From IMG/VR virus record IMGVR_UViG_3300032257_000479, positions 64,001 to 128,000 of that record: a stretch of DNA of 64,000 nucleotides; one strand, written 5' to 3'. The notes beneath the pieces were generated by a model, which had not been told where the DNA came from, made no database searches, and saw nothing but the letters and a program-made list of their open reading frames with translations. Source of the stretch: a virus. This document shows positions 1 to 64,000 of this stretch, one piece after another (position 1 is the stretch's first letter; each line of letters opens with the position of its first letter). A program made the translations under genes and the position numbers.

Positions 1-74
1 ATTGATAAAAAGTCGCCTTTATCGATATTCTCTAAAAGAACTTTTTCATTTCCTATTCTTTTTAATGAATTCAT
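1..74 (-). CDS. hypothetical protein, 5' part (runs off the window)
   Basis: ATG at 74 with AAAGGT upstream; open to the window edge (MNSLKRIGNEKVLLENIDKGDFLS...); not in the ORF track. Confidence 0.55.
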   Translation of the reverse strand, partial: MNSLKRIGNEKVLLENIDKGDFLS

Positions 75-85
75 ATTTTAACCTT

Positions 86-997
86 TTATGTAAGCTGAGG
101 ATCGAGCCATCCGCCTGTTTCTTGTATTTCTTGTTCCCAAGCAAACCATTCAATTGTTGCTGCATGCAAAAAAGAACCCTTATGAATATGCCCATAATTA
201 ATATTCGCTGGCCATGAATTGAAAATAAATCTATTAAGACCAATAATCTTTGAACTATCACCTGTTGAATACGAATTCATAAACGGTAGATGCAACTCTA
301 TTGTTGTTGCATCTACAATACATTTAACTGAACTTTCTTCTGATCTATGAACATTTTCTATTAAAACGCTTTGATTTGGTTCGTAAATGCTACTATCGGC
401 TACTTTTATAAACGTGTCACCCTGTATGTAGTCTGCCGTTAAATCTGATATATCAGTTTGCCCTATAAGAGGAAAAATGTTGTTCTTCAATCCCCTCTCA
501 ATAGCTCCAGCTATTTTCAATAGAGATCTATATGATTTCTCATTTGATCCCTGCTTAACATAAACTGTAATCTGAAGCTTGTAATCCTCTTTTGTGCTTC
601 CAAGAGTAAACCATTCCGATGATTTGCTTTCACCCATAACAGTTGCTGCAGGATATTTTGCTATAACATCAGGCTCTCCTATATAAATGCCCTCGAAGAA
701 TCCACTATCAAAAGTTTTTCTAATAACAGTATCATCTGAGGTTGTCCAAACTTTTTCCCCTCTTACTCCAGCCTCAAGTTCTAATCTATTATTGTCAAGT
801 ATATCTTTGACAAAAAGTCTAGGCTGATGAACGCCTGTGTCATACTGAACTAAAGCTAATTGATCTCCTACCTGCCATCTTTTAGTTGACTCAACTGTTA
901 TTATTGTATCGTTTGGGTTAGCGTTTGTTAAAAGCGGCGACTGAGTATTAACCCAACGATAAACAATACGGCGAACTGATTCTAAAACATCAATCAT
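86..997 (-). CDS. putative tail terminator/neck protein with two inserted small beta domains
   Basis: 303 aa; IYIGEP..KYPAATV and YKLQITVYVK..L..IA..IE..L resemble tail-terminator proteins; adjacent to a head-tail connector-like gene. Confidence 0.5.
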   Translation of the reverse strand: MIDVLESVRRIVYRWVNTQSPLLTNANPNDTIITVESTKRWQVGDQLALVQYDTGVHQPRLFVKDILDNNRLELEAGVRGEKVWTTSDDTVIRKTFDSGFFEGIYIGEPDVIAKYPAATVMGESKSSEWFTLGSTKEDYKLQITVYVKQGSNEKSYRSLLKIAGAIERGLKNNIFPLIGQTDISDLTADYIQGDTFIKVADSSIYEPNQSVLIENVHRSEESSVKCIVDATTIELHLPFMNSYSTGDSSKIIGLNRFIFNSWPANINYGHIHKGSFLHAATIEWFAWEQEIQETGGWLDPQLT

Positions 998-1236
998 TAT
1001 ATATTATCCAGTAAGTCATCAATAATTCCGTCCAAAAAATAATCTTCTTCATCTTTAGAAACTTGAACTTTCTTTCCTTTTTTATAATCCCTTATTTGAG
1101 AATCCCTAAAGGCTTCTTTTTTTGTTTGAAAAACTTCATTAAACATTGGACTCATAACTTCTTTTGGGTCAACAGTTTGACCATCTAAAGATGAAAGTCT
1201 TTGAATCTTTCCAAATATTTCTTCAAAGTCTTCCAT
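997..1236 (-). CDS. hypothetical protein
   Basis: 79 aa; start and stop overlap both neighbours. Confidence 0.75.
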   Translation of the reverse strand: MEDFEEIFGKIQRLSSLDGQTVDPKEVMSPMFNEVFQTKKEAFRDSQIRDYKKGKKVQVSKDEEDYFLDGIIDDLLDNI

Positions 1237-1970
1237 TAATCAAGTTCATCCAAATTTCTACTAGAGTCATTTTCAACTGATGGCAATCTATACCTATCCC
1301 TAATATTTGAATTGATGAATCTATGACCTATTCTTTTTTGACCATGAAGAACAGTTCTTCCGTGAAGAACATTATTTAAATCCCGTCTAGCCATTTTTCT
1401 TAAATGCTTTCCATAATCGCTGACGTTTGGAGAGACTTCTGCTGTAAAATATTTATCAAAGATATTCGCCGCTGCCAGCCTGCATGAAATCAAAGATATG
1501 GCTGCTGGATATTTAACTCTTAAAACTCTTGTGTCTTCTACTGTATAAAGGCCAAGTAAAAAATCAGACAGCTCTATTGTATTATTATTTATTACAGCAT
1601 CAACAATATGTCGTTCTTGTTGAGTTGTATCAACAAACACAAGAACATCACCTGTATTGAGATTTCTACCTTTATCCAAATCAATATCTGATGAATACTC
1701 ATCAATATCTCGAAGCAAAGTTAATTGAAGATCTGTCTTTTCGCAAAAAGGAACAGAATACATTTGGCTAAGAGCTGCATCTATCTCTTCATCTGCCCAA
1801 AGTATATACTGGTCAACAAGAGATGTTGATATAGCGTTTGGCCTTATTGAATCACTAATTTCATAAAGAGGAACCACAGAATCATCAGTAGGATCTTCGA
1901 CGTTGTTCGTTGCTGTCGTAAGAGCCTGATTCATTATATTTAAAACTTCTTGGCGACTACAATATCCCAT
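1236..1970 (-). CDS. head-tail connector/adaptor, Mu gp36/DUF1320-like, with inserted domain
   Basis: MGYCS..EV start, I..AD.EIDA.L...YSVP, P.AI..I..RLAA, A...L..V..G pattern. Confidence 0.65.
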   Translation of the reverse strand: MGYCSRQEVLNIMNQALTTATNNVEDPTDDSVVPLYEISDSIRPNAISTSLVDQYILWADEEIDAALSQMYSVPFCEKTDLQLTLLRDIDEYSSDIDLDKGRNLNTGDVLVFVDTTQQERHIVDAVINNNTIELSDFLLGLYTVEDTRVLRVKYPAAISLISCRLAAANIFDKYFTAEVSPNVSDYGKHLRKMARRDLNNVLHGRTVLHGQKRIGHRFINSNIRDRYRLPSVENDSSRNLDELD

Positions 1971-2008
1971 TTATCTGTTCCTCAAATTTGCATTATGTCT
2001 ATATTATG

Positions 2009-2036
2009 AATTCGACTTCTATTAGCCTTCTTCCTT
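2009..2036 (-). promoter_or_regulatory. putative phage promoter AAGG-N16-GTCGAATT
   Basis: Instance of a motif recurring in several intergenic regions. Confidence 0.5.
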
Positions 2037-3077
2037 CTTTGCTTTCGCTGCCTTATTCATAGCAACATTCGCTGAAACATAAAGACCCTCTACAACTGCG
2101 GTCCTTGGATTCTTTGCATGTCTGACTTCTTTTACTTCAAATGGGAGCTTAAGGTTCCCTATTATTTTTTCAACTTTTTCGCAAAAGCCCTTTGGCATAG
2201 ATGTTCCGCCTGCTATAACAATATCTAGCGGAGCCTCAAATGATGTTTTTTCTGCTGAAAATTTCTTTACAAAATGAGACAAAACATATCTGATTAACTG
2301 ATCATAATATGCATCTAAGGCAAATTGAACATCATCATCAAAATCAATGTTATTGAAGTCCAAAGACTTCTCTTTTACAGAGATTACTTGAGAGATTGGA
2401 ACGCCAGTCTGCTCCGATACCTGTCTATCAACCCAGTCTCCAGACCTTGCGACAGACATACCTACAACTGGAAGACCTCTGTAACAAAGAACGCAATTTG
2501 CTCTTCCTGCTCCAAAGCTCATACCGATGCCGCTATAAGCTATTTCTTTTCCGTCCTCAATAATCGTAGGACGCTCAGAGAGAACGACAGCATGTCCTTC
2601 CTCTATGATCTTTACTTGCCATCCCAAACGCCTATAGAGGGCCTCTAGCCTCTGCTTGTGGAACACGCTATCCTGAGATCCATCTACAGATTCTGATGAT
2701 ACGCATGAACAAACCCACGAATTATCATCTGTAGCTCGACCAACTGTTGATTCTATGATTTCAGAAAGAACAACAAGCTTCTTATCTTCGTTCTTGTTGA
2801 GAACACCATCCGACATTGGTCTTCGGACTTCAACTTTCCCTGGAAGAATATTTGCAACTTGCATTGCATCATCTCCAATAACATAATAGACATTATCATC
2901 TTTTATGTATTGCCATTCATTCCTCAAAAGAATGTCGTCCACTCCCTCAGAATCAGCTAATTCAACGAAAGCGTTTCTTACTGATATAAAAGAAAGTCCC
3001 TCTTGACCATCTTTCTTTTCCGCGGATTGAAAAAACATTGTTCCTGGGTCTAACCCTACTGCTCTACTTGTCATCAT
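2022..3077 (-). CDS. actin-like ATPase (MreB/MamK/ParM superfamily)
   Basis: Phosphate-1 GLDPGT, connect-1 EEGHA, phosphate-2 GMSFGAG, adenosine IAGGTS; 351 aa. Confidence 0.88.
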   Translation of the reverse strand: MMTSRAVGLDPGTMFFQSAEKKDGQEGLSFISVRNAFVELADSEGVDDILLRNEWQYIKDDNVYYVIGDDAMQVANILPGKVEVRRPMSDGVLNKNEDKKLVVLSEIIESTVGRATDDNSWVCSCVSSESVDGSQDSVFHKQRLEALYRRLGWQVKIIEEGHAVVLSERPTIIEDGKEIAYSGIGMSFGAGRANCVLCYRGLPVVGMSVARSGDWVDRQVSEQTGVPISQVISVKEKSLDFNNIDFDDDVQFALDAYYDQLIRYVLSHFVKKFSAEKTSFEAPLDIVIAGGTSMPKGFCEKVEKIIGNLKLPFEVKEVRHAKNPRTAVVEGLYVSANVAMNKAAKAKKEEG

Positions 3078-3090
3078 TGTTCCCTTCTAT

Positions 3091-3681
3091 TCATAGCATG
3101 TCTTCAAGTTCGCTAATATTATCGTCTGCATCAGAAGAACCTAACTCTTCATTGTGACTAATATTGGACTCTGTATCCTTAACTATTCTGTTTATTGATC
3201 TTTCATGTATATCGACAGCTTTTTCGTCTTCAATTTCATATTCCGCTGTATTATTTTGTTTTTGTGAAATATTACCTGAAGCAATATCCTGCAAAGATTC
3301 AATAGCATTTTTTAGCATGTTAGCGTTTTCTTCATTAATACCGCCCGACGAAGAGACCTGCTTTTCAACCTGGTTATCCAATCTGGCACCAAGTCTTTTT
3401 TCCATATCCCTGAGAGCTTTCATTACATCATCGGATTGATCTAAAGTTTTTACAGGTTTTGCTTTTTGTGCTATTGGTTGCGTTTCATTGTTTCCCAAAG
3501 GATTATCTTTTCTAACAAGACGCAAAGCTCCACGCTTTAAAGCTATTCTAAGATCTCTGGATTGTTCAACAACATACCTCGCTGCAAAATGATCTAAGTC
3601 AGCTTGCTTTGATGGTTTTATCGTAGCTCTCAGGTCCCCAAGAGCTATCTCATGACGAGTCATGTTTTGAACTATATACAA
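3091..3681 (-). CDS. hypothetical protein (small N-terminal domain plus coiled coil), possible actin-like protein partner
   Basis: 196 aa, directly upstream of the actin-like gene; acidic C-terminus. Confidence 0.7.
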   Translation of the reverse strand: MYIVQNMTRHEIALGDLRATIKPSKQADLDHFAARYVVEQSRDLRIALKRGALRLVRKDNPLGNNETQPIAQKAKPVKTLDQSDDVMKALRDMEKRLGARLDNQVEKQVSSSGGINEENANMLKNAIESLQDIASGNISQKQNNTAEYEIEDEKAVDIHERSINRIVKDTESNISHNEELGSSDADDNISELEDML

Positions 3682-3885
3682 TTATCTTCTCCGATTTCTT
3701 GGTCTATTAAGAGTTGTAGACTTCGGTAGTCTTTGCTGTATTTCGCCATCTTTAGATATATCTATCTTATTCTCTTTTTTGCACTCTGGACATATCCAAT
3801 ACATTTTATTGTCCGCGAAATTAATCTCAACGACAGGTTCATGTTCGTGGTGCCTGCAAAACTTGCATACGCATACTATTTTCAA
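3682..3885 (-). CDS. zinc-ribbon protein
   Basis: CKFC and CPEC pairs; 67 aa. Confidence 0.7.
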   Translation of the reverse strand: MKIVCVCKFCRHHEHEPVVEINFADNKMYWICPECKKENKIDISKDGEIQQRLPKSTTLNRPRNRRR

Positions 3886-6308
3886 AGCGTCCCCAATCCA
3901 TTGATCATGTCATTCCTTATGGATGTTTTTATTTCATCTAACTTATTGGTTGATGAGAATTTTGACATCGCAGACGATAGTTTTGTTAGATCAAACATTC
4001 TGCCAATAGCTGTTCTTATTATGCTCAACTGTCTGTTGAAGCTTGCTCTATGAATATCATCTAAATCAAGAAGCTGCTTGTAGTAATCCTGAGCAACACC
4101 TGAAACGTTGCTTCTTCTTTTAATCTCTTGCTCAATAATACTGTTCGCTATCTGTCTTAGCTGACTATCTTCCATTTGCGTTATTTGTTGCGATGAAAAT
4201 CCTTGAGGAAGTGGTAATCCCATTTCATTTATAAAGTCAGAAGATAAATCCATCACCTTGCTACTATCTAAAGATTGTATTGAATCTACTGGCACTCCAA
4301 TATCAATTTTTTTTGATTTATCTTTTAACAATTTTCTTCTTGCCTTATCTCCAGATGGGCCAGGATCCGTAATTGTTTCATATTCTTTCATTTTCCCAAA
4401 AACCAACTCTTGCCTTGTTCTTTTTCCAGTTTCGCTATTTTCTGAAAGCAACGCACCAACTTCTTTGACATTCTTGTGTGTTGTAATCAAATCTAAATAT
4501 GAAAATAAAACATTTTTAGGATATTTTTTAACAACTTCATCTGAAACAAGATACTCGCCTATCTGTGTTAACATTTGATTCATTTGATCATGAAGAGTTT
4601 TACTTTTCTTCAATTTTGCAACCATCTCCTGTTTGTATTCAGGATCATTGGCCATTCTCTCTCTATCTATTTTATTTGATCCAAGCTGGCTCACTTGCTG
4701 TAAGTCATGCAAATAAGAGTCAGGTTGAGCATTCGGATCGCTTGAAATCATGTTATCAATCCATATATTCAACTTTTCATCCAAAGGAAGCATTTTGGAA
4801 AAATCGATAGAATCCCAAGTATTACCCTCGGAAGGTTTCATTATAACTCTTCCATTCTCTACCTTAAATGTTGCCTTCCCTTTTCTTTCTAAGTCTTTTA
4901 ATTTCTTAGGATCTGAAAATGCATCAGAGCCAACAAGCGAATCTATTATTTTTGCGGCTTGGTCAGGCCAAAACTCTGAAGCTATTGTTTTTGAAAACCA
5001 CTTTCCGCCTGGGGCAAAATTGGGATTCTTTTCAGAAAGCTCATTAACTATATGTTCTCTAACATCTTTCCCTAGAAATTTCAATGTTTGACCCATGGAC
5101 TGAAGATCGCCTTTGTATGCATCCATAATTGTAGATCTTTGATCTTGAGACAATTCAGGTTCATTGCCTTGCAATTGCTCCCTTCTAAGATCTACGCCAT
5201 GATCAACTTGAGTTCCCTCGCTATTTGCTGCGTATTGTTGAGATTCGTAACCTGTGCCCATCACATCTGAGCCGATCTTACTCATTACCCAGTCCCAAAC
5301 TTTTGCTTTTACTTCTTCGTTGTCGTCACCAAGAATGCCATAAAGAGTTCCTGTAACGGAATCAATATCTTGGGCAAGATTCATGTATGTTTCTTTGTTG
5401 TTCCCAAAAGACCCTGAAGTCATCAAAGAGGAAACCGATTCGGGCAGCATGCCAATAGAAGAAAGCCATGAAGCATTTTCTATAAAAAACTTTATTCTAA
5501 AATCTTCTTTATTTCCGCCTGAAGAACTGTAACCGCCCTCAACGCCCCTGAATACTCTGCTTTTCAGTATACTATCAATATCGCTGTCAGGAAATTTCAT
5601 CTGAATCTCTTTCCATCTTTTAATGGATGAACTCTCTTCTTCCTGAAAATCTTGATCGCCCATATCTGGCTCTAATAAATAATTCTCCATAAATGCTTGA
5701 GTTAAATCCTCAGCAGATATACCTCCAACATTTTGCTCATCTTCTTGCCAATGCTCTTCACCAAAACTCTCTTGTTCTCCAACGATTTGATCATACAGTG
5801 CCTGATTTCTTTGATTCTCTGTTATTTCCAACGGCAAACCTTGTTCACCTTGATTTAAAACAATTTGCTCTATATCTCGCCTTGATAAGTCAGGAAAATG
5901 ATTTGACAATTCCTGAGGTGAAGCAGCATTCCCTGGAATTGAATTTCTTGCATTCTCTATAGATTCATAAAACATATCTTCATTTAATTCACTCATCCAG
6001 TAATCTAAGCCATCATTTGATAACATTAACTCCAAATCCGTGAAACTTTGGGATTCAGGAAGTCTTCTTAATAGCCAATTTTCCATATCTGCTCGAAGAT
6101 TTGCTCGTTCAGCATTTTCTTTTGCTCTTTGCCCTTGACTTCCATTGTATACTGGAGTCTGTATTGGAACTGGAGCCTGTGTTGGAACTGGGGAAGCAGG
6201 AAAGGTTACTGGAGCAGGATCTGCCAATGGTTTAACAACTGTTGGCTGAAGCTGCTGAGAAGTCCTACTTATTCCAATTCTTTTTAGTATTCTAATATAA
6301 AATGACAT
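3882..6308 (-). CDS. large hypothetical protein, candidate internal virion protein
   Basis: 808 aa, helical/acidic; GAGGT RBS; leader MSFY...RTSQ followed by a Pro-rich linker. Confidence 0.75.
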   Translation of the reverse strand: MSFYIRILKRIGISRTSQQLQPTVVKPLADPAPVTFPASPVPTQAPVPIQTPVYNGSQGQRAKENAERANLRADMENWLLRRLPESQSFTDLELMLSNDGLDYWMSELNEDMFYESIENARNSIPGNAASPQELSNHFPDLSRRDIEQIVLNQGEQGLPLEITENQRNQALYDQIVGEQESFGEEHWQEDEQNVGGISAEDLTQAFMENYLLEPDMGDQDFQEEESSSIKRWKEIQMKFPDSDIDSILKSRVFRGVEGGYSSSGGNKEDFRIKFFIENASWLSSIGMLPESVSSLMTSGSFGNNKETYMNLAQDIDSVTGTLYGILGDDNEEVKAKVWDWVMSKIGSDVMGTGYESQQYAANSEGTQVDHGVDLRREQLQGNEPELSQDQRSTIMDAYKGDLQSMGQTLKFLGKDVREHIVNELSEKNPNFAPGGKWFSKTIASEFWPDQAAKIIDSLVGSDAFSDPKKLKDLERKGKATFKVENGRVIMKPSEGNTWDSIDFSKMLPLDEKLNIWIDNMISSDPNAQPDSYLHDLQQVSQLGSNKIDRERMANDPEYKQEMVAKLKKSKTLHDQMNQMLTQIGEYLVSDEVVKKYPKNVLFSYLDLITTHKNVKEVGALLSENSETGKRTRQELVFGKMKEYETITDPGPSGDKARRKLLKDKSKKIDIGVPVDSIQSLDSSKVMDLSSDFINEMGLPLPQGFSSQQITQMEDSQLRQIANSIIEQEIKRRSNVSGVAQDYYKQLLDLDDIHRASFNRQLSIIRTAIGRMFDLTKLSSAMSKFSSTNKLDEIKTSIRNDMINGLGTL

Positions 6309-6353
6309 ATTTACCTCTGCTTTATGAAAAATGACATCATGTTCAGAATATAT

Positions 6354-6381
6354 TTTTCGATAATTTCAATGAATAATCCTT
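6354..6381 (-). promoter_or_regulatory. putative phage promoter AAGG-N16-ATCGAAAA
   Basis: Recurrent motif, upstream of 6308. Confidence 0.5.
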
Positions 6382-6429
6382 GAATAATATCTATTCTATC
6401 AAGCAATGATTATAAATAGTTATCGGCAA

Positions 6430-7326
6430 TTACACTGATTCTTCGTCGCAATCGCAATCTTCTTCGTCGCAATCGCAATATTCCCAATCCCCAGATTCTT
6501 CCATTATATCATCAAATTCGCCTGCCTCAAGCAATGAATCATGCGTTGATTTGGTATCTTCGACATCGTTCTGGTCATCTTCAATGTAATCGTCATCTTC
6601 CTCGTCTCGATAAGCTTCATCAATAACTGTTACAATCTCTTCTCTCACGCACCATTCGTGACCTAGATCAACCATCCCAACTGCGGGTATGTGAGACAGC
6701 CTTTTTATTGCATCCTTTAAACCGTTATATCTTTCTCTTCTTAAACCAAGATCGCTTTGCTCAACATCTCCTGTCATTATTATTTTGGAGCCAGAACCAA
6801 GACGTGTTAGCAATAGGTGTATCTGCTTCTTTGTCATGTTTTGGCATTCATCAGCAATAACGCAAGAGTTCTTAAAAGTAACACCTCTCATGTAAGCAAT
6901 TGGTAAAACTATAATAGTTTTATCTTCTATTCTTTTCCTTAAATCATCTGGACTTAAATATTGAAGAATTATTTCATTCATTGGGAACATGTAAGGAGCA
7001 AGCTTCTGTTCTGCATCGCCTGGCAAAAAACCTAAAGACTCTCCAGCCTCAACAACAGGTCTAGTGAGAATAATTTTATCAAATCTACCGTTAACAAGCT
7101 CTTGCAAAGCCCAACCTACAGCCAAGTGTGTTTTCCCCGTACCAGGAACACCCTGAATAACAGTTACTTGTTTTTGAGAAATAGTTCTTAACGCATCTTT
7201 TTGTCCTGCGTTCATTGCTGAAACTGTAACAACTCGCTTAGATGATGATTTTTCTTTTCCCATAGTATTTTTGTTAACCTTTTTCTTTTTGGTATTATGA
7301 TTTTTGGTATTATGCTTTTTTCTCAT
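6430..7326 (-). CDS. phoH: PhoH-like ATPase
   Basis: GVPGTGKT, ILTRPVVEAGESLGFLPG, AYMRG.TF, DECQN, LTRLG, GDVEQSD. Confidence 0.95.
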   Translation of the reverse strand: MRKKHNTKNHNTKKKKVNKNTMGKEKSSSKRVVTVSAMNAGQKDALRTISQKQVTVIQGVPGTGKTHLAVGWALQELVNGRFDKIILTRPVVEAGESLGFLPGDAEQKLAPYMFPMNEIILQYLSPDDLRKRIEDKTIIVLPIAYMRGVTFKNSCVIADECQNMTKKQIHLLLTRLGSGSKIIMTGDVEQSDLGLRRERYNGLKDAIKRLSHIPAVGMVDLGHEWCVREEIVTVIDEAYRDEEDDDYIEDDQNDVEDTKSTHDSLLEAGEFDDIMEESGDWEYCDCDEEDCDCDEESV

Positions 7327-7739
7327 TTATGCTTTTCCCTGGATGAAACAAGTAAATAATGTTCATCTCCTGATGGTTCAATCTTTATTCCTTCCAATAC
7401 ATTCCATTTATCTTTTAGAGAATAACTTGAAAATATGTCAGTTATATATTTCCAAAATGATTTCCTAACTTTTTTTGTTTCACCAGATAATATCCTTATT
7501 CTTAATAAAATAAGGTCTTCCCCAAAATCTTCTTTTATTACATCAACGAGTGAATCTATCTCATTTCTAATAAATAGATCTTCCCATCCTTCAGCGCTTC
7601 TGGCTTTTATTAATCTTTTGCGTTCTTGGTTGGGTATGCTATCCATTAATTTAGATCTTTGCAATGATGAGAGAGGTCGTGTTAAAAAATAAAACTCTTG
7701 AAAATTCTTAAAAACTCTTCTACTCATAAACGCCTCCAT
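7323..7739 (-). CDS. hypothetical protein
   Basis: 138 aa; stop overlaps the phoH start. Confidence 0.75.
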   Translation of the reverse strand: MEAFMSRRVFKNFQEFYFLTRPLSSLQRSKLMDSIPNQERKRLIKARSAEGWEDLFIRNEIDSLVDVIKEDFGEDLILLRIRILSGETKKVRKSFWKYITDIFSSYSLKDKWNVLEGIKIEPSGDEHYLLVSSREKHK

Positions 7740-7809
7740 AGATATCTAGTAATACAAAAATCAAAATAACATATCCTTGTTTATGAAATTGTTATTTAAG
7801 ATTTTTTAT

Positions 7810-8115
7810 CTACTTCTGAGACGAGGTCGGCGATGGAACAACGATAACCTCTCCAAGACTGAAAACATATTCATGATTTTCATCTAAGTTTCCGGAAACC
7901 ATCTTCATTATAAGATTTTTATCTAATATAATTCCTTGGCCAGAGGATATTTGCAGCATAGTTACAACCAATTTGCTCGCAAGCTTGCTTAGCCTTGGAT
8001 CATTACCTTTTGCTATGCGTCTTTTCAATTCCGCTGAAGGTAAAAAGACGAATTCGACATTAGGGTCTTCTATCGCATTACGAAGTTTGTTCTTTTGTTC
8101 TTGTGTTAAACTCAT
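7810..8115 (-). CDS. hypothetical protein
   Basis: 101 aa ORF on the coding strand. Confidence 0.7.
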   Translation of the reverse strand: MSLTQEQKNKLRNAIEDPNVEFVFLPSAELKRRIAKGNDPRLSKLASKLVVTMLQISSGQGIILDKNLIMKMVSGNLDENHEYVFSLGEVIVVPSPTSSQK

Positions 8116-8161
8116 ATATTTATATCGTCATGATAATTCTTAAAAAAACACATCACAACTA

Positions 8162-8680
8162 TTAGTTTAACTTTATGGTTGTCTTATCTTCGTTCTTTGA
8201 GCTAAAAATTAATTCTTCAACCAAAAACTTTTTGCCCAAAAATCTTTCATCGCCAACCATCTCTGAGCACTTGCCTTTTTTCACATAAGCAAGAGTTAAA
8301 TGAGCCTTATATCCAGCGTGTGTAGATGTATACGGCAAGTTTCTCAATTCCCCATTTGCGCTTACAAGCTCTTTCCCCTCTACTTCCACCTTCAAAACAT
8401 CATGCTCATCGCTTGATGTAAATTTACTTATTTTTCCAAGGGAAATTGAGAACGGATTTATTTTATCGATTATATCTCTTACATCATCAGCATTTTCTGT
8501 ATGCAATCCATACAGCACTGTTACATGTATATCATCTTCTTTCCCGCCTTCAGCCACATCAATGTCATCAATGGAAGATATTGTATTTTGGATATCTTTT
8601 TTGAGTTCACCTTTTATTCTAAGCATAACTGTTGAATAACTATGAGTCTCTGATTCTTTTATTGTTCTATACCAATTCAT
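8162..8680 (-). CDS. 2H phosphoesterase, Acb1/T4 gp57B-like (putative anti-CBASS nuclease)
   Basis: Two HxT motifs, HVTVLYG and HLTLAYV; 172 aa. Confidence 0.8.
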   Translation of the reverse strand: MNWYRTIKESETHSYSTVMLRIKGELKKDIQNTISSIDDIDVAEGGKEDDIHVTVLYGLHTENADDVRDIIDKINPFSISLGKISKFTSSDEHDVLKVEVEGKELVSANGELRNLPYTSTHAGYKAHLTLAYVKKGKCSEMVGDERFLGKKFLVEELIFSSKNEDKTTIKLN

Positions 8681-9072
8681 GACACACTTTCCGCAAAGAG
8701 CTTTGCAAACTCTTTTGCTTGATCTAAGTCTTTTGCTTTTTCTTTGCTTATTGATTTACCAAAAGGACACGATTCTTGTGCCATATCGCCTATGCCGAAT
8801 CCATGTATAGCCCTATGACTCCAACCATACCATTTATCATCCTTTTTATCGAAAGCCACAGTAGCAACATTGCAATCTTTAGGAGACCAAAAAGATTCTG
8901 GATCAAAATCATGACCTTCGCACAATTTCATTGCAGATTCAGGTGTTCCTAAATATAAGCCATTCAAAGTCTCCGCTATATCATACTCTATTTCACTACC
9001 AAAATCACTGTTAGTTTCTTTTCTAACAATAAATGGCCTATTTTCTTTTTTTAAAGCTTCTTTAAACCACAC
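8677..9072 (-). CDS. conserved phage hypothetical protein
   Basis: WYGWSHRAIHGFGIGD...AK..A..FAESVS motif; leader MWFKEA. Confidence 0.75.
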   Translation of the reverse strand: MWFKEALKKENRPFIVRKETNSDFGSEIEYDIAETLNGLYLGTPESAMKLCEGHDFDPESFWSPKDCNVATVAFDKKDDKWYGWSHRAIHGFGIGDMAQESCPFGKSISKEKAKDLDQAKEFAKLFAESVS

Positions 9073-9074
9073 AA

Positions 9075-10088
9075 TTAACTTCCTGACCCGTTTTTAAATA
9101 AGTGCCTGAACCATCTAGATCGACCACCCGGCAATGTATATTCAGGAGTAACAACGGCTTTCGTTAAACCAACATATGATCCAAACTTTTTCTGTTCAAG
9201 AAGAGCCCTAAAGTCTTCTTCGAAATTTTTCTTAAGAGTTTCAAGTTGAGCGAACGCATTTTTAGCATTTTCTGGCCCACCGAATACTTCTTGAGGCTCT
9301 TGGAATTGAAGACACATAAGCAAGTGCCTTATTGCGTCCCTTGCTGCTCCGTAAAGAGTGTGAGGAATATACATATCTGGAACAGAGTATAAATTATGAC
9401 CGCTAACAGGGGGATAGTTGTTTACAGTACTTACTGCATTCTGCAAAAATCTATCAAGTTCTGCATCATCAAACCACCTAAAGTTATAATCCATATTAAC
9501 TGTATCATAATCAGTTAAAAGGTTTTCAAAAATAACTTTTCCTTTAAAGTAGTTTATTGTAGCCCCCTCTGTTACAGGTTTTCCGTTTAAGTACAAACGA
9601 GTCATCATATTCTGATTCCATCTTGGAAAATTAAAACTCACAGTCTGATTGTCTGCTTCTATTATCCCCTGTTCATCGTAAACTGGTATAGCTTGAGCAC
9701 ATGACAAGTGAACTGTTAATGCCATTCTTATAGCTGAAAGACGATCCGAATATAATGAATTTGTTAACGTTCCACTTCTAGCCGCAACTATTACTTGTTG
9801 AACTTCAGTGTATGTTACGCTATCTATAACATATGACCATGTCACAGTATATGTTCCTGCGCTTTGATCTAAAGCAACCTGCCAGTCATGTATATAAAAT
9901 CCATTAACAACCTTTTCTGGTATTCCGGAAAAAATTGATTCATCTAATTCATCTATTATATCTATTGTTATGGTTTCAGGATCGGTTGCCTGTCCCTCAA
10001 ATGTCGTAAGTCGCAAAAACAAAGTGGATGTTTGGTTTTGCTCAAACGTTCCTCTGTAATCTGCAATTGATTGAATCGGGTTAGCCAT
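9075..10088 (-). CDS. neck/adaptor-like virion protein with N-terminal Ig-like domain
   Basis: GTYTVTWSY Ig-like strand; F.D.EL..FL..A...VN..PP adaptor-like helix. Confidence 0.55.
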   Translation of the reverse strand: MANPIQSIADYRGTFEQNQTSTLFLRLTTFEGQATDPETITIDIIDELDESIFSGIPEKVVNGFYIHDWQVALDQSAGTYTVTWSYVIDSVTYTEVQQVIVAARSGTLTNSLYSDRLSAIRMALTVHLSCAQAIPVYDEQGIIEADNQTVSFNFPRWNQNMMTRLYLNGKPVTEGATINYFKGKVIFENLLTDYDTVNMDYNFRWFDDAELDRFLQNAVSTVNNYPPVSGHNLYSVPDMYIPHTLYGAARDAIRHLLMCLQFQEPQEVFGGPENAKNAFAQLETLKKNFEEDFRALLEQKKFGSYVGLTKAVVTPEYTLPGGRSRWFRHLFKNGSGS

Positions 10089-10089
10089 G

Positions 10090-10743
10090 CTATGTTATCC
10101 TTATATTGCTTGTTCCGCCAGAGCTTCCTCTTGGGCCAATTACTGGCGATGATGTATTGGGTAATTCTGTTTGATTGGTTGATAAGCCATTTATTAAAGA
10201 GATTATTTGATCAACCTTACTATCAGTTAGTTCCAGTTGGTCTTGAAGCTCAGACAATCCTTCTACATTATTTTCTATCGTAATATATGGATCTGGACAC
10301 TCAAGATCAATATCAAGATCCGTCAATGTTCTTTCTGCATTTTCCCAAACATCTTGAGCTGTAAGAGTTGTTCCTGCAACTGATTGACATCCACAAATAT
10401 CAACTTCTTGCTCACCGTCCCAATAAAACGCCATAGTACCAACCAGTGTGTCTGATTCTCTATCTGGTCCGCTACCAAGCAATCTAAAGACTTCTATGAG
10501 ATAAAAGTCTCCATTTGAGGTTTCAGGTATTGACGATAAATCCGTTATACTGTAACTATAATACCCTTTTCTTACACTATTTTCGCTTAATATTATCTGA
10601 AAATCCGACTGAGAAGAAAGGCTAATTGTGTCAAATAATCCAGATGTTGGATTAAATGCTTTAATTTTATTTGTTGCGCTAAATAAGTTTGCATAAATAT
10701 TCAGACCCGTATTGTCATTAAAACTTATTTCTAGCATAAACAC
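10090..10743 (-). CDS. putative virion structural protein
   Basis: 217 aa; TAQDVWEN..RTLT repeat-type motif seen in phage fibre proteins; short coiled coil. Confidence 0.55.
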   Translation of the reverse strand: MFMLEISFNDNTGLNIYANLFSATNKIKAFNPTSGLFDTISLSSQSDFQIILSENSVRKGYYSYSITDLSSIPETSNGDFYLIEVFRLLGSGPDRESDTLVGTMAFYWDGEQEVDICGCQSVAGTTLTAQDVWENAERTLTDLDIDLECPDPYITIENNVEGLSELQDQLELTDSKVDQIISLINGLSTNQTELPNTSSPVIGPRGSSGGTSNIRIT

Positions 10744-10784
10744 TTATTCCTTATGTTATGGCAAAAAACCTTGTAAATATTAAT

Positions 10785-10916
10785 CTATTCCGGGATAGGA
10801 CTCGGAGTTGGACCAGGAGTTGGGCTCGGAGTTGGAGTTGGAGTTGGAGTTGGAGTTGGAGTTGGAGTTGGGGTTGGAGCCGGAGACGAAATTATTTTTG
10901 TTGACCACCACGGCAT
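10785..10916 (-). CDS. 43-aa Pro/Thr-repeat peptide (unannotated)
   Basis: MPWWSTKIISSPAPTPTPTPTPTPTPTPTPSPTPGPTPSPIPE; ATG overlaps the upstream TAA (TAATG). Confidence 0.65.
   Translation of the reverse strand: MPWWSTKIISSPAPTPTPTPTPTPTPTPTPSPTPGPTPSPIPE
10827..10878. repeat. hexamer tandem repeat (GGAGTT)n encoding Pro-Thr on the minus strand
   Basis: Visible in the sequence, with synonymous variants. Confidence 0.9.
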
Positions 10917-11287
10917 TATGTTAAAGTTCCTAAAATTGTTATTTGCAATTCCAATGCAGAAGAATTGCTTGTAACAATAAGTGTCAATGATTCTCCTCCA
11001 GCCCAGGTATCAGCCCCAGTTGATGCAGTATTAGCTTCAGTTGAAGTAACAGATAGGGCAGACCAGCTAGTTACGCTTGTTCCATCTATCTCAACATTCA
11101 AGGTGCAAGTTCCTGATAGTGTCTTATAGTAAATAGTATCCAATGAGCCAGCTAAAGGCATATAAAGTTCCACTCTATATGTTTTATTTTCCGCCTCCTC
11201 TATCAGGTAGCTTAACTTAACTGAATTAAGTTTATCTTGTATGCCTGGTGGCAATCCGCCTAAATTTGCTGCTGTTGAATTTGCCAT
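10916..11287 (-). CDS. small beta-sandwich virion protein
   Basis: 123 aa, Thr/Ser-rich; resembles the C-terminal domain of 12359..14671. Confidence 0.6.
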   Translation of the reverse strand: MANSTAANLGGLPPGIQDKLNSVKLSYLIEEAENKTYRVELYMPLAGSLDTIYYKTLSGTCTLNVEIDGTSVTSWSALSVTSTEANTASTGADTWAGGESLTLIVTSNSSALELQITILGTLT

Positions 11288-11297
11288 AACTGTTTAT

Positions 11298-12356
11298 TTA
11301 AAGTACGTGAAATACTCTCCTTGGAGGGGTATTACTCCAAGTACCCCAAAATGTTGATTGACTACTTCCTTGATCAAACTCTTGATTTATTTCTGCGAGA
11401 GATAAAACTGAATCCGCTATCATGAACTCGCACATTTTGCCATCCATAATTCGAGTTGCATCACCTTTGCCGCCAAGAGCAAGGTCATCATTTGTAGTAG
11501 ATATCTCAGTTAAACCAGCAACCTCTGAAGTTGTCCCACTAAGCGCTCCATCTACAAACGATGCCATTTGAGGATTTGGGGAAAAGCCAGCATCAAAGCG
11601 AACTGCTACATGATACCATGTTCCAGTAGACAGGCTTGCATTAGCGCTATATTTTACCCCTGAATATTGTCCGCCTGAGTCTGTTACCATATAACCCATT
11701 CTGTCGTTTACTCCATTTGTATCATACCACATTCCAAAAGGACGACTCCCTCCATGATTGCCATCCCAAAGTATTCCGCCATCTGCATCTGTGTCAACAT
11801 TTATCCAAACCATAACAGTCGCTGTAGTCAATCCGCTCAGAACGTGAGGTATGTAAATACTATCATCAGAGCCATCCCAATCAGTTGCCGCTCCTGTTTG
11901 TCCTGTTGCTCCGCCCGCAGTAATGCCTCCAATAAAAGACAAAGCATCATTACCATTTGAGGTTCTATCCGTTCCGCCTGCATCTGGATAATATATTTGG
12001 AAATCGGATTTATAAGCATTATCGCTACCATATGTATCGGAAGTTGCATAGGAGGTATTTCCTGAAAATGGAGGATAAATCCTTACCGTCCTATCTGATT
12101 TTGTTCCAAGAGTTCCCGACCACTTTACCCGCAACCAGCCCGTCTCTGCTGAATCATCAAAATCAATCCAATCTGTAGCTAGTTCTGTTCCATCAGAATT
12201 CTTAGCGGCTCGGCCCTTTGTTCCGTCGCTTGTGTTTACCTTGGCCCACCATGCTGATGTCATTCTAGAAAGATCAATTAATAAAGAAAAATCAGTAAGA
12301 GCCGCTGATGGAGCTATACATGACTGCGTATCATATGTTGTTCTTGGTAATGCCAC
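11298..12356 (-). CDS. LamG/concanavalin A-like lectin domain protein with DUF2341-like N-terminus
   Basis: WDGSDDSI, TVMVWIN, TGTWYHVAV, FVDG, MDGK..E..I.D..LS..EI. Confidence 0.85.
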   Translation of the reverse strand: MALPRTTYDTQSCIAPSAALTDFSLLIDLSRMTSAWWAKVNTSDGTKGRAAKNSDGTELATDWIDFDDSAETGWLRVKWSGTLGTKSDRTVRIYPPFSGNTSYATSDTYGSDNAYKSDFQIYYPDAGGTDRTSNGNDALSFIGGITAGGATGQTGAATDWDGSDDSIYIPHVLSGLTTATVMVWINVDTDADGGILWDGNHGGSRPFGMWYDTNGVNDRMGYMVTDSGGQYSGVKYSANASLSTGTWYHVAVRFDAGFSPNPQMASFVDGALSGTTSEVAGLTEISTTNDDLALGGKGDATRIMDGKMCEFMIADSVLSLAEINQEFDQGSSQSTFWGTWSNTPPRRVFHVL

Positions 12357-12358
12357 TA

Positions 12359-14671
12359 TTAATCTCTCGTAAACTCTATTGTTATATTTATTTCATCAAC
12401 ACTTCCTGATTGAGCCGTGGTTTCTAGCCAAACCCACGATCCTGCAGGAATAGTTTCGTCATTAAAAGATGTAACCTCAGAACCAGTTGTTGTGCTTGTT
12501 GTAGTTGTGCCGCTAGTTACAACTTCTGCTCCTGTAGCGTTTCTGTCGCTATTATGGCGTATGGTCCAAGTGACTGATGGGGTAGAAGTTCCCTTTAAAA
12601 CGGCATTCATTTGAGTGACAGTTATAGCGTCATCCGTAAAAAACATTGTTACATCTTCACTCGCTCCTGGACTTTCCAATCCAATAGATTTTAAATATGG
12701 AACTACAATCGCTTCTGTGTAAAATGTTGGTCTATATGGTAAAACGTGAACAGTATTTGCATCTTCTATATAAACCAATGGATTACTATAATTGTCTGAT
12801 GGTTCAGTAGAAGTAAGCAATCCTGCTGTTATATCAGATACAAAATAATATTCTCCAACAGTTAACCCATGAGCTGTCACTGTTACTCTGCCTGCTTGAG
12901 CTAACTCGTAATCATCTGTTGCTTTTGAAACAACAATATGTGTTCCCAGCGTATCAGGATCGTCTGCTTGAGCCTTTTGCCAGTCTGATCCATCGTGGTA
13001 AACGGCATCCATAACAGCAAGCGTTGGAGAAGCTTGATTTAAATCAAATTTTACATCCGAACCGCCAGGAGCTGTTCCTGTTAGCTCTGAATAATCTACC
13101 TGCTCGCAAGTTAAAATACCTGATCCATCAGACTTCCAAACACCAGTGTCTACTATGCCTTCAGGTAATGTCCAGTACGTGTTTGCTGTTACATTGACAG
13201 GAGCCTCTAATCCTATCTCAGCGCTCCCATTATCTTGAGCTTCCCTGAAAACCATAAGACCGGCAAGTGCATCAGATGTATTTATAATTGCCGCCTTCGC
13301 CGCAAAAACAGACCACTGAGCAGTCCCTGTGAATGAAACAATATCTGCCGATACTTCTGCTGAAGAAAACACTCCAGAAATTGTTTGTCCAAAAAATAAG
13401 GCTTCTCCATCATGAGAGAGAGCTGTTGTTTGCTGAGCCCCCAATATACCTGTATGAGTTCCCCTCCAAAGACCAGAGCTTGTATCATTGACAAATGAGT
13501 GACTTGGCAATAGCTCTGTCCCATCCGCTAAAAGAATTGTATCTGATTCTTTATAGTATGTTCCAAAATCAGAAATATGACTTTCAGTTAATGGAGTATT
13601 AATCCAAGAGTCAACAGAACCCCCAACATAAACAAGAAAATCGTTATCCGAAGCAGAAGTTACTGTTATATCTGAAATATTATCAGTTGTCACAGTTCCT
13701 GTTAATTCCGAATAATCTACTTTTTCGCAAATAAGCGTTCCTGATGCATTAGACTTCCAAACGCCATCTTCTACAGAATCTGGAGGCATTAACCATACCT
13801 GGTTTGAGGACAAGGAATTAGGCGATCTTAGCCTTATTGCTGATGATCCGTTATTGGTTGCTTCAAGCAGTTCTAGCGTTCCGCCTGTAGATGATGAAGA
13901 ATTTTCAGCAGATATTTTTGCTCCAATAAATTTACAGGAGCTTGTTGTTGTTACTTCAAAGTTTGCAAGAGTCCCTATATTTACATCTGGATTTATTGCA
14001 AGATTTGGAAGCGTGCACTCTATTGCGGCTTTCCCTCCTGCGACAAAAACAATTGTATCTTGTCCAGAATAATATATTCCATTGTTGGTATCAGAAGCAA
14101 AAGCAAAGCCTGGAGCAGCTATTGTTCCATCCGCTGCAAGAATTGTGTCACCAGATTCATATCTTAAACCTAAAGCTGTATCTATTCCAGACAAGTGGCC
14201 TGAAACGTCCCCAGAAGATGGGGTATATTCTGATATGCCAAACGGTAAAGCGCTTGCTCCGGTCCCCCCTCTCAATATCCCCAATGTTCCGCTTGTTATG
14301 TCTCCTGTTGAATGACTGTGAGAGAGCGCGGCAAGGCCAGCCTCAATTGCTGTTTGATTTATCCAGTCACCTGATCCATTATCGTAAGCTAGAATCTCAT
14401 TATCCGCAGGCGTTCCGGTTATAATCACATCAGTCAAGCCATCAAGAGTTGAAGAACCGCCTGCTGGAGTTGACCAAATAAATGCGCTTGTGGCTGTATC
14501 CCATTCTAAAACTTCTCCATCAGCAGGAGTTGCAACAGGCAAAACAAGAGAATAACTTGAAGTTATTGTCGTTGGAGCGCTAACAGAAACAGTATTAGAG
14601 CCTGAATCCTCTAATACGAGAACCCCCTCATTCGTTAGCTTTATATCTGTTAAAAAATCTCTAGAAGCCAT
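12359..14671 (-). CDS. tail fibre-like protein with internal duplication
   Basis: LDGLTDV.I...ADNEIL.YD....WIN fibre motif; duplicated block ending VDYSELTGT. Confidence 0.75.
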   Translation of the reverse strand: MASRDFLTDIKLTNEGVLVLEDSGSNTVSVSAPTTITSSYSLVLPVATPADGEVLEWDTATSAFIWSTPAGGSSTLDGLTDVIITGTPADNEILAYDNGSGDWINQTAIEAGLAALSHSHSTGDITSGTLGILRGGTGASALPFGISEYTPSSGDVSGHLSGIDTALGLRYESGDTILAADGTIAAPGFAFASDTNNGIYYSGQDTIVFVAGGKAAIECTLPNLAINPDVNIGTLANFEVTTTSSCKFIGAKISAENSSSSTGGTLELLEATNNGSSAIRLRSPNSLSSNQVWLMPPDSVEDGVWKSNASGTLICEKVDYSELTGTVTTDNISDITVTSASDNDFLVYVGGSVDSWINTPLTESHISDFGTYYKESDTILLADGTELLPSHSFVNDTSSGLWRGTHTGILGAQQTTALSHDGEALFFGQTISGVFSSAEVSADIVSFTGTAQWSVFAAKAAIINTSDALAGLMVFREAQDNGSAEIGLEAPVNVTANTYWTLPEGIVDTGVWKSDGSGILTCEQVDYSELTGTAPGGSDVKFDLNQASPTLAVMDAVYHDGSDWQKAQADDPDTLGTHIVVSKATDDYELAQAGRVTVTAHGLTVGEYYFVSDITAGLLTSTEPSDNYSNPLVYIEDANTVHVLPYRPTFYTEAIVVPYLKSIGLESPGASEDVTMFFTDDAITVTQMNAVLKGTSTPSVTWTIRHNSDRNATGAEVVTSGTTTTSTTTGSEVTSFNDETIPAGSWVWLETTAQSGSVDEINITIEFTRD

Positions 14672-14672
14672 A

Positions 14673-17291
14673 TTATCCTATAATTATTGCTTTGTAAGTC
14701 ACTGATGGCGGTTTTGAAAAATTGACTGTTACAGTATTGGAATCAGTTATAACAATCTCTGCTTCTACTTGAACATCTGATGGATTATATATTGCGACAA
14801 CCACATCTGATGTACCCATACTGTGATCTATATCGAAAGTTAACAATGCTCCATTTCCAGCTATTGATGTTGTATCAATGAATTTTCTAGCAACCCTTAA
14901 TGCTATATCTGAATTATCGACAAACCATTCGTTAGCAGTTTCATTGAAGTAAATAAACGCATTTGCTGTTACGCCTCTTTCTACCTCAATACCAGCATCT
15001 ACATCTACACCTGTCGAATTTACAACGATAAAATTATCTTCAACAATAAGATTTTCTGTATTGATTGTTGTTGTAGTCCCTTCTATTAAAAGATCGCCTG
15101 TGACAGTAAAGTTTCCGGTAACAGTGCTCAATGGAGTTCCACCAGAACCGTCAAACGAGGCTATCTGTGAACCGTTTGCTGAAATTCCAACAATGCTTGT
15201 TGCCGCTAAGTACATACCGTTATCTGAATCTGTCGAAAAACTATACGTTGGAGCCGCTGCTGTTCCTGGCCCTGTTCTTAATGGAACATTGGTAACAAGA
15301 TCTGTTGATGATAATGTCATTCTCGTAGAAGCGCTTGCAGGCGTTCCTGTTGGAGCTACTCCAAATTTTAAAGAAGTTCCAGCTCCGCCTGCGCTCCAAG
15401 CTTCATTCGATTCTGCTACGACAAAAGCGCCCTCAGCGGTTGCGCCTGCTGTTGTATGGCCATAGAAGCTAATTGTGCCCAGTTCATCTCCACTAGAAAG
15501 AGGTATTTTTGAAGCCTCCGTACCACGAGATCTTATGAATCTTATATCATTGCTAACTGCTGACGAATTATAATAATGTTCCAGCAAAATAAATTTTTGA
15601 GTATTGCCATCGTTAACAAGATTGAATAGAGCATCAGATGCTCCTGCCCTATCTTTTCCTGAAACAAAACTTGACGTTATGCTAGATAAAACAATATCCC
15701 CATTAGCAAGTTTTATGTCTGTTCCGTCAAACGTGAAATCAGCATCGCTTGTCAAAGTGTCTGAATCGCTCCATGTTGCTACTCTGTTCGTTGCACCTGA
15801 TCCATCGATTCCGCCTGAAGCATCTATAGTTAAAGTTCCAGCTCCGTCATCATAAGTGAGGGTAATATTAGTTCCTTGTGTAAGAAGGGAGTCAACTCTA
15901 TCATCAACTCTTTCGTCTGTGTAATAAAGGTTTGAGCCCTCAGTTAAATCTCCGGTATCAAAACTTGAAAGAGAAACATTTCCTGTTAAAGTGTTTGAGC
16001 CATCAACATAAGTCCAAGTAAGACCTGTTCCATCCTGTATAAGGGCCGACACTCTGTCATCAACTCTTTCGTCTGTAAAATAGAGATTAACTCCCTCAGG
16101 TATGGTTGTTGTTGATATAGTTGCCCAACTTGGATCAGAACCGTCGGATAATATAAATTGACCAACAGAGCCAACAGCAAGGCGAACGGCATTCCCAGAT
16201 GCGTCTTGAACTAATAAGTCTCCCCTTGTTGTTAGGCCAGAAAGATTATCCAATGCCGCTTGTTGCGTTGAAGCTCCTGTTCCGCCATCAGCGATAGCTA
16301 TGTCAGTTCCATTCCAAACACCTGTAGTTATTGTTCCCACAGTTGTTATTTCAGCTTGAAAATTTGCAAATGTCGTCTTTTTATTAGTAGCTATTGCTGT
16401 TATATCCCAGAATGGAACAAAGTCCCCATCGGCTATTGTTGCAACAACGAGAGAATTAATGTCTAAAGACATATCAGTTAAACCAACTGCCAACCCATTA
16501 CCGGCTCCAATATTTATTGTGCTACCTGAAGAGGAAAGACCTACTCCTGCTGTATCAAAATAAGTGCCCAGATCAGTTATGTCAGATTCAACGAGCGGTC
16601 TTTCTTCAAAGCCTTCGCCATCTCTTACTAAAACATCTCCATTATTATCAGTAATAGTGCTAATGATTGGAATATCGCCATCAACATCATTTAAAGTTAC
16701 TATACCCCCAGCAGTTCTTTGTGAAGCAAAAGTATGTCTTCCGCCAATACCTGTTATGGACAAATCATCAAACTGATTAGCCGCTGACCAAAGCTGCGGA
16801 GCATCTAATAATCCTACATTACTAGACAATCTGTCATCATTTATTGTTCCGCTTGTTATATCTTCGCCTGCATGAACATGACTCCCAGAAGCAACAGGTA
16901 TCCAGGCATCAACTGATCCACCAACATATTGAAGTATTTCCCCGTCCGCAGGAGGATCTGACATATCAATAGCATATCCATCTATTTGATTCGCATTAAC
17001 AATCCCTAATCCTGAAAAAGTAAGAGAACCTCCAGAACCAACAGTTAAAGTTTCGGTAGTGTTTGTTGATGTTGTTACACCGGAAAAAGCAACATTAGAT
17101 GCTGCTGCAGAAGACATTGATATCCAAGATGATCCATTATAGAAAAATGGCGTATTAGATCCTGTGTCATAATAAAATTGCCCAGCAACCTCTGTTGCAA
17201 CGCTTGGAGCTGCCCCAAGATTATGAAACACACCAAATTGTATTTCATTCTGGTTTAAATCTATATCTACAAAAAAATCTCTATTTGCCAT
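14673..17291 (-). CDS. tail fibre-like protein
   Basis: GTITTGVWNGT.I..A.GGTGA; EG.NLY.TDERVDDRV twice; G.TTTIN..NL.VEDN.I. Confidence 0.8.
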   Translation of the reverse strand: MANRDFFVDIDLNQNEIQFGVFHNLGAAPSVATEVAGQFYYDTGSNTPFFYNGSSWISMSSAAASNVAFSGVTTSTNTTETLTVGSGGSLTFSGLGIVNANQIDGYAIDMSDPPADGEILQYVGGSVDAWIPVASGSHVHAGEDITSGTINDDRLSSNVGLLDAPQLWSAANQFDDLSITGIGGRHTFASQRTAGGIVTLNDVDGDIPIISTITDNNGDVLVRDGEGFEERPLVESDITDLGTYFDTAGVGLSSSGSTINIGAGNGLAVGLTDMSLDINSLVVATIADGDFVPFWDITAIATNKKTTFANFQAEITTVGTITTGVWNGTDIAIADGGTGASTQQAALDNLSGLTTRGDLLVQDASGNAVRLAVGSVGQFILSDGSDPSWATISTTTIPEGVNLYFTDERVDDRVSALIQDGTGLTWTYVDGSNTLTGNVSLSSFDTGDLTEGSNLYYTDERVDDRVDSLLTQGTNITLTYDDGAGTLTIDASGGIDGSGATNRVATWSDSDTLTSDADFTFDGTDIKLANGDIVLSSITSSFVSGKDRAGASDALFNLVNDGNTQKFILLEHYYNSSAVSNDIRFIRSRGTEASKIPLSSGDELGTISFYGHTTAGATAEGAFVVAESNEAWSAGGAGTSLKFGVAPTGTPASASTRMTLSSTDLVTNVPLRTGPGTAAAPTYSFSTDSDNGMYLAATSIVGISANGSQIASFDGSGGTPLSTVTGNFTVTGDLLIEGTTTTINTENLIVEDNFIVVNSTGVDVDAGIEVERGVTANAFIYFNETANEWFVDNSDIALRVARKFIDTTSIAGNGALLTFDIDHSMGTSDVVVAIYNPSDVQVEAEIVITDSNTVTVNFSKPPSVTYKAIIIG
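15901..16076. repeat. 20-bp direct repeat TCATCAACTCTTTCGTCTGT at 15901 and 16057
   Basis: Encodes the duplicated TDERVDD fibre repeat. Confidence 0.85.
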
Positions 17292-17313
17292 GACTGTTAC
17301 CTCTGCATATTAT

Positions 17314-18270
17314 TTATGTACAATATACTTTTCCTGTTATTGCTGAATTTGATCTAATAAACAATTGGTTTATTGTCGTATGCTCTACCTCTACCATTAT
17401 TTCTGTATCTGTTGAATCTGTTACCATGACAGAAGGGAAACGGCCCAAATTGTGATCTATCTGCCAATCTGTTGAAGCTATTCCTTGAGCATGTTCATAT
17501 CCGGAATTTAAAATTTTCCAGTTTGCTGAATCTGAAGTAAAATCAGAGGCATGAGAAGTATGGCTTGAAGTGCAAACATATATCCCGTTCATAAATGACA
17601 CATCTCCATATGACGAATCCTTATCAATAAAAACCAAATCAGAAACCGTGTAATTTGTACTTACCTGCCATTCTACTATACCTCCAACTTGTCTTGCTGT
17701 TACATTATGCGGGTTTGACTCATTCGATATGTGATCCTGAATAGTGTCGCCTATATACAAATAAACATACATAGTCCCTGTTGATCCAAGATTGAGATCA
17801 TCCTCAGATGTCACAACGGAAGCAAATGGATCGAAAAACCAGTCCGATGAATCTGTTGCAAATATTTCGCTTGAGTTATCAAATAATCTTGGGCTATATC
17901 CACCTAAATTGTTCAATAAAACCCCTGAGCTATTGAAGAAAAATGGCACAACAAAAGTTGTGTCTCCAACTGGAGTGCTCGCAACTCCGCCTCCAAAAAA
18001 ACCTGAATAACCAGCCGGAAAGTAGCCTCTATAAGATTTTCCATTAGAAGTAGCATCTAAAACAAGATCAATTTCCAATACCTCAACTATGCCATCGGAA
18101 ACAGCGGTTGCGGGAGCTGAATTTATTTCTTGTCCAATTATTTGATTCGCGGAAATAGAAATCTGAGAGGCTACGCTTTCATTTGCAGGCTGCTTTGTGT
18201 TGCCTGAATGAATTTTTCCAAACAGTTTTTTGAGGGCGATGAATCGTTCAGATTGTGATGTTAAAGCCAT
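17314..18270 (-). CDS. virion structural protein with carbohydrate-binding-like and C-terminal adaptor domains
   Basis: H.SN.SNPHNVTA.QVG; W..ST.Y...DLV..IY.C...HTS; W.IDHNLG.FPSV.V.D. Confidence 0.65.
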   Translation of the reverse strand: MALTSQSERFIALKKLFGKIHSGNTKQPANESVASQISISANQIIGQEINSAPATAVSDGIVEVLEIDLVLDATSNGKSYRGYFPAGYSGFFGGGVASTPVGDTTFVVPFFFNSSGVLLNNLGGYSPRLFDNSSEIFATDSSDWFFDPFASVVTSEDDLNLGSTGTMYVYLYIGDTIQDHISNESNPHNVTARQVGGIVEWQVSTNYTVSDLVFIDKDSSYGDVSFMNGIYVCTSSHTSHASDFTSDSANWKILNSGYEHAQGIASTDWQIDHNLGRFPSVMVTDSTDTEIMVEVEHTTINQLFIRSNSAITGKVYCT

Positions 18271-20034
18271 TTATACAACCGCCCATTCAATACTAATTTC
18301 GGTTAACTCTCCAGTAAATGTATCAGGAGCGGTTATTCTGTAATAAACCTTATCAAATGACAATGAAGTATTTCTTGTTCCAACTGACAATCCCCAGTTT
18401 GTTGTATTTATTGTTTGATCAGACCCGAAGCTTGCTGCATAACACCCATCCCCATCGCTAAAATCTCCCTCAACAAAAGCCTGCGTTATATCAAGCCAGC
18501 CAGTTCCGCTAACATCTCCTTCTGGCAATTTTATTGATATTTTTATCTGAGCCGCTGTAGTAAAGCCTGTTGCCTCAGGTATAACTTGGACACCTGAACC
18601 TTGCAGTGTTAATCTAAAATTAGCTGAGCCTGTTCCGTCTGTAAACAGTCCGTAATAGAATCTATCTCCGCTAGCTGATGAGTAATCTGGATTACCAGCA
18701 GGAGCATCTGATATGGTAGAGAAATTCAATGAAGGATAACTAAGCCCGCCATTTATTGTTTGTAACCCATCGTCATATCCAGAAGTCGCAGATACAAGCG
18801 AAATGGTTTCGTCCCAAGTTGAGGATAGGTCTGTATCAAAATCATCATTGCTCAACAGTCTTCCTAATTCATCGTTAAAGTCGTTTGACAAATCAGTTCC
18901 GGTTGATGATTGAGAATCCACTAATAATTCAAAAGCCTCAGTATATGAACTTGTAATTGTTGCCAATAATGGTCTAGTGGCTCTCACTCTTGCCCTAAAT
19001 CCATCATATGTTGATATCCCTGCTATTATTCTGGTTGCGTTTAATAATACCGATTGAGATATAATTTCGCTATTAGTATAACCGCTAGCTCCTGGATCTG
19101 GATATGAAACAGAAGAAACCGTACATTGAGATGGATCTGGATATGAAATTGCATTTCCATCAGAATATGTTTTTCTGTATGCATTACCTATAGAGCAATT
19201 CATAGTAGCAGTAGCTCCTGTATTATACTCTATTCCTGACAAACTTTTACTTCCAGTTGTAACAAGTCCTTTCATTTGCACTGACAATATGGTTGTGGCT
19301 GTTGAGTCGTCATCTACTATGTAATAAAAAGAATTTGTAGCAACGGTCCCAGTTGTTGTGTGGGTTAGATTTATTTCATTGTATCCAAGAGCTAAATCGG
19401 ATGAATCAATATTCCAAGTTCCTGTTCGGTATTGCCTGCTCGAAAAAGGAGAGCCACTAGGAAAATCAACGGGAGTTGAAGCTGATAAATTGAATCCTGA
19501 ACCGTTTCCGTTTTGAGAAACACCGCTACCAAAAGATGAAAGATCAACAGAGTGCTTTGCTACAGAATTAACTAAAACAGTCAAAGTCCCCTCGTCTCCT
19601 GGTCCAAAAGCGTTTTCTGGATATGAATTAGAAGCATCCGCCACAACACTTTCGTTTATGGTTCCAGAAATATCTGTTGAATCATCAATAACTCCCTTAT
19701 TAGGAGACGATGTGTTAAAAAGGTCTCCAACATCCAATGTTGGGTGTTCTATGTATCCTGCAGGATTAGATGAAGCTGTTGGACCAAATGAAAGTCTGGC
19801 CGATACGCCTGTAATCGCTGTTGTTATGTCGCCAAGATCAGGAGCGGCTGCTGGAAGCAATTCATTTAATATGCCTTCCGTTGTATCTGTTCTTTCAGCA
19901 AGCTCGTCTAAGGCATCATCAACGTTGCCTGGATCAACATCTCCATCCCAATCTGTATTGTCAATAGGGGTATATGTGACATCAGCCGCATCGCCTGTTC
20001 CTGTATTAGATATTCTTTTTGGTACATTTGGCAT
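18271..20034 (-). CDS. putative virion structural (baseplate/tail) protein
   Basis: 587 aa, beta-rich Ser/Thr/Gly composition; first gene of the fibre cluster. Confidence 0.6.
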   Translation of the reverse strand: MPNVPKRISNTGTGDAADVTYTPIDNTDWDGDVDPGNVDDALDELAERTDTTEGILNELLPAAAPDLGDITTAITGVSARLSFGPTASSNPAGYIEHPTLDVGDLFNTSSPNKGVIDDSTDISGTINESVVADASNSYPENAFGPGDEGTLTVLVNSVAKHSVDLSSFGSGVSQNGNGSGFNLSASTPVDFPSGSPFSSRQYRTGTWNIDSSDLALGYNEINLTHTTTGTVATNSFYYIVDDDSTATTILSVQMKGLVTTGSKSLSGIEYNTGATATMNCSIGNAYRKTYSDGNAISYPDPSQCTVSSVSYPDPGASGYTNSEIISQSVLLNATRIIAGISTYDGFRARVRATRPLLATITSSYTEAFELLVDSQSSTGTDLSNDFNDELGRLLSNDDFDTDLSSTWDETISLVSATSGYDDGLQTINGGLSYPSLNFSTISDAPAGNPDYSSASGDRFYYGLFTDGTGSANFRLTLQGSGVQVIPEATGFTTAAQIKISIKLPEGDVSGTGWLDITQAFVEGDFSDGDGCYAASFGSDQTINTTNWGLSVGTRNTSLSFDKVYYRITAPDTFTGELTEISIEWAVV

Positions 20035-20056
20035 ATAACTAGATTCCTTACTTCTA

Positions 20057-20084
20057 TTTTCAACAAAAAATAAGATTATACCTC
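20057..20084 (-). promoter_or_regulatory. putative phage promoter GAGG-N16-GTTGAAAA
   Basis: Variant of the recurrent motif, upstream of the fibre cluster. Confidence 0.4.
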
Positions 20085-20086
20085 GT

Positions 20087-20902
20087 TTAGTTTTTGGTAG
20101 ATTCCATTAGTTTTTTGTATACATCAACTGGTTTAATGGTATTCCCTGCAATCCTTTCTTGTTGAATAATGCAAGCCGCGGCTCCTGCTACAACTGGGGC
20201 AGCAACGCTTGATCCGCCCATTTTTATGAATTTATCATTTAAATATGTTGTATATATGCTATCTAGTGGCATATCAATACTTGGTGCCTCTATTTTTCCT
20301 GTTTGTATTTTTTTGTTATCGCACAACCCAACAGACATAACTTCTTTTAATCTAGCGGGGAAATTTGCGTCTCTAGTATGGCTCTTATTGTTTCCAGCGG
20401 CAGCAAACATGCAAATCCCATTATTATAAGCCTTTTTTATTGCATCATGCAAAAACGGATGCATCGAATCACACCCAAATGACATTACAATAATATCTAC
20501 GTTTTGAACAATAGCATAAAGAATGGATGCTTGAACAGCTCCGTGTTCTCCTGATCCATTATCTCCTATAGCCTTAGCGTGCCATAAGGAAGATTTTGGG
20601 GCTATTCCAATAACATTTCCTTTTGCCTGAGAGTTTATTATCCCTGAAACACCAGTTGAATGACCATGCTTGTCAAGAACTGATGAATTGGTAAAATCAA
20701 TTGACCTTTTAGTTATTGATGGCAAATACTTATTGCTGGGCAAACCTGTATCTATGATACAAACATTGACCCCAAAGCCATTACCTTTTATTTTTTTGAA
20801 ACCAAAATATTCAGGAGAATATATTATTGAATTCTTAACAGAATCAATAGCATGTCTTGAGTTTGGTTTTTTACATTTATAATTTTTCTTGTTCATACTC
20901 AA
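20087..20902 (-). CDS. subtilisin-like serine peptidase (S8)
   Basis: IIDTG (Asp), HGHST.VSG (His), AAAGN (oxyanion), GSSVAAP.VAG (Ser). Confidence 0.9.
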   Translation of the reverse strand: MSMNKKNYKCKKPNSRHAIDSVKNSIIYSPEYFGFKKIKGNGFGVNVCIIDTGLPSNKYLPSITKRSIDFTNSSVLDKHGHSTGVSGIINSQAKGNVIGIAPKSSLWHAKAIGDNGSGEHGAVQASILYAIVQNVDIIVMSFGCDSMHPFLHDAIKKAYNNGICMFAAAGNNKSHTRDANFPARLKEVMSVGLCDNKKIQTGKIEAPSIDMPLDSIYTTYLNDKFIKMGGSSVAAPVVAGAAACIIQQERIAGNTIKPVDVYKKLMESTKN

Positions 20903-21629
20903 ACTTTATATGGTTCCCATTTCCAAAAAATTCTATCCCCATATTAAGTCTTTTGTCATCAAGAAATTCCACATGCTTCCTCATAGCTATTGCAGCATGA
21001 GCGGAAAACAAATCATTGGTAACAATTCTTTTGCATCTATTTATTTCATCTATACGTTTTAGTAAATCTTGCTTCATGGGAACATGCCACAATTCAGATT
21101 GATTAAGTTGTAAATTGCTTTTTACATATTTCCTTAACTTACTGTCGCTGATAGCAATGCCTGTTTTACCTTTTTTCATTTTATTTTTGGGGTAATAGGC
21201 CAGATCGTACCCCTCTCCCCTCCACTTAAGTCCAGCGATGCGAAAAATTATCTGTAAAATATGACGATCAGATGGCAGACCTTTATATAATACATCAAAG
21301 CCTTCTTTGGCATCATTATTTAGGTAACTAACATTACCTTCCACTTCGCCGAATCCAAGCTTAATTTTAGATTCAATATTATTCATTGTTAAACAAGCTT
21401 CTCTTGTTGGACTTAAATTTATAGCTATATCGTATTGATTATAAAACTGACCATATCCAACTAACACATCTCTTATCCTTGAATTATATTGAAGTAAAGG
21501 GTAACTACTTGATGTTGTTGCCCAATCTATAGAAGCTTTATCATATTTTTTATTGATAGCCTTTATCATACTTGTTGATACTAAAGTGGTCCAAGGCTCA
21601 CCATATTGCAATATAACTATTTTTGTCAT
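20877..21629 (-). CDS. GT9/heptosyltransferase-like glycosyltransferase, divergent
   Basis: KIVI...G......ST..IKAI.KKY..A.IDW; YD..INL; VTND....H.AIA..K. Confidence 0.7.
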   Translation of the reverse strand: MTKIVILQYGEPWTTLVSTSMIKAINKKYDKASIDWATTSSSYPLLQYNSRIRDVLVGYGQFYNQYDIAINLSPTREACLTMNNIESKIKLGFGEVEGNVSYLNNDAKEGFDVLYKGLPSDRHILQIIFRIAGLKWRGEGYDLAYYPKNKMKKGKTGIAISDSKLRKYVKSNLQLNQSELWHVPMKQDLLKRIDEINRCKRIVTNDLFSAHAAIAMRKHVEFLDDKRLNMGIEFFGNGNHIKFEYEQEKL

Positions 21630-22330
21630 TATTCTTCCATATCCGATATATCTATTCCTGCATCTCTTGCGGTCTGAAAGAACTCTTCGTCTTGCGGAGA
21701 TGTTCTTCCTCTCATAACTTCATCCGTTATATCAAGAGGTTCATAATCGCCATCTTCGGTATCGTATCCTTCTGATTCAATTCTTTCTGATAACTTATTT
21801 GCTGATTCAGAAACTAAAATTGAATTCAAGTTCTTGTCTTCTAATGATTGTTTTTTCTTATTTCTAATATTAGAAACTTTCCTATACTCTTTCTTTATTC
21901 TATCGATATCTCCTTCGTCAACTATTTCTAGTTTTCCTATTTCTATGTATCGATCCAGATCCGGATAAGTGATTGCAAGGTTATCGCTATACAATTTGAA
22001 ATCTATTGGACTATCAAATATAAGAGCTTTCTCTTCTTCATTTTGATGTTTAACGATTATTCTGCCAGCCTTAATTTCTCTTATAAACTTTCTACCAGTT
22101 TTAATAACTTTTTTGTACTTTTTGCCTGTGTTTTTTGAAATCAAATCAATAATATCAGAACCATTTTTAATATCAAGGGATGTTATATATAAGACCTCTC
22201 TGGATGATATCTCATTTGCAATATCATCTATGCTATCCCATTCATATTCTCTAACTTCATTTTTGTCAATTATTCGCACAACCCTATTTGCCGCATCAAT
22301 AAAGACAATTTTCATTACAGCGTTTTCCAT
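21629..22330 (-). CDS. hypothetical protein
   Basis: 233 aa, between the two glycosyltransferases. Confidence 0.75.
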   Translation of the reverse strand: MENAVMKIVFIDAANRVVRIIDKNEVREYEWDSIDDIANEISSREVLYITSLDIKNGSDIIDLISKNTGKKYKKVIKTGRKFIREIKAGRIIVKHQNEEEKALIFDSPIDFKLYSDNLAITYPDLDRYIEIGKLEIVDEGDIDRIKKEYRKVSNIRNKKKQSLEDKNLNSILVSESANKLSERIESEGYDTEDGDYEPLDITDEVMRGRTSPQDEEFFQTARDAGIDISDMEE

Positions 22331-23715
22331 ATTTCTTTTATCCTTTCTGATGCTCTATCTGACACTGAGCTAAATGAGTAATTATCCAAAATATGTTTTT
22401 GAAGAATCTTATTGCTTAATTTAGCATCGTCATGATTGTTATAAACATTTCTCATTGATGATCCAAACCTATCTATAAAATCTTTGCTCTTTAATATTGG
22501 CATGATCTGATTGTCCCAATAATGAACCTGAGAACTCCCTGGAGAAACCTTTGCAAGTTTATCAATGTCAACAAGATTGCTGTTTTCTTTTGTTAAAAAC
22601 ATTGTATGGCCGCTATGATTTGTTGCTATAACAGGAAGACCTACTAGCGATGCTTCACAATAAGGTAATCCAAAACCCTCGCCTCTTGAAGGAAGAACAA
22701 ATGCGTCTGCTGCTTTATAGATTCTTGGCAATTCATGTTCTGGTATCACTCGACTGCATCTAGCAATATGGGCAGGATTTTCTCCGCCGTATTTTTTTAT
22801 AAACTTCTCTATTTCTGATCGAATTATATCGGACCTTCGAGAAGATTGTTGATACCTGCTAACTATCAACAATGAAACATTATCATCTCCTGAAAACTCA
22901 GTTAAGTATGATTTTAATAATGCATCATATCCTTTCCTATATCCCCATCCAAATACGCTTATAAATACAAAATCTTTTAATTTAGGTCTAAACTCATGCG
23001 GTTCATGGTTTTCATGATATATGTTCGTTTGTATGCTTGCTGGCATGATAAATATTGGTCTTGTTACACCAAATTGTTCCAAAACGTCTCTACAGTAGTC
23101 TGAAGTAACCCAAAGCTCATCATATGAATTGCAAATATCAACTGTTTGTTGAGGAACTGATGAGGCCTCAACTGTTGTGTAAAGTATTCGATAAGGCATA
23201 CGAGGGCTCATTTGCCCAAAACTGGGTATAATGCTATCTATTCGTATTGCTTTTCTTCCAACTCTCTTTTTTAAAGAATTCAACATACTAGCTTCTATTT
23301 CATTTAAATCGCTGCGCATATTATTCGTTGGAGAAACTTCTACTTTTATTCCCTTCTTTGTTAGACCAAACGCTAAATTTCTATTAACTTTTGCATATCC
23401 TCCAGCTTCGTAAAAATGTCCTTTTACGACAACTTCCGGTTCCTGTCCGCTAGGCATTCGTGGCACCTCTTCCTCTTTTTTATCATTTAAGCCTTTTGAA
23501 TCTCTTTCGCTTCTCATTTTGACTAAATTGTTTTCTATTCTACTTGATCCTATTTCAACAATATCAAATGCTCCAAAAACTAAAAACTTTTGAAAGCTTT
23601 TACTTTTTAATATATCATCCACGCAAATATCTTCAACAAGACCCTCTTCATGAGAAATGTTGCGATCAATATCTTCTAGGTAAACTGAATTTTGAGTCAT
23701 ATTTTTGAATTTCAT
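22315..23715 (-). CDS. GT4 (GT-B) glycosyltransferase with extra N-terminal domain
   Basis: RKG.D.LL..Y..EF, DAFVLPSRGEGFGLP..EA...GLPVIAT. Confidence 0.92.
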   Translation of the reverse strand: MKFKNMTQNSVYLEDIDRNISHEEGLVEDICVDDILKSKSFQKFLVFGAFDIVEIGSSRIENNLVKMRSERDSKGLNDKKEEEVPRMPSGQEPEVVVKGHFYEAGGYAKVNRNLAFGLTKKGIKVEVSPTNNMRSDLNEIEASMLNSLKKRVGRKAIRIDSIIPSFGQMSPRMPYRILYTTVEASSVPQQTVDICNSYDELWVTSDYCRDVLEQFGVTRPIFIMPASIQTNIYHENHEPHEFRPKLKDFVFISVFGWGYRKGYDALLKSYLTEFSGDDNVSLLIVSRYQQSSRRSDIIRSEIEKFIKKYGGENPAHIARCSRVIPEHELPRIYKAADAFVLPSRGEGFGLPYCEASLVGLPVIATNHSGHTMFLTKENSNLVDIDKLAKVSPGSSQVHYWDNQIMPILKSKDFIDRFGSSMRNVYNNHDDAKLSNKILQKHILDNYSFSSVSDRASERIKEIWKTL

Positions 23716-23732
23716 ATTAACTTATATATCGA

Positions 23733-23764
23733 CAAAAAAACAACCGCACTAAAATGCGATTGCT
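23733..23764 (-). terminator. intrinsic terminator
   Basis: AGCAATCGCA-TTTTAG-TGCGGTTGTT hairpin followed by a T-run on the minus strand. Confidence 0.7.
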
Positions 23765-23784
23765 TCTTGTTTTATTATTTAAAT

Positions 23785-23854
23785 TACGGACCCAGGAATT
23801 GAACCTGGCTTATTCTTTAAAAGATTCTCTGCACACCATGCCGAGTCGTCCGCA
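23785..23854 (-). ncRNA. tRNA-like RNA with truncated anticodon arm
   Basis: Acceptor TGCGGAC/GTCCGTA, D arm CTCG..TGG..AGAG, T arm CCAGG-TTCAATT-CCTGG; only 18 nt between D and T arms; no encoded CCA. Confidence 0.6.
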
Positions 23855-23918
23855 TGCTCTACCCCAACAAGTTAGGGTGTCAGTTCCCTGACGCGAGTTC
23901 CTTAACCAAGTCTAAGAC

Positions 23919-24017
23919 TTAATTGATTAAATAGTGTTCTCCTGTTTTAATGGAATCTGTAATTGATTTTTGGGGGTCAAGTCCTCTTGTGTTAAATGAT
24001 TTCTGACGATTTTTCAT
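23919..24017 (-). CDS. possible 32-aa peptide
   Basis: MKNRQKSFNTRGLDPQKSITDSIKTGEHYLIN with AAAGGGGT RBS. Confidence 0.35.
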   Translation of the reverse strand: MKNRQKSFNTRGLDPQKSITDSIKTGEHYLIN

Positions 24018-24091
24018 AATATACCCCTTTGTTAAACAAGTATTTCGACCGTACTTTTTACGGTGAATATACATATATTAATTCATTATTC

Positions 24092-24541
24092 TTAAACTTT
24101 TACCTTCTTTTTTCCGGCAACCTTTTTGACTTCTTTGACCTCTTTTACTTCATCATCAAAAAAGAAAACATCAAGATTAACCATGTCTGCAATAGTCATA
24201 TTTGAGTCCTCAATTAAAGATATGGGAATTGGATCAAACTCTATTTCAATGGTTTCTTGCAATAAATCGTTTAACTCTTTCGTAAAAACATCCATGTGTT
24301 CCGCTTTTATTTTAAACTGAACTCCCTGCATTTTTTTCTCTTCGGATTCGGATTCCACCTCTTCTCCGTATTTTTCAAAAAGTTTAGATCTTTGATCCGT
24401 AAACGATTCAACTTCAACTTGAAGTTTTTTCATAACCCTACCCAATCTCCACGAATATTTTGCAGGAATAGGGACTTGAACAAAACTATTCAAGCTTGAA
24501 ATAATTGCAGACAACTCTTTGAGAGTGATATCTAGATTCAT
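24092..24541 (-). CDS. conserved phage protein, DUF1617-like
   Basis: P.K.S.RL.R..K.L..E...F...R..L..KYG and F.KEL.DLL...IE; AGGAG RBS. Confidence 0.65.
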   Translation of the reverse strand: MNLDITLKELSAIISSLNSFVQVPIPAKYSWRLGRVMKKLQVEVESFTDQRSKLFEKYGEEVESESEEKKMQGVQFKIKAEHMDVFTKELNDLLQETIEIEFDPIPISLIEDSNMTIADMVNLDVFFFDDEVKEVKEVKKVAGKKKVKV

Positions 24542-24620
24542 CTAAATTCTCCTTAACAAACACAATAATGATACTATTATATATATCGTTCGTATTTTCA
24601 CATAAGATTCAACAATACAC

Positions 24621-24651
24621 AAAAAAGGGCAGCAAGTTTTCTTGCTGCCCC
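24621..24651 (-). terminator. intrinsic terminator after the major capsid gene
   Basis: GGGCAGCAAG-AAAA-CTTGCTGCCC followed by TTTTTT. Confidence 0.9.
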
Positions 24652-24680
24652 TCTGGTTTTGTATTAAAGATTAAACTTTA

Positions 24681-25559
24681 TTATGATGCGTCAGTTACTT
24701 CGATTTTAGCGATTGCGTAATCATTGATGATTGCAATACCAACTTCCTCGTAGATAACCCATCCGAGACGTAGTTTCTTCGGATCGTCTGCAGGAAGAAC
24801 TGTAATATCCTGACGGATAGGGAAAGCTCCAACTGTGTCTGGGGAAGCTACAACAAGAACTGTTGATGCATCCATTCTAGACGAAACGTGGATGTCCGCT
24901 GTCCAAAGGTGACCGTAAAGTCCGGTTGTTAAGATCTCTCTTTGAGTTGCCTCGTCGTAGAAGTCTTTGCCGAAAGTACGAATATCTGCATAACGGTTAG
25001 CATGAGCTACAATTTTAGTTGCAACAAGGTCGTGCTGCTCAATGTAACGGAAAGCGCTGTTCAAAGAAGTTGTGCTCAATGAGCCCATGTCAGTAACGAT
25101 CTGAGGATCGCCTGCTGCTTCTCTGTTGTCTGCTGCTGCAATAAGAGCGTTGAAGATCTGAGTGTCTTCTTCTTTCTGGATTGCTTCCTTAGCCTTGATC
25201 TGCGCTCTGTCTACAATGTAGAATCTACGAGCCTTGATTTCTGACAAACGAATTGTTGGGTTAGCAGCAATTTCCCAGGTAGGAACGAGAATTTCTTCTC
25301 CTTCTTGGATCTGGTCAGGAACTGCGCCTCTGCGAGCAACAACATGAGCTGTTGCAGCAAGGTCTCTCTCGTAACGAGCAAGAGCGCCCTGAGGAAGTTC
25401 GTCAACCATAAGCAATTTACGGCCTACGGCTTGGTATTCCAAAGAACGACGAATTGGCTCAACCATTGCTTGAGCGAGTGCTACGCGACCCTCATCAGTC
25501 TCAAGTGCTTGAGCGATGATTTCTTCTTTCTGACTATCTGTAATTTTTGTAAGTGCCAT
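24681..25559 (-). CDS. major capsid protein, HK97 fold, encapsulin-like size
   Basis: 292 aa; GR.ALAQAM.EPIR..L.YQ.VGRKLL.VD.LPQG, QKEED..F, G.YG.LW.A.I; strong RBS; follows protease and decoration genes; strong terminator. Confidence 0.9.
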   Translation of the reverse strand: MALTKITDSQKEEIIAQALETDEGRVALAQAMVEPIRRSLEYQAVGRKLLMVDELPQGALARYERDLAATAHVVARRGAVPDQIQEGEEILVPTWEIAANPTIRLSEIKARRFYIVDRAQIKAKEAIQKEEDTQIFNALIAAADNREAAGDPQIVTDMGSLSTTSLNSAFRYIEQHDLVATKIVAHANRYADIRTFGKDFYDEATQREILTTGLYGHLWTADIHVSSRMDASTVLVVASPDTVGAFPIRQDITVLPADDPKKLRLGWVIYEEVGIAIINDYAIAKIEVTDAS

Positions 25560-25637
25560 TTATTTTCTCCTTAGCGTTTTGCTATGTTTTGTTTTACAGG
25601 TTAATATAATCAACCTCTACTGGTCTTTAATTACTTA

Positions 25638-26177
25638 TTAAAGTCCCAGTTTAAAGCGAACGAAGTTTCCGATGGACAATGATCCTGATACATCTGTCCC
25701 TGGAACGCCGCTTTCAACAGCGGTTGGACCGCTAAAGATAACCCCAACAACTCTACCTGAGCCTGGGTCTGCTGGTGTGATAAGTCCTGTTGCTGTGCAG
25801 TAAGCAGTTCCACCTGGAACCCAAGTCTGACCTGCTTCATACTGGTCAGTGAGGAACTCGCCGCCAGAAATGTATACTGTTAACTTACTTGAACCTAAAG
25901 CTTCATTAAACATATCTGAAACTCTGTTTGAGGTTGAGCGTGTTCCGCCAGCGCTGTTGATAACGATATCTTCAGCGTATGGGGTGTAACCTGAATCGCT
26001 TGCGATGCTGTCGCCAGCTACGCCTACGGCTCCGGTTGCAACGCCAGTCTCAGTGACGTATCCGTTTGCATCAAGGGCAACGAATTGACCTTCGATGATT
26101 GGATTTGCTACTGCATCGTGTGCAGGGTCAACATCAAATGATGTTGGAATAACGTGTTGTACTTCTATAAGTGCCAT
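25638..26177 (-). CDS. capsid decoration/cement protein
   Basis: 179 aa between protease and MCP; G..V.LD.NG.V, G.AGD, G.F.TDQY pattern. Confidence 0.7.
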   Translation of the reverse strand: MALIEVQHVIPTSFDVDPAHDAVANPIIEGQFVALDANGYVTETGVATGAVGVAGDSIASDSGYTPYAEDIVINSAGGTRSTSNRVSDMFNEALGSSKLTVYISGGEFLTDQYEAGQTWVPGGTAYCTATGLITPADPGSGRVVGVIFSGPTAVESGVPGTDVSGSLSIGNFVRFKLGL

Positions 26178-26237
26178 GTGTTTGTCTCCTTAGAACTTAA
26201 TAATTGTTCTAATAAATTGTTCTCTATTTTCTCTACC

Positions 26238-29200
26238 TTAACGCCTCAGGCTTGCATTTGGGTCTTCAGATGCCGCTTTATTTCTGCGGTCAAGCTGAAA
26301 CAGTCCTTGAATCTTGCTGGTTAATTCCATTGTTGCATCTTTTGCGTTGCTTGATTCAGGTATTACCAATGCTGTCTCTGATCCTTGCGCTACGGTATTG
26401 AGTCCTTTTCGAACAAATCCGAACATTGCTTTTTCCATATCCAAGATTTGCTCTGATTCATAACGCTCTAGTTCTGCAATCTTAACAGGTAGTTGACCTA
26501 CTGTTATTTGCTTAGCTTCAAGCATTCGACCAGCTACTCGGATAGCAGCTTCTTTTCGAATTGACGAAGACTCCTCATTGCTACGCGCAATGACCGTGCC
26601 TTTAATATCTTCTTGTTTCTCAGGAGCGAATCGCTCGTTTTCAGGGCCTTTACCGCCGCCTGATGGTACTTCTGGTTGATGTTCAGGGGCTTTAGGAACA
26701 GCTCCAATGCTTTCCTCTTCGTGGCCCATGAACGCTCCTGAACCATCTTCTGGAACAGAAACTTTATCGCTCTCTTCTGAAGGAGTTATTTTTGAGCCTT
26801 CAGGAGTGTTTGGGTGATCTTTGTTATTAGATATTGGTTGAATATCCTTGTCTTCGCTAACAGGTTTAGCTTCATTCAACTTTTTGTCAGCTTCAATTAT
26901 CAATCTTTCAGCAAGACCGTTTTGCGAAGCTTTTGTTGAAGCCGCCTTACTGTTACCGGCTCCTTCTTCTCCGCCAGTGTAGTCATGACCCTTTTCTGGA
27001 GTATAACCTTGATCGGCTTCTCCGCCCATAGCTGATCCGCCTGCTGGAATTGTTGGAACATCAGTTTTAGCCAGGTCCTTTGACTCATGACCCATAGTTG
27101 CTCCGGAGCTTGGTGCGTCAGGATTTTCTGCTGTAAACTTTTCTTCATGACCCATAGTTGATCCATCTGAACCAGATATTGGGTTTATATCAGAATCGTC
27201 TTGAACATTTTTCTGAACTATGCTGCTTTCTCCGGCTTGCTTTGATAGCAAGCTTGAAACTGCGGATAGATCAAGACCTACAGAATGAGACTTAGCTATG
27301 CGACCTCTTTTGTATGTCTCTGCCATGCTAGATGCTTCTTTCATCTCGTCTCCCTCTTCTGTATCTTCTGTATTCTCAGAACTGTCGGAAGATTCCTTCC
27401 TAATTTCTTCATTTTCGCTAGAAGCGAATGAATCAGACATGCTCATGCTTTCTTCTTCAGCGTTATCTTCCTCTCCATCTGCCTCAAAACCGCCAGGTCC
27501 TCCGTCAAATGGATCGTCGTCATCGCCGCCATCATCGCCTTCTCCGCCCAACTCTTCTCCGATATCTTCGGTTATATCAACGGCAGTATCTAAAGCGTCT
27601 TCGGCAACATCGCTAATCTCAGAAGAAGCGTCTTCAGGTAAACCTAATGCTTCTTCGCCAGCTTCTTCGCCCATGCCGCTGTTGTCGCCTTCGAGAGCTT
27701 GAGCAATTTCGCTATTCAGTGTATGAAGAACTTCGAGAGGCAAACTTACGTCAACAAAACCGTCTGCTCCATCTTCTGAGAATGGATCAACATTTTCGTC
27801 AAAGCCGTCGCCGCCGTCAATATCAACATTAAATTCATCGCCAACTACGTCAACGTCTTCGTTGTTGCCCATGTCGTTCTCAAGTTCATCTGATAAAAAC
27901 TCAACAACTTGAGCATACTTGGTTCTTAATTGATCGCAAACAAAGCTTGATTGCTTAGCTGTAAATCCGCCTCGAATAAAATCTTCTAGACACATGATGC
28001 AGCCATCTGGCTCCATCCAATGATTTGCAATTTTAACAACCATGTTATCGCTGTAAATGCTTGCCTTGGAAAGACGCTTGCAAACTGCATCAGCAAGGTT
28101 ACATCCTTCATCAGGTCCGCTAAGAGCTATCGCATCTTCGCCGAAACGACGAGCAATTAGTTCTCTACATCTTTCTGTTGGGAATTTATCGCCAATGCTA
28201 TATGCTTTCTTGAATTCATTGAGAGTTCCGCTTTCAACAGATGCTGTCTTAACTCTGTTAAGAAGACCCTTATTGTTCATGGCAAGAATTGCTCTACCTC
28301 TATCAGCAAGAGTCATTGAATCAAATTCTGATTCATTGAGTCCAAAATCTTTCAAAGCTGAAGCAAATGTCTTTTTAGCTCTCTTGCATGAAACGCAATC
28401 TGAAGCTGCTGGACGATTCTTCCATTCCCATTGCATGTAAAGGTCATCGCCTTTCATTGCTTGGCGAATATTGTATCTATTTCCGGTTGTAAGACAGAAG
28501 TATTCTCCGTCTCCCATAGCCAAAGTATCAGTTGATCCTGTGTATGGGCTAACGCTTCCAAGGATAATGTTCTGTGAAGCAAGTTTTTCCATTGACTTGT
28601 CTGTTATTCTAGTGAAAGCTGCAACAGGTAGTTCCTGATCCATTCCTCCATCATCGATAGCCAAACCTTCGCCTCCGAAGTCTTCTTCTGCAGACTCTTC
28701 GCCTCCATCGTTATCCATTGTTCCTGGCCATTTGAGAACTTCGATATCAATCTTCATTGAATATTCAGCTCCACAGTTATTACATTGACCTTTTCCGGCA
28801 ATTATATCAACATCATCTGCTCCACAAACAGGACATATGCTGCCTGGAGGGGAAGCTTCAAGGTCTCCGGTTCCCTCGTCTTCGAATCCTTCATCGCCGC
28901 CAGCGTCAAAGCTTTCGATTGCTTCTCCGCCGCCGTCGCCAGGAGCTGCAGGCATTGACGCTCCTGCGCCTCCGCCTTCTCCGAGACCAGCAGGCATTTG
29001 TCCGCCCATCATCTGAGCTTCTTTCTCTAACTGTTCTCTATTTTCTTTTCTTGACGCAGTTTTTTCTTCTGAATCTTCATCTGAGTCATCTGTGTTGGCT
29101 GTTTTTGTTAAGCTAAGATTAGCGAATGCTGTTTTTTCTTCTTCAGTAGCAACTGAAGCTTCTTTTACGACAGCTTCAAAAATTCCAAGCTCTGCATCAA

Positions 29201-31913
29201 CGCTTACATTTGCAACTATAATGTCGCTTGTTTCTGTTTGAGTTTGAGCGTATGAAAGGATAGAGCTAATAAAAGCTTTCTTGTCGCTTGTATCAACTCC
29301 ATTTAAATCTTCGCTAATTGTTCCGCAAATCTTATATAAACCATCATCGCTATTATCAATTTCTGCAAAAGCTTGACGGAATTGTTCAGTTTTATCAACA
29401 ACAGTTTCAACAGTCTTTGTCGAAGCCATTTTCTCTAAAGCACTCTTTTCTGATGAAGCAAGAGCAACCTTGTCATTTGCAACAAAAGCAACTGCATCAA
29501 TAAAATCAGAAGCTGAAGCAAATTTAATGTTATCTCCCATTGCTGCCAATAGGCCGTCTATAGCATTTGTTGAAGATGTTCTTCCTGCAACTTTTCCAAA
29601 ATAGCTATCTCTTTCGTTTTGAGATTTTCTTTCTGCAATTTTTGCTGGGATAGCATTAACAAGAGTGAGATAAGCTGCTTTCATTTCATGCTTAGGAGTC
29701 GCTGAGAACGCCGAAACAGCCTGTCTTACATCTGTTGGAGTCAAACCGTAGTTTGCAATCGCATCAGATACTGCATTAGAAGCTGCTGTAACAAGGGCTT
29801 TTGCGTCAAACGATGCAGCCTTCCATCTAGCGGTATCTCCGCCATGAGGAAGTGTTGATCCTTGATTCGCAAGTTGTTCTTGAGTAATAAACTCTGGGTC
29901 TACCCAACTGTGAGAATCTCTCAAGCCAATAAGTTGAGCTTGAGTTGTTGATTCTGTCCAATCTTCAGGAAGTATAGATGACACAAGACGACTCATTTCG
30001 TCCCATTGTTTCTCTGTTATAACTTCCGGGTATGAACTCCAACGTGACATTGGATATTCTTTTATTTCTTCAAGCTGAGCTTGTGTTATAAATTCATACG
30101 GAGCGTCAAGTCGAACCTGAGGAGAATCAGTAGAGGTGTTATTAGTTCTTTCAGAACCACCTATTTGATCTGCTCCTTCAGTAATCGTCTCATAATGAGT
30201 TTCTTGACGACCATGAAGTTCAAGGTTTGCTTTATCAAGCTGCTTCTGAGTAATTACCTCAGTATGCTCTTCGTTCACTCCTGAACCTGCTGCTGTTTTA
30301 TTTTCTTTAGCCATGGTTAAATCAGACTCCTTTTCAAGACTTAACAGAATTGATTGAGCGGCTTCCGTTGGATTGCTATCCATTAGGTTCCGCATGTTAT
30401 TATCATACTTATCGGCAGAAACCCAACTTACAAGTTTTGAGCCATGCCATTCTCCAACACACAATTCGCCGTTATCTGTTTTGGCTATTGCTATTTTTCT
30501 ATTGTTTAACGAAGCTTCACAGATAGTTTCTGAATTATTAGCTCGTCTTTCTTCGAATTCCAAAAGCTTATTTGCCCATTTTAGACCAACATTAACATGT
30601 TGTAGCTTCTGTTGTATCATGTTGCTTGATTCTTTTATTAAATCCTCCCCATTATCCTGAGAAGCGGCAGAAAAATTAGGACGAGTTACTGTTCCAACTT
30701 CTGGGGCAGGAGAAGATTCAACTCCTGAAACTTGAGGTTGAGGAGCTTGTTGCTGCTGTCCTGAACCTATTTGGTCAGGAGAAACTTGCTCAGATCCTGA
30801 ATCTCCATCAGCAGGAGAAGCTAACGCATCAGTCCCAAAAGCTATCTCGTTTTCGCTTGGCGAAGGAAGAGCGTTGTATCCCATCTCGATAAGCTCATCT
30901 GTGTATCCTTGCAAATCGGCCAAAACCTCAACAAGATCGCTTGCGTATTCCATATCAACTTGTTGTTTTTGAGCAAGAATTGATCTAGTAACTTTTTCAA
31001 TAAGATTCATAGCATCATTAAGTGCTTGAATTTCTGTTTTACCAGCAGTCTTCTCTATCTTATTGCCATTTATTCCGCTCTCGTACCTAGAAGCAACCTT
31101 CTTAAGCTCTCCTAATTGAGATGCCATTTTCTGTTCAATATTGCCAACATTAAGGATGTCGCAAACCAAACAATCATGACAAGCTGGATTAACAACGAAT
31201 GAATCTTCAATGAACTTTATGTCATAGTTCCATTCAAATACTTGAGCTTCTTTGTGATCAAGCATTTCTTCTGCGTCTATTTTTTTGCCTGTAAGCGGAT
31301 CATTATCTTCAGGCTTGCAATTGCTGTCGTGGTAAGCATTTTTTACTGAACCAGAAAACTGTCTAGTCTTTTGGTTTTTTACATGTGAACAGAAGTCGTC
31401 TGCTGTATGAGCTTTATTGTGACATATTGAACACAAAGAGAACCCAACTTGAGCCCCCATTGATGTTCCAGATATATAACCTTCTTGTATTCCTCTTGCT
31501 AATTGAGGATAAGCAACCTTATCAACTCTATTTATGCAATAAATGCCGCCTGCTGAATCGTCATACCAAGCATGGATAACTTTGCCTCTTGATTTTTCAA
31601 CATCATCATTTTGGTGATTAACAAATACAGGGCAATCTATAAATGTATGAGCAGCTCTTTTTAATTCGGATTCAGAAAAAGCATCTCCGTTGTCATTGAC
31701 TTCGTCTTTTTTTATAGCAAAAACTTTAACAAATAGGTGCTCTGGATTCTCTTTTGCTGCTGCAGCTATATCAAACCCATCGAGGTCTATTTTCTTTGTT
31801 TTTGATATGGATGCAAATTTCTCTAAAGCTGTAGTATTTATCGTATCCCAATTTTCTGGAACATTCAATGCCACAATTGGCATGTTATGCGAGCTTTTTT
31901 TATACATTGTCAT
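26238..31913 (-). CDS. prohead (capsid maturation) protease fused to a very long scaffold
   Basis: N.NGD.F...EL, TF...PVFVNH, G.I.GTSMG, CSIC, F.E.SFV..PA; followed by about 1600 aa of acidic repeats and a zinc ribbon (CPVC..CNNC). Confidence 0.85.
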   Translation of the reverse strand: MTMYKKSSHNMPIVALNVPENWDTINTTALEKFASISKTKKIDLDGFDIAAAAKENPEHLFVKVFAIKKDEVNDNGDAFSESELKRAAHTFIDCPVFVNHQNDDVEKSRGKVIHAWYDDSAGGIYCINRVDKVAYPQLARGIQEGYISGTSMGAQVGFSLCSICHNKAHTADDFCSHVKNQKTRQFSGSVKNAYHDSNCKPEDNDPLTGKKIDAEEMLDHKEAQVFEWNYDIKFIEDSFVVNPACHDCLVCDILNVGNIEQKMASQLGELKKVASRYESGINGNKIEKTAGKTEIQALNDAMNLIEKVTRSILAQKQQVDMEYASDLVEVLADLQGYTDELIEMGYNALPSPSENEIAFGTDALASPADGDSGSEQVSPDQIGSGQQQQAPQPQVSGVESSPAPEVGTVTRPNFSAASQDNGEDLIKESSNMIQQKLQHVNVGLKWANKLLEFEERRANNSETICEASLNNRKIAIAKTDNGELCVGEWHGSKLVSWVSADKYDNNMRNLMDSNPTEAAQSILLSLEKESDLTMAKENKTAAGSGVNEEHTEVITQKQLDKANLELHGRQETHYETITEGADQIGGSERTNNTSTDSPQVRLDAPYEFITQAQLEEIKEYPMSRWSSYPEVITEKQWDEMSRLVSSILPEDWTESTTQAQLIGLRDSHSWVDPEFITQEQLANQGSTLPHGGDTARWKAASFDAKALVTAASNAVSDAIANYGLTPTDVRQAVSAFSATPKHEMKAAYLTLVNAIPAKIAERKSQNERDSYFGKVAGRTSSTNAIDGLLAAMGDNIKFASASDFIDAVAFVANDKVALASSEKSALEKMASTKTVETVVDKTEQFRQAFAEIDNSDDGLYKICGTISEDLNGVDTSDKKAFISSILSYAQTQTETSDIIVANVSVDAELGIFEAVVKEASVATEEEKTAFANLSLTKTANTDDSDEDSEEKTASRKENREQLEKEAQMMGGQMPAGLGEGGGAGASMPAAPGDGGGEAIESFDAGGDEGFEDEGTGDLEASPPGSICPVCGADDVDIIAGKGQCNNCGAEYSMKIDIEVLKWPGTMDNDGGEESAEEDFGGEGLAIDDGGMDQELPVAAFTRITDKSMEKLASQNIILGSVSPYTGSTDTLAMGDGEYFCLTTGNRYNIRQAMKGDDLYMQWEWKNRPAASDCVSCKRAKKTFASALKDFGLNESEFDSMTLADRGRAILAMNNKGLLNRVKTASVESGTLNEFKKAYSIGDKFPTERCRELIARRFGEDAIALSGPDEGCNLADAVCKRLSKASIYSDNMVVKIANHWMEPDGCIMCLEDFIRGGFTAKQSSFVCDQLRTKYAQVVEFLSDELENDMGNNEDVDVVGDEFNVDIDGGDGFDENVDPFSEDGADGFVDVSLPLEVLHTLNSEIAQALEGDNSGMGEEAGEEALGLPEDASSEISDVAEDALDTAVDITEDIGEELGGEGDDGGDDDDPFDGGPGGFEADGEEDNAEEESMSMSDSFASSENEEIRKESSDSSENTEDTEEGDEMKEASSMAETYKRGRIAKSHSVGLDLSAVSSLLSKQAGESSIVQKNVQDDSDINPISGSDGSTMGHEEKFTAENPDAPSSGATMGHESKDLAKTDVPTIPAGGSAMGGEADQGYTPEKGHDYTGGEEGAGNSKAASTKASQNGLAERLIIEADKKLNEAKPVSEDKDIQPISNNKDHPNTPEGSKITPSEESDKVSVPEDGSGAFMGHEEESIGAVPKAPEHQPEVPSGGGKGPENERFAPEKQEDIKGTVIARSNEESSSIRKEAAIRVAGRMLEAKQITVGQLPVKIAELERYESEQILDMEKAMFGFVRKGLNTVAQGSETALVIPESSNAKDATMELTSKIQGLFQLDRRNKAASEDPNASLRR

Positions 31914-31956
31914 AAATAGTCCTCTTGTAACTTATAATAAGTCCGTATTAAGTATT

Positions 31957-31983
31957 GATTCAAAAATTAATAATAAAATCCTT
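31957..31983 (-). promoter_or_regulatory. putative phage promoter AAGG-N15-TTTGAATC
   Basis: Variant of the recurrent motif, upstream of the protease gene. Confidence 0.35.
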
Positions 31984-31986
31984 TAA

Positions 31987-33897
31987 TCAAAGGCGAAAAC
32001 GGTTTATCATTTTTTTAACATTAGTTGATGCAATCCTGCTATCATTGATATCTGGTTGCGTGTTATTTATCGGCACATTTGGTTGATTAACAGGTTGCTG
32101 CATATCAGGAGCAGGTTGCTGCATATTATTATCTACAATATTTGGCAACTTAGGGGCCGGAACATTCTGTCCGATATCCATGTTCATTGCTCCCTCAAGA
32201 GCCTTCATTGCTGCTGTTGCAGTTCTCTCTCCAATCTCGAACGCCGCTGTATCTCCGCCGTATCTATTTTTGGCATATTCAAATGCCAAATGGATATCAG
32301 CAAAACCCTTACTATTGTTTTTCTTAGGGTTACTCTTTCTTCCTTGAGACTTCAGTTTTGATTCTTGATATTCATCAACAAGAACAAGCCATTCTGTTCC
32401 TCTGTTTACTACAGGGATTGTTGATTGATCATCTGGGTTTACCATTGTTTCTGGGGTTGCAAATCCTGGTCTAGTTGTGGTTTGACCGGCTCCCATGTTT
32501 TCTGTATTTGAAAATTTTGGACCAATAGTAATAGTATGGTATCCGCCAAGTTCAACTTGACCATGACCTCTCATTCTATCTATGTCGCCTCTAAGCATTC
32601 TTAATGCAGCAATACTTGTTGGATTTGAATATGGGTCATTCTGGTCTCCCATTATTGCTTTTTTGGCTTTATTGCTTATTGACCATCTACCCATGTTTCC
32701 TGAACCTGCTTTTTGATCTTTCTGCTCTTCTCTCATTTTTGGAGCTGCAACGCCTTGAGTTCCTCTTAGCATACTAGGGTTTATTATTTGTTCAACAATA
32801 GCTTTTGATAATGGGGCCTCGTCTCCAGATTTTCTATTTTTCGCGAAAAAAGTTCCATCATCTGCAAGCATAAACTGCCAAAGAGTATTATCTTTTCTTG
32901 CATCAAGAATGCTCTGGTTTTGATTTTCAATATGATTAATAATATCAGGGTTTTTCTCTTTGCCAGTATTTCTTATCTGTCTAGCATTTTGAACCCTTGA
33001 CCCTTGAGGGCCATCCGGTAATATAATATTAGTCGAGTTTGGCCTAAGACCGCCTCGACCGCCTGATATCCCTATTCCATGACCAACAAAAAACTTCTCC
33101 ATATTAGTGCCTGATTGATGACCAAGAAAGCTCATTAAGCCATCATCTCTCTTATAGAAATTGTTATAATTATTTACCTTTGATTGAGAATCAGTGTCAC
33201 CTTCTTCGGCTTCGCTTTGAGAATCAATATTCTCAAGCTGTCCTTTGCCGCCGCCAGATTCAGAATTGGTATCGATAAACAGACCAAACCCGCCAGACTG
33301 AGTTGGCGAAATAACAACAGGGCCAAATCCGATTGTCTTTGTTCTTGCCAATTCAGGATTTGTGATCGTACTAACTTTTGCGCTCTGACTAGCTCCAACA
33401 TCTTGTATATCTTCTCCAAACTGATCCTTCCAAGCATAAGCATGAAAACTTAACCAAAAATCAGTTCCTATTTGTTTGTCATCTTCTTTGTCATTAGATG
33501 TCAAAACAATATTGTTCTTTTTAGCAAAATCCAATGTCTTCTGCTGTTCAGGAGAAAGCTCTGATCCGTCAGGTAAATCATCCCCAATGAAGTTTGGAGC
33601 AAATGCGGTAAATATCATTCCCTTGAACGCTGTCAAAGTTTGATCTGTTGCTTTGTTTTTTGCGAACTGAGAAAAACTGTCTTTAAAAGTAGATCTTTGG
33701 TTAGATATCTGCGCAACCATATCTGATGGCAACTTAGAATTAGCAAAACTTCCATCTTGATACATTTGCCACTGAAGACCTCTTTCGGAAAGCTGTCCAC
33801 CCATCCCTGACCACATACCCATATCTGCTTGTTTGGCTAGGCCTGCCTGCTTTACAAGGTTTCTGTATAATGATTTTAAATTCTTATTATTCATCAA
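31987..33897 (-). CDS. hypothetical protein, candidate internal head protein
   Basis: 636 aa; N-terminal VKQAG/AKQAD and C-terminal RIAS motifs; between portal and protease. Confidence 0.75.
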   Translation of the reverse strand: MMNNKNLKSLYRNLVKQAGLAKQADMGMWSGMGGQLSERGLQWQMYQDGSFANSKLPSDMVAQISNQRSTFKDSFSQFAKNKATDQTLTAFKGMIFTAFAPNFIGDDLPDGSELSPEQQKTLDFAKKNNIVLTSNDKEDDKQIGTDFWLSFHAYAWKDQFGEDIQDVGASQSAKVSTITNPELARTKTIGFGPVVISPTQSGGFGLFIDTNSESGGGKGQLENIDSQSEAEEGDTDSQSKVNNYNNFYKRDDGLMSFLGHQSGTNMEKFFVGHGIGISGGRGGLRPNSTNIILPDGPQGSRVQNARQIRNTGKEKNPDIINHIENQNQSILDARKDNTLWQFMLADDGTFFAKNRKSGDEAPLSKAIVEQIINPSMLRGTQGVAAPKMREEQKDQKAGSGNMGRWSISNKAKKAIMGDQNDPYSNPTSIAALRMLRGDIDRMRGHGQVELGGYHTITIGPKFSNTENMGAGQTTTRPGFATPETMVNPDDQSTIPVVNRGTEWLVLVDEYQESKLKSQGRKSNPKKNNSKGFADIHLAFEYAKNRYGGDTAAFEIGERTATAAMKALEGAMNMDIGQNVPAPKLPNIVDNNMQQPAPDMQQPVNQPNVPINNTQPDINDSRIASTNVKKMINRFRL

Positions 33898-34341
33898 TTA
33901 CCCCTTAACGTGTCTCGGAATATCAACTGTCGCTAAATCATCAACAGTGTAATTTTGTAAGTCTCTTTTCATGGGAACTCCCCACTTCTCTGTAGCATAA
34001 GCATGAGCAGCTTTCATCGTCTTGAAGTACTCTCCATAAGGAGAATATGTCTTGCCTTCCCTTTCGCTTGGGGGAGGAAGTCTCTTAATACCTGCAAAAA
34101 ATCTTTTTCCCATACTTTTATGTATGGATGGCCCAAGAACAATATAATAATCTGAGTTCGTTGTATGGTCATGTCCCTCGTATCTTAAATATGAGCCTGT
34201 ACCTATCACCTTATCAAATTTCTCTTTCATATTTAGAGTTTTATCTTCATAAGACTCTTCCCAGCGTATGCCTCTGTCTTTAATTTTCTTCCTACCACCA
34301 GTATGTTCTGATTCTTTTTGTAGATTAAAGACTTCTTGCAT
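33898..34341 (-). CDS. hypothetical protein
   Basis: 147 aa; leader MQEVFNLQKES. Confidence 0.75.
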   Translation of the reverse strand: MQEVFNLQKESEHTGGRKKIKDRGIRWEESYEDKTLNMKEKFDKVIGTGSYLRYEGHDHTTNSDYYIVLGPSIHKSMGKRFFAGIKRLPPPSEREGKTYSPYGEYFKTMKAAHAYATEKWGVPMKRDLQNYTVDDLATVDIPRHVKG

Positions 34342-36605
34342 TATTCACCCTCAGCTATTGGACTGCTTTTTAATACACTACATTTAAACAGGTCCGTATG
34401 AACACTTGATGTTTTGTACTTATTTATAGTTGTTGCTGATTTTGAGTTCGTTTTCCTTCTTTGTTCCAGAGCCATCTGTATGTTCTCTGCTAACAAATTT
34501 TCAACTCCTGCAACATTCTCGTTCAAAGCGGTCTCTGATACCCTTATTACAGTCCAACCCATTTGAGCTAAATTCTTATCTCTATTTTGGTCGCCTGCAA
34601 CATCATCCTCTGATGAATGCCATTTCTCTCCATCAGCTTCAATGTTCAGTCCCAACTCAGGAAAAGCGAAATCTAACAAATAAGGCTGTTGTTGACCAGG
34701 GACCTGGTATTTATATTGAGCATAAATTTGATAAGGCAACCCCATGCCAGATAAGATTCTATAAACCTTAGCTTCAGGCTTTGTTAACTGAACCGATTGA
34801 GTTTTCATTGCTTCCTGAGCAGCCTCTTCTGCTTCTTTGGATGCTTTGTCATTACCTTTGCCTCTCTTAGTTACCCTCTGTGGATCAGCTCCTGCCGCTG
34901 CTGGCATTCCGCCAGGCATCGGTGCTCCGCCAGGCATTGGCGCTCCGCCTGCCATAGGATCGGCTCCCGGCATCCCTCCTGCCGCTGGATCTCCAGGCAT
35001 GCCTCCACCCATTGGTGCTCCGCCTGCCATAGGGTCAGCTCCTGGAGGTCCTCCTGCGGCTCCTCCTGGTGCTCCGCCTGCTACTGCTCCATTTGCCATT
35101 GTTTGAACTTGCTCTTCTCTAATTCTTTCTACCTCTTGATCATAATCAAGATCGAATAATTCAAGTAGCGTTTGAGTTGATATAGTTCCATTCTGATGAA
35201 GGTTCATTGCCATTTGCATTTTATTAGTAGGGTCTCTAAGTTTTAGATCATCCCATTTCATTTTTGGGTATAAATAAACTGTTTCGCCTGCAATCTCACT
35301 CTCTTCTTCATCTATGAATCCCTGCATTTTCGCAACCGGCAAAAAGATATTCTTTTCAACCCATTGCGAAAGTTCATTTCTCCATGATTCAAGACGACGA
35401 ATAAGCATTTCAACACCAACCTGAGCTGATGAATAACCACTCATCTCTCCGTTCAAAAGAGCTTGGTTAAGCATAAGCCCATCAAGTATTTCTTTTCCGA
35501 TTTGCTCTACTTCATTTGTTATGTTATGAATTTTACCTGTTGCTCCATACCATTCATATTCAAATGCATGGTGAGTAACAATTGTTAAGTTGGGATCATT
35601 CGCAACTGCACCCAATTGCTGTACAACATCAGCAATATCGTCCTCATTCGCTGGACGATTGGGTTCTCCAACTTTTACAACTCTAACAGGAAGTATAAGC
35701 CTTTCAGCGGTTATCCAGTTTGCTGTCATAAGTTTTGTCTTGTATGCCAAAACGGTAAACAGTCTTCTAAGAAGAGAGTCCCCGTAGGTTCCATATGGCG
35801 AACCGCCGTGCTTTATGTGACTTGTAACATTATTGGATAAACGAATAGGCCTTCCTGCTGCTACAAGTTTCTTTATGTTTTCTGGCAATCTTTTGTAAAC
35901 AGATTCCGGTTGTTTGGTCATAACAATTTTTTTCAACTCATCGTCAGGTAACATGACAATCTCAGGTTCGTCTGCTAACGGAGTTGTATATACTTCAACC
36001 CAATCTGGATTTAAGACCATCACTCTTTTAAATGTCCCATCAGCATGAGTGGGAGCTTCGCCTGGACCTAAATCTGTTTCGCCTCTTGTGTCAGGAGAAT
36101 CTATTTCCATAAATACGAAAACGTCTCCTAGCAGAAAGCGCTCATGACTAATAAGTCTGAGCCACTTAAACAGTTCAAGATTATCCGCCAATCTTTCATA
36201 GAATCTTGTAATATTCTTCTTTTTGCATTCCAGTTTAAATCCGTTTATCGGAAACTGTGAATAGAAATCTATACCTGCCGCAACCTTTGGCTCATTTTCG
36301 TAGTAAAATCGAGACCACTGATAAACCTCCCTTCTCTTACTAGCTATTTGCCAGTTCTGAGGAGTATGCAGCGGGGAAAAGAACATTGGCTGAGTCATCG
36401 TAACCGAAGCTCCACCACCAATAGCTTGAGCTGCTCTGGTTAAAGGAACAGATACAACATCTCCGTTACTATATGGCGCTGCAGCTCCATTTGAATTTAC
36501 TATTTTTGCGGCAGGCTTTACAACTGTTTGACCTTTCGCTGCTGCTTGAATCGCTTTAGTCTTCTTTGTTGGCATCTGCATTTTTATTGGCTTATTTTTT
36601 GCCAT
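34341..36605 (-). CDS. portal protein with C-terminal DUF559/Vsr-like endonuclease domain
   Basis: Portal core (R.YY..EP.V...ID....FP, LNPD.V, S.Y..YG.S, P.R.VK.G); Gly/Pro/Met linker; DFAFP..L.IE.DG..WH...D..RD..L...GW.VIRV. Confidence 0.85.
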   Translation of the reverse strand: MAKNKPIKMQMPTKKTKAIQAAAKGQTVVKPAAKIVNSNGAAAPYSNGDVVSVPLTRAAQAIGGGASVTMTQPMFFSPLHTPQNWQIASKRREVYQWSRFYYENEPKVAAGIDFYSQFPINGFKLECKKKNITRFYERLADNLELFKWLRLISHERFLLGDVFVFMEIDSPDTRGETDLGPGEAPTHADGTFKRVMVLNPDWVEVYTTPLADEPEIVMLPDDELKKIVMTKQPESVYKRLPENIKKLVAAGRPIRLSNNVTSHIKHGGSPYGTYGDSLLRRLFTVLAYKTKLMTANWITAERLILPVRVVKVGEPNRPANEDDIADVVQQLGAVANDPNLTIVTHHAFEYEWYGATGKIHNITNEVEQIGKEILDGLMLNQALLNGEMSGYSSAQVGVEMLIRRLESWRNELSQWVEKNIFLPVAKMQGFIDEEESEIAGETVYLYPKMKWDDLKLRDPTNKMQMAMNLHQNGTISTQTLLELFDLDYDQEVERIREEQVQTMANGAVAGGAPGGAAGGPPGADPMAGGAPMGGGMPGDPAAGGMPGADPMAGGAPMPGGAPMPGGMPAAAGADPQRVTKRGKGNDKASKEAEEAAQEAMKTQSVQLTKPEAKVYRILSGMGLPYQIYAQYKYQVPGQQQPYLLDFAFPELGLNIEADGEKWHSSEDDVAGDQNRDKNLAQMGWTVIRVSETALNENVAGVENLLAENIQMALEQRRKTNSKSATTINKYKTSSVHTDLFKCSVLKSSPIAEGE

Positions 36606-36620
36606 AATTGTTTATTCCTT

Positions 36621-37097
36621 TTATAGACCTAAATCATCTCCAGATTCCCGTATCTGTTGTAGTTGATTGTTATCTATTGAATCGACATTTTCGTCTGATA
36701 GTTCTTCGTGCAATGGGAATTTTTTAGTTCTTCTATTGAAGCTTTCAGGTATATCCATTTTCACTAATTTGTTATTAGTTGGCATATTTTGAGATGCTCT
36801 CCCCATTGGAGCAACAGAAACAAGCGGATTACCTTGTTTCCCCTTCTGAACAGGCGACTTATCTACCATTTGAGTGTTTCCGCCAAGCGAAGCTCCACAA
36901 CCTTGAGGGTTACAATGAGTTGCATTGGGGCTATTTGTTTTTCCGCATACAGGGCAAGTTTTCTTCATAGAAGGGGCCAGCGCCTTATTTGCCTCTCCAC
37001 CTGTTTGTCCTGGTTCACGCAGAAAAAGCGGCTCAATAGCGAATGGATCGCTTTTTGGCCGCCCGACTGTTCCTGGAGCTATATCAGCTACTTTTAT
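36621..37097 (-). CDS. zinc-ribbon protein, probably the -1 frameshift extension of 37094..38617 (track start 36968)
   Basis: Frame is open from the A11 run to 36621; CPVC...HC...C motif; no obvious RBS at 36968. Confidence 0.6.
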   Translation of the reverse strand: MKVADIAPGTVGRPKSDPFAIEPLFLREPGQTGGEANKALAPSMKKTCPVCGKTNSPNATHCNPQGCGASLGGNTQMVDKSPVQKGKQGNPLVSVAPMGRASQNMPTNNKLVKMDIPESFNRRTKKFPLHEELSDENVDSIDNNQLQQIRESGDDLGL

Positions 37098-38617
37098 ATT
37101 TTTTTTTTTGAATCAGAAGATGCTGCAACATCCACATCTAAAGCTGTTTGTGATTGACCATTAAGTCCAATCATGTCTTCTTCGAATGGGCTCATTTCAT
37201 CTACAGCCATATCATATGTCAACAATAAAAGTGGTTGGCCATATTTTTTTGACATGTTTTCAGCTATTTGAACTGCCTCATTCTTATCTTTTGCATCTAT
37301 CTTTTGCAGTTCTTTCCCTGAATTAAGATCCTGAACAACATAAATTATTTTAGGTTCAATATCATCTGATAATTGAGCTGTCTTTATTTGTTTTTTTGCT
37401 TTCGCCTCTTTCGCCCAATTAAAGGGTTCAGAAGTATCATTGAACTCTTTGAGCTTATCGGTATTGTTTGCTCTCATGTGTTGCATGCGCGCTTCTGTTG
37501 ATCTAAACTCTGGCAAGTAATTGCGACGACGTTCGCCTGGCTTCAATTGATAGTTGTTGGTTGGAGGCATCCATTTGTCTACCTCAAATCTCTTCTCAAT
37601 ATATCCGCCAACATATTCTCCGTCTGAGTTTCTGTATGGACGGCTATATTTGTCCATAACATTTCCTCTCCAGACAGCTTCGTAATCGATGAATAAGGAA
37701 TCATCCATCTTGATTCCCCAACCCTTGTTTCTTTCATAGATATGCCAGTCATTAATTAATTGACCAGTAAATGCGTCTACCCTATTCCCTTCAGGTCCAT
37801 GCATAATAACATTTTCCATGCCTTTGTGCTGAGCTTCTTTCTTTAGGTTAAAAGGCTTGCTAGATGCTTGCTTAGTCTTATTGTATTGAGCAAGACTTTT
37901 TGCTAATCTACGAAGAACCTCGTTTGATTCTGCAACAACATGTTCAACTCCAGTAATCATAGCTTCTCCTTTATCGCTTTGAGGCATAACTTCAAACATT
38001 TTCATAGCTAGCTCTGTTCTTTTTTGCTTATCGTCAATTCTCATCGCATCAAGGTACTCTTGAATGGAATCTTTAATTACCTGCTTTGGGTTTGGTCCAA
38101 CAACTCCATCGTCGCTTATGGTTGGATCATTGTCAACCATTTCTGTAAGCTCCATTATTGTTGAATCTATATTCTCTGAATCTAGTAAATTCTCTTCAAG
38201 ATAATTAAACAAATCAAATCCTGATTCAAAGTTCTGAGATTGCTGCTCTGCCATTGGGTCTACCATTGGGTCAGACATCGGTGCTGCAGGCGGCATCGGT
38301 TCTGCCATTGGGTCTTGCCCCATTGGATCAATCCCCATTTGGGCTTCTTTTAGTAAATTAAAATAAGGAACAGTAGAGGCTGCAGGCATAAGAGAGTTAG
38401 CCTCTTCTGTTGCGTCATGTATTGCATCATTAACATTAAACAATGCTCCCATTTGTTCTTTTCCTAATTGCATTTGAGCAAGCATTCTTGCTCTAAACTC
38501 CTCTTGTTCATGAGGAGTCATGCCCTCTGGCATTTGCCCCATAGAATTATCTACAATGCTATCTAAAGCATCTTCATTTTGTTGCAAATAATTTGTGGCA
38601 TTTGGAGGTAAGGACAT
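37094..38617 (-). CDS. hypothetical protein, candidate internal head protein
   Basis: 507 aa; three FN(L/W)xKEA motifs; DPM repeats. Confidence 0.8.
   Translation of the reverse strand: MSLPPNATNYLQQNEDALDSIVDNSMGQMPEGMTPHEQEEFRARMLAQMQLGKEQMGALFNVNDAIHDATEEANSLMPAASTVPYFNLLKEAQMGIDPMGQDPMAEPMPPAAPMSDPMVDPMAEQQSQNFESGFDLFNYLEENLLDSENIDSTIMELTEMVDNDPTISDDGVVGPNPKQVIKDSIQEYLDAMRIDDKQKRTELAMKMFEVMPQSDKGEAMITGVEHVVAESNEVLRRLAKSLAQYNKTKQASSKPFNLKKEAQHKGMENVIMHGPEGNRVDAFTGQLINDWHIYERNKGWGIKMDDSLFIDYEAVWRGNVMDKYSRPYRNSDGEYVGGYIEKRFEVDKWMPPTNNYQLKPGERRRNYLPEFRSTEARMQHMRANNTDKLKEFNDTSEPFNWAKEAKAKKQIKTAQLSDDIEPKIIYVVQDLNSGKELQKIDAKDKNEAVQIAENMSKKYGQPLLLLTYDMAVDEMSPFEEDMIGLNGQSQTALDVDVAASSDSKKKI
37099..37109 (-). 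other. slippery A11 run, candidate -1 frameshift site
   Basis: TCA AAA AAA AAA ATA TAA at the end of the 507-aa ORF. Confidence 0.55.
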
Positions 38618-39390
38618 TATTTTTCCTGCTGACCATTGAGAACATCGAACAATCTATCTGTTGCGTTCTGGTTTCTGTTTTTATATTCTGAATTCAATGC
38701 CGAATCAGATAAGCGATCAATCATGTCGCTTTGCTTATCCTGAACAGTTTCAGCTTTTTTTGCATGTCTCCATGAATCATCTTTGCTTGCAACTCTTCTT
38801 TCAATATTTTCGCCAACGCTATCTTCTATTCTTTCAAAATCAGAATTATCAAACATGCTAATTGCGTTTTGAGGTGTCCATTGACGACGATTGGCCTCTA
38901 TCGATCTTGACTCTAATTCCAAAGAACTCTTTCTGTCCATGAATTCAGATTCTGTTTCCCCAACGTGCATTTGTGATTCAGTCTTCCATTCTTGAGACTT
39001 TTGATCTCTAAGATCATTTGCTGTTTTCTTTTCAGCTATTGTTTGCTCTTTATTTGACTGACTCTCCGCCAATCTAGACAAAACTTCTGAATCAAAAATA
39101 CTATTCTTTCCAGCTACTCCAAAACCATTTTCGGAACCACCCTCGTTGGTTATTCCTTCTGTGGAGCATCTAGCAGATCGAATGCTATTTCCTTTTCTTC
39201 CCAAATCTACAACATCAGGAGTGTTGTGAGAAAGAGTTGGAGCTTTTGAAGCCTCAACCCAAGACCTATCTTTTTCTTTTACCACTGGTTGTTTCATTTC
39301 AGGCTGCCTGTCTTTTAAAGGCTCTTGCTTACTAGCAATAACATCAAAAACGCTTAGCGTATTCTCATTTGAGATTTTTTGAATTTTCAT
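38617..39390 (-). CDS. hypothetical protein
   Basis: 257 aa; internal repeats (NSIFD/ISMFD; DRSW/DDSW). Confidence 0.75.
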   Translation of the reverse strand: MKIQKISNENTLSVFDVIASKQEPLKDRQPEMKQPVVKEKDRSWVEASKAPTLSHNTPDVVDLGRKGNSIRSARCSTEGITNEGGSENGFGVAGKNSIFDSEVLSRLAESQSNKEQTIAEKKTANDLRDQKSQEWKTESQMHVGETESEFMDRKSSLELESRSIEANRRQWTPQNAISMFDNSDFERIEDSVGENIERRVASKDDSWRHAKKAETVQDKQSDMIDRLSDSALNSEYKNRNQNATDRLFDVLNGQQEK

Positions 39391-40106
39391 TTTGTCTCCC
39401 TTTGTTTTGCGAATTGTTCGAGTAAAGATTCCAACAATAAGCTTCTGCCTGATTCCTTAATAAAAGAATGTTGGCTCGCTGCAGCTATCTGCTGTCCGCC
39501 CATATCTGACTCATCTAGCATGTCAGCATAATCTCCTTCGATTTGCTGAGCGTTTGGATCTTCTGTTTGAGTTTCAAATTCAAGCTTCCAATAATCAATA
39601 ACTTTCTTGCCGCTCTTACCAGTATTTTGGTGAGGCTTAAGCGAAGTAAGAGTAAATCCATTTTTTGCAATAATCGGAGCAAAGACAGATTTTACTTGAG
39701 TTATAGGAACATTATCTTTAGCTGGAACAAGAAATTCTCCTGCCAGAATGTCTTCTGCAGGATTTTTATAACCTATACTTAAAGCTCTCTTTGCAACAAG
39801 TCTTGCTCTCTCTGGATCTACATCGACTTGTGCCAATGCGTCAATAAGCTCATTTCTCATAGCACCTATTTCACTATCATCCAAAGGGCCTTGATCGTTC
39901 ATTCCAGACATGTCTGGAACTTCAACATTTTCAGCCGGAGCATTCAGATTGTTCTGCAATTGCTCAAAATTGGATGCAGGACCACTAGATGCAGGATCGG
40001 TTGATGCAACTTCTTGCGAAACCTCACTTCCATCTAATCCTGTATTTTGATACATCAAACTTTGAGCCGTAGCTCTCCGTTTTCCGCTAGGTATAATAGA
40101 CATCAA
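39387..40106 (-). CDS. hypothetical protein
   Basis: 239 aa; GGAGG RBS. Confidence 0.75.
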   Translation of the reverse strand: MMSIIPSGKRRATAQSLMYQNTGLDGSEVSQEVASTDPASSGPASNFEQLQNNLNAPAENVEVPDMSGMNDQGPLDDSEIGAMRNELIDALAQVDVDPERARLVAKRALSIGYKNPAEDILAGEFLVPAKDNVPITQVKSVFAPIIAKNGFTLTSLKPHQNTGKSGKKVIDYWKLEFETQTEDPNAQQIEGDYADMLDESDMGGQQIAAASQHSFIKESGRSLLLESLLEQFAKQRETK

Positions 40107-40128
40107 TTAACCTCCAAGATTGTTATAA

Positions 40129-40872
40129 TTATTTATCCTGAGTAAGAGCATCTGCATAGCTCTCTGGGTGATAACGATGGAAGTATTCTTTTAATCTCTT
40201 CTTCTCTTGTGGCTTAAGGTTTGCAATTTTCTGAAGATTTGCCTTGCTGCTTGCGCTGCATTCCTTGTCTTCTTCGCATTCTTCTGAATCATCATCAGAA
40301 TCTTCGCTTGCTTCTTTGACTTCAGATTCAGTTGAAGCTGCTGCAACATCTGCTCCGCCTTCTTCTTGAGCTTCTTGCTTAGGCTCAAACCCATCAGGGA
40401 ACTTACCTGTGCTTACGCCGTCCTGATCATCGCCATCGCCTGCGTCTGAAGCGACTTTTACTTCGTCTTCAGTGTTGCATTCCACGGTTTTGTTCTCGCC
40501 ATCTTCTTCAGCTTCGCCGTTCTGATCTTTAGGAGATCCTTCTCCATGATGAACATCTGTTCTTACGCAGTCTTCATCAGAATCGTCGCATTCAGCAACA
40601 ACAATTTTATCTTCCGAAGAAGCTTCTTTGTCGTCTATGCAGCAATCTTCATCTTCTGTATGATCACAGTCTTTGTCATCGCTGCCCTTGTCTTTGCCTT
40701 TAATCTTATCTTTGATAAAATCAGGAAGTTTTTCCTGGGCAGGAGAAAGACCTTCTTCAGCAGTCTTAACGGATGCCGTCTTTACTTGCTGATTGCTTCC
40801 TGCGACCTTTTCGATCAGGTCTTGAAAGCTACCGTTGTTGCTTGTTGCAATCTTATTTGTGAAAAATTTCAT
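40129..40872 (-). CDS. acidic low-complexity scaffold-like protein
   Basis: 247 aa, Asp/Glu-rich; multiple KxA motifs; short structured C-terminal segment. Confidence 0.75.
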   Translation of the reverse strand: MKFFTNKIATSNNGSFQDLIEKVAGSNQQVKTASVKTAEEGLSPAQEKLPDFIKDKIKGKDKGSDDKDCDHTEDEDCCIDDKEASSEDKIVVAECDDSDEDCVRTDVHHGEGSPKDQNGEAEEDGENKTVECNTEDEVKVASDAGDGDDQDGVSTGKFPDGFEPKQEAQEEGGADVAAASTESEVKEASEDSDDDSEECEEDKECSASSKANLQKIANLKPQEKKRLKEYFHRYHPESYADALTQDK

Positions 40873-42440
40873 TTCTTTACTCCTCCATCAAGGACTTTAC
40901 TTAGGTTAAACTTTTTATTCGCTATCTTTTTTCCGGAAGAAACGTGAGCATACGATGCCCCAGCAATATCTCCGCTAAATGATTGATTATTAGTTCTCAA
41001 TTCTATCTCTTTCGACATTTCTTCATATATGGCCTGAATATCTATGGTTTTACCCATAGCTTTTAGTCCATTTAAATACTCTTCAACAGTTTGTTGCGGT
41101 TGTCCTTCATTATTCTGAGGATCCATCGCTATCTTGTCCATTTTATTGCCCTCAGAAGTCGAACCAGCATAGCTTTCATCTAAGGCTTGTTCATTCCTGT
41201 CTTGAACAAAGCTGTTGCCTTGCTGAACTGTTTGTTGAGACGATCTTGTATCGTTTAGCAAATGTTTGAACATCGCATCCAAAGATGCCTTATCTGTAGC
41301 TCTTCTTCTTATTTCGTTTATAATGGAAGGCGGATGAGCCTCAAGTGTTCCATTATAAGCTTGATTCTGCTCAGGCTGTTGCTGATATATCTCTCCGCTC
41401 ATGGGATCATTTGGTCCTGATATATTTGAAGGAGCCGTTACTGGCTGTTGACCTATACCCTGTCCAGACTGCTGTCCCCAAAAATCTCTTGAGTTTTGAG
41501 CTTTCTCTGCACCCTGCTGTTGCTGCTCATTTGCCCAATTTAGGCCTCTTTGTATAGCATTGCCTTTTTCCCCACCAGTTTCTCTGTTATTTATTTGTCC
41601 CGCGAAATTATTAACTGACGTAACTCCATTTGTTAATTGTTCGAAGGTTGATTGAGGTAAATTAGAATCTATTTGATTAGCAAAATCGTTTAAACCAGCC
41701 TTCTGAGCCATATTTATTAGATTTGCTTTTTCCTCAAAAGCGGTCCCAATCGCTTGAGTTAGCCTATTTATCGAGTTGTTCATTTCAACTTGACTGCCTG
41801 AATCTATAACTGCAGGATTCCATTTTTGCTTCAAAGCCTTACCTGGCTGAGACATGTCTTGCATCCTTCTTTTCCACCATTGAGCTTCTTTTACTAACTC
41901 TTCTCCAACGCTTGCTATTTTAACAGCAGACTGAGGGTCGCTTTCAAACAAAGAAGAGGCTAATGTGAATGTTTGTTCGCTAGCTTCTATTAGCTGATCA
42001 TAAGGACGCATGTTCATTTCGTCAATTGCTGCAAATATAGCATGCCCTCTTTCCATTCCGCTATCGATATGTGATTCAATAGTTTTAGCAAAGGCTATAT
42101 CAAAGTCCGATATTTTATCTTCTTTTGAGCTTGCATACTTATCCCAAGATGCATTTGATTTTCCTTGATTCGTATTGTTTATAGAATCAACATATTCATC
42201 ATGACAAGATTCCCAAACTTTTTGAGCTGGCATTTCTGGGTTGTTTGCCCTTTTTTGTCTATAGCAATTTCCCCAGCATCGAGAGTTTCGTATCCAATAG
42301 CCCTGAGATCCAACATATTGAGCTGTTTTTATATTAACAAGGTTTTTTGCAACTAAATCTAAAGAATCAGCAGTTCCACTGTTTCCTTTTGAGTCCAGCT
42401 TATTTGCTATTTTTGTAATATTTTTAATAATAGAATCCAT
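40869..42440 (-). CDS. hypothetical protein, candidate internal head protein
   Basis: 523 aa; KIANKLD..G....AD.LD, IKTAQ, VKEAQ, KKFNL motifs. Confidence 0.8.
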   Translation of the reverse strand: MDSIIKNITKIANKLDSKGNSGTADSLDLVAKNLVNIKTAQYVGSQGYWIRNSRCWGNCYRQKRANNPEMPAQKVWESCHDEYVDSINNTNQGKSNASWDKYASSKEDKISDFDIAFAKTIESHIDSGMERGHAIFAAIDEMNMRPYDQLIEASEQTFTLASSLFESDPQSAVKIASVGEELVKEAQWWKRRMQDMSQPGKALKQKWNPAVIDSGSQVEMNNSINRLTQAIGTAFEEKANLINMAQKAGLNDFANQIDSNLPQSTFEQLTNGVTSVNNFAGQINNRETGGEKGNAIQRGLNWANEQQQQGAEKAQNSRDFWGQQSGQGIGQQPVTAPSNISGPNDPMSGEIYQQQPEQNQAYNGTLEAHPPSIINEIRRRATDKASLDAMFKHLLNDTRSSQQTVQQGNSFVQDRNEQALDESYAGSTSEGNKMDKIAMDPQNNEGQPQQTVEEYLNGLKAMGKTIDIQAIYEEMSKEIELRTNNQSFSGDIAGASYAHVSSGKKIANKKFNLSKVLDGGVKK

Positions 42441-42451
42441 TTTTTACCTCG

Positions 42452-43375
42452 TTATATCCTAAATTTAGGTTCAAATTTATCGTCAAGAAGAGCAAACGCC
42501 TTTATGTTTTTCATAATAAAAGCCCTAATACCTCCCACTGTTCGGTCATAAGTTACAAGAATCTCATTACCCGTGCTATCTGCATGAAAGGTTCCATGAG
42601 GCTCAACTTCTCTTGCAACCTGCTTTCCATCCTTTGTTGTATACTCAATTCTCATTGGATTTCCCATAAACCCATTATCTATTTTCGGTTTAGCAAAATC
42701 TTCTATTGCATCAAAAACATTTTCAAATTCAGGGACTCCAATTTGCTCTTCTGCTGGAAATAAGTCTTGCTCCGGAATGATTGGTTCAGGTATATCTGAT
42801 GGCTGATCAACAATCTGTTGAGTCTCTTCTTCGAATTCTTGATCTACTAATGAGTTACCAATATCTTCTGGTCCAATGAGAGGTAGTGCTTCATACTTTG
42901 ATCTAGCGTCTTCTTTCTCAAATTCTTGTGGATCAGAAATATAATCAGTATCCATAAGTTGAGATTTCTTTATTTGTTGATTACCTTTTACTACTGCCGA
43001 TTTTATTTCTTTTTGAAAAACTAAACAAGTATCATTGTTGTCATCGGAAAGCTTTACTTTATCTCCGACTTTTATATTGTTTTCTTCAAAAAAACCAGCA
43101 TTTGCTTCTACTGCATATAAACAATGACCATTGCTTTTTACTGGTTTTTTATTCAAAGGAGATATCATATCTATGTTTTTAATAAGGCCATCAGAATTAA
43201 CAAAAGCTATATCTAGTGGTATTAAGGTATTTTCTCCCCAAAAACTTAATTGACGAGATCTAGAAAAAGTAAAAAGCATACCCTCGTTCTGTGGCATATT
43301 TTTTACAAACATAAGACCGCGAGCCTGCTTTGCAGGAGTGTCAGCTAATTGCACATATAATCTTGGTTCATTCAT
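42452..43375 (-). CDS. DUF192 domain plus C-terminal WYL-like domain
   Basis: ADT....RGLM......GMLF.F, NT.IPLDIAF, VE.NAG.....I.VGD; I.Y....G....REVEP......D......RAF....I. Confidence 0.8.
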   Translation of the reverse strand: MNEPRLYVQLADTPAKQARGLMFVKNMPQNEGMLFTFSRSRQLSFWGENTLIPLDIAFVNSDGLIKNIDMISPLNKKPVKSNGHCLYAVEANAGFFEENNIKVGDKVKLSDDNNDTCLVFQKEIKSAVVKGNQQIKKSQLMDTDYISDPQEFEKEDARSKYEALPLIGPEDIGNSLVDQEFEEETQQIVDQPSDIPEPIIPEQDLFPAEEQIGVPEFENVFDAIEDFAKPKIDNGFMGNPMRIEYTTKDGKQVAREVEPHGTFHADSTGNEILVTYDRTVGGIRAFIMKNIKAFALLDDKFEPKFRI

Positions 43376-43586
43376 TTTCTATTATCTTTAATTTCTCATA
43401 ATAATTATTGTCTTCTGATAAATGATCCATAGCTATCTCTCTCGCTATTTTCTCATCGTTAGTGTGTTCTAACTCTATCTTTATCCCTGCTTTTAACTTT
43501 TCTTTATCAAAATCAGATGGACTTAACTCATCAGCAATTCCGCCGTTCATTCTATCTTTATAATTTTGAGATTGTATTATTTTCAT
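43368..43586 (-). CDS. DUF5661-like small phage protein
   Basis: G..IE.EHT.D...A.EIA.DHL.E...YY.KL. Confidence 0.75.
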   Translation of the reverse strand: MKIIQSQNYKDRMNGGIADELSPSDFDKEKLKAGIKIELEHTNDEKIAREIAMDHLSEDNNYYEKLKIIENE

Positions 43587-43957
43587 TGCTTGTTGTATTT
43601 AAAACCTTTTCTATCTAAAGCATACTCAAAATAATCTGTATTATGCTTATCTACATTAACCGCTACGCCCCTGTTGCTGCTTTCTTCTAGGTTTATTTGA
43701 GCGCCATATCTTGATCCATAATTCTTAAGCCACTCTTCTATCTCTTTTGTATTTGACATTAACTCGTATTTTACCGTGTAAATATCTTCAACTTTAGGAA
43801 CTAACTTGTTTTTCCTTATATCAAAAAATGGAACTATTTTTCCACCCTCAAACTCCAGCATTTTATTATTGTCTGAATCATACCATAAAAGCTTATTATT
43901 CACCTTCTCTTTGATAGGTGTTTGCTTTTTTGATATATCAATAATATAGGTTGTCAC
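43583..43957 (-). CDS. hypothetical protein
   Basis: 124 aa; overlaps both neighbours. Confidence 0.7.
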   Translation of the reverse strand: MTTYIIDISKKQTPIKEKVNNKLLWYDSDNNKMLEFEGGKIVPFFDIRKNKLVPKVEDIYTVKYELMSNTKEIEEWLKNYGSRYGAQINLEESSNRGVAVNVDKHNTDYFEYALDRKGFKYNKQ

Positions 43958-44391
43958 TACGAGTCTCTTTGTCTTGTATACCAGTTTTTGCTTACTTTAA
44001 TGTTTTTTTGAGCTGTCTTTATTGAGCTTTTAGAAGATAAGGCAGAGGATGACGCAGACTTTTCAAAAGAAGATTTTTCTGTATTAAGAATTATCTCTTT
44101 TATAGCGTTTGCTCCTTTTGTTGTAACTTTCAAGTATTTCCCTTGAACCTCAACAAAACCTGAAGATTCCATCTTAGAAACTTCAGCTTGACTTAATTTT
44201 GGTGGTCTGCTAAATTTTCTATCTGATATTTTATTCTCCATATCAGACCACATACTATACAGCGTTTGAGCCGTTGGGTTATTTGATGAGCTAGGATTAA
44301 TCATTATCCTCATGTCACCAAGTTCTGGCATTGCGTCCATTAAAAAGTCTAATAACGATGTTTGTGCTTGCTTATTCATTATGAGTTCCAA
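43957..44391 (-). CDS. hypothetical protein with possible winged-helix domain
   Basis: V..ME..G.VE.....L.VT.KG...I; flanked by KQAQ and KTAQ..NWY motifs. Confidence 0.65.
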   Translation of the reverse strand: MELIMNKQAQTSLLDFLMDAMPELGDMRIMINPSSSNNPTAQTLYSMWSDMENKISDRKFSRPPKLSQAEVSKMESSGFVEVQGKYLKVTTKGANAIKEIILNTEKSSFEKSASSSALSSKSSIKTAQKNIKVSKNWYTRQRDS

Positions 44392-45110
44392 AGTAAGTCC
44401 CTGTGTGGGTATGGGTTTCCATCTTTATCATCGAATAGATATGGTTCATTTCTTATTTCTCTCCAGTAATAACCTTCATTTGGAGAATTGTCTTTAACAT
44501 TATCTAAACCCATTCTATAGCGACTTTGATCCATTTTATCCGATTGTCTACCTGATGTCTCTTCCGCCACATCACCCCATTCAAAAACTCTTTCTTCCAT
44601 AGGTAGATCAAGTCTTCCCCATGGACCTCCAAATCCTTTTGCGAACGTTCTTCTTTTTCGCTTGGAATGTTCTATGTATTTTTTCATGGTTGACATTATG
44701 TACATGTCTTTTCTTATTAAATGAATCAACCACTGCAAACCAAGATTAAAATCAACTATTTTTAACATAAACTTAGAAGAAAATTTTCCGCTATCAGAGT
44801 TCACGATGTTCTTTATTGCCTTCATTATAGGTAAAGGACATTTTGCATCAAGAGAAATGTCATAAAGACTTAAAACGGCATGCGAGAAAACTCTTTTCAC
44901 TTGTCTATCCGAGTCTCCTGCTACAGGATTTTGAAGATCAACCAAAAGGTCTTTGTATATTTTTTTGACCAATTTGTCATTTTTCTTTATTCTGCCATCC
45001 AGTAAATTGAACACTTCACTAAAAGAAGACCTCTCATTATGATAAATAAGCATTCCGTTTTCAAACGAAACGCCATTCATGGCCAATTCTTTTATAAGAA
45101 GATTAATCAA
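44379..45110 (-). CDS. hypothetical protein
   Basis: 243 aa ORF on the coding strand. Confidence 0.7.
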   Translation of the reverse strand: MINLLIKELAMNGVSFENGMLIYHNERSSFSEVFNLLDGRIKKNDKLVKKIYKDLLVDLQNPVAGDSDRQVKRVFSHAVLSLYDISLDAKCPLPIMKAIKNIVNSDSGKFSSKFMLKIVDFNLGLQWLIHLIRKDMYIMSTMKKYIEHSKRKRRTFAKGFGGPWGRLDLPMEERVFEWGDVAEETSGRQSDKMDQSRYRMGLDNVKDNSPNEGYYWREIRNEPYLFDDKDGNPYPHRDLLWNS

Positions 45111-45274
45111 TTCTTCTTCCTCTTCTTTTTATCTTTCTTTGGTTTTTCATTTGGATCATAAACAAGAGCTGCCGCAAAATCTCCGCCCTCAAGAAGGGAC
45201 CAATAGTTCGTCATCAAAGATTTATCTTTATCACTTAAACGAGACTCAACAGACTTGGATATTATACATTTCAT
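45107..45274 (-). CDS. 55-aa protein (unannotated)
   Basis: MKCIISKSVESRLSDKDKSLMTNYWSLLEGGDFAAALVYDPNEKPKKDKKKRKKN; fills the intergenic gap; similar to the C-terminus of 40129..40872. Confidence 0.7.
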   Translation of the reverse strand: MKCIISKSVESRLSDKDKSLMTNYWSLLEGGDFAAALVYDPNEKPKKDKKKRKKN

Positions 45275-45280
45275 GAATTA

Positions 45281-46162
45281 TCATTCAACCTCTATATTGT
45301 TATCAAAAACATCATTTATAATAATACCATTTTTTGCTGCTCGCTCCTTTGTTTGCTCGTTATCAACAAAACTTAGGTCTTCGCTTTTATCTGTTCCATC
45401 AATAAAAATGCTATCACTAGATTTTACAGCTTTCGGAGCGGAACCCTTTCTTACTGTAGATCCCTCTCCGGTTGGATCGTGGGCATACATGCCATCAGGG
45501 ACATCTGTGCTTGTTCCTTTTGGGATACTATGAGTTTTTTGCAAAGACCCCATATCACTTTCTTCTGGAGAAGAACCAACAGAAACGCTAATCTCTTCAG
45601 ACAATGCATCGCCATCTGATCTACCTATTTTCTTTATTTTTTTTGAAGACTTTTTTTTTGATATTCTTTTAGTTGAAGATTTTTTCTTAGCTGTTTTCTT
45701 TTTTGATACTCTTTTAGTTGAAGGCTTCTTCTTGGAAACTCTCTTTGTTTTCGGTTTCTCTGTTTCGACTATTTCAAAATCTTTTAGCTCCTCTACATCA
45801 ACCACCTCTATTGTAGACTCTTCGTCCTTAACCTCTTCTATATATCCAAGATCTAAAGCATTGTCTATTTCTGCTCCAAACAAATCATCTGAAACAAAAA
45901 AGGTTCCTCCTGAAGGTATGCTTCTTTTTATGCACTTAAATGAAAGAGAGTTTTTGTAATTGTTGATGTATTTTGAGCCAGTCGCCCTTATAGCTTCCGC
46001 TCCATCAACTGCTTCAAGATATCCTGCCTGAATTGCAGCTTGAGTTGCTGAATCCTCAAACTGCTCCAATGTTAACATTACTTTTGAACCTGATCTTATT
46101 GTTTTGTTTATTGCCCTAATAAACAGTTCACCTTTTGCTTTTTTTGTAACTTGAACTTTCAT
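45281..46162 (-). CDS. hypothetical protein with duplicated small domain and Lys-rich repeats
   Basis: KR(V/I)SKKK three times; two domains ending G(Y)(L/I)E.V. Confidence 0.75.
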   Translation of the reverse strand: MKVQVTKKAKGELFIRAINKTIRSGSKVMLTLEQFEDSATQAAIQAGYLEAVDGAEAIRATGSKYINNYKNSLSFKCIKRSIPSGGTFFVSDDLFGAEIDNALDLGYIEEVKDEESTIEVVDVEELKDFEIVETEKPKTKRVSKKKPSTKRVSKKKTAKKKSSTKRISKKKSSKKIKKIGRSDGDALSEEISVSVGSSPEESDMGSLQKTHSIPKGTSTDVPDGMYAHDPTGEGSTVRKGSAPKAVKSSDSIFIDGTDKSEDLSFVDNEQTKERAAKNGIIINDVFDNNIEVE

Positions 46163-46173
46163 CTATTCCCTTT

Positions 46174-46734
46174 CTATTGATTGTTTCTTATCCTATCGAA
46201 AATTCCTTTTCGAGTAGAATTATTGAACGGCTTATTCCTCTGAGTCATGTCCCCAGTCCCTGTTGGTCTATCCATGTTATTATCGTCCATCATGCGGCCA
46301 ACCGTTTCATGAATACCCATAGGACTGTCTCCTCCAGGCTCTTGATCGTCCATTAAAGCTTGTCCAAAGTCTGTATTTAAACCAGTTCCATATTCTGTTT
46401 CGCTATTATCTTTTCCCTTTTCTCTAAATGGATCATCTGGATCATGACCTGTGGGAGTCTTATTTCTTCTAGTGTTAGCATCTTCATCATTTGTTGCGGA
46501 TGGAATATCCGGAGCCTCTGCTGTCCACGATCTTCCGAATTCAGGTGCTGCTATATCAGGAGCTTGCCCAGGCATGCCTTGGCTACCAGGCGTAACGAGA
46601 TTATATCCCTCTCCATCTCCTGGATGTCTTGTTCTGTCATACGGATCTCCACGCATAACTTGCGGCTGAAAAGCCGTAGGAGCTTCCTCTCCCCTTTTTG
46701 CTTCTTTGTATAGTTTCAAATTAAAAGAACCCAT
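46174..46734 (-). CDS. low-complexity hypothetical protein
   Basis: 186 aa; leader MGSFNLKLYKEAK. Confidence 0.75.
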   Translation of the reverse strand: MGSFNLKLYKEAKRGEEAPTAFQPQVMRGDPYDRTRHPGDGEGYNLVTPGSQGMPGQAPDIAAPEFGRSWTAEAPDIPSATNDEDANTRRNKTPTGHDPDDPFREKGKDNSETEYGTGLNTDFGQALMDDQEPGGDSPMGIHETVGRMMDDNNMDRPTGTGDMTQRNKPFNNSTRKGIFDRIRNNQ

Positions 46735-46743
46735 AAGTAAACC

Positions 46744-47460
46744 TCACTCAGAAGATAGTAATTCAGTTTTTGCTATCGTTAACTCATCGATTTTTTTGTT
46801 TTCTTCGCTTGTTAATTCTCTATTAGATGAAGATGCTTTATAAAACAATTGGAATATCTGCTCATCTATTTTTTGCAAAGATGAGGCCATAACCATTTTT
46901 TCATCATTCTTTACAGCAGAATCACTGTGTGATGGATCGATTCCGTCTGCCGTTTCTCTTTCTTTTGTTGACTTAAATCTATCCGGGTGATTCTGCAGTT
47001 GACTTCCATTTGCTGGAACCTGAGAAACAATTGTCGTTTTCTCACCTGAAAGCTGAACACCAATTTCTTTATCCCAAAATTCAGTGCTTTGAGCATCATC
47101 TGCGTCTGCAAATTTTGCATAATATGACTGATCATAAGATTCTGCTAACAGATCATTTGGCTTGATATGAGGTCTAGGCTCATCATTTTGTCTGTGAGGA
47201 TAATATGATTTTCTGTTATCAATTTGATTTTCAGAAACTTTTTCAGGAGAACCTGATCTAGCTTCATCCATTCTATTTTCATGTGTAGTTATATTTTTTT
47301 CATCTTTTCTGTTTTCAGATAGCTTTCCTTGAATGGTCTCAACCTTTGCTGTAGAATCCACAGTATGGCCTCTGTCATCATTTTGAGATGACAGTCTCTT
47401 TGGGTAAGACTTTGATATCTCGTCTTTCTTTGCTTGTTTTCTTAAGTTAAACTTAGCCAT
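46744..47460 (-). CDS. hypothetical protein
   Basis: 238 aa; leader MAKFNLRKQAK; AAGGAG RBS. Confidence 0.8.
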   Translation of the reverse strand: MAKFNLRKQAKKDEISKSYPKRLSSQNDDRGHTVDSTAKVETIQGKLSENRKDEKNITTHENRMDEARSGSPEKVSENQIDNRKSYYPHRQNDEPRPHIKPNDLLAESYDQSYYAKFADADDAQSTEFWDKEIGVQLSGEKTTIVSQVPANGSQLQNHPDRFKSTKERETADGIDPSHSDSAVKNDEKMVMASSLQKIDEQIFQLFYKASSSNRELTSEENKKIDELTIAKTELLSSE

Positions 47461-47502
47461 TTATGTCTCCTTGTCGAGAGCGTCCTCTCTTGTTTTTTTG
47501 TT

Positions 47503-49398
47503 TTAATTAGACCTATTTTTCATTTGGTCAGCAACCTTTTGTCCCGAACCATAACCGTATGGCGTTCCTTGCATAGATCTCCAAACCTGATTACCACTAT
47601 TTGGTGATACTGGCATATTGACCATTTTTCCTTGAGGGAGTTTGCTTATAGTTCTATCTATTGCATTAAAGCATGCTCCTGCAACTGCATCGCATATATC
47701 GTCTGAATTCACATCCGCATCAACCTTCGGCAATACCTTATACCCATTTTCTGTCCATTTTCTTTGCAAATTCTTCATTTCATGGTATAATAATTTATGT
47801 TCCGGTATTAATATTTTTTGATTTATAACTAATTGATAAAAATTATCATATATCTGTTGCTTATAGCTTCTTGAGAATGGAGTCTCTTTCGCTGGAACCC
47901 CATTTTTTCTCAAATTGTTAACACTAGCCTTACTATTCCATTGATCATATGTAACTAATCCAAAATGGAATCTCTTATGCATCTCTATCATATAGTTATC
48001 AATTTCTTGCACATTGATTGGATTATCACCAGTTGGTGTCCAATAATGAATATGATCCATTATTATTCTAAAATCTCTTTTTCCAGTCCCGCTATTAACA
48101 AACATCTCTTGATGACATATCGCTAAAGCATAATTGTGACTAGATGTAGCAGGGTCCAAGTGAGCAAAGTATGTAACGCCTGGAAGCCCATGCATCACTT
48201 TTTTTACTCTCTTTGATCTAAAGCATTTTTCAACATCATCTGCTGAAAAGAACGATTCGCCTGCAGTTCCTGAGAACTCCGCTCCAAACTCCATCGCAAA
48301 CTTAGTGTCGCTCATGTTGGAATATTTTTCAAGAAGCATACTTTCAGTAACTCTCGGGTTAACGACCCAAGTTGGAGCTTTCATCATAAAAGCTGTGCTA
48401 TTATCAGGAGCTTGGATGTAAAGGTCAAACAATATGCCCTCTTTGCCACGGGGTGTTGAAATACATATAACCTTACCGTCAATTATTCGTTTTATGACTT
48501 TTTCTCCGTCACTATCAAGTTCAGGTTCACCCTGATCATCAAGAACTTCTACTTGTCTAATGTAAGTCATCGTAGCAGGAACAAGGTTGTGATAGAGTTG
48601 ATCGCCAGAAGAAGATCCCGCTGACTGCTTATATGTTCCGATTTCATCAAACAAAACAGCAAAACAAGAAAGACCAACAAGTGAGTTCGAGTTTGAGTGA
48701 CCGGCAAAAATCTCAACAGAACCATGATTCTGTGTTAAACCTTTTTCTTTTAATATTTCGTTATTCTTTTTGTCTTCTGGTGTTCGCAAAAATATCTTAT
48801 TATCTGTTGAATGGCCTATTTTGTCCGAAAAATATGGAGACTTATTTGCTTTATCCTTTATCTCTCTAAACAAAATTTTCGCCTGACCAGAAGAGTTAGC
48901 TATAGTAAGTATAGTTATAGGAGAAGCGGAACCAATTTTATATGTTGCATAAGGGTCTCCTCCTGGAGTTTCAAGAAGCCTCATAGCTTCATATAATGCC
49001 ATAATGGAAACGATAAAGTCTTTACCTGATCTTCGTCCCCAAATAAGAACAAGCTCGCTGAAAATTTCTTTATTCTCATACTTTTTGAGCATTCCGCCAT
49101 TATCATCTTCATCTAGCCCAAAATCTTTTATTAACTGTATCTCTTTTTCGTCTAATTCTAAATCCTCATTTCCTGGACTGCCTCTGTAAAAACATTTCAG
49201 CAATATCTTCTGCATAGGAAAAAGAGTTATTGGTTGGGGATAGTATTTCATCCCTAACCATTTTTCATCTTCAATAAACTCAATGATACTAGGAAGGTTG
49301 TCGCTAAAACTTTTACTTATATTATCAGCTTTAACTTCATCTTTTAGATTACGAAGTAGTTCAGATAATTCTCCAGATTTTATCTTTTTCTTTGCCAT
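47503..49398 (-). CDS. terL: terminase large subunit
   Basis: Walker A GRRSGK, Walker B VLFDE, ISTP, E.GAEF, RNase H-like HLDPA and DD.CDA. Confidence 0.93.
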   Translation of the reverse strand: MAKKKIKSGELSELLRNLKDEVKADNISKSFSDNLPSIIEFIEDEKWLGMKYYPQPITLFPMQKILLKCFYRGSPGNEDLELDEKEIQLIKDFGLDEDDNGGMLKKYENKEIFSELVLIWGRRSGKDFIVSIMALYEAMRLLETPGGDPYATYKIGSASPITILTIANSSGQAKILFREIKDKANKSPYFSDKIGHSTDNKIFLRTPEDKKNNEILKEKGLTQNHGSVEIFAGHSNSNSLVGLSCFAVLFDEIGTYKQSAGSSSGDQLYHNLVPATMTYIRQVEVLDDQGEPELDSDGEKVIKRIIDGKVICISTPRGKEGILFDLYIQAPDNSTAFMMKAPTWVVNPRVTESMLLEKYSNMSDTKFAMEFGAEFSGTAGESFFSADDVEKCFRSKRVKKVMHGLPGVTYFAHLDPATSSHNYALAICHQEMFVNSGTGKRDFRIIMDHIHYWTPTGDNPINVQEIDNYMIEMHKRFHFGLVTYDQWNSKASVNNLRKNGVPAKETPFSRSYKQQIYDNFYQLVINQKILIPEHKLLYHEMKNLQRKWTENGYKVLPKVDADVNSDDICDAVAGACFNAIDRTISKLPQGKMVNMPVSPNSGNQVWRSMQGTPYGYGSGQKVADQMKNRSN

Positions 49399-49979
49399 TA
49401 AATCGCACTTAAGTTCTGAGCAACAACTTCCCCAAACCAGTATGGAGATGATCCATCATCTACATAAGTTATTTTAAATATATCTGTTGCATTGAGGGTT
49501 TGCGTAACAGTTGGTCCTGTTCCGCCAGCCCAAAGAGAACCTGTTGGCCACGTTATATCTGCCGTTCCGCCAGCTTCAGTTTGTTTTACTATCAATAAGA
49601 CTTCCTTAAAACGACCGTCCGTTGAATCAACTCCCGGTGGCTCATTTTGAATATCTAAAGTTGTTATATTGGTATCTAGGTTTATCTGAAAAGTCTCAGC
49701 AAGAGTTAGATCGATTGAAAGCGTCCCCACTGGACTCTCGATAACGCTTACGCTGCCAAGATTGGAATGAAGACTCCTGGAGTCTCTAAGAAGAGGTCTT
49801 CTCAGTACTCCATCATTCATATCCGCTTGAACCTGAGTTGTTGAAACATATATAGTTGTTCCTGTCCCATCTCCGCCAGTCACTCTTCTCAAAGTAGAAT
49901 CCAACCCAACTCCGGCATTAATTAGGCGGAATAGGTCTTTAAAAGTATCTGCAGGCGTTGTCCCTTGTAAATCTGTCAT
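49398..49979 (-). CDS. putative tail fibre/virion protein
   Basis: L.IDL.....F, L.VKQ...G....ITWP....WAGG..P..T.....TD.F domain. Confidence 0.65.
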   Translation of the reverse strand: MTDLQGTTPADTFKDLFRLINAGVGLDSTLRRVTGGDGTGTTIYVSTTQVQADMNDGVLRRPLLRDSRSLHSNLGSVSVIESPVGTLSIDLTLAETFQINLDTNITTLDIQNEPPGVDSTDGRFKEVLLIVKQTEAGGTADITWPTGSLWAGGTGPTVTQTLNATDIFKITYVDDGSSPYWFGEVVAQNLSAI

Positions 49980-50432
49980 TTAAAAATTACTCCATCCAAG
50001 CTTATCCCAAGCAATGTTTATATCTTCCCAATTATCGTCAATATCCTGCCATTGAGCAGCCTTTGTTCCGGAAAGCGTAACTGTATATCCTAGAAACCTT
50101 GATATTGAAGCAAACGTTGGGTCCACCTCTAAATATTGGTCAACGAGAAATTCATCTATTGTGTCGTATCCATAATTAGTTAAAACATGCTGATTCAGTG
50201 CATTTACAGCCTTTATCATTGGCTGATTCAAATTAGCGTGTTTATTTGCAACAAGAGAATATGTTGAAACAATGCTGTTAAAAAACACGTTTCTATATCT
50301 TTCTGATGACGCAATGTCCATACTTTGCAGGTTTGTTATCATGCAGTTAAAAGGCTCTAGGGCATCTGACCCCAATCTTTGGGACTCTCCTAGTATGTCC
50401 GAAATAACCTTATAGCTAACTGTTCCTATCAT
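49980..50432 (-). CDS. hypothetical protein
   Basis: 150 aa; C-terminal WxD(I/K) repeats. Confidence 0.7.
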   Translation of the reverse strand: MIGTVSYKVISDILGESQRLGSDALEPFNCMITNLQSMDIASSERYRNVFFNSIVSTYSLVANKHANLNQPMIKAVNALNQHVLTNYGYDTIDEFLVDQYLEVDPTFASISRFLGYTVTLSGTKAAQWQDIDDNWEDINIAWDKLGWSNF

Positions 50433-52435
50433 CTGTAAATAACCTCTCGAAAAATTCTATACGGGAAATTTGTCAACTGATCCTTCTGTCTTAATCTAAA
50501 GTAATAATACTTACCTCTACTAAGTTGCTCTCCATCTCTGCTTTCATATTTTATTCTCAATCCCGCGAAATTGGATGTTACCCCATTTGAACTCATTGCT
50601 TCAAAATTGTTTTTCGATTTCTCAAAAAACCAATTTTGATCATCGTTAAAAGTATCAAAACTGTATATTATTTCATTAAAGTCTTGATCAGCGGATACAT
50701 CTAACTCAAAATGATAAAAAGCAAATGTTCCCTGCTCATGCTCTAAATCAAATGTAAATTCCCATGTTCCTTCTTCATACAAAAACTCTTCAGATATTGT
50801 TTCTTTTACATCCTCATTAATAATAGCGTCTACCGTTATTTCAGGTATTACAGTATTCGTTCTCTCTAAATAGTCATTTATTCTTGGATAGAATGAGCTA
50901 TAGTTTGTTTGGTTTCTTATTACAGCTAAGTTGAACATAGCGTTAGCCAAGTTAACATAATCATTTTTCCAATCTGGTTCTTCAAATATTTTTCCGAGAC
51001 GATTAAAGACAACAGCCAAATCAAGAGAGACATCAGGATCATCGCCTGAAACGATTAAGTCTCTTGCCTGTTTTAGTATCACGTTTTTTCTGAAAATATT
51101 AATGCAAGATTTCGCAAAACACTCATTTATATTTGACCAAGCCTGGTCTTGAGGAATTAGTTCCCTTCCATCAAAAACTAAAGGGAAAACAAATCTGCTT
51201 AATGGGTCCCCAAAACAAGAAATTGGAGTATTCAATCTAGGCTGAGAGAACATAAAAGCTTCCCCCATCGTTGCCCCTCTGAATAGTGCCTGAAAAAACG
51301 GTTCTGGTCTAATGAAGTTTTCTACGCCAGGGTCTGACATCGATCCTGCTGTTGCAATATAACCTTGTCTTATTGCTAACACAGGCCATGCTCTTGAATC
51401 TATATCTCGAATACTGCTCGCTCCATCAAAATCAGCATTGTAGAAAAATCCCCTAATGTTTGCTGATGAATCAAAAAAGCTTAATGATCCTCTGTCTGCT
51501 CCCCATCCCCAAAAGAATGAATCATTCTGAACTTTTGATATCAAAGCATCTTTATACGGATCAACTCGAACTGTTTCTTTTACATTTAAACCGACATCGT
51601 TGAGCAGGCCATTTCTAAATTCAAGCAACTCTGATTCATAATCAATAGCCTGACTTCCTTGGTAAGCGGAATACGCATCAAAGAAAAAGTCCCCGTTTAT
51701 TAATAGCTGACTATTTGCTAGTTCAATATTATCAAACCATGTGCTTGTTATTGACGCTAATGGAGAATCTATTCTAGTGACTATGAAAGAAAAATCTGAA
51801 TCAGCTCTATCAAACCTTTTGAATACTTTTCTGTCATAAAGAGGATTCTCTAAATATTTTTCGTCTGAATCAAATGTAAAAAACATTCTAGATAATCTTG
51901 ATGTAGAAGATATGACATCATCACCATCATCAAAACCGCCAGGAACTTTTGGCATTAAGACAATCGCATAAATTGTTCTATCTAACAATACAGAAGACGA
52001 TGAGCTAATGGCTTCAATTATAGGGTTCTCTACTTCAGTCTCAAATTCAGAATAACTATCGAGTATCTCCCTGGCTGAACATGGAATTGGAACTAACTGA
52101 TCATCAGATAAACTGTGCATTGACTTATATCTATTTGCAGCATCTTCTGATTCGCTGTCTGCGTCTCTATATACAACTATGACATTCTGCGGCCCAATAG
52201 AGCCAATGTTAACAGTTGTATCAGATGACTGATACGTTATAGATATAGGGTCTGATGGATCAGATTCGTTTCCTCCAACATCAACACTTGTTATCTGATA
52301 GAAATAAGTGTTGCCTGGAACGGCGGTAGTATCTTCAAATGCTGTCGTTTCAGATGACGACAAAAAGACATACGTTCCGCCAAATGAATCGGATCGATAT
52401 ACATTATAATGAGAAAAATCTGATGGGCCTGCCAT
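50429..52435 (-). CDS. FN3 domain plus TIGR03790-like protein
   Basis: YNVYRS..TY.Y.I.SVD..GNES (FN3); VVY...S...A..Y, VTRID, G..AT.G...DP, G.T.GEA, GDPL. Confidence 0.7.
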   Translation of the reverse strand: MAGPSDFSHYNVYRSDSFGGTYVFLSSSETTAFEDTTAVPGNTYFYQITSVDVGGNESDPSDPISITYQSSDTTVNIGSIGPQNVIVVYRDADSESEDAANRYKSMHSLSDDQLVPIPCSAREILDSYSEFETEVENPIIEAISSSSSVLLDRTIYAIVLMPKVPGGFDDGDDVISSTSRLSRMFFTFDSDEKYLENPLYDRKVFKRFDRADSDFSFIVTRIDSPLASITSTWFDNIELANSQLLINGDFFFDAYSAYQGSQAIDYESELLEFRNGLLNDVGLNVKETVRVDPYKDALISKVQNDSFFWGWGADRGSLSFFDSSANIRGFFYNADFDGASSIRDIDSRAWPVLAIRQGYIATAGSMSDPGVENFIRPEPFFQALFRGATMGEAFMFSQPRLNTPISCFGDPLSRFVFPLVFDGRELIPQDQAWSNINECFAKSCINIFRKNVILKQARDLIVSGDDPDVSLDLAVVFNRLGKIFEEPDWKNDYVNLANAMFNLAVIRNQTNYSSFYPRINDYLERTNTVIPEITVDAIINEDVKETISEEFLYEEGTWEFTFDLEHEQGTFAFYHFELDVSADQDFNEIIYSFDTFNDDQNWFFEKSKNNFEAMSSNGVTSNFAGLRIKYESRDGEQLSRGKYYYFRLRQKDQLTNFPYRIFREVIYR

Positions 52436-52518
52436 TTATACCAACGTTTGTAATTATACTATTAAGATAATAGAATATACATCAGTAATCGGCAAAAATC
52501 CTTGATTAACTGCAGATA

Positions 52519-52974
52519 TTATGAACCTGTTGAACCAAAGCCTCCGTCGCCTCGTTCTGAGTTAGTCAATTTATCTACTTCAATAAAATTAGCTCTTATC
52601 GTTTTCCGAACAACCAACTGAGCGATTCTATCGCCTTTTGAATATGCCACTGGATGAGCCATAGCCGGAGAAGCTGACTTGAATCTTACTACAACCTCTC
52701 CCCTGTATCCTTCATCTACTAATCCAATACTATTCGCTAAAAACACGTTAGTTTTTGTTACGCTTGATCTTGGAAACAATTCTGTGTGGTATCCTTCGTC
52801 AGGCTGTATTGCTATGCCAGTTCTATATTGAATATATAAAACATTGCCAAACTCATCCTTTTTAACTGTCCCATCATCAATTGCAACCATATCCCATCCT
52901 GCATCCGTTCCGGTTGCTCTAACAGGTATGACTGCATTTTCGTGCAATTTTAAAACTCTTACATTCATGCTCAT
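52519..52974 (-). CDS. dut: trimeric dUTPase
   Basis: AG.D, PRSS, NS.G.VD.GYRGE, GDRIAQL, RG.GGFGSTG. Confidence 0.96.
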   Translation of the reverse strand: MSMNVRVLKLHENAVIPVRATGTDAGWDMVAIDDGTVKKDEFGNVLYIQYRTGIAIQPDEGYHTELFPRSSVTKTNVFLANSIGLVDEGYRGEVVVRFKSASPAMAHPVAYSKGDRIAQLVVRKTIRANFIEVDKLTNSERGDGGFGSTGS

Positions 52975-52989
52975 TTTACTACTTCTTTC

Positions 52990-55500
52990 TTAGTTACAAA
53001 AACTTGTTCCATCTTCGAGGCATTTTACGCAACCCTCTGAGAATACATAAGTCTTCTCGTCATCGCCAAATCCTGTTGCCTCTGCCCCATCAACAATAAA
53101 TTTCTTTAAAACTCTTGCTACAACTTTTCCGAATCCCATCATATCTCCAGGAACGCTTTGCAATGACAATACTGCATACTTAACATCAACGCCATGCCTC
53201 AACGAAAGAGAAAGCAATCGAGTTATAGATGCTTCTTCGTCTGTTATGTGCTCGCCAAGGTTCTCAACTATATCACCATTATCCATATGAGCCCTATAGT
53301 GGCCTCTTTTTACCTTTTCGACAACGCAGTCTTTTGTTGAACCTGCTATAAATCCGTTGTGACCGGCAAAAACTTCATACGGAATATCATCCAGTATTCC
53401 AACTATAACAAAATAAGGTTGTCCCTTATAGCTTGTGTGGAACACTTTTGCATCCATTTTCTTTTCTCTTTTAGGTGCATCATGAAGTCTTGTCTCTTGC
53501 TTCTTCTCTGTGTCCTTTTTAACAAGAACACCTGTTCTTGACCCATCACGATATACCGTAATGCCTTTACATCCGCTCTTCCATGCTGTAAGATAAATAT
53601 CCTTAACATCATCAATAGTGGCTTCATTTGGTATATTAACAGTGCTTGAAATGGAGTGATCCACATGCTGTTGCGCTGTTGCTTGTATTTTAACTCTCTT
53701 TTTCCAATCCAAATCTGGAGCGCACGAACCCTGCCATGGAGATTTCTCTATATCTGTTTCTCCGGTAATGTCCATCCATGTTTTTAATTTAGGCTTTATT
53801 ACATCAAAGTGCATCCAGTGGTCTCCGCTGTCATCAATGGAGTCTGTTCTAAAGTCTTTGTCGCTTGGGTTCCCCTTTACCTTTCTTACATATGGGATAA
53901 TAGAATACTCTGGCTCGATTCCGCCAGACGTTTGAGTCATCATTGATACAGTTCCGGTTGGAGCAGTTGTTAATAACGCAATGTTTCTTCTTCCATATTT
54001 TTTCATATCTCTATATAGAGATGGATCTTCCTCTTTTATTCTGAGAAGGTATGGATTCTTCTTTTCTAGATCATAATCCCAAATTTCAAAGGCCCCAAGC
54101 TCTTTAGCCATATCAACTGAAGACCTATATGCATTCAACTTAAGGGTTTTATATATATTGTCTGTCATGTTTATGCCTTTTGTTGAATCATACTTGATTC
54201 CGCAAGCAGCAATAGCATCACCAATGCCCGTTATACCTGTCCCTGTCCTTCTTCCTCTTTCGCATGTTCTGTGTATCTTTTTCCAAAGCTCTATTTCAAC
54301 AGACTTTGTCTCAGAGTCTTCTGGATCTGATTTGATTTTACTTAAAATGCCATTTATCATCTCAAGCTCAAGGTCAATCATGTCATCCATTAGTCTTTGA
54401 GTTATTTGAGCATGCTTACCATATAGTTCGTAATCAAAATAGGATTTCTTCTCAAATGGGTTTATAACATATGAATATAGGTTTTGAACCATTAATCGAC
54501 ATGAATCATATGCGCTAAGAGGAACTTCTCCACAAGGGTTGCTGGATATTGTTTTATAACCAAGATGGCTATAGCAGTCTGCTGGAGATTCTGATATGAT
54601 ATTGTCCCAAAAGAAAATACCGGGTTCCGCTACTTTCCATGCATTTTCGCAAATAGCATCCCAAACACTTCTTGCTGAAAGGGTGTCCTTCATTATTGGT
54701 TCTTTTGAATCTACCGGGAATCTTATTTCGTAATCAGCATTATTATCAACAGCAGATAAGAATTCATCTGTAAGCTTGGTTGAAATGTTAGCTCCAGTAA
54801 GTTGAGTTAAATCATTCTTTACTGTAATGAACTCCATAATGTCTGGATGATGAACGCTTGTTGACTCCATCAAAGCTCCACGGCGACCCTCTTGACCAAT
54901 TTCTCTTGTGGTTCTTGAAAATCTTTCCGCGAAAGAAATTGATCCTGTTGAGGTTTTTGCTGCATTATGAGTTGGAGTATGCTTTGGTCTAAGAGATTCA
55001 ATGCTAACTCCACATCCGCCCCTTCTTTTGAATATCTGAGCAAGCTCCTGATCAGACTTCATTATGCCAGAAATACTATCGCTAGGAGAATCAATAACAA
55101 AACAGTTTGATAAAGTTATATATGTATAAGGGTTTCCAATTCCATACATAGGGCTTCCTTGAGGAACAATGTACTTGAATTGATCAAAGAGATTGAAGAT
55201 TTTCTCATATGACATTGGTTCTTTGAACTTCTTCCGTTCGATACGGAAAAACTCAAACGCCATTCTGTGGTGCATTGCTTCTGGGGTACTTTCAGTGTAC
55301 ATACCGCTTGGCTTGCACAACGCATATTTATCAGCAAAACCCTTCGCAGCGAGATCGTCACCATCGAAGTATTCTAGCGATGCTGCTCGAACTTCATTAT
55401 ATGTATACTCTGGTTGTGTATCATAAAAATCTCGGAGTGCTGAAAAATATTTCTCTCCTGTCAACTTTGCCATCTTCATTGGAAACTTTGGTACTAACAA
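52990..55500 (-). CDS. nrdJ: class II (adenosylcobalamin-dependent) ribonucleotide reductase
   Basis: SNCFV, GRRGALM, NPCGE, SCRL, APTGT.S, S.GIEP, KG.TVYRDG; C-terminal TSCPD-like domain; no NrdB nearby. Confidence 0.92.
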   Translation of the reverse strand: MLVPKFPMKMAKLTGEKYFSALRDFYDTQPEYTYNEVRAASLEYFDGDDLAAKGFADKYALCKPSGMYTESTPEAMHHRMAFEFFRIERKKFKEPMSYEKIFNLFDQFKYIVPQGSPMYGIGNPYTYITLSNCFVIDSPSDSISGIMKSDQELAQIFKRRGGCGVSIESLRPKHTPTHNAAKTSTGSISFAERFSRTTREIGQEGRRGALMESTSVHHPDIMEFITVKNDLTQLTGANISTKLTDEFLSAVDNNADYEIRFPVDSKEPIMKDTLSARSVWDAICENAWKVAEPGIFFWDNIISESPADCYSHLGYKTISSNPCGEVPLSAYDSCRLMVQNLYSYVINPFEKKSYFDYELYGKHAQITQRLMDDMIDLELEMINGILSKIKSDPEDSETKSVEIELWKKIHRTCERGRRTGTGITGIGDAIAACGIKYDSTKGINMTDNIYKTLKLNAYRSSVDMAKELGAFEIWDYDLEKKNPYLLRIKEEDPSLYRDMKKYGRRNIALLTTAPTGTVSMMTQTSGGIEPEYSIIPYVRKVKGNPSDKDFRTDSIDDSGDHWMHFDVIKPKLKTWMDITGETDIEKSPWQGSCAPDLDWKKRVKIQATAQQHVDHSISSTVNIPNEATIDDVKDIYLTAWKSGCKGITVYRDGSRTGVLVKKDTEKKQETRLHDAPKREKKMDAKVFHTSYKGQPYFVIVGILDDIPYEVFAGHNGFIAGSTKDCVVEKVKRGHYRAHMDNGDIVENLGEHITDEEASITRLLSLSLRHGVDVKYAVLSLQSVPGDMMGFGKVVARVLKKFIVDGAEATGFGDDEKTYVFSEGCVKCLEDGTSFCN

Positions 55501-55522
55501 TCTTCTCTCCTGGTTCTTTCGT

Positions 55523-55552
55523 AAAAATTACCGCCTCATTAAGACGGTAATG
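55523..55552 (-). terminator. hairpin with T-run upstream of nrdJ
   Basis: ATTACCGTCTT-AAT-GAGGCGGTAAT followed by TTTT. Confidence 0.5.
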
Positions 55553-55683
55553 GCATATCGGTTAAAACGATATTTTTCTTGTTTCAAATTTTAAAAAATT
55601 ACTTGTCAAACATATCTCGTTAATCTTATTTTTAGCAAATCTCATTCTTCATTCATCCCCAAATAAGTCAACGTAGAAATAAA

Positions 55684-55710
55684 TATTCGACCATCTGCAT
55701 TTTAAACCTT
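55684..55710 (-). promoter_or_regulatory. putative phage promoter AAGG-N15-GTCGAATA
   Basis: Recurrent motif. Confidence 0.45.
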
Positions 55711-55780
55711 CTCTTGTTCACTGATCATTTTTGACATCTGTTAATTTTTTGAAATCTTCAAGAAATGAGAAGGAGTAAAC

Positions 55781-57169
55781 TTATAGCAAAGCATCATCGT
55801 CATCCGCTATTTTTTGGGCAAAACCAAAAGATTCTCCCTTATCTGACTTTGATTTTGTCTCAATATATGATGACATATTTTTATTTTTTACTTCTTCCCA
55901 AGCATCTTTAAAATGACTTTCTTTTAAGATCAAGGTTTTCTCGTCCTTTGAAAAGGACTTATCTCTAACTGCATAAATCGCAGATGTTTTACAGAACTCT
56001 TTTACATGAGCGCCGGAAAGGTCTTTTAGCGTATTTGTTACTTTCGATAGATTTACCCCAGATATATCCCATTTTTTACAGAAAGATATAATCATGTTCT
56101 TTATCTCTTCTTTTTCTGGGTACCCAATTTCTATGAGTCTATCGAATCTTCCTGGTCTATTGCTTACAGCGTCCTCTAAATCATCTTTTTTGTTTGTTGT
56201 GCCAATAGTTATAATATCTCCAAATGCTTCAATGCCATCCATCTGGTTCATTAATTCCATGACAAAACCAGCCCTGCCAGCCTCTCTATCCATTGCTATC
56301 CAGTCCATGTCCTCAATTATTAAAATGCATGGAGCCAAATCTTTTGCAATATTAGTGACCGCTCTTACTCCTGCTGTTCCTTTTTGAAAATCTGTAGGCA
56401 AAGCATATAGAACAGAGCATTCCGCTTCATCAGCTAAAGCTCTGCATATTTGAGTCTTTCCGGTTCCTGGATCTCCGTAAAGAATTATCCCTCTCTGTAT
56501 TGTTATTCCAAACTTTTTCAATGTTTCTGAATTATTGAAAATGTCATTAACTGACTCTTTTATTATCTTCTTTTTATCATCTGATATAATAACATCATCC
56601 CACGTTGTTTTACTAAGATCAAGAATTCTACAGCCAACATCTATTTTTTGGCCTTTATAAAAATTCTTCTCGTCTGCCATTTTTGTCCATTTGGCAAACA
56701 TTCCACTATTTTCTTCCTTGTTGCATTGTATTTCATAATGCATACCGCCTGAATTCCAGTTCTCAGTTATAGTAACAATAACTCTATCTCTTTTTGCGTC
56801 TTTGCAACCTGTTTTTTCAAAGTAGATTACCGCATCTTCGTACCCTTGAAAAGTTTCATCTTTAGCTTTTTGTATTTCTTGTTTTTTTGGAGGTCTGGAG
56901 TATAGTTGTCCATAACTAACCTCTCTTACTAATTTATATTTTTCGCCTTTAAAAAAATCACTCATCACCCATTGAAGTTTGTTGTGCTGGTAATCACTAA
57001 TAGCTCCGCAATTATTGCGAAAATAGGTTTCTCTGCTAAAGAACTCTCTCGCCTCATTTTCACTCAAGGAATTCATTTCCACAGTTTTCATTGCATAAGT
57101 GAATTGATCTAAGTTTGATTCCTGAAGAGATATCTTGCTTAGGTCATAGCTATTATTTTCTGAACTCAT
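55781..57169 (-). CDS. classical AAA ATPase (FtsH/PAN-like AAA module, no protease domain)
   Basis: GDPGTGKT, IIEDMD, LMNQMDG, TTN, RPGRFDR. Confidence 0.92.
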   Translation of the reverse strand: MSSENNSYDLSKISLQESNLDQFTYAMKTVEMNSLSENEAREFFSRETYFRNNCGAISDYQHNKLQWVMSDFFKGEKYKLVREVSYGQLYSRPPKKQEIQKAKDETFQGYEDAVIYFEKTGCKDAKRDRVIVTITENWNSGGMHYEIQCNKEENSGMFAKWTKMADEKNFYKGQKIDVGCRILDLSKTTWDDVIISDDKKKIIKESVNDIFNNSETLKKFGITIQRGIILYGDPGTGKTQICRALADEAECSVLYALPTDFQKGTAGVRAVTNIAKDLAPCILIIEDMDWIAMDREAGRAGFVMELMNQMDGIEAFGDIITIGTTNKKDDLEDAVSNRPGRFDRLIEIGYPEKEEIKNMIISFCKKWDISGVNLSKVTNTLKDLSGAHVKEFCKTSAIYAVRDKSFSKDEKTLILKESHFKDAWEEVKNKNMSSYIETKSKSDKGESFGFAQKIADDDDALL

Positions 57170-57190
57170 AAATATGTTTCTTTCCGAGAA

Positions 57191-58336
57191 TTATATGTTC
57201 TCTTTTTCTTCTTTTATCTTACTTGTATATGCTTCGAATATATGAGAAGTGTATTCTGAAAGGTGTCCATTATCGCCATGTTGCGATCTTATATGATCTA
57301 TCGTATCACAATGAATAAAGTCTAAAGGAATACACGCCCCTCCTGAACCCTTTCTTCCACCCACACCTTTCTTTCCGAAAACTTTTGTCATAAACTCTTT
57401 TGTGTTAATAGCTAACAATCCACTTCTAAATGAAGCAACAAGTTTTTTCTCTGTCTTCAAACCTTCGTCAACAATAGCCATAACTACTGATGTTTCGATT
57501 GATTCAATTTCCAGTATTTCTTCACATATTTCTGCAACAAGAGATCTTTGTTGAGGTGTAATTATTCCAACATGAGCAACCGCTAAAGTGCTTGTTGTTT
57601 GTATTTGCTTGTAAGCCCTTTTTCTCAAGTCCAACAATGCAGAAGGCTTTGGGTAGTTGAATATTTTCAAATATCTCTCTAGGTCTATTTTTTCTTTAAG
57701 CCACCCGTAAGATGAATGATCATTCTCTGTGGTTCCCTCCGCCTTCAAGTCTGACGTGTCTGTATTTATCCCAAGATAAAGAGCTGTTGCCAATATTCTT
57801 CCAACCTTAATATCTAACTGGCTTATCATTTCACAAAGAATGGTTGAACACGCTCCATAAGGTCTTCTTAGGTAAGTGCTTGAAGCCTTTACATTTGAAT
57901 CGTGATGATCTATAACCAGGTCTGGCTCTTTATCTTTTTCAACAAAATGCTTTATGCTTGTGCAATTCTCTTTCTTAAAATTAGAAGTATCAACAACAAT
58001 AATAAAGCTTTGCTCTATTGCTTCTATTATTGATTCTCTTGACTCTTCTTCATCATCTTTATCTAATTTGTTTAAAGAAATATCAAGAACATTGATCATG
58101 ATTCTGTTTTGAGTATGACCAATCTCTCCTCCATAGTATATTGTTGCTGTCTTATCAAAGCTTTCAACAATATATTTAATAGCCATCGCGCTAGCTAAAC
58201 AATCAGGGTCTGGCTGGTCGTGGCATATAATTGATACAGAATCTTTTTCCGTATTTTTTATTAAGTCTATATATTTTGAATAATCAAATTCTTTTGATTC
58301 TGTTTTAGTTGACTCTTGAGTCATATCTTTCTCCAA
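57191..58336 (-). CDS. DHH-DHHA1 family phosphoesterase
   Basis: HD.PDPD, VVD, IDHH, GI.TDT, S.RS, GGR..SGG. Confidence 0.9.
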   Translation of the reverse strand: MEKDMTQESTKTESKEFDYSKYIDLIKNTEKDSVSIICHDQPDPDCLASAMAIKYIVESFDKTATIYYGGEIGHTQNRIMINVLDISLNKLDKDDEEESRESIIEAIEQSFIIVVDTSNFKKENCTSIKHFVEKDKEPDLVIDHHDSNVKASSTYLRRPYGACSTILCEMISQLDIKVGRILATALYLGINTDTSDLKAEGTTENDHSSYGWLKEKIDLERYLKIFNYPKPSALLDLRKRAYKQIQTTSTLAVAHVGIITPQQRSLVAEICEEILEIESIETSVVMAIVDEGLKTEKKLVASFRSGLLAINTKEFMTKVFGKKGVGGRKGSGGACIPLDFIHCDTIDHIRSQHGDNGHLSEYTSHIFEAYTSKIKEEKENI

Positions 58337-58410
58337 ACGGCAGCTTCTACTATATATGATTTTCGTCTTTCAAGCACTGGTGCTTAAACCTTGACACTCA
58401 ATATAATTAA

Positions 58411-59094
58411 CTACATTCGTTGTGATTCAGTATCCATCAAACTAGCAACCCGCTGTATCCTAGTTCTTTTACTTATATTTAATTCTTGAACAACGCCCTC
58501 TAGACCTCTTCTTTCCCATAATTCTGAATCAGAACACGAAATGATATCTATTGGACATTCTTTCTTAATAAACTTATACGCTTTCTTGAAATTTGCTAAT
58601 GTATGAGACTTATGTTCTAGATTGTCTCCATAGAAATCTGTTGTTTCTCCATATTGGCCATCCATTCCAAGGAGAACTAAGCACCCAGCGCCCATAGATA
58701 CGGCCAGTTGAGCAGCAAGAGCCCCTGTGCAGCCATGACCCCTAAGTCTGTTGGGAGTCACATCGAAGCTATACGCTCCCCTGTCGAGCTTAAATGAATT
58801 AAACTCGCTGTTGTCGTTAACCATATCTCTACACACTTTTATTGATGCCGATTTTCTTATATCTTCGATCCCATCATCCTTATACATTCCCCTATCCTGC
58901 CACATCAGTATCGTTGGATCAATGAGCTTGAAACATCTATTCATGCCTATAGTAAAACAGCCTTCTATTAATCCTAAATTTTGATCAATCAGTGATGGAG
59001 CATTTCCTATTAAAAAAGCAGGCTCTCCATTGAGAATATTTTTCCACTTCCTTAAATTATACTTTATTTCACTCATGACAACTTGCTTACCCAA
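58411..59094 (-). CDS. MptE-like/MAF (DUF115) Rossmann-fold protein, putative glycosyltransferase
   Basis: AF.IGN.PSL, TIG.NR, A.QLA..MG...LVLLGMD. Confidence 0.7.
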   Translation of the reverse strand: MGKQVVMSEIKYNLRKWKNILNGEPAFLIGNAPSLIDQNLGLIEGCFTIGMNRCFKLIDPTILMWQDRGMYKDDGIEDIRKSASIKVCRDMVNDNSEFNSFKLDRGAYSFDVTPNRLRGHGCTGALAAQLAVSMGAGCLVLLGMDGQYGETTDFYGDNLEHKSHTLANFKKAYKFIKKECPIDIISCSDSELWERRGLEGVVQELNISKRTRIQRVASLMDTESQRM

Positions 59095-59765
59095 TAAGCC
59101 CTATTGTAACAATGATTAGAACCAAGACTTTCAATTACTTTATTTAAGGGAGCATATTCAAATAAATCATTATCTTTTGAACAATTTATTATCTCTCTAT
59201 CATCCATGTTGTCAAAAGTTTCTTTTATCCATTCTAGTCCACCCCTACAATTATGTAAAGTATGAGCTTTATGGTGTCTGTTTCTTCCATAGAAATCTGT
59301 GTTTTGACCTCTCTTCTTTCCATCCATACCAAGCATTACAATTGGATTGCATCCCAAAATATAAGCCAGTTGAACAGCAAGAGGTCCAGTTGTGCCTGAT
59401 CCAAATAAGTGACCTGGATGCAAAGGTAGATCAAAGGCTCCTGTCTGTAATTTGTAATGAAAGAACCTGTTTTGTGGATCAGCAGTATTCCTGCAGACCT
59501 TTAAGGCGTTTGTCTTCATTATTCGCTTTCTTTCCGTGTACCACAATTCAATGTCTTGCCAAAAAAGAACCGTTGTATCCATTTTATAAAAAGCCCTATT
59601 GATCCCTATCGTAAAATAGGGGTTCAATAGGTCAAGATTTTCGTCTTCAAGCGCGGAAGAGTTCCCCAATATAAAAGCTGGCACACCCTCTAGTTTATTG
59701 TGCCATGATTTTATGCTTGTTTTATTCTTTACCGCAGAATATCTTATTTTTCTTTTTATAGCCAT
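59073..59765 (-). CDS. MptE-like/MAF (DUF115) paralogue
   Basis: Same motifs; clearly paralogous to 58411..59094 (WQD, KVCR, TDFYG.N..HK.HTL). Confidence 0.7.
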   Translation of the reverse strand: MAIKRKIRYSAVKNKTSIKSWHNKLEGVPAFILGNSSALEDENLDLLNPYFTIGINRAFYKMDTTVLFWQDIELWYTERKRIMKTNALKVCRNTADPQNRFFHYKLQTGAFDLPLHPGHLFGSGTTGPLAVQLAYILGCNPIVMLGMDGKKRGQNTDFYGRNRHHKAHTLHNCRGGLEWIKETFDNMDDREIINCSKDNDLFEYAPLNKVIESLGSNHCYNRAYWVSKLS

Positions 59766-59775
59766 TTAAAACAAT

Positions 59776-60402
59776 TCAGCCATTGGTCCAGTAATCCTCT
59801 GGACTCCATGCTTCTTTTCCTTTCAGGAATTTGTTCCAAGACTTAGGGTAATCGCTAGTCATAGCTATTCTTGAAAATTTAGAATAGACAGGGCTCCACT
59901 TCGGTTCAACTGGAACAGACAGCAGTTTGACTCCTGATTCAGAAGGAGTTCTGTCTGCTTTTTTTGAATTAACAGCGACTTCGCATATAACAACATTCTC
60001 CCAGTTATGAAGCCCGCCTCTAGACCTAGGAAAAACATGGTCTATAGTAGAGTTTTTTATGGACAACTTTTTTCCTGAATATTGACATCTAAAATTATCT
60101 CTAATTAAAAGATTTCTTCTATTCAACTTCACCTTCTTGTTCTTGAAATGAAAATGAGATTTCAAAACAAGTATTTCGGGAATGATCATATCGTTTCCAT
60201 TTGATACATGAATTGACCCCTCTCCCTCTTTGGGGTTCATAGATAACCATGATTCAAAATTATGAAGTCCGTAGTCTTTTGTATTTAAAAAGTAAGCATG
60301 TCCAGAACAAACTTTAACAATAGCCTTTTTGACAGAAAGAGCTGTTGTTGGGTTCCATTGACTATTCAGGACTAATACTGGTTTTGTTAGATTGCTCGTC
60401 AT
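59776..60402 (-). CDS. HNH endonuclease (McrA-like)
   Basis: VLVLN, R.N...RD...CQY, TIDHV.PRSRGG...WENVV, N..K..RTP. Confidence 0.9.
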   Translation of the reverse strand: MTSNLTKPVLVLNSQWNPTTALSVKKAIVKVCSGHAYFLNTKDYGLHNFESWLSMNPKEGEGSIHVSNGNDMIIPEILVLKSHFHFKNKKVKLNRRNLLIRDNFRCQYSGKKLSIKNSTIDHVFPRSRGGLHNWENVVICEVAVNSKKADRTPSESGVKLLSVPVEPKWSPVYSKFSRIAMTSDYPKSWNKFLKGKEAWSPEDYWTNG

Positions 60403-60925
60403 TTACTTTCTCTCTTTTTGCTTCAAGTGCTTCATGAAAAAGATTAATAAAATGTTCATTAATATCAACTACTGTTATTTTTATTTTAGGGGAATATTCC
60501 AACAAACATGTTGCCATTCTTTGAGCGACCTGTTTATTGTCCAACTGCCCTATCCCTGTTCCTAGCCCAGGAAATGCTATCGATTCTACGCCTTCGCTGA
60601 TGGCTTTATTGCAAGCAGATTTTATGGCTTTAAGTATATCATCTATGGAAGATTGAGTGCCCGGATACTTCATTGTTACAGCATGGTAAACACTTTGTAT
60701 CCCAAGATTCTTCATCATTCCTGATTCTGTCGTATATACACTGCCTGCTTCAAATGGACCGCTCAATTGAGCATACATTCTTACTTCCTTTTGAAACTTT
60801 TCTCCGCCTGATCTCGCAATTGCTCCTGCAACACCAGCTCCCATGACACCTATCCCATTAGCTGCGTTAACTATCACTTCAACATCTCTTAGTTTCGTTA
60901 TATCTCCAACAAGCGTGCGAATCAT
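60362..60925 (-). CDS. macrodomain (ADP-ribose binding/hydrolase) protein
   Basis: GDIT, IVNAAN, GAGVAGAI, SIAFPGLGTGIG. Confidence 0.93.
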   Translation of the reverse strand: MIRTLVGDITKLRDVEVIVNAANGIGVMGAGVAGAIARSGGEKFQKEVRMYAQLSGPFEAGSVYTTESGMMKNLGIQSVYHAVTMKYPGTQSSIDDILKAIKSACNKAISEGVESIAFPGLGTGIGQLDNKQVAQRMATCLLEYSPKIKITVVDINEHFINLFHEALEAKREKVNDEQSNKTSISPE

Positions 60926-61749
60926 GATTGTAGCATCCTTTGTAAGTCTTGGGCGTATTCTGGGTTTCTTTCCACTTTTTTCTTCAACCTTCTGATAATA
61001 TCCGCATGCATTTGACTTATTCTTGACTCAGAAAAGCCTGTGTTCTCAGCTATTTCTTTCATGGTTAAATTCTCGTAATAATGAAGGTAAACTATTTTTC
61101 TTTCAGGTTTTGTGAAATTCTTACCCAAAAGCTTTTTATACATCTCTTCTCTAAGCATTGTTGATCCAACTTTTTCAGTATTTGTTTCAGCAATCATGCT
61201 TCCTATTTCATCATAGTCATCTCCATCGCCTCCTGGCTTTGAATTCATGCTTGTTTGAGATACTGGTGTGGATTTTTCTAATAGCTCAGAAAATTCTTCT
61301 ATCGACATACCCATTTCTTTTGCGACCTCTTGATCGCTAACAATACCATCCAGAGCTTCCATTCTGTTTCTAATTTTTTTCATCTTGTTATTTCTTTGTC
61401 TAACAAGTCTGGGAACCCAATCTGACTTCCTTATATTATCAATAACAGAACCTCTAATTCTAATCGTTGCCCATGTTTTAAATTTAACATCTCTATTAGG
61501 GTCATATGAGTCGATTGCATCCATTAACCCATCAACACCGAATGAAGCTATTTCTGATGCTTCTATTTCTTTTAGCTTGTAAGACATTTTAGTGCTTATG
61601 TCTACAACTATTTGATAGTAAAATACCATCAAATCATTTCTTGCTAAAATATATTTGCTATTCGTATCAGGAAGGTCTCTTATCTTATTAAATTCTTCCC
61701 ATAGAATCTTTTCTCTCTGAGCTTCTTGCTCTTTGTCTAATTGCTGCAT
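60922..61749 (-). CDS. FliA/WhiG-family (sigma-28-like) RNA polymerase sigma factor
   Basis: GL.DAI..YDP.R.VKF.T.A..RIRG...D..R..DWVPR; L.YYE.LTMKEI.....SESR.SQ.H. Confidence 0.92.
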   Translation of the reverse strand: MQQLDKEQEAQREKILWEEFNKIRDLPDTNSKYILARNDLMVFYYQIVVDISTKMSYKLKEIEASEIASFGVDGLMDAIDSYDPNRDVKFKTWATIRIRGSVIDNIRKSDWVPRLVRQRNNKMKKIRNRMEALDGIVSDQEVAKEMGMSIEEFSELLEKSTPVSQTSMNSKPGGDGDDYDEIGSMIAETNTEKVGSTMLREEMYKKLLGKNFTKPERKIVYLHYYENLTMKEIAENTGFSESRISQMHADIIRRLKKKVERNPEYAQDLQRMLQS

Positions 61750-61761
61750 CTTCTACCCTTG

Positions 61762-62838
61762 TTAAAATGACGGTCTCTCTGAGCTTGCGTCATATATGTA
61801 ATCTTGATTGTTGGCTCTCACCCCATTTGGTGTATTGGGGAATCGAGCCACTTGTCTTTCCGTTGGAGCTAGATCGAATTTTCTTTTCTTCTCGCCGTTT
61901 CGTCTAACCTGTCTGATCATTTTCTTAGTTGTTCCAGATTGGACCTGATCAGCAATGCCAGGTTCTGCTCCTCTTCCATAGATGTGATCTCTAGCCTCTT
62001 GTGTAAGATAGTCTTTTGCTACCTCGTTTGTTTGTATAAGTTCATCAACTGATTTATTATTTCCTATTATACTGTATCCTAGATACACCAGTATGCCAAC
62101 AACAGCAACTGCAGCGATAGCAATTGTTATCCAACCAATCTGTGTCATATATAAAGACACGGCGATGGAAACACCAAGAGTTATAACAAATCCAACAGCA
62201 ATAACTGTAGCGACCATGCTTCTAGTAACAAAAGCTAAAATGATCGATGCTCCAATACCAAACACTGAAACAACGCCTATCCACGCCATCTTTGACTTGA
62301 ATTCTCTGGCTGCTTCATCTCTTAATTCTTGATTTTCTTGTTTTAAGTCTTCAACTTCTGAGACGGATGTTTTTGCTGCCGATTCCAATAAGTCAATTTT
62401 ATCTTGTTCCTCAGAAAGAAGGTTTCTAGTTTCGTCCAAATCTGACTGAATCGATTTTAATGCTTCGCTTGACACTCTCAAGTCTCTTGTTTCATTATCA
62501 ATGGCGTCCAGATTGGGTTTTATAACTGTGGCTATCTCTCCATCTGTGTTAGATCTTATTGTTTCGGTTTCATTGTCGATAGCATCCGCAGACTCCGCTA
62601 CATCCTCGGAAACTTCTTCTATGTCTTTTGCTGAATCTTTTATCTTATCTTTTCCTGCAGAAAGGTTTGGGACCTCAACAGCATCCCCTATGGTTCTGCT
62701 TTTATCTCTCTTTGGCCAAGACCAGGAGCAGCCTGACATCTGTATTAAGTAACCAGTTGAGCCAATCAACATTATCGCAATAAAAACAATTCTGTTTATA
62801 TTAATCTTGTTTATCTTCCAAAATTTCGGAATCTTCAT
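61762..62838 (-). CDS. putative lipoprotein with coiled coil and three C-terminal TM helices
   Basis: Hydrophobic stretch ending in MSGC; heptad-rich middle; three hydrophobic segments. Confidence 0.65.
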   Translation of the reverse strand: MKIPKFWKINKININRIVFIAIMLIGSTGYLIQMSGCSWSWPKRDKSRTIGDAVEVPNLSAGKDKIKDSAKDIEEVSEDVAESADAIDNETETIRSNTDGEIATVIKPNLDAIDNETRDLRVSSEALKSIQSDLDETRNLLSEEQDKIDLLESAAKTSVSEVEDLKQENQELRDEAAREFKSKMAWIGVVSVFGIGASIILAFVTRSMVATVIAVGFVITLGVSIAVSLYMTQIGWITIAIAAVAVVGILVYLGYSIIGNNKSVDELIQTNEVAKDYLTQEARDHIYGRGAEPGIADQVQSGTTKKMIRQVRRNGEKKRKFDLAPTERQVARFPNTPNGVRANNQDYIYDASSERPSF

Positions 62839-63154
62839 CCTCTTCTCCCTTGTCTGATTGTTCTATGGTATCTAACAATTGGTAAAACATCCATATTATT
62901 CCGGATGCAGCAAACCCTGTTAAAGGCCATAGGAAGTAATTCCCAGATGTAGCTATTAATAGAAATATATCTACGACAAGCGCTGACCAAAAGGCTGTGC
63001 AGACTGAGCATTCAAGCATGCTTGGCATTTTTGGGTGAACTGTCTTTAAAATATCTTCAATAATTGGGTTTATTTTAACAATGGGCCAATCTTCGCTTTT
63101 TTCAACGAGCACAAGAGCAAGACCTATTGCTGACAATATTGATATCCAAAACAT
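62801..63154 (-). CDS. DUF1360-like small membrane protein
   Basis: MLECSVCTAFW motif; three hydrophobic segments. Confidence 0.65.
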   Translation of the reverse strand: MFWISILSAIGLALVLVEKSEDWPIVKINPIIEDILKTVHPKMPSMLECSVCTAFWSALVVDIFLLIATSGNYFLWPLTGFAASGIIWMFYQLLDTIEQSDKGEEDEDSEILEDKQD

Positions 63155-63220
63155 AAATATTTATCCTATAAAGACACAATGGTATCTATTTTAGTACCAT
63201 ATAACAGAGATAAGTCCTTC

Positions 63221-63547
63221 TTACCTATTGGCTCTACCCATAACCTTTTCCCATTTAGATAGCTTTCTTTTCTCTGAATTAGGATGTTCTGCTTCCCACC
63301 TAAGATGCCTGAATCTAGTCATAGCAATCATTCTTCGGTAAATAATGAGGTTTTCCGGTTTATCTATAGGATAATCCTCCAGCCACCCCCATTCTTCTAG
63401 TTCATTCCAAATTATCAGAGATTCACCGCTAAGACTTGTGTGAGGATTATGATATGAGTCAATTATTTCCTCCATTGTTCGATTTGCTTCTTCCATAGAT
63501 TTTACTTTTAATTCCGACAATTTTGTTTCTGATATTGGCATGATCAC
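63221..63547 (-). CDS. hypothetical protein
   Basis: 108 aa; AAGGAG RBS. Confidence 0.7.
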   Translation of the reverse strand: MIMPISETKLSELKVKSMEEANRTMEEIIDSYHNPHTSLSGESLIIWNELEEWGWLEDYPIDKPENLIIYRRMIAMTRFRHLRWEAEHPNSEKRKLSKWEKVMGRANR

Positions 63548-63603
63548 TCTCCTTTAACTCCTTTATTATCGTCTAATTACAAAAAAAGAATATGGAATCA
63601 CAA

Positions 63604-63631
63604 AAGGACTCTTGAAAAAAATAACCGAAAA
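63604..63631 (+). promoter_or_regulatory. putative phage promoter AAGG-N16-ACCGAAAA
   Basis: Recurrent motif on the plus strand, just before the divergent gene. Confidence 0.5.
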
Positions 63632-63637
63632 AGAAGT

Positions 63638-64000
63638 ATGAACTGGTACCAAACAATTACGGCAGAGCAAAAAATAGCATTCGATTATCGAGGTTCTATA
63701 AAAGGGTTACTTGGCGGGGCCATTCTAGGAACACCGCTAGCTTTAATGATTATAGTTAACTCTCTTAACACAACACCTCAGCAAGCTCAGCAAATAATAG
63801 ATCAAGAACCTCAAAGGGCTCAGCAAATAATAGATCAAGCTCCAGATGAGATTGTCGAAAAATCACAACAAGAAATTGGGCCTGAAGAAAATATTAATAA
63901 TGAACCTGCTCAACAACAAGCCGCAGCAATATCAATAGAAGCTCTTGCTCCTTTTGTTGCTCAATGGGAAGGTAAAGAGCCTTATGCTTATGTTGATGGA
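63638..64000 (+). CDS. partial gene: MNWY leader, hydrophobic helix, Gln-rich linker, start of a probable GH24 lysozyme domain
   Basis: Open to the window end; ends ...FVAQWEGKEPYAYVDG, matching the E-G-x4-Y-x-D lysozyme motif; not in the ORF track. Confidence 0.7.
   Translation, partial: MNWYQTITAEQKIAFDYRGSIKGLLGGAILGTPLALMIIVNSLNTTPQQAQQIIDQEPQRAQQIIDQAPDEIVEKSQQEIGPEENINNEPAQQQAAAISIEALAPFVAQWEGKEPYAYVDG

Follow-up and report, generated by a model that had tools for sequence, protein, structure and literature searches.

Aromatic tags joined to K-x-A motifs suggest a load-then-cut code for head and accessory proteins of a phage-G-like megaphage

Many unrelated proteins of a phage-G-like megaphage carry a short aromatic tag joined to a K-x-A motif. 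We favor, with moderate confidence, the reading that the two form a load-then-cut code resembling the T4 CTS but with a new motif, in which the phage's own head protease, of a herpesvirus-like type, probably cuts at the K-x-A beside the tag. The evidence is computational throughout: it shows the statistics and conservation of the motif, how the protease folds, where the tags sit and that they are portable, and a nested start; from these we infer cutting, targeting and injection. The window analyzed here, 64,000 nucleotides at positions 64,001 to 128,000 of IMG/VR record IMGVR_UViG_3300032257_000479, belongs to a 169.5-kb record that is ~25% complete (CheckV), and a naive ORF call, which set the starts, gave a proteome of 163 ORFs. 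The head module is bounded by the genes for the terminase large subunit (47503..49398, minus strand; PHROG terminase hits) and the portal protein (34341..36605, minus; PHROG portal hits, 30% identity to phage G gp14). The major capsid protein (MCP) of 292 aa (24681..25559, minus) matches phrog_2522 (E 3.7e-67); it lacks a delta domain and, where N-termini were compared, a conserved K-x-A leader. The first-pass annotation had called this protein encapsulin-like, a label that is supported no further than its being a small capsid protein of the HK97 fold; it shares 53% identity with phage G gp27, and the phage has a portal and a terminase.

The gene at 26238..31913 (minus) encodes a 1891-aa fusion of protease, internal-protein and scaffold-like sequence, with homologues at ~57 related loci, some of them as two genes. 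PHROG assigns residues 49-197 to head maturation protease, and residues 73-240 are 39% identical to the phage G protease gp19. The protease domain, residues 45-255 (31149..31781, minus), was modeled by AF2 with pLDDT mostly >85, and herpesvirus assemblins and T4 gp21 make up all of its best structural matches (Foldseek E ~2e-3, probability 1.0; VIA structural matches, Z 10.6-7.0); no assemblin family match was found for the domain at the sequence level. His100 is invariant and Ser151, in GTSMG, is kept in 29 of 31 homologues. According to the model, the first ~255 residues have an assemblin/T4 gp21-type serine protease fold, as first proposed from the sequence, and catalysis is predicted. The N-terminal propeptide (residues 1-43, disordered at pLDDT <50) holds the K-F-A site A34 (31812..31820, minus), present as K-x-A-S in 46 of 52 homologues amid variable flanks. 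Just past the fold, K-M-A (A264) and K-T-A (A290; together 31044..31130, minus), found in 40 and 39 of 52 homologues, are candidate release sites of the protease, and residues 284-292 are disordered in the model. When a tagged N-terminus of 45 residues was co-folded with the protease domain, the support was weak, with a score of 0.32 against 0.01 for the best control. Of 80 solved complexes 58 attain that mark, as do 2 of 110 mismatched pairs, but scores of at most 0.60 come from only 7 of those 80 complexes plus both passing mismatches. The co-fold runs share at least 44% of contacts, with partner pLDDT of at least 34.

Within the same gene, the sequence holds a conserved nested in-frame start at Met534, where an SD-like AAAGGAG precedes an in-frame ATG (30312..30333, minus) for a predicted 1358-aa product beginning MAKENKTA↓AG (the arrow marks the putative cut). 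All 40 homologues that keep Met534 have an SD-like core 5-13 nt before it, against a background of 13.7% of other internal Met codons, and no second conserved Met column of the 1891-aa homologues shows such a pattern. The leader of the nested product would end at the K-T-A site A541 (30291..30299, minus), which is kept in 46-50 of 52 homologues at pLDDT ~30. In split-gene relatives, the second gene opens with a leader ending KKA↓SS.

The 1891-aa protein contains 38 K-x-A where ~12 are expected (z 8.0-8.4), an excess that persists when shuffles are confined to 20-100-residue blocks. It is specific to spacing, with K to A found 38 times at +2 and 4-17 times at other spacings, and K-x-A-[SGAQ] occurs 22 times against 3.7 expected. 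Enrichment extends to the proteins encoded at 40129-40872 (8 vs 2.2 expected), 43957-44391 (4 vs 1.0) and 40869-42440 (8 vs 3.3). The first-pass annotation had described K-x-A/S as dense in the protease-scaffold and in the proteins between terminase and protease, and as sparse in fiber and metabolic genes. For K-x-A, statistics and conservation bear out the density in the protease-scaffold protein and among the proteins lying from terminase to MCP, and the sparseness is confirmed by a flat K-to-A profile in the rest of the genome (137 at +2 vs 120-155 at other spacings); the K-x-S half fell away, with 9 in the 1891-aa protein against 11 expected. Leaders nevertheless sometimes have Ser for Ala (KES, KIS, KKSQ). 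Codon choice at K-x-A sites follows overall codon usage, so the signal lies at the protein level. All but a few of 57 homologues (25-68% identity) show the excess (z 1.7-8.9), and ~10 sites are conserved in position in at least 40 of 52 homologues, where they form K/R-x-A islands amid variable sequence and varying flanks. A matrix of 593 site instances reads L/I/M/F at P5, I/V at P4, K (7% R) at P3, V/T at P2, A at P1 and S/G/Q at P1'. Of the 21 head-module proteins, 8 have a K-x-A in their first 25 residues, compared with 11 of 142 others (Fisher p 6e-4), and six of those 11 bear an aromatic leader.

The aromatic peptides initially picked out by eye were all located: MNWY at 8680 (minus) and 63638 (plus), MWFKEA at 9072 (minus), KNWY near the C-terminus encoded at 43957-44391, and FNLxK at the N-termini of 33898-34341, 46174-46734 and 46744-47460, three times in 37094-38617 and at the C-terminus of 40869-42440. 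Their recurrence on unrelated proteins is far above chance throughout the 163-ORF proteome, with 7 MNW[YF] starts against 0.01 expected, 6 NW[YF]..K.[AS] against 0.15 and 6 [FYW]N[LW]..K.[AS] against 0.73. The proposal of portable tags joined to K-x-A on unrelated proteins is supported here and in relatives; MNW[YF]...KxAQ opens 7 unrelated proteins in this phage, while two complete relatives have 7 and 17 such proteins, compared with 0-2 in these three genomes for a reversed-pattern control of MNW[YF] starts.

Within the head module, FNLxKxA is conserved at orthologous N-termini. The 238-aa protein encoded directly after the terminase gene (46744-47460) begins with MAKFNLRKQA (47431..47460, minus), and its orthologues at 12 loci start M-x(0-7)-[FY]N[LF]-..K-x-[AS]-Q. 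The 186-aa protein (46174-46734) carries the N-terminal tag MGSFNLKLYKEA (46699..46734, minus), and its orthologues open with ..PFNLSK[QT]ARR or NFNLSHYKEARR. Downstream of the portal gene, the leader MQEVFNLQKES of a 147-aa protein (33898-34341; leader 34309..34341, minus) corresponds to [FY]-[NDE]-L-x-K-x-A-[GKE] in orthologues, and a 636-aa protein has a leader ending L-V-K-Q-A↓G (33844..33897, minus; orthologues ..LLLKQA↓D). The 247-aa protein (40129-40872) starts MKFFTNKIA (40846..40872, minus), kept in orthologues as MKF[FY]TNKI[AS]T plus a downstream VKTAS. Three internal FN[LW]xKEA motifs occur at residues 86, 256 and 399 of a 507-aa protein (37094-38617; motifs 37403..38362, minus), the second and third kept in orthologues as [FY]N[LWM]-x-K-x-A-Q and the third lying a few residues from the C-terminus in most. 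The 144-aa protein (43957-44391) is marked at both ends. Its N-terminal leader ends K-Q-A↓Q (44365..44391, minus), within a K-x-A-Q-[TQ]-S-L kept in 15 orthologues after a leader of 2 to ~25 residues, and at its C-terminus K-T-A↓Q is followed by an NWY tag (43960..44019, minus); [NG]WYxx[LV]K ends 14 of 15 distinct orthologues, with K-x-[AS]-S before it in most. The 523-aa protein (40869-42440) likewise ends in K-I-A↓N and an FNL tag (40872..40928, minus), for which the relative L085 has VKA↓S..FNLSKF and more distant orthologues have no tag. At both C-terminal tags K-x-A lies between body and tag, so cutting would always leave the tag on the small fragment. The spacing from tag to K-x-A varies from 0 to 9 residues and some head proteins have a K-x-A leader without any aromatic tag, so the tag would not be required for every substrate.

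These untagged leaders, seen in several head proteins, are also what would be expected of a cleavage code only, in which the aromatic, N and hydrophobic positions are upstream protease subsites, entry into the prohead depends on other contacts or on bulk capture, and K-x-A serves only for trimming. In FNLxKxA as in MNWYKxA, N does occupy P6 and L/W P5, and 54% of conserved sites have a hydrophobic P5. However, the two C-terminal tags follow K-x-A and are therefore on the primed side, where they provide no upstream subsite; the variable spacing and the presence of the tag on accessory proteins outside the head module also argue against this explanation, which we consider unlikely.

Two of these accessory proteins are likely anti-defense proteins. 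A 172-aa 2H phosphoesterase/Acb1-like protein (8162..8680, minus) with the leader MNWYRTIKES matches PF13563 (E 3.9e-6; 27.4 bits, cutoff 27) and, below its cutoff, the Acb1 family PF23474 (E 4e-5). A 131-aa homologue of the Thoeris inhibitor Tad6 (8677..9072, minus; GTG start at 9072) has the leader MWFKEA, and its PF25188 domain (E 1.1e-24) begins at residue 15. The leader is missing from nearly all among 120 Tad6 homologues listed; among these matches, four close ones bear MNWYKQA (on a 472-kb contig), MNWYKLA, MWYRNA or an internal MWYRFA. With the domain starting at residue 15 and the leader absent from most homologues, the aromatic tag is portable as judged by sequence. A third leader, MNWYQTITAEQKIA, opens a 257-aa protein that weakly matches lysozyme, whose start lies at 63638..64000 (plus) and whose gene continues beyond the window. 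Tagged proteins in relatives include ART-PolyVal and SLT domains (one relative), a kinase and HTH proteins, in line with the early expectation that anti-defense and lytic types would be tagged.

The accessory tags might instead have some other role, for instance as a degron, as a handle for an unfoldase or protease of phage or host, as a localization signal or as a regulated activation peptide; K-x-A-Q would then be shared with head proteins only because the accessory proteins are activated in the cytoplasm by the same or a different protease. MNWY genes do lie outside the head module amid blocks of small genes, and phage G encodes ClpXP (PMC12484599). Against this, the two tagged anti-defense genes of the window sit within a co-oriented run of virion-type genes, and tag plus K-x-A are found on head-module proteins as well. 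The ART-PolyVal and SLT domains of the tagged proteins in one relative are typical of proteins delivered with DNA. We give this explanation little weight.

K-x-A could also be an uncleaved motif with a structural or binding role in a family of helical scaffolds, for example a repeated shell or DNA contact. Sites A776, A966, A1224, A1296 and A1560 (27234..29594, minus) are kept in 42-50 of 52 homologues, and in the model A776, A966 and A1224 fall at helix ends or in low-confidence linkers. Many K-x-A, the conserved A711-column site and A1296 among them, are part of helices predicted with confidence, as this explanation would predict, and cutting at every K-x-A is therefore not required. However, the four best-conserved sites in residues 520-1345 are in or beside low-confidence linkers, and the best-conserved copies overall stand alone as islands, at extreme N-termini and within linkers that are disordered and otherwise unconserved. 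The same motif is present on unrelated enzymes, and Ala at P1 with Ser at P1' is the specificity of the protease's structural relatives, leaving an uncleaved motif highly improbable. A chance or compositional origin, suggested by the abundance of K and A in the proteins concerned, is refuted by the spacing-specific z of ~8 with local shuffles, its replication at conserved positions in ~50 homologues and the MNW[YF] count.

The favored load-then-cut reading has precedents. In T4, a ~10-residue CTS common to unrelated proteins and ending in a cleavage motif is removed after loading by gp21, which also cuts the scaffold core (PMC9026906). The phage studied here shares the gp21 fold, but its motif is K-x-A rather than L/I-x-E, its tags are aromatic (FNL/NWY) and also C-terminal, and its predicted protease is fused to ~1600 further residues. 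The giant phages phiKZ and SPN3US (proteases gp175 and gp245) likewise have propeptides on many head and ejection proteins, with several redundant cleavage motifs in those of the head proteins, and their packaged proteome is large (PMC9026906, PMC10052503). They belong to another phage lineage, Glu is the residue after which their enzymes cleave (S/A-x-E, A-x-E), and a common aromatic address has not been reported for these enzymes. The closest structural match (Z up to 10.6) is herpesvirus assemblin, where pUL26 with UL26.5 is also a protease-scaffold fusion with a nested scaffold gene. Herpesvirus assemblin sites are (V/L/I)-x-A↓S, whereas here P3 is Lys and the putative sites number in the dozens, not two or three. 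In PrV, UL26 and UL26.5 are nested in-frame genes and Ala225 is the end of assemblin after self-release (PMC4498786). Bacillus phage G, to which the phage is closest among cultured relatives (identities of 53% for the MCP, 39% for the protease domain and 30% for the portal), has K-x-A enrichment in its protease gp19 (8 vs 2.3 expected) and in gp21 (7 vs 2.8) and K-x-A leaders such as MKRLISKTA. Its protease is a separate 300-aa protein, unlike here, and MNWY starts were not found with one restricted pattern; 104 of its 668 ORFs were detected in particles (PMC12484599). Encapsulins also address unrelated cargo into an HK97-fold shell by short peptides at either terminus, but they lack portal, terminase, scaffold and protease, and their peptide is not removed from the cargo.

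Taken as a whole, the first-pass interpretation stands for the fold, the motif, the tags and the tagged types, and not for K-x-S in the bulk signal or the encapsulin-like MCP. In the load-then-cut code that we favor, the head would be built around the 1891-aa protein, with its N-terminal assemblin/gp21-fold serine protease, and the remainder, also translated separately from Met534, would supply internal and scaffold-like material. The protease would cut after the Ala of K-x-A preceded by a hydrophobic residue at P5 or P4 and followed by S, G or Q, which would release the protease, divide the long scaffold-like protein into pieces and take short leaders off nearly all products of the genes that lie from terminase to capsid. 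The aromatic tag (F/Y-N-L/W or N-W-Y/F), placed beyond K-x-A from the body, N-terminal or in two proteins C-terminal, may be the address that keeps a protein on the scaffold core during shell closure, and cleavage after closure would leave the mature protein free inside the capsid. Since unrelated accessory proteins bear the same tag, the Tad6, 2H/Acb1-like and lysozyme-like proteins here, and the tagged ART-PolyVal, SLT, kinase and HTH proteins of relatives, would be packaged and injected with the DNA.

We tested motif counts against composition-preserving shuffles of the 163 ORFs called on the whole record, a single virus record of 169,505 bp in which the window occupies bases 64001-128000. 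The peptides listed in the first-pass annotation are each present where it placed them, and its proposal that K-x-A/S recurs densely in head proteins stands for one half of the motif. Enrichment of K-x-[AS] per protein was significant in two proteins only, and splitting the motif traced the signal to K-x-A. The 1891-aa protein (26238-31913, minus strand), a fusion of protease, internal-protein and scaffold-like parts, has 38 K-x-A where 12 are expected (z 8.0-8.4), and K-x-S is not enriched in it (9 versus 11 expected). The enrichment was unchanged between a global shuffle and shuffles in 20-, 40- and 100-residue blocks. Alanine stands at K+2 in 38 cases and in 4-17 cases at each other spacing from -6 to +6, and K-x-A-[SGAQ] occurs 22 times against 3.7 expected. 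Codons at the K-x-A sites match overall usage, indicating that selection for the motif acts on the protein. The next sizeable enriched proteins (40129-40872, 43957-44391 and 40869-42440) all lie between the terminase and portal genes, and K-x-A is flat elsewhere in the genome. An N-terminal K-x-A, among the first 25 residues, is present in 8 of 21 proteins of the head module, the gene run bounded by the terminase and capsid genes, versus 11 of the 142 remaining proteins (p 6e-4), and an aromatic leader is carried by six of these 11. A search for K-x-A avoidance in 73 homologues of the major capsid protein (MCP; 96 versus 110) and 68 of the decoration protein (33 versus 29) gave no clear signal, and these sequences are related and hence uninformative.

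Nearly all genes are on the minus strand. PHROG matches order the head module on this strand as terminase (47503-49398), 13 mostly unassigned genes, portal (34341-36605), a 147-aa and then a 636-aa protein, the 1891-aa protein, with a head-maturation-protease match at residues 49-197, and a 179-aa protein followed by the capsid protein (24681-25559). The protease gene, joined to a scaffold-like part, sits between the portal and major capsid genes, the placement expected of a prohead protease. Megablast of 20 kb against cultured phages found no match at the DNA level. The capsid protein has 116 confirmed IMG/VR relatives, of which we kept 80 loci (70-96% identical, on contigs of up to 548 kb), and shares 53% identity with Bacillus phage G gp27, indicating that the phage belongs to the phage-G-like megaphage lineage. 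CheckV estimates the record to be ~25% complete, with no terminal repeats, so the tagged-gene counts for this phage are lower bounds. Several other features of the module were observed. Residues ~600-730 of the portal form a C-terminal DUF559/Vsr-like endonuclease-fold domain (PF04480, 31.3 bits, above cutoff), which the phage G portal gp14 does not have. Portal ORFs are much longer in two related loci, L089 (1453 aa) and L092, which suggests insertions, and terminase large-subunit ORFs of ~1000-1040 aa in L085, L089, L090, L091 and L100, versus 631 aa in the window, suggest inteins or other insertions. Two proteins encoded mid-module (42452-43586, minus strand) have DUF192, with a weak WYL-like match at the C-terminus, and DUF5661, respectively; both genes are kept in all relatives examined, and DUF5661 has an MNWY leader in the 548-kb relative.

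Searches with residues 1-340 of the 1891-aa protein returned no Pfam, NCBIfam or PDB sequence match, and hence no curated family such as Peptidase_S78, S21, U9 or similar, for which reason we place the protease by fold and not by family. PHROGs were the sole matching families (phrog_2774, 1.3e-31; phrog_18299, 'head maturation protease', 1.1e-10), and phage G gp19 shares 39% identity with residues 73-240. Residues 1-330 were modelled in AlphaFold2 with 31 homologues as input. The model opens with a disordered segment (residues 1-43) that includes a conserved K-F-A-S; a confident fold follows at residues 45-255, and then a helix, a short disordered stretch with K-T-A-G and another helix. Foldseek places none but herpesvirus assemblins and T4 gp21 among its best matches (probability 1.0, E ~2e-3). 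The same proteins fill VIA ranks 1-38 (Z 10.6-7.0, rmsd 2.4-4.0 Å, 95-128 aligned residues), with the VZV protease at 10.6, PrV at 10.2 and T4 gp21 at 9.9, and unrelated folds appear from rank 39. Residues 45-255 are accordingly modelled with the fold of assemblins and HK97/T4 prohead serine proteases. Of the putative catalytic residues, His100 is invariant and Ser151, in GTSMG, is found 51 residues on in 29 of 31 homologues, the other two being gaps; candidates for the third catalytic residue are His114 (29/31), His177 (27/31) and His165 (21/31). A partly conserved Cys/His set (C161, C164, H177, C245) also lies inside the domain.

Homologues of the 1891-aa protein are encoded upstream of the capsid gene in ~57 related loci (25-68% identity), and five relatives encode it as two proteins, a protease of 470-640 aa and a remainder of 1620-1800 aa. 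K-x-A is raised, at the +2 spacing only, in all but a few of the ~57 homologues (z 1.7-8.9); the most distant group has R-x-A raised instead. In a 52-sequence alignment, ~10 sites have K-x-A in at least 40 sequences, each a small island of K (sometimes R)-x-A, then usually S/G/Q, within stretches that vary freely. The consensus of 593 pooled instances is L/I/M/F at P5, I/V at P4, K (7% R) at P3, V/T/L/I at P2, A at P1 and S/G/Q at P1'. Assemblin sites are usually given as (V/L/I)-x-A↓S, where the arrow marks the cut (presumed, for the sites of this phage). Self-release of herpesvirus assemblins leaves a C-terminal Ala, Ala225 in PrV (PMC4498786), and a preference for Ala at P1 and Ser at P1' would therefore suit the fold. 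We consider it likely that K-x-A is the cleavage motif of the head protease. Weak support came from co-folding the protease domain with a tagged N-terminus of 45 residues (score 0.32, best control 0.01). Among 80 solved complexes, 58 reached this mark, as did 2 of 110 mismatched pairs, but only 7 of the 80 scored 0.60 or lower, as did both of the mismatches that passed; at least 44% of contacts were shared between runs and partner pLDDT was at least 34, and we give the result little weight.

How far the scaffold-like part would be processed was considered on a model of residues 520-1345 (mean pLDDT 66), for which Foldseek found no match below E 0.25. Conserved A541, A776, A966 and A1224 lie inside or border low-confidence linkers, and A1296 and the A711-column site fall within confident helices, like many less conserved copies. 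On this model, either the helical scaffold would be chopped throughout, like the T4 core, or some K-x-A copies would be left uncut. A zinc-ribbon motif, CPVCG..CNNCG, with invariant cysteines is located in the middle of the protein (residues 1026-1049; 28767-28838, minus strand), and sequence searches with the 1891-aa protein in Pfam, NCBIfam and PDB returned nothing beyond a sub-threshold zinc-ribbon match.

The 1891-aa gene also contains an internal ribosome-binding site and in-frame ATG, Met534 (30312-30333, minus strand; ATG 30312-30314). Met534 is conserved, as is a K-T-A eight residues further on. An AGGAG/AAGGA core is found 5-13 nt upstream in 40 of 40 homologues keeping the Met, against a background of 13.7% for the 2083 remaining internal Met codons, and Met534 is alone among the conserved Met columns in this respect. 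In the split-gene relatives, the second gene opens with a ~20-residue leader ending KKA↓SS. The sequence implies a putative nested product of 1358 aa, and the conserved SD and Met534, together with the split-gene leader, suggest that, besides the protease fusion, a second product that lacks the protease and is the more abundant of the two is probably made from the long ORF. Herpesvirus UL26/UL26.5 has the same nested in-frame arrangement.

K-x-A also recurs at the termini of other proteins. A terminase-based search for related loci yielded only three, and an alignment of the DUF192 protein was used in its place, giving 17 terminase-to-portal regions centred on the DUF192 gene (30-60% identity). 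Nearly every gene family of the terminase-to-portal region retains a short N-terminal leader ending K-x-[AS] across these loci. The family leaders read [FY]N[LF]K..K-x-A-Q (238-aa family), PFNLSK[QT]ARR (186-aa), [FY][NDE]LxKxA (147-aa), MKF[FY]TNKI[AS] (247-aa), ..LLKQA↓D (636-aa) and K-x-A-Q-[TQ]-S-L (144-aa, preceded by a leader of very variable length). Aromatic tags, peptides of the form F/Y-N-L/W or N-W-Y/F, are likewise over-represented among the 163 ORFs: MNW[YF] starts number 7 versus 0.01 expected, NW[YF]..K.[AS] 6 versus 0.15, and [FYW]N[LW]..K.[AS] 6 versus 0.73, and all seven ORFs that start MNW[YF] run on to K-x-[AS]-Q. Complete relatives of 488 and 548 kb have 7 and 17 MNW[YF] starts, respectively, versus 0-2 for the reversed pattern; an MNWY pattern with fixed Lys spacing was too narrow (2 matches) and a 12-base pattern was used instead. 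Most tagged genes are tightly packed behind the preceding gene, and no shared promoter motif (CGATA, CACCGA) was found upstream of them. Tags are also found at C-termini. At its C-terminus the 144-aa protein reads K-T-A↓Q..NWY.., and [NG]WYxx[LV]K closes 14 of 15 orthologues, with K-x-[AS]-S before it in most; the 523-aa protein ends K-I-A↓N..FNL... In every arrangement, N- or C-terminal, K-x-A sits between the protein body and the tag, as would be expected of a removable address.

The tag could instead be merely an extended protease recognition site, since N and L/W occupy P6 and P5 in FNLxKxA and MNWYKxA and the conserved sites prefer a hydrophobic P5 too. A separate role is argued for by the variable distance between tag and K-x-A (0 to 9 residues) and by the reversed order at the two C-termini, of the 144-aa and 523-aa proteins. 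We hold it about equally probable that the aromatic tags are capsid addresses and that they are not, and lean somewhat towards the combined reading, in which a tag addresses a protein to the capsid and the head protease then removes it at K-x-A. This is not an encapsulin system, and the encapsulin-like MCP proposed by the first-pass annotation is unsupported; rather than a closed shell without packaging machinery, the phage encodes a terminase and a portal along with tail genes and a head protease.

The tagged proteins include a homologue of the Thoeris inhibitor Tad6 (8677-9072, minus strand; E 1e-24, domain from residue 15), a 2H phosphoesterase with a sub-threshold Acb1 match (8162-8680, minus strand) and an ORF at 63638 with a weak lysozyme match. 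The first two are adjacent (8162-9072), both with an aromatic leader, amid a series of virion-type genes in the same orientation. Proteins with the tag in the 548-kb relative include ART-PolyVal, DUF5661, an SLT transglycosylase, an AAA_33 kinase and an HTH protein. Of the 120 Tad6 matches listed, nearly all start directly with the domain, suggesting that the tag is an add-on gained within this lineage; four of the closest listed homologues are tagged (MNWYKQA, on a 472-kb contig, MNWYKLA, MWYRNA and an internal MWYRFA). A wider proposal, which we hold somewhat less likely than not, is that a portable two-part tag (aromatic address plus K-x-A release, at either terminus) loads dozens of unrelated proteins into the capsids of phage-G-like megaphages, including ready-made anti-defence proteins (the Tad6 Thoeris inhibitor and the Acb1-like nuclease) that would be injected with the DNA. 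If so, the tag would offer a straightforward means of getting foreign proteins into capsids of very large size.

In the T4 capsid-targeting sequence (CTS), targeting and processing residues are separable within a 10-residue peptide (PMC9026906). Here, as in T4, a short terminal peptide is common to otherwise unrelated proteins, and the logic would be that of the T4 CTS and gp21. The tags lie next to K-x-A, which is both enriched and conserved in the fusion of protease and scaffold and is where the protease would cut. No sequence likeness to the T4 CTS and its L/I-x-E sites was found, the motif here being K-x-A with aromatic-N-L/W tags, and the predicted tag system is an analogue, not a homologue, of the T4 CTS. 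It would also work like the propeptide systems of phiKZ and SPN3US (PMC9026906, PMC10052503). Unlike in all three, the putative cut follows Ala with Lys at P3, the tags are aromatic and putatively work from the C-terminus too, and the protease is the N-terminal part of a fusion whose very long internal protein has its own nested start.

Phage G itself has K-x-A enrichment in the gp19 protease (8 versus 2.3 expected) and in gp21 (7 versus 2.8), and several proteins near gp19/gp21 start with leaders such as MKRLISKTA or MSKKISRLKKTA. Of its 668 predicted proteins, 104 are present in the particles, some of them enzymes that one would not ordinarily regard as structural (PMC12484599), and the prediction is testable there. 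We found no paper that uses MNWY in this sense and none on a K-x-A phage protease motif. If correct, the phage-G/megaphage lineage, which is widespread in metagenomes, would gain its first cleavage specificity and its first cargo address, and a phage protease would be tied to the herpesvirus assemblins both in specificity, the cut following Ala, and in gene architecture, a scaffold gene being nested inside. One could then read from sequence alone which proteins uncultured giant phages package, and anti-Thoeris and anti-CBASS-type proteins would be predicted to be delivered pre-made.

Follow-up and report, generated by a model that had tools for sequence, protein, structure and literature searches.

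A portal gene with a C-terminal nuclease

The window analysed here comprises 64,000 nucleotides (positions 64,001 to 128,000 of IMG/VR virus record IMGVR_UViG_3300032257_000479) and derives from a giant, marine, uncultivated phage that is kin of Bacillus phage G. On its minus strand, where all features described below are located, lies the gene P0001 (34341..36605). In its product of 754 aa, the portal core (aa ~85-505) is joined by a disordered linker (aa ~506-586) to a C-terminal DUF559/Vsr-fold nuclease domain (aa 605-721). The reading frame is uninterrupted over all 754 aa, the portal family phrog_16240 matches with an E value of 1.8e-43, and the DUF559 family (PF04480) scores 31.3 bits with the whole protein and 34.8 bits with the domain alone, above the Pfam cutoff of 20.6. 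The initial annotation had proposed a portal fused to a DUF559/Vsr-type endonuclease, and the combination of a portal and an intact, in-frame nuclease of this type in one protein is confirmed by the open frame, the portal profiles and fold, and the DUF559 score.

Literature searches for a portal-nuclease fusion returned nothing relevant, and no paper describing such a fusion was found. The fusion is likewise absent from the GenBank phage genomes in INPHARED, where portal matches to P0001 end at aa ~489 and the nuclease domain as sole query finds just three matches, all of them homing-endonuclease genes.

The portal core

The portal core, with wing, stem, clip and crown (aa 85-505; 35091..36353), was modelled by AF2 with a pLDDT of ~90 and adopts the canonical portal fold in this model. 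A Foldseek search of the PDB matched the model to 146 solved portal structures at E<=1e-3, including those of Pakpunavirus, HFTV1, lambda, T4 gp20 and G20c, and the matches shown were all portal or neck structures. The profile phrog_2833 matches as well (E 4.6e-14), and Pfam Portal_Mu reaches 21.1 bits, under its cutoff of 23.9. Furthermore, the gene is accompanied by genes for a terminase, a maturation protease and a major capsid protein. P0001 is a genuine portal protein of a phage G-related giant phage.

The last crown helix of P0001 spans aa 488-504. In all solved portals, the C-terminus that follows the crown helix lies in the capsid interior. By analogy, the C-terminus of this portal, and with it the nuclease, is probably located inside the capsid as well. 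In T4, GFP placed on the C-terminus of gp20 sits inside the prohead (PMC10893049).

The linker and its junction with the nuclease

The crown is followed by a disordered linker rich in Gly, Pro, Ala and Met (aa 506-586; 34848..35090; AF2 pLDDT <50), which is encoded by imperfect, in-frame tandem repeats with periods of 12/18/24/27 (TRF) and has a GC content of 0.60 against a background of ~0.38. Across the family, linkers are 75-204 aa long and contain 38% G, 13% P, 12% A and 12% M. The linker ends in a basic motif, K580-R-G-K583 (34857..34868), which recurs in relatives: its K and G are invariant among 13 close relatives, and K[RK]G[KSRN] is found in 134/230 homologs. This semi-conserved junction motif is followed by an acidic stretch.

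GC-rich, repetitive sequence of this kind is error-prone, and the database relatives P0174, P0202 and L046 carry frameshifts in the linker. In addition, spurious stand-alone nuclease genes get called from Met codons of the linker. A search for split or stand-alone forms of the nuclease yielded short matches which all start in the Gly/Met linker or derive from frameshifted portal genes.

The fragile linker is also what could speak for an assembly or gene-calling artefact, or for a recent insertion unique to this contig, several database relatives being frameshifted at this point. The same in-frame architecture, however, recurs in >200 independent proteins, which stem from many different samples and assemblers, and in a complete, collinear genome of 488 kb, by which an artefact or one-off insertion is refuted; we give it practically no credence.

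The nuclease domain and its catalytic residues

The folded nuclease domain extends over 34443..34793 (aa 605-721); the extent given initially was about 34460-34790. It is modelled with a pLDDT of ~90-92. Foldseek aligns it with the homing endonuclease I-Bth0305I (PDB 3r3p; TMt 0.84), a DUF559 protein (PDB 3hrl; TMt 0.75) and Vsr (PDB 1cw0; probability 1.00), and profile matches agree for 3hrl (E 1.5e-5) and 3r3p (E 3.7e-5). Alignment to Vsr, 3r3p and 3hrl identifies the catalytic residues as D645, E656, D658, H663 and D676 (34578..34673), equivalent to D51, the F62 position, H64, H69 and D97 of Vsr. The motifs noted from the sequence at first were all recovered, namely D645-F-A, E656-A-D-G-E-K-W-H663 (34617-34640) and D672..R675-D676. 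By Pfam profile, fold and composite catalytic residues alike, the domain is a DUF559/EDxHD Vsr-like nuclease.

The D/E/D/H/D set is complete in 210/216 uninterrupted homolog domains, and D645 and H663 are present in 216/216. A catalytically dead domain, which would have spoken against the initial proposal, is contradicted by this conservation; judged by its residues and fold, the domain is probably catalytically competent.

The same residues bear on the idea that the Vsr-like fold chiefly grips DNA, with minimal or single-turnover cleavage, for example by fixing the leading end of the genome to the crown and keeping a 0.5-Mb genome from knotting. Vsr is known to bind its own product tightly, which counts in favour of such a clamp, and a clamp would explain how a nuclease fold coexists with packaged DNA. 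In T4, moreover, the top of the portal holds one DNA end (PMC10893049). Binding alone, however, would require neither the metal-binding D645 nor the general base H663, both of which are universally retained, and we regard a non-cutting role as improbable.

No NUMOD or HTH target-recognition module was matched in P0001 by Pfam, and only the low-complexity linker precedes the nuclease. PADLOC gave weak matches only, to the restriction-enzyme model mREase_II, a homing-endonuclease model and PDC-S37. The closest solved structure, 3r3p, belongs to a homing endonuclease, so that a selfish origin or role still has to be considered.

The protein ends in a tail (aa 722-754; 34344..34442) that starts with K722-S-A-T and contains a predicted beta-hairpin (aa 729-750; pLDDT ~91 in the full-length AF2 model). 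Pairwise identity of the tail is just 23% across the family.

Distribution, selection and inteins

The nuclease domain is present in 230/267 collected relatives, on contigs of up to ~0.5 Mb, and no intact portal with a core identity of ~38% or more lacks it. The best 120 word-indexed matches (51-87% identity; contigs up to 515 kb) all carry PF04480. Among the best 150 representatives of clusters at 50% identity, 114 have the domain, and the others are either fragments, through truncation or frameshift, or outgroups with <=37% core identity. The fusion is thus not unique to this contig and is fixed across a deep clade, as its initial interpretation demanded. This clade is very large and environmentally widespread, with >100 clusters at 50% identity and genomes of up to ~0.5 Mb. 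None of its members is cultivated, and phage G is the nearest cultivated relative.

Close pairs of the family differ at a pN of 0.011 and a pS of 0.62, with dN/dS values of 0.008-0.03, and the divergence of the nuclease follows that of the portal core (r = 0.87, Mantel p 0.001). The portal-nuclease fusion is maintained by strong selection across the whole clade.

In ~14 relatives, an intein interrupts the E-x-D-G motif of the nuclease between E656 and D658, in the form E|C...HN|C-D-G-x-x-W-H. Inteins are established to settle in constrained functional sites, and we therefore count this active-site intein as evidence of a functional domain. The portal gene of the clade is a hotspot for mobile inteins, and true inteins are also found elsewhere in the portals of relatives. 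The nuclease of P0001 itself was rejected as an intein: the absence of intein signatures reported at the outset holds for the Hint and intein families, none of which match P0001, and nothing portal-like follows the domain.

These data also weigh on a selfish origin in the strict sense, in which a free-standing EDxHD gene was fused in frame to the portal and still spreads by cutting nuclease-less portal loci of co-infecting relatives. Such an element is suggested by the best structural match, the catalytic domain of I-Bth0305I, by the homing-endonuclease labels of PHROG, PADLOC and phage-genome matches, by other viral contigs (L016) in which DUF559 is the endonuclease nested in an intein, and by the status of the portal gene as an intein hotspot. 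Against it, no intact clade member, over ~38-87% core identity, lacks the domain, which co-diverges with the core and occurs as a single DUF559 copy per genome, both in this record of 169 kb and in the complete 488-kb relative. The degeneration expected of a fixed homing endonuclease is not seen, dN/dS is 0.01-0.03, and the domain is devoid of the NUMOD/HTH modules which confer specificity on I-Bth0305I (PMC3239194). As the clade has no empty sites left, there is nothing to home into. Assignment to the class of mobile homing endonucleases was rejected, since the domain has neither recognition modules nor a sporadic, intron or intein residence, and ongoing homing appears very unlikely to us.

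Neighbouring genes and Lys-x-Ala sites

Directly downstream of the portal gene lies a conserved gene of 147 aa (33898..34341), whose ATG overlaps the portal stop codon (TAATG). It occupies this position in 12/12 relatives with sequence there, at 49-67% identity, and is missing from the phage G locus. Its product has zero matches in Pfam, PHROGs and the ESM Atlas. A complex prediction with the nuclease domain scored 0.00, which counts neither way.

The large terminase (631 aa; 47503..49398) matches phrog_2 over aa 116-590 (E 1.2e-28), and its C-terminal domain is present, with a match to phrog_2699 at aa 452-580. By eye, its motifs HLDPATS and VTYDQWN resemble terminase nuclease motifs. Neither Pfam terminase families nor the terminase of phage G detected this terminase. 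The idea that the portal nuclease stands in for a missing terminase nuclease was rejected, as the terminase profiles match through aa 590, C-terminal domain included.

The head genes further comprise the major head protein (24681..25559; phrog_2522, E 3.7e-67) and a protease-scaffold polyprotein of 1891 aa with an N-terminal head-maturation protease domain (26238..31913; phrog_18299, E 1.5e-11; phrog_2774, E 2.2e-32). The polyprotein is enriched about threefold in K-x-A (38 observed, 11.9 +- 3.05 expected) and depleted in K-x-G (1 observed, 9.9 expected). Across the head block, K-x-A-[SQ] occurs 31 times against 5.7 expected, compared with 15 against 16.3 in the rest of the record; protease motifs of the T4/phiKZ type, [AGS]-x-E, show no enrichment. 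Statistically, these distributions suggest that K-x-A could be the cut code of the prohead protease, and the sites discussed here are predicted ones. K-R-G-K contains a K-x-G, and given the scarcity of K-x-G in the polyprotein, Gly would not be an equivalent site residue for this protease and the junction motif is an unlikely protease site.

The initial annotation had noted KxA-like sites on both flanks of the nuclease. Both exist in P0001, as SKEAE (K590) and SKSAT (K722), whereas across the family only the position of K722 is conserved. In 82% of homologs (40% expected), a K-x-A lies no more than 12 aa to either side of the nuclease end, and in 56% (7% expected) a K-x-A-[SQ] does. Between linker and nuclease, in contrast, K-x-A is depleted (12% of 230 homologs, 39% expected), and the K-E-A-E of P0001 at this junction (aa 590) is not conserved. 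This K-E-A-E leaves room for release of the nuclease in this particular phage.

Release would mean that the protease cuts the junction of linker and nuclease and that a free nuclease of ~15 kDa leaves the capsid along with the DNA to attack the DNA of the host. Internal proteins of T4 and MuF-fused toxins are thought to be delivered in this way, by ejection with the DNA. A head-maturation protease encoded nearby, the K-E-A-E at the junction and the semi-conserved basic motif with its acidic stretch are in line with release, for which the MuF/gp7-fused toxins provide a conceptual precedent (PMC5576092, PMC3482391). However, family-wide the junction avoids K-x-A and the conserved site lies after the domain, the polyprotein is poor in K-x-G, there is no excess of T4-type [AGS]-x-E motifs, and the C-terminal domain displays none of the polymorphism of MuF toxins. 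Nor was a DNA-modification pathway found that would spare the phage genome: there is no sign of hypermodification, with a bona fide ThyA (412 bits) and no TGT/DpdA in the two families checked. Of the two functional readings first offered, a ring of tethered nucleases is favoured over released cargo because K-x-A is conserved behind the nuclease, avoided before it and enriched in the polyprotein; release is, in our judgement, unlikely.

A proposed portal-tethered nuclease

The reading we prefer, tentatively and at somewhat less than an even chance, is that of a portal-tethered Vsr-fold nuclease, an inherited working part which is retained after maturation and processes or holds DNA at the portal. 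A disordered tether of ~80 Gly/Pro/Ala/Met-rich residues would run from the inward-facing crown helix to the nuclease. The latter most likely derives from the catalytic modules of homing endonucleases, which are common in these phages, and may have been added in a single event to the end of an already existing tether, to be inherited vertically as a part of the portal ever since. We count the Gly/Pro tail of phage G gp14, which carries no nuclease, in favour of a pre-existing tether.

The nuclease would remain on the portal past prohead maturation; the predicted protease cut, at the conserved Lys-x-Ala that follows the domain, would take off the variable tail alone. Up to twelve nucleases per capsid could thus ring the inner mouth of the DNA channel, where they would meet the DNA end that is first in and last out. 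Their role may be that of a built-in counterpart of the T4 head-completion nuclease gp4 and of endonuclease VII, with a limited, probably low-turnover activity by which DNA is processed or held at the portal. That the nuclease stays on the mature portal, that it cuts DNA and which DNA serves as its substrate are all points that we infer. Because an active nuclease beside DNA at ~500 mg/ml should be dangerous, one has to suppose that something limits its specificity or turnover. Quality control of packaging, with mismatched or branched DNA as the target, would be an awkward role, as branches stall outside, at the terminase, and the portal C-terminus lies inside.

A more specific proposal, possible but rather unlikely, is that of a pro-nuclease: the tail would keep the domain harmless in the cytoplasm until the protease removes it at Lys-x-Ala, once the portal is sealed in the prohead, and the twelve activated, tethered nucleases would then capture and process the leading end of the ~0.5-Mb genome at the crown. 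Very long genomes might require this step in order to be packaged or to be ejected in an orderly way, and no studied phage is known to carry it out with its portal.

Portals are held to be passive, non-enzymatic rings, and here a conserved enzyme is built into one. If it is active inside the capsid, DNA would be processed where the packaging channel opens inwards, and one would have to ask how a nuclease and tightly packed DNA can share a capsid. The fusion also offers a ready-made marker of its clade and a natural case of a fixed enzyme copy number loaded into a capsid. Furthermore, it corrects a systematic misannotation, in which such portals are named 'very-short-patch-repair endonuclease' and spurious nuclease genes are started in the linker.

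Comparison with known systems

The nearest named relative of the core is gp14 of phage G (Bacillus/Lysinibacillus; Donellivirus gee), with 31.6% identity over aa 58-487. It shares the canonical portal fold with P0001 and the Portal_Mu-like portals, and has the same long Gly/Pro-rich C-terminal tail. In gp14 (648 aa), which is devoid of a nuclease, this tail ends past a short K-I-A-S segment, whereas the clade of P0001 carries the Vsr-fold domain of 117 aa there. Phage G gp14 has been detected in virions (PMC12484599).

As for the nuclease, I-Bth0305I (PDB 3r3p) and the DUF559 protein (PDB 3hrl) have the same catalytic fold and composite catalytic residues (PMC3239194). The architecture of I-Bth0305I includes NUMOD/HTH recognition modules that give it specificity (PMC3239194). 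The portal nuclease differs in that it has no such modules, lies outside introns and inteins, and is fixed and vertically inherited instead of sporadic. With E. coli Vsr (PDB 1cw0/1vsr), it shares the fold and equivalents of D51, H69 and D97, but F62 is replaced by an acidic residue and H64 by Asp. The zinc ligands of Vsr form a Cys/His cluster, while aa 605-721 of P0001 are free of cysteine, hence a Vsr-type zinc site is absent. Vsr proper (PF03852) was rejected, since the scores of 16.3 and 19.2 bits stay below the Pfam cutoff of 27, and the JGI name 'very-short-patch-repair endonuclease' for these portals is a misnomer.

Accessory packaging nucleases also occur among the HNH endonucleases of cos-phage packaging modules, such as HK97 gp74, which are encoded together with terminase and portal. 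These enzymes have a different fold, are separate proteins and help the terminase outside the capsid.

In T4, gp4 and endonuclease VII, which binds gp20, are likewise extra, non-terminase nucleases at the portal vertex in head morphogenesis. gp4 is a virion-associated DNase with a restriction-endonuclease fold, and packaging needs it (PMC7824862). Both T4 enzymes are separate proteins, with no similarity in sequence detected, that act from outside or in trans, whereas the portal nuclease is covalently attached, of fixed stoichiometry and predicted to be in the interior. The nuclease profile gave no meaningful score against T4 gp4 (hmmsearch). By phmmer, whose single-sequence sensitivity is limited, no gp4 homologue was found in the ORFs of the 488-kb relative or of this record, and no homologue of T4 gp2 in the complete 488-kb relative.

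Finally, MuF and SPP1-gp7 toxins similarly carry an enzymatic or toxin domain into the capsid on a head protein located at the portal (PMC5576092, PMC3482391). Classification as a MuF/gp7 polymorphic toxin was rejected, as no MuF family of Pfam matches and the same C-terminal domain recurs in 230/267 relatives. In comparison with these toxins, the carrier here is the portal itself, one conserved domain is found where the toxins have a polymorphic repertoire, and the distribution of predicted cut sites argues against release.

Architecture of the portal-nuclease protein

The 169.5-kb IMG/VR virus record of which the window covers bases 64001-128000 (CheckV completeness estimate 25%) encodes, on the minus strand at 34341..36605, a protein of 754 residues (P0001), which consists of a portal core, a linker and a nuclease domain. 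Residues ~46-505 match a portal profile (phrog_16240, E 1.8e-43), and the match to Pfam Portal_Mu lies slightly below the cutoff. In an AlphaFold2 model based on 85 homologs, the core (aa 85-505) is modelled confidently (pLDDT ~90) and matches 146 solved portal structures (Foldseek E<=1e-3); the last crown helix spans aa 488-504. The nearest named relative is the portal gp14 of Bacillus phage G, with 31.6% identity over aa 58-487. In the portal core, a zinc-ribbon-like insert, CPxC...CNH, is shared by over 90% of the family; at these positions P0001 reads SPDT...PTH (aa ~170-187; window ~36045-36098, minus strand), and the metal ligands appear to have been lost in the window's portal.

The nuclease domain (aa 605-721; window 34443-34793, minus strand) exceeds the Pfam DUF559 threshold of 20.6 bits, whether scored within the whole protein (31.3 bits) or as the domain by itself (34.8 bits). 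Together with the portal profiles, this HMM result bears out the initial annotation, which had described, from sequence alone, a portal fused to a DUF559/Vsr-type endonuclease with intact motifs and no intein signatures. The domain is compact, with a predicted fold of pLDDT ~90, and its top structural match is the catalytic domain of the homing endonuclease I-Bth0305I (3r3p, TMt 0.84); among the best matches are also 3hrl, a DUF559 protein, E. coli Vsr and the Vsr-like domains of PvuRts1I/AbaSI. A profile from 13 relatives matches 3hrl (E 1.5e-5) and 3r3p (E 3.7e-5), and aligns D645, E656, D658, H663 and D676 with Vsr D51, the F62 position, H64, H69 and D97, respectively. The motifs are intact when aligned with Vsr and DUF559 structures, and they correspond to the composite EDxHD motif characterised for the Vsr-like/DUF559 nuclease lineage (PMC3239194). 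No intein or Hint family matches P0001.

Distribution of the fusion among relatives

A word-indexed search retrieved 541 relatives of P0001, the best 120 of which (51-87% identity; from Tara, JGI, ENA, Logan and NCBI) all carry the fusion, with PF04480 present. Searched exhaustively with the core only, the representatives of 50%-identity clusters yielded 1478 relatives (E<=1e-3), and the nuclease domain is present in 114 of the best 150 of them. When 267 collected relative proteins were scanned with a profile built from the nuclease domain, 230 contained it. Proteins without the domain are either fragments from contig ends or frameshifts in the repetitive linker, or outgroups with a core identity of <=37%; the farthest carriers have 38-39% core identity. 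A complete relative of 488,051 bp with terminal repeats carries the same gene and is collinear with the window's record over the entire structural region. With this many carriers, on contigs of up to 515 kb, the fusion is not unique to one contig, and the probability that it is an artefact is close to nil. We hold the architecture, its fixation in the clade and the intact catalytic site, taken together, to be very highly probable.

Database names of these proteins include 'very-short-patch-repair endonuclease', 'hypothetical' and 'portal', such that whole portals of the clade carry Vsr-derived names in public gene calls. Many stand-alone 'very-short-patch-repair endonuclease' calls (short calls P0269-P0294; the frameshifted L046:1135-4354) are spurious, with their starts placed at Met codons of the Met-rich linker, or are products of frameshifts within the GC-rich repeat. 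A genuine split form was looked for and none was found.

Selection on the nuclease domain and intein insertion

Both D645 and H663 are present in 216/216 uninterrupted domains and the complete five-residue catalytic set in 210, which speaks against a catalytically dead domain; that the fold merely clamps DNA, without cutting it, we consider unlikely. Close pairs show pN of 0.011 vs pS of 0.62 (dN/dS 0.008-0.03). Pairwise identities of core and nuclease are correlated (r = 0.87, Mantel p 0.001), and DUF559 occurs as one copy per genome in both the 169.5-kb record and the 488,051-bp relative, which argues for vertical co-inheritance and not independent mobility. A homing endonuclease that is still selfish is, with this pattern, a rather improbable explanation of the domain.

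Inteins characteristically locate to constrained functional sites. In ~14 relatives, an intein of ~350-400 residues lies exactly within the active-site motif (E / C...HN / C-D-G-x-x-W-H), which independently supports a constraint on the active site. The clade's portal gene is a general intein hotspot: in P0001 coordinates, insertions recur at aa ~90-105, ~120, ~345-360, ~385-400 and 655. As many as four were mapped in a single protein, and the longest protein has 3003 aa. Among relatives P0123-P0267, 110/127 proteins of at least 880 aa carry one to four large insertions each, at a small number of recurrent sites; the window's own portal gene has no intein. In an unrelated ~100-kb viral contig (L016:4687-6714, plus strand; IMGVR_UViG_3300045988_145915), DUF559 (513-578) is nested in an intein, between Hint (aa 276-371) and a splicing region to 631. 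Other environmental viruses thus employ this nuclease fold as the homing endonuclease of an intein.

Linker and putative cleavage sites

The linker (aa ~506-586, minus strand) is a disordered Gly/Pro/Ala/Met stretch (pLDDT <50) made up of in-frame imperfect repeats, with a GC content of 0.60 vs ~0.38 in the background. Phage G gp14 (648 aa; L002:11833-13779) has a Gly/Pro-rich C-terminal tail of ~100 residues without a nuclease, and therefore the tether is older than the nuclease domain. The tail finishes with a short segment containing K-I-A-S, and the C-terminal K-x-A-S site possibly also predates nuclease capture.

K-x-A-[S/Q] occurs 31 times in the head block (24000-47500) vs 5.7 expected, and 15 times vs 16.3 expected in the rest of the record, an enrichment confined to the head block. 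In a polyprotein of 1891 aa (26238-31913, minus strand) with an N-terminal head-maturation protease domain (phrog_18299), K-x-A occurs 38 times vs 11.9 +- 3.05 expected, K-x-G is depleted (1 vs 9.9 expected), K-x-S is neutral and the T4-type [AGS]-x-E shows no enrichment. From these counts, K-x-A is a candidate cleavage code of the maturation protease.

The initial annotation had noted KxA-like sites on both sides of the nuclease, and proposed a nuclease either tethered or released by the protease. SKSAT (K722) is the conserved site of the family, whereas SKEAE (K590), which is not conserved among the homologs, is an exception of P0001. Within 12 residues of the nuclease end, K-x-A is found in 82% of 230 homologs vs 40% expected from shuffles, and K-x-A-[S/Q] in 56% vs 7%; at the linker-nuclease junction, K-x-A is found in only 12% vs 39% expected. 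Provided that K-x-A is where the protease cuts, selection in the family would have favoured trimming of the variable tail while acting against separation of nuclease and portal. The asymmetry at these putative sites argues for the tethered form; release of the nuclease as injected cargo, which would require cleavage at the junction, has a low probability.

A second conserved K-x-A-Q (consensus TK.AQ, 50/85 sequences in alignment A3) lies around P0001 aa 54-60, within the disordered N-terminal ~57 residues preceding the core, where P0001 reads T-R-A-A-Q; N-terminal trimming of the portal is possible.

Genes around the locus

The large terminase (631 aa; 47503..49398, minus strand) was detected by PHROG profiles only (phrog_2, E 1.2e-28), and was missed by Pfam at E<=0.01 and by the phage G terminase query. 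Its match to large-terminase profiles extends through the C-terminal domain, and the portal nuclease as a substitute for the terminase nuclease was therefore rejected; it is an addition. A 147-aa gene (33898-34341, minus strand) overlaps the portal stop codon (TAATG) and lies directly downstream of the portal in 12/12 relatives examined (49-67% identity), in which its GHD.TT..DY block is invariant. It is conserved more strongly than the nuclease, is not present at the phage G locus and has no family match in Pfam, PHROGs or ESM Atlas. Searches with phmmer for T4 gp4/gp2 homologues, and for evidence of DNA hypermodification among the ThyA and TGT/DpdA families, found none. A GT4 (group-1) glycosyltransferase gene (PF13692, E 2.7e-14; 22315-23715, minus strand) adjoins the capsid genes.

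A proposed built-in nuclease at the portal vertex

In T4, GFP placed on the portal C-terminus comes to lie inside the prohead, and one end of the genome is retained at the portal's top (PMC10893049). Given the conserved portal topology, twelve tethers should place twelve nucleases in a ring around the inner mouth of the DNA channel. T4 gp4, a DNase of the restriction-endonuclease fold, is needed for head morphogenesis beyond terminase (PMC7824862). On these precedents we tentatively read the fusion, at somewhat less than an even chance, as a domesticated, probably homing-endonuclease-derived nuclease built into the portal vertex, which would process DNA at the crown to a limited extent, or hold it there.

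Literature searches found no published mention of a portal-DUF559 fusion, and it is absent from the 50,697 GenBank phage genomes searched. In the fusion, a portal has acquired an enzymatic domain; the closest functional counterparts are the portal-associated nucleases of T4, which, in contrast, are separate proteins.
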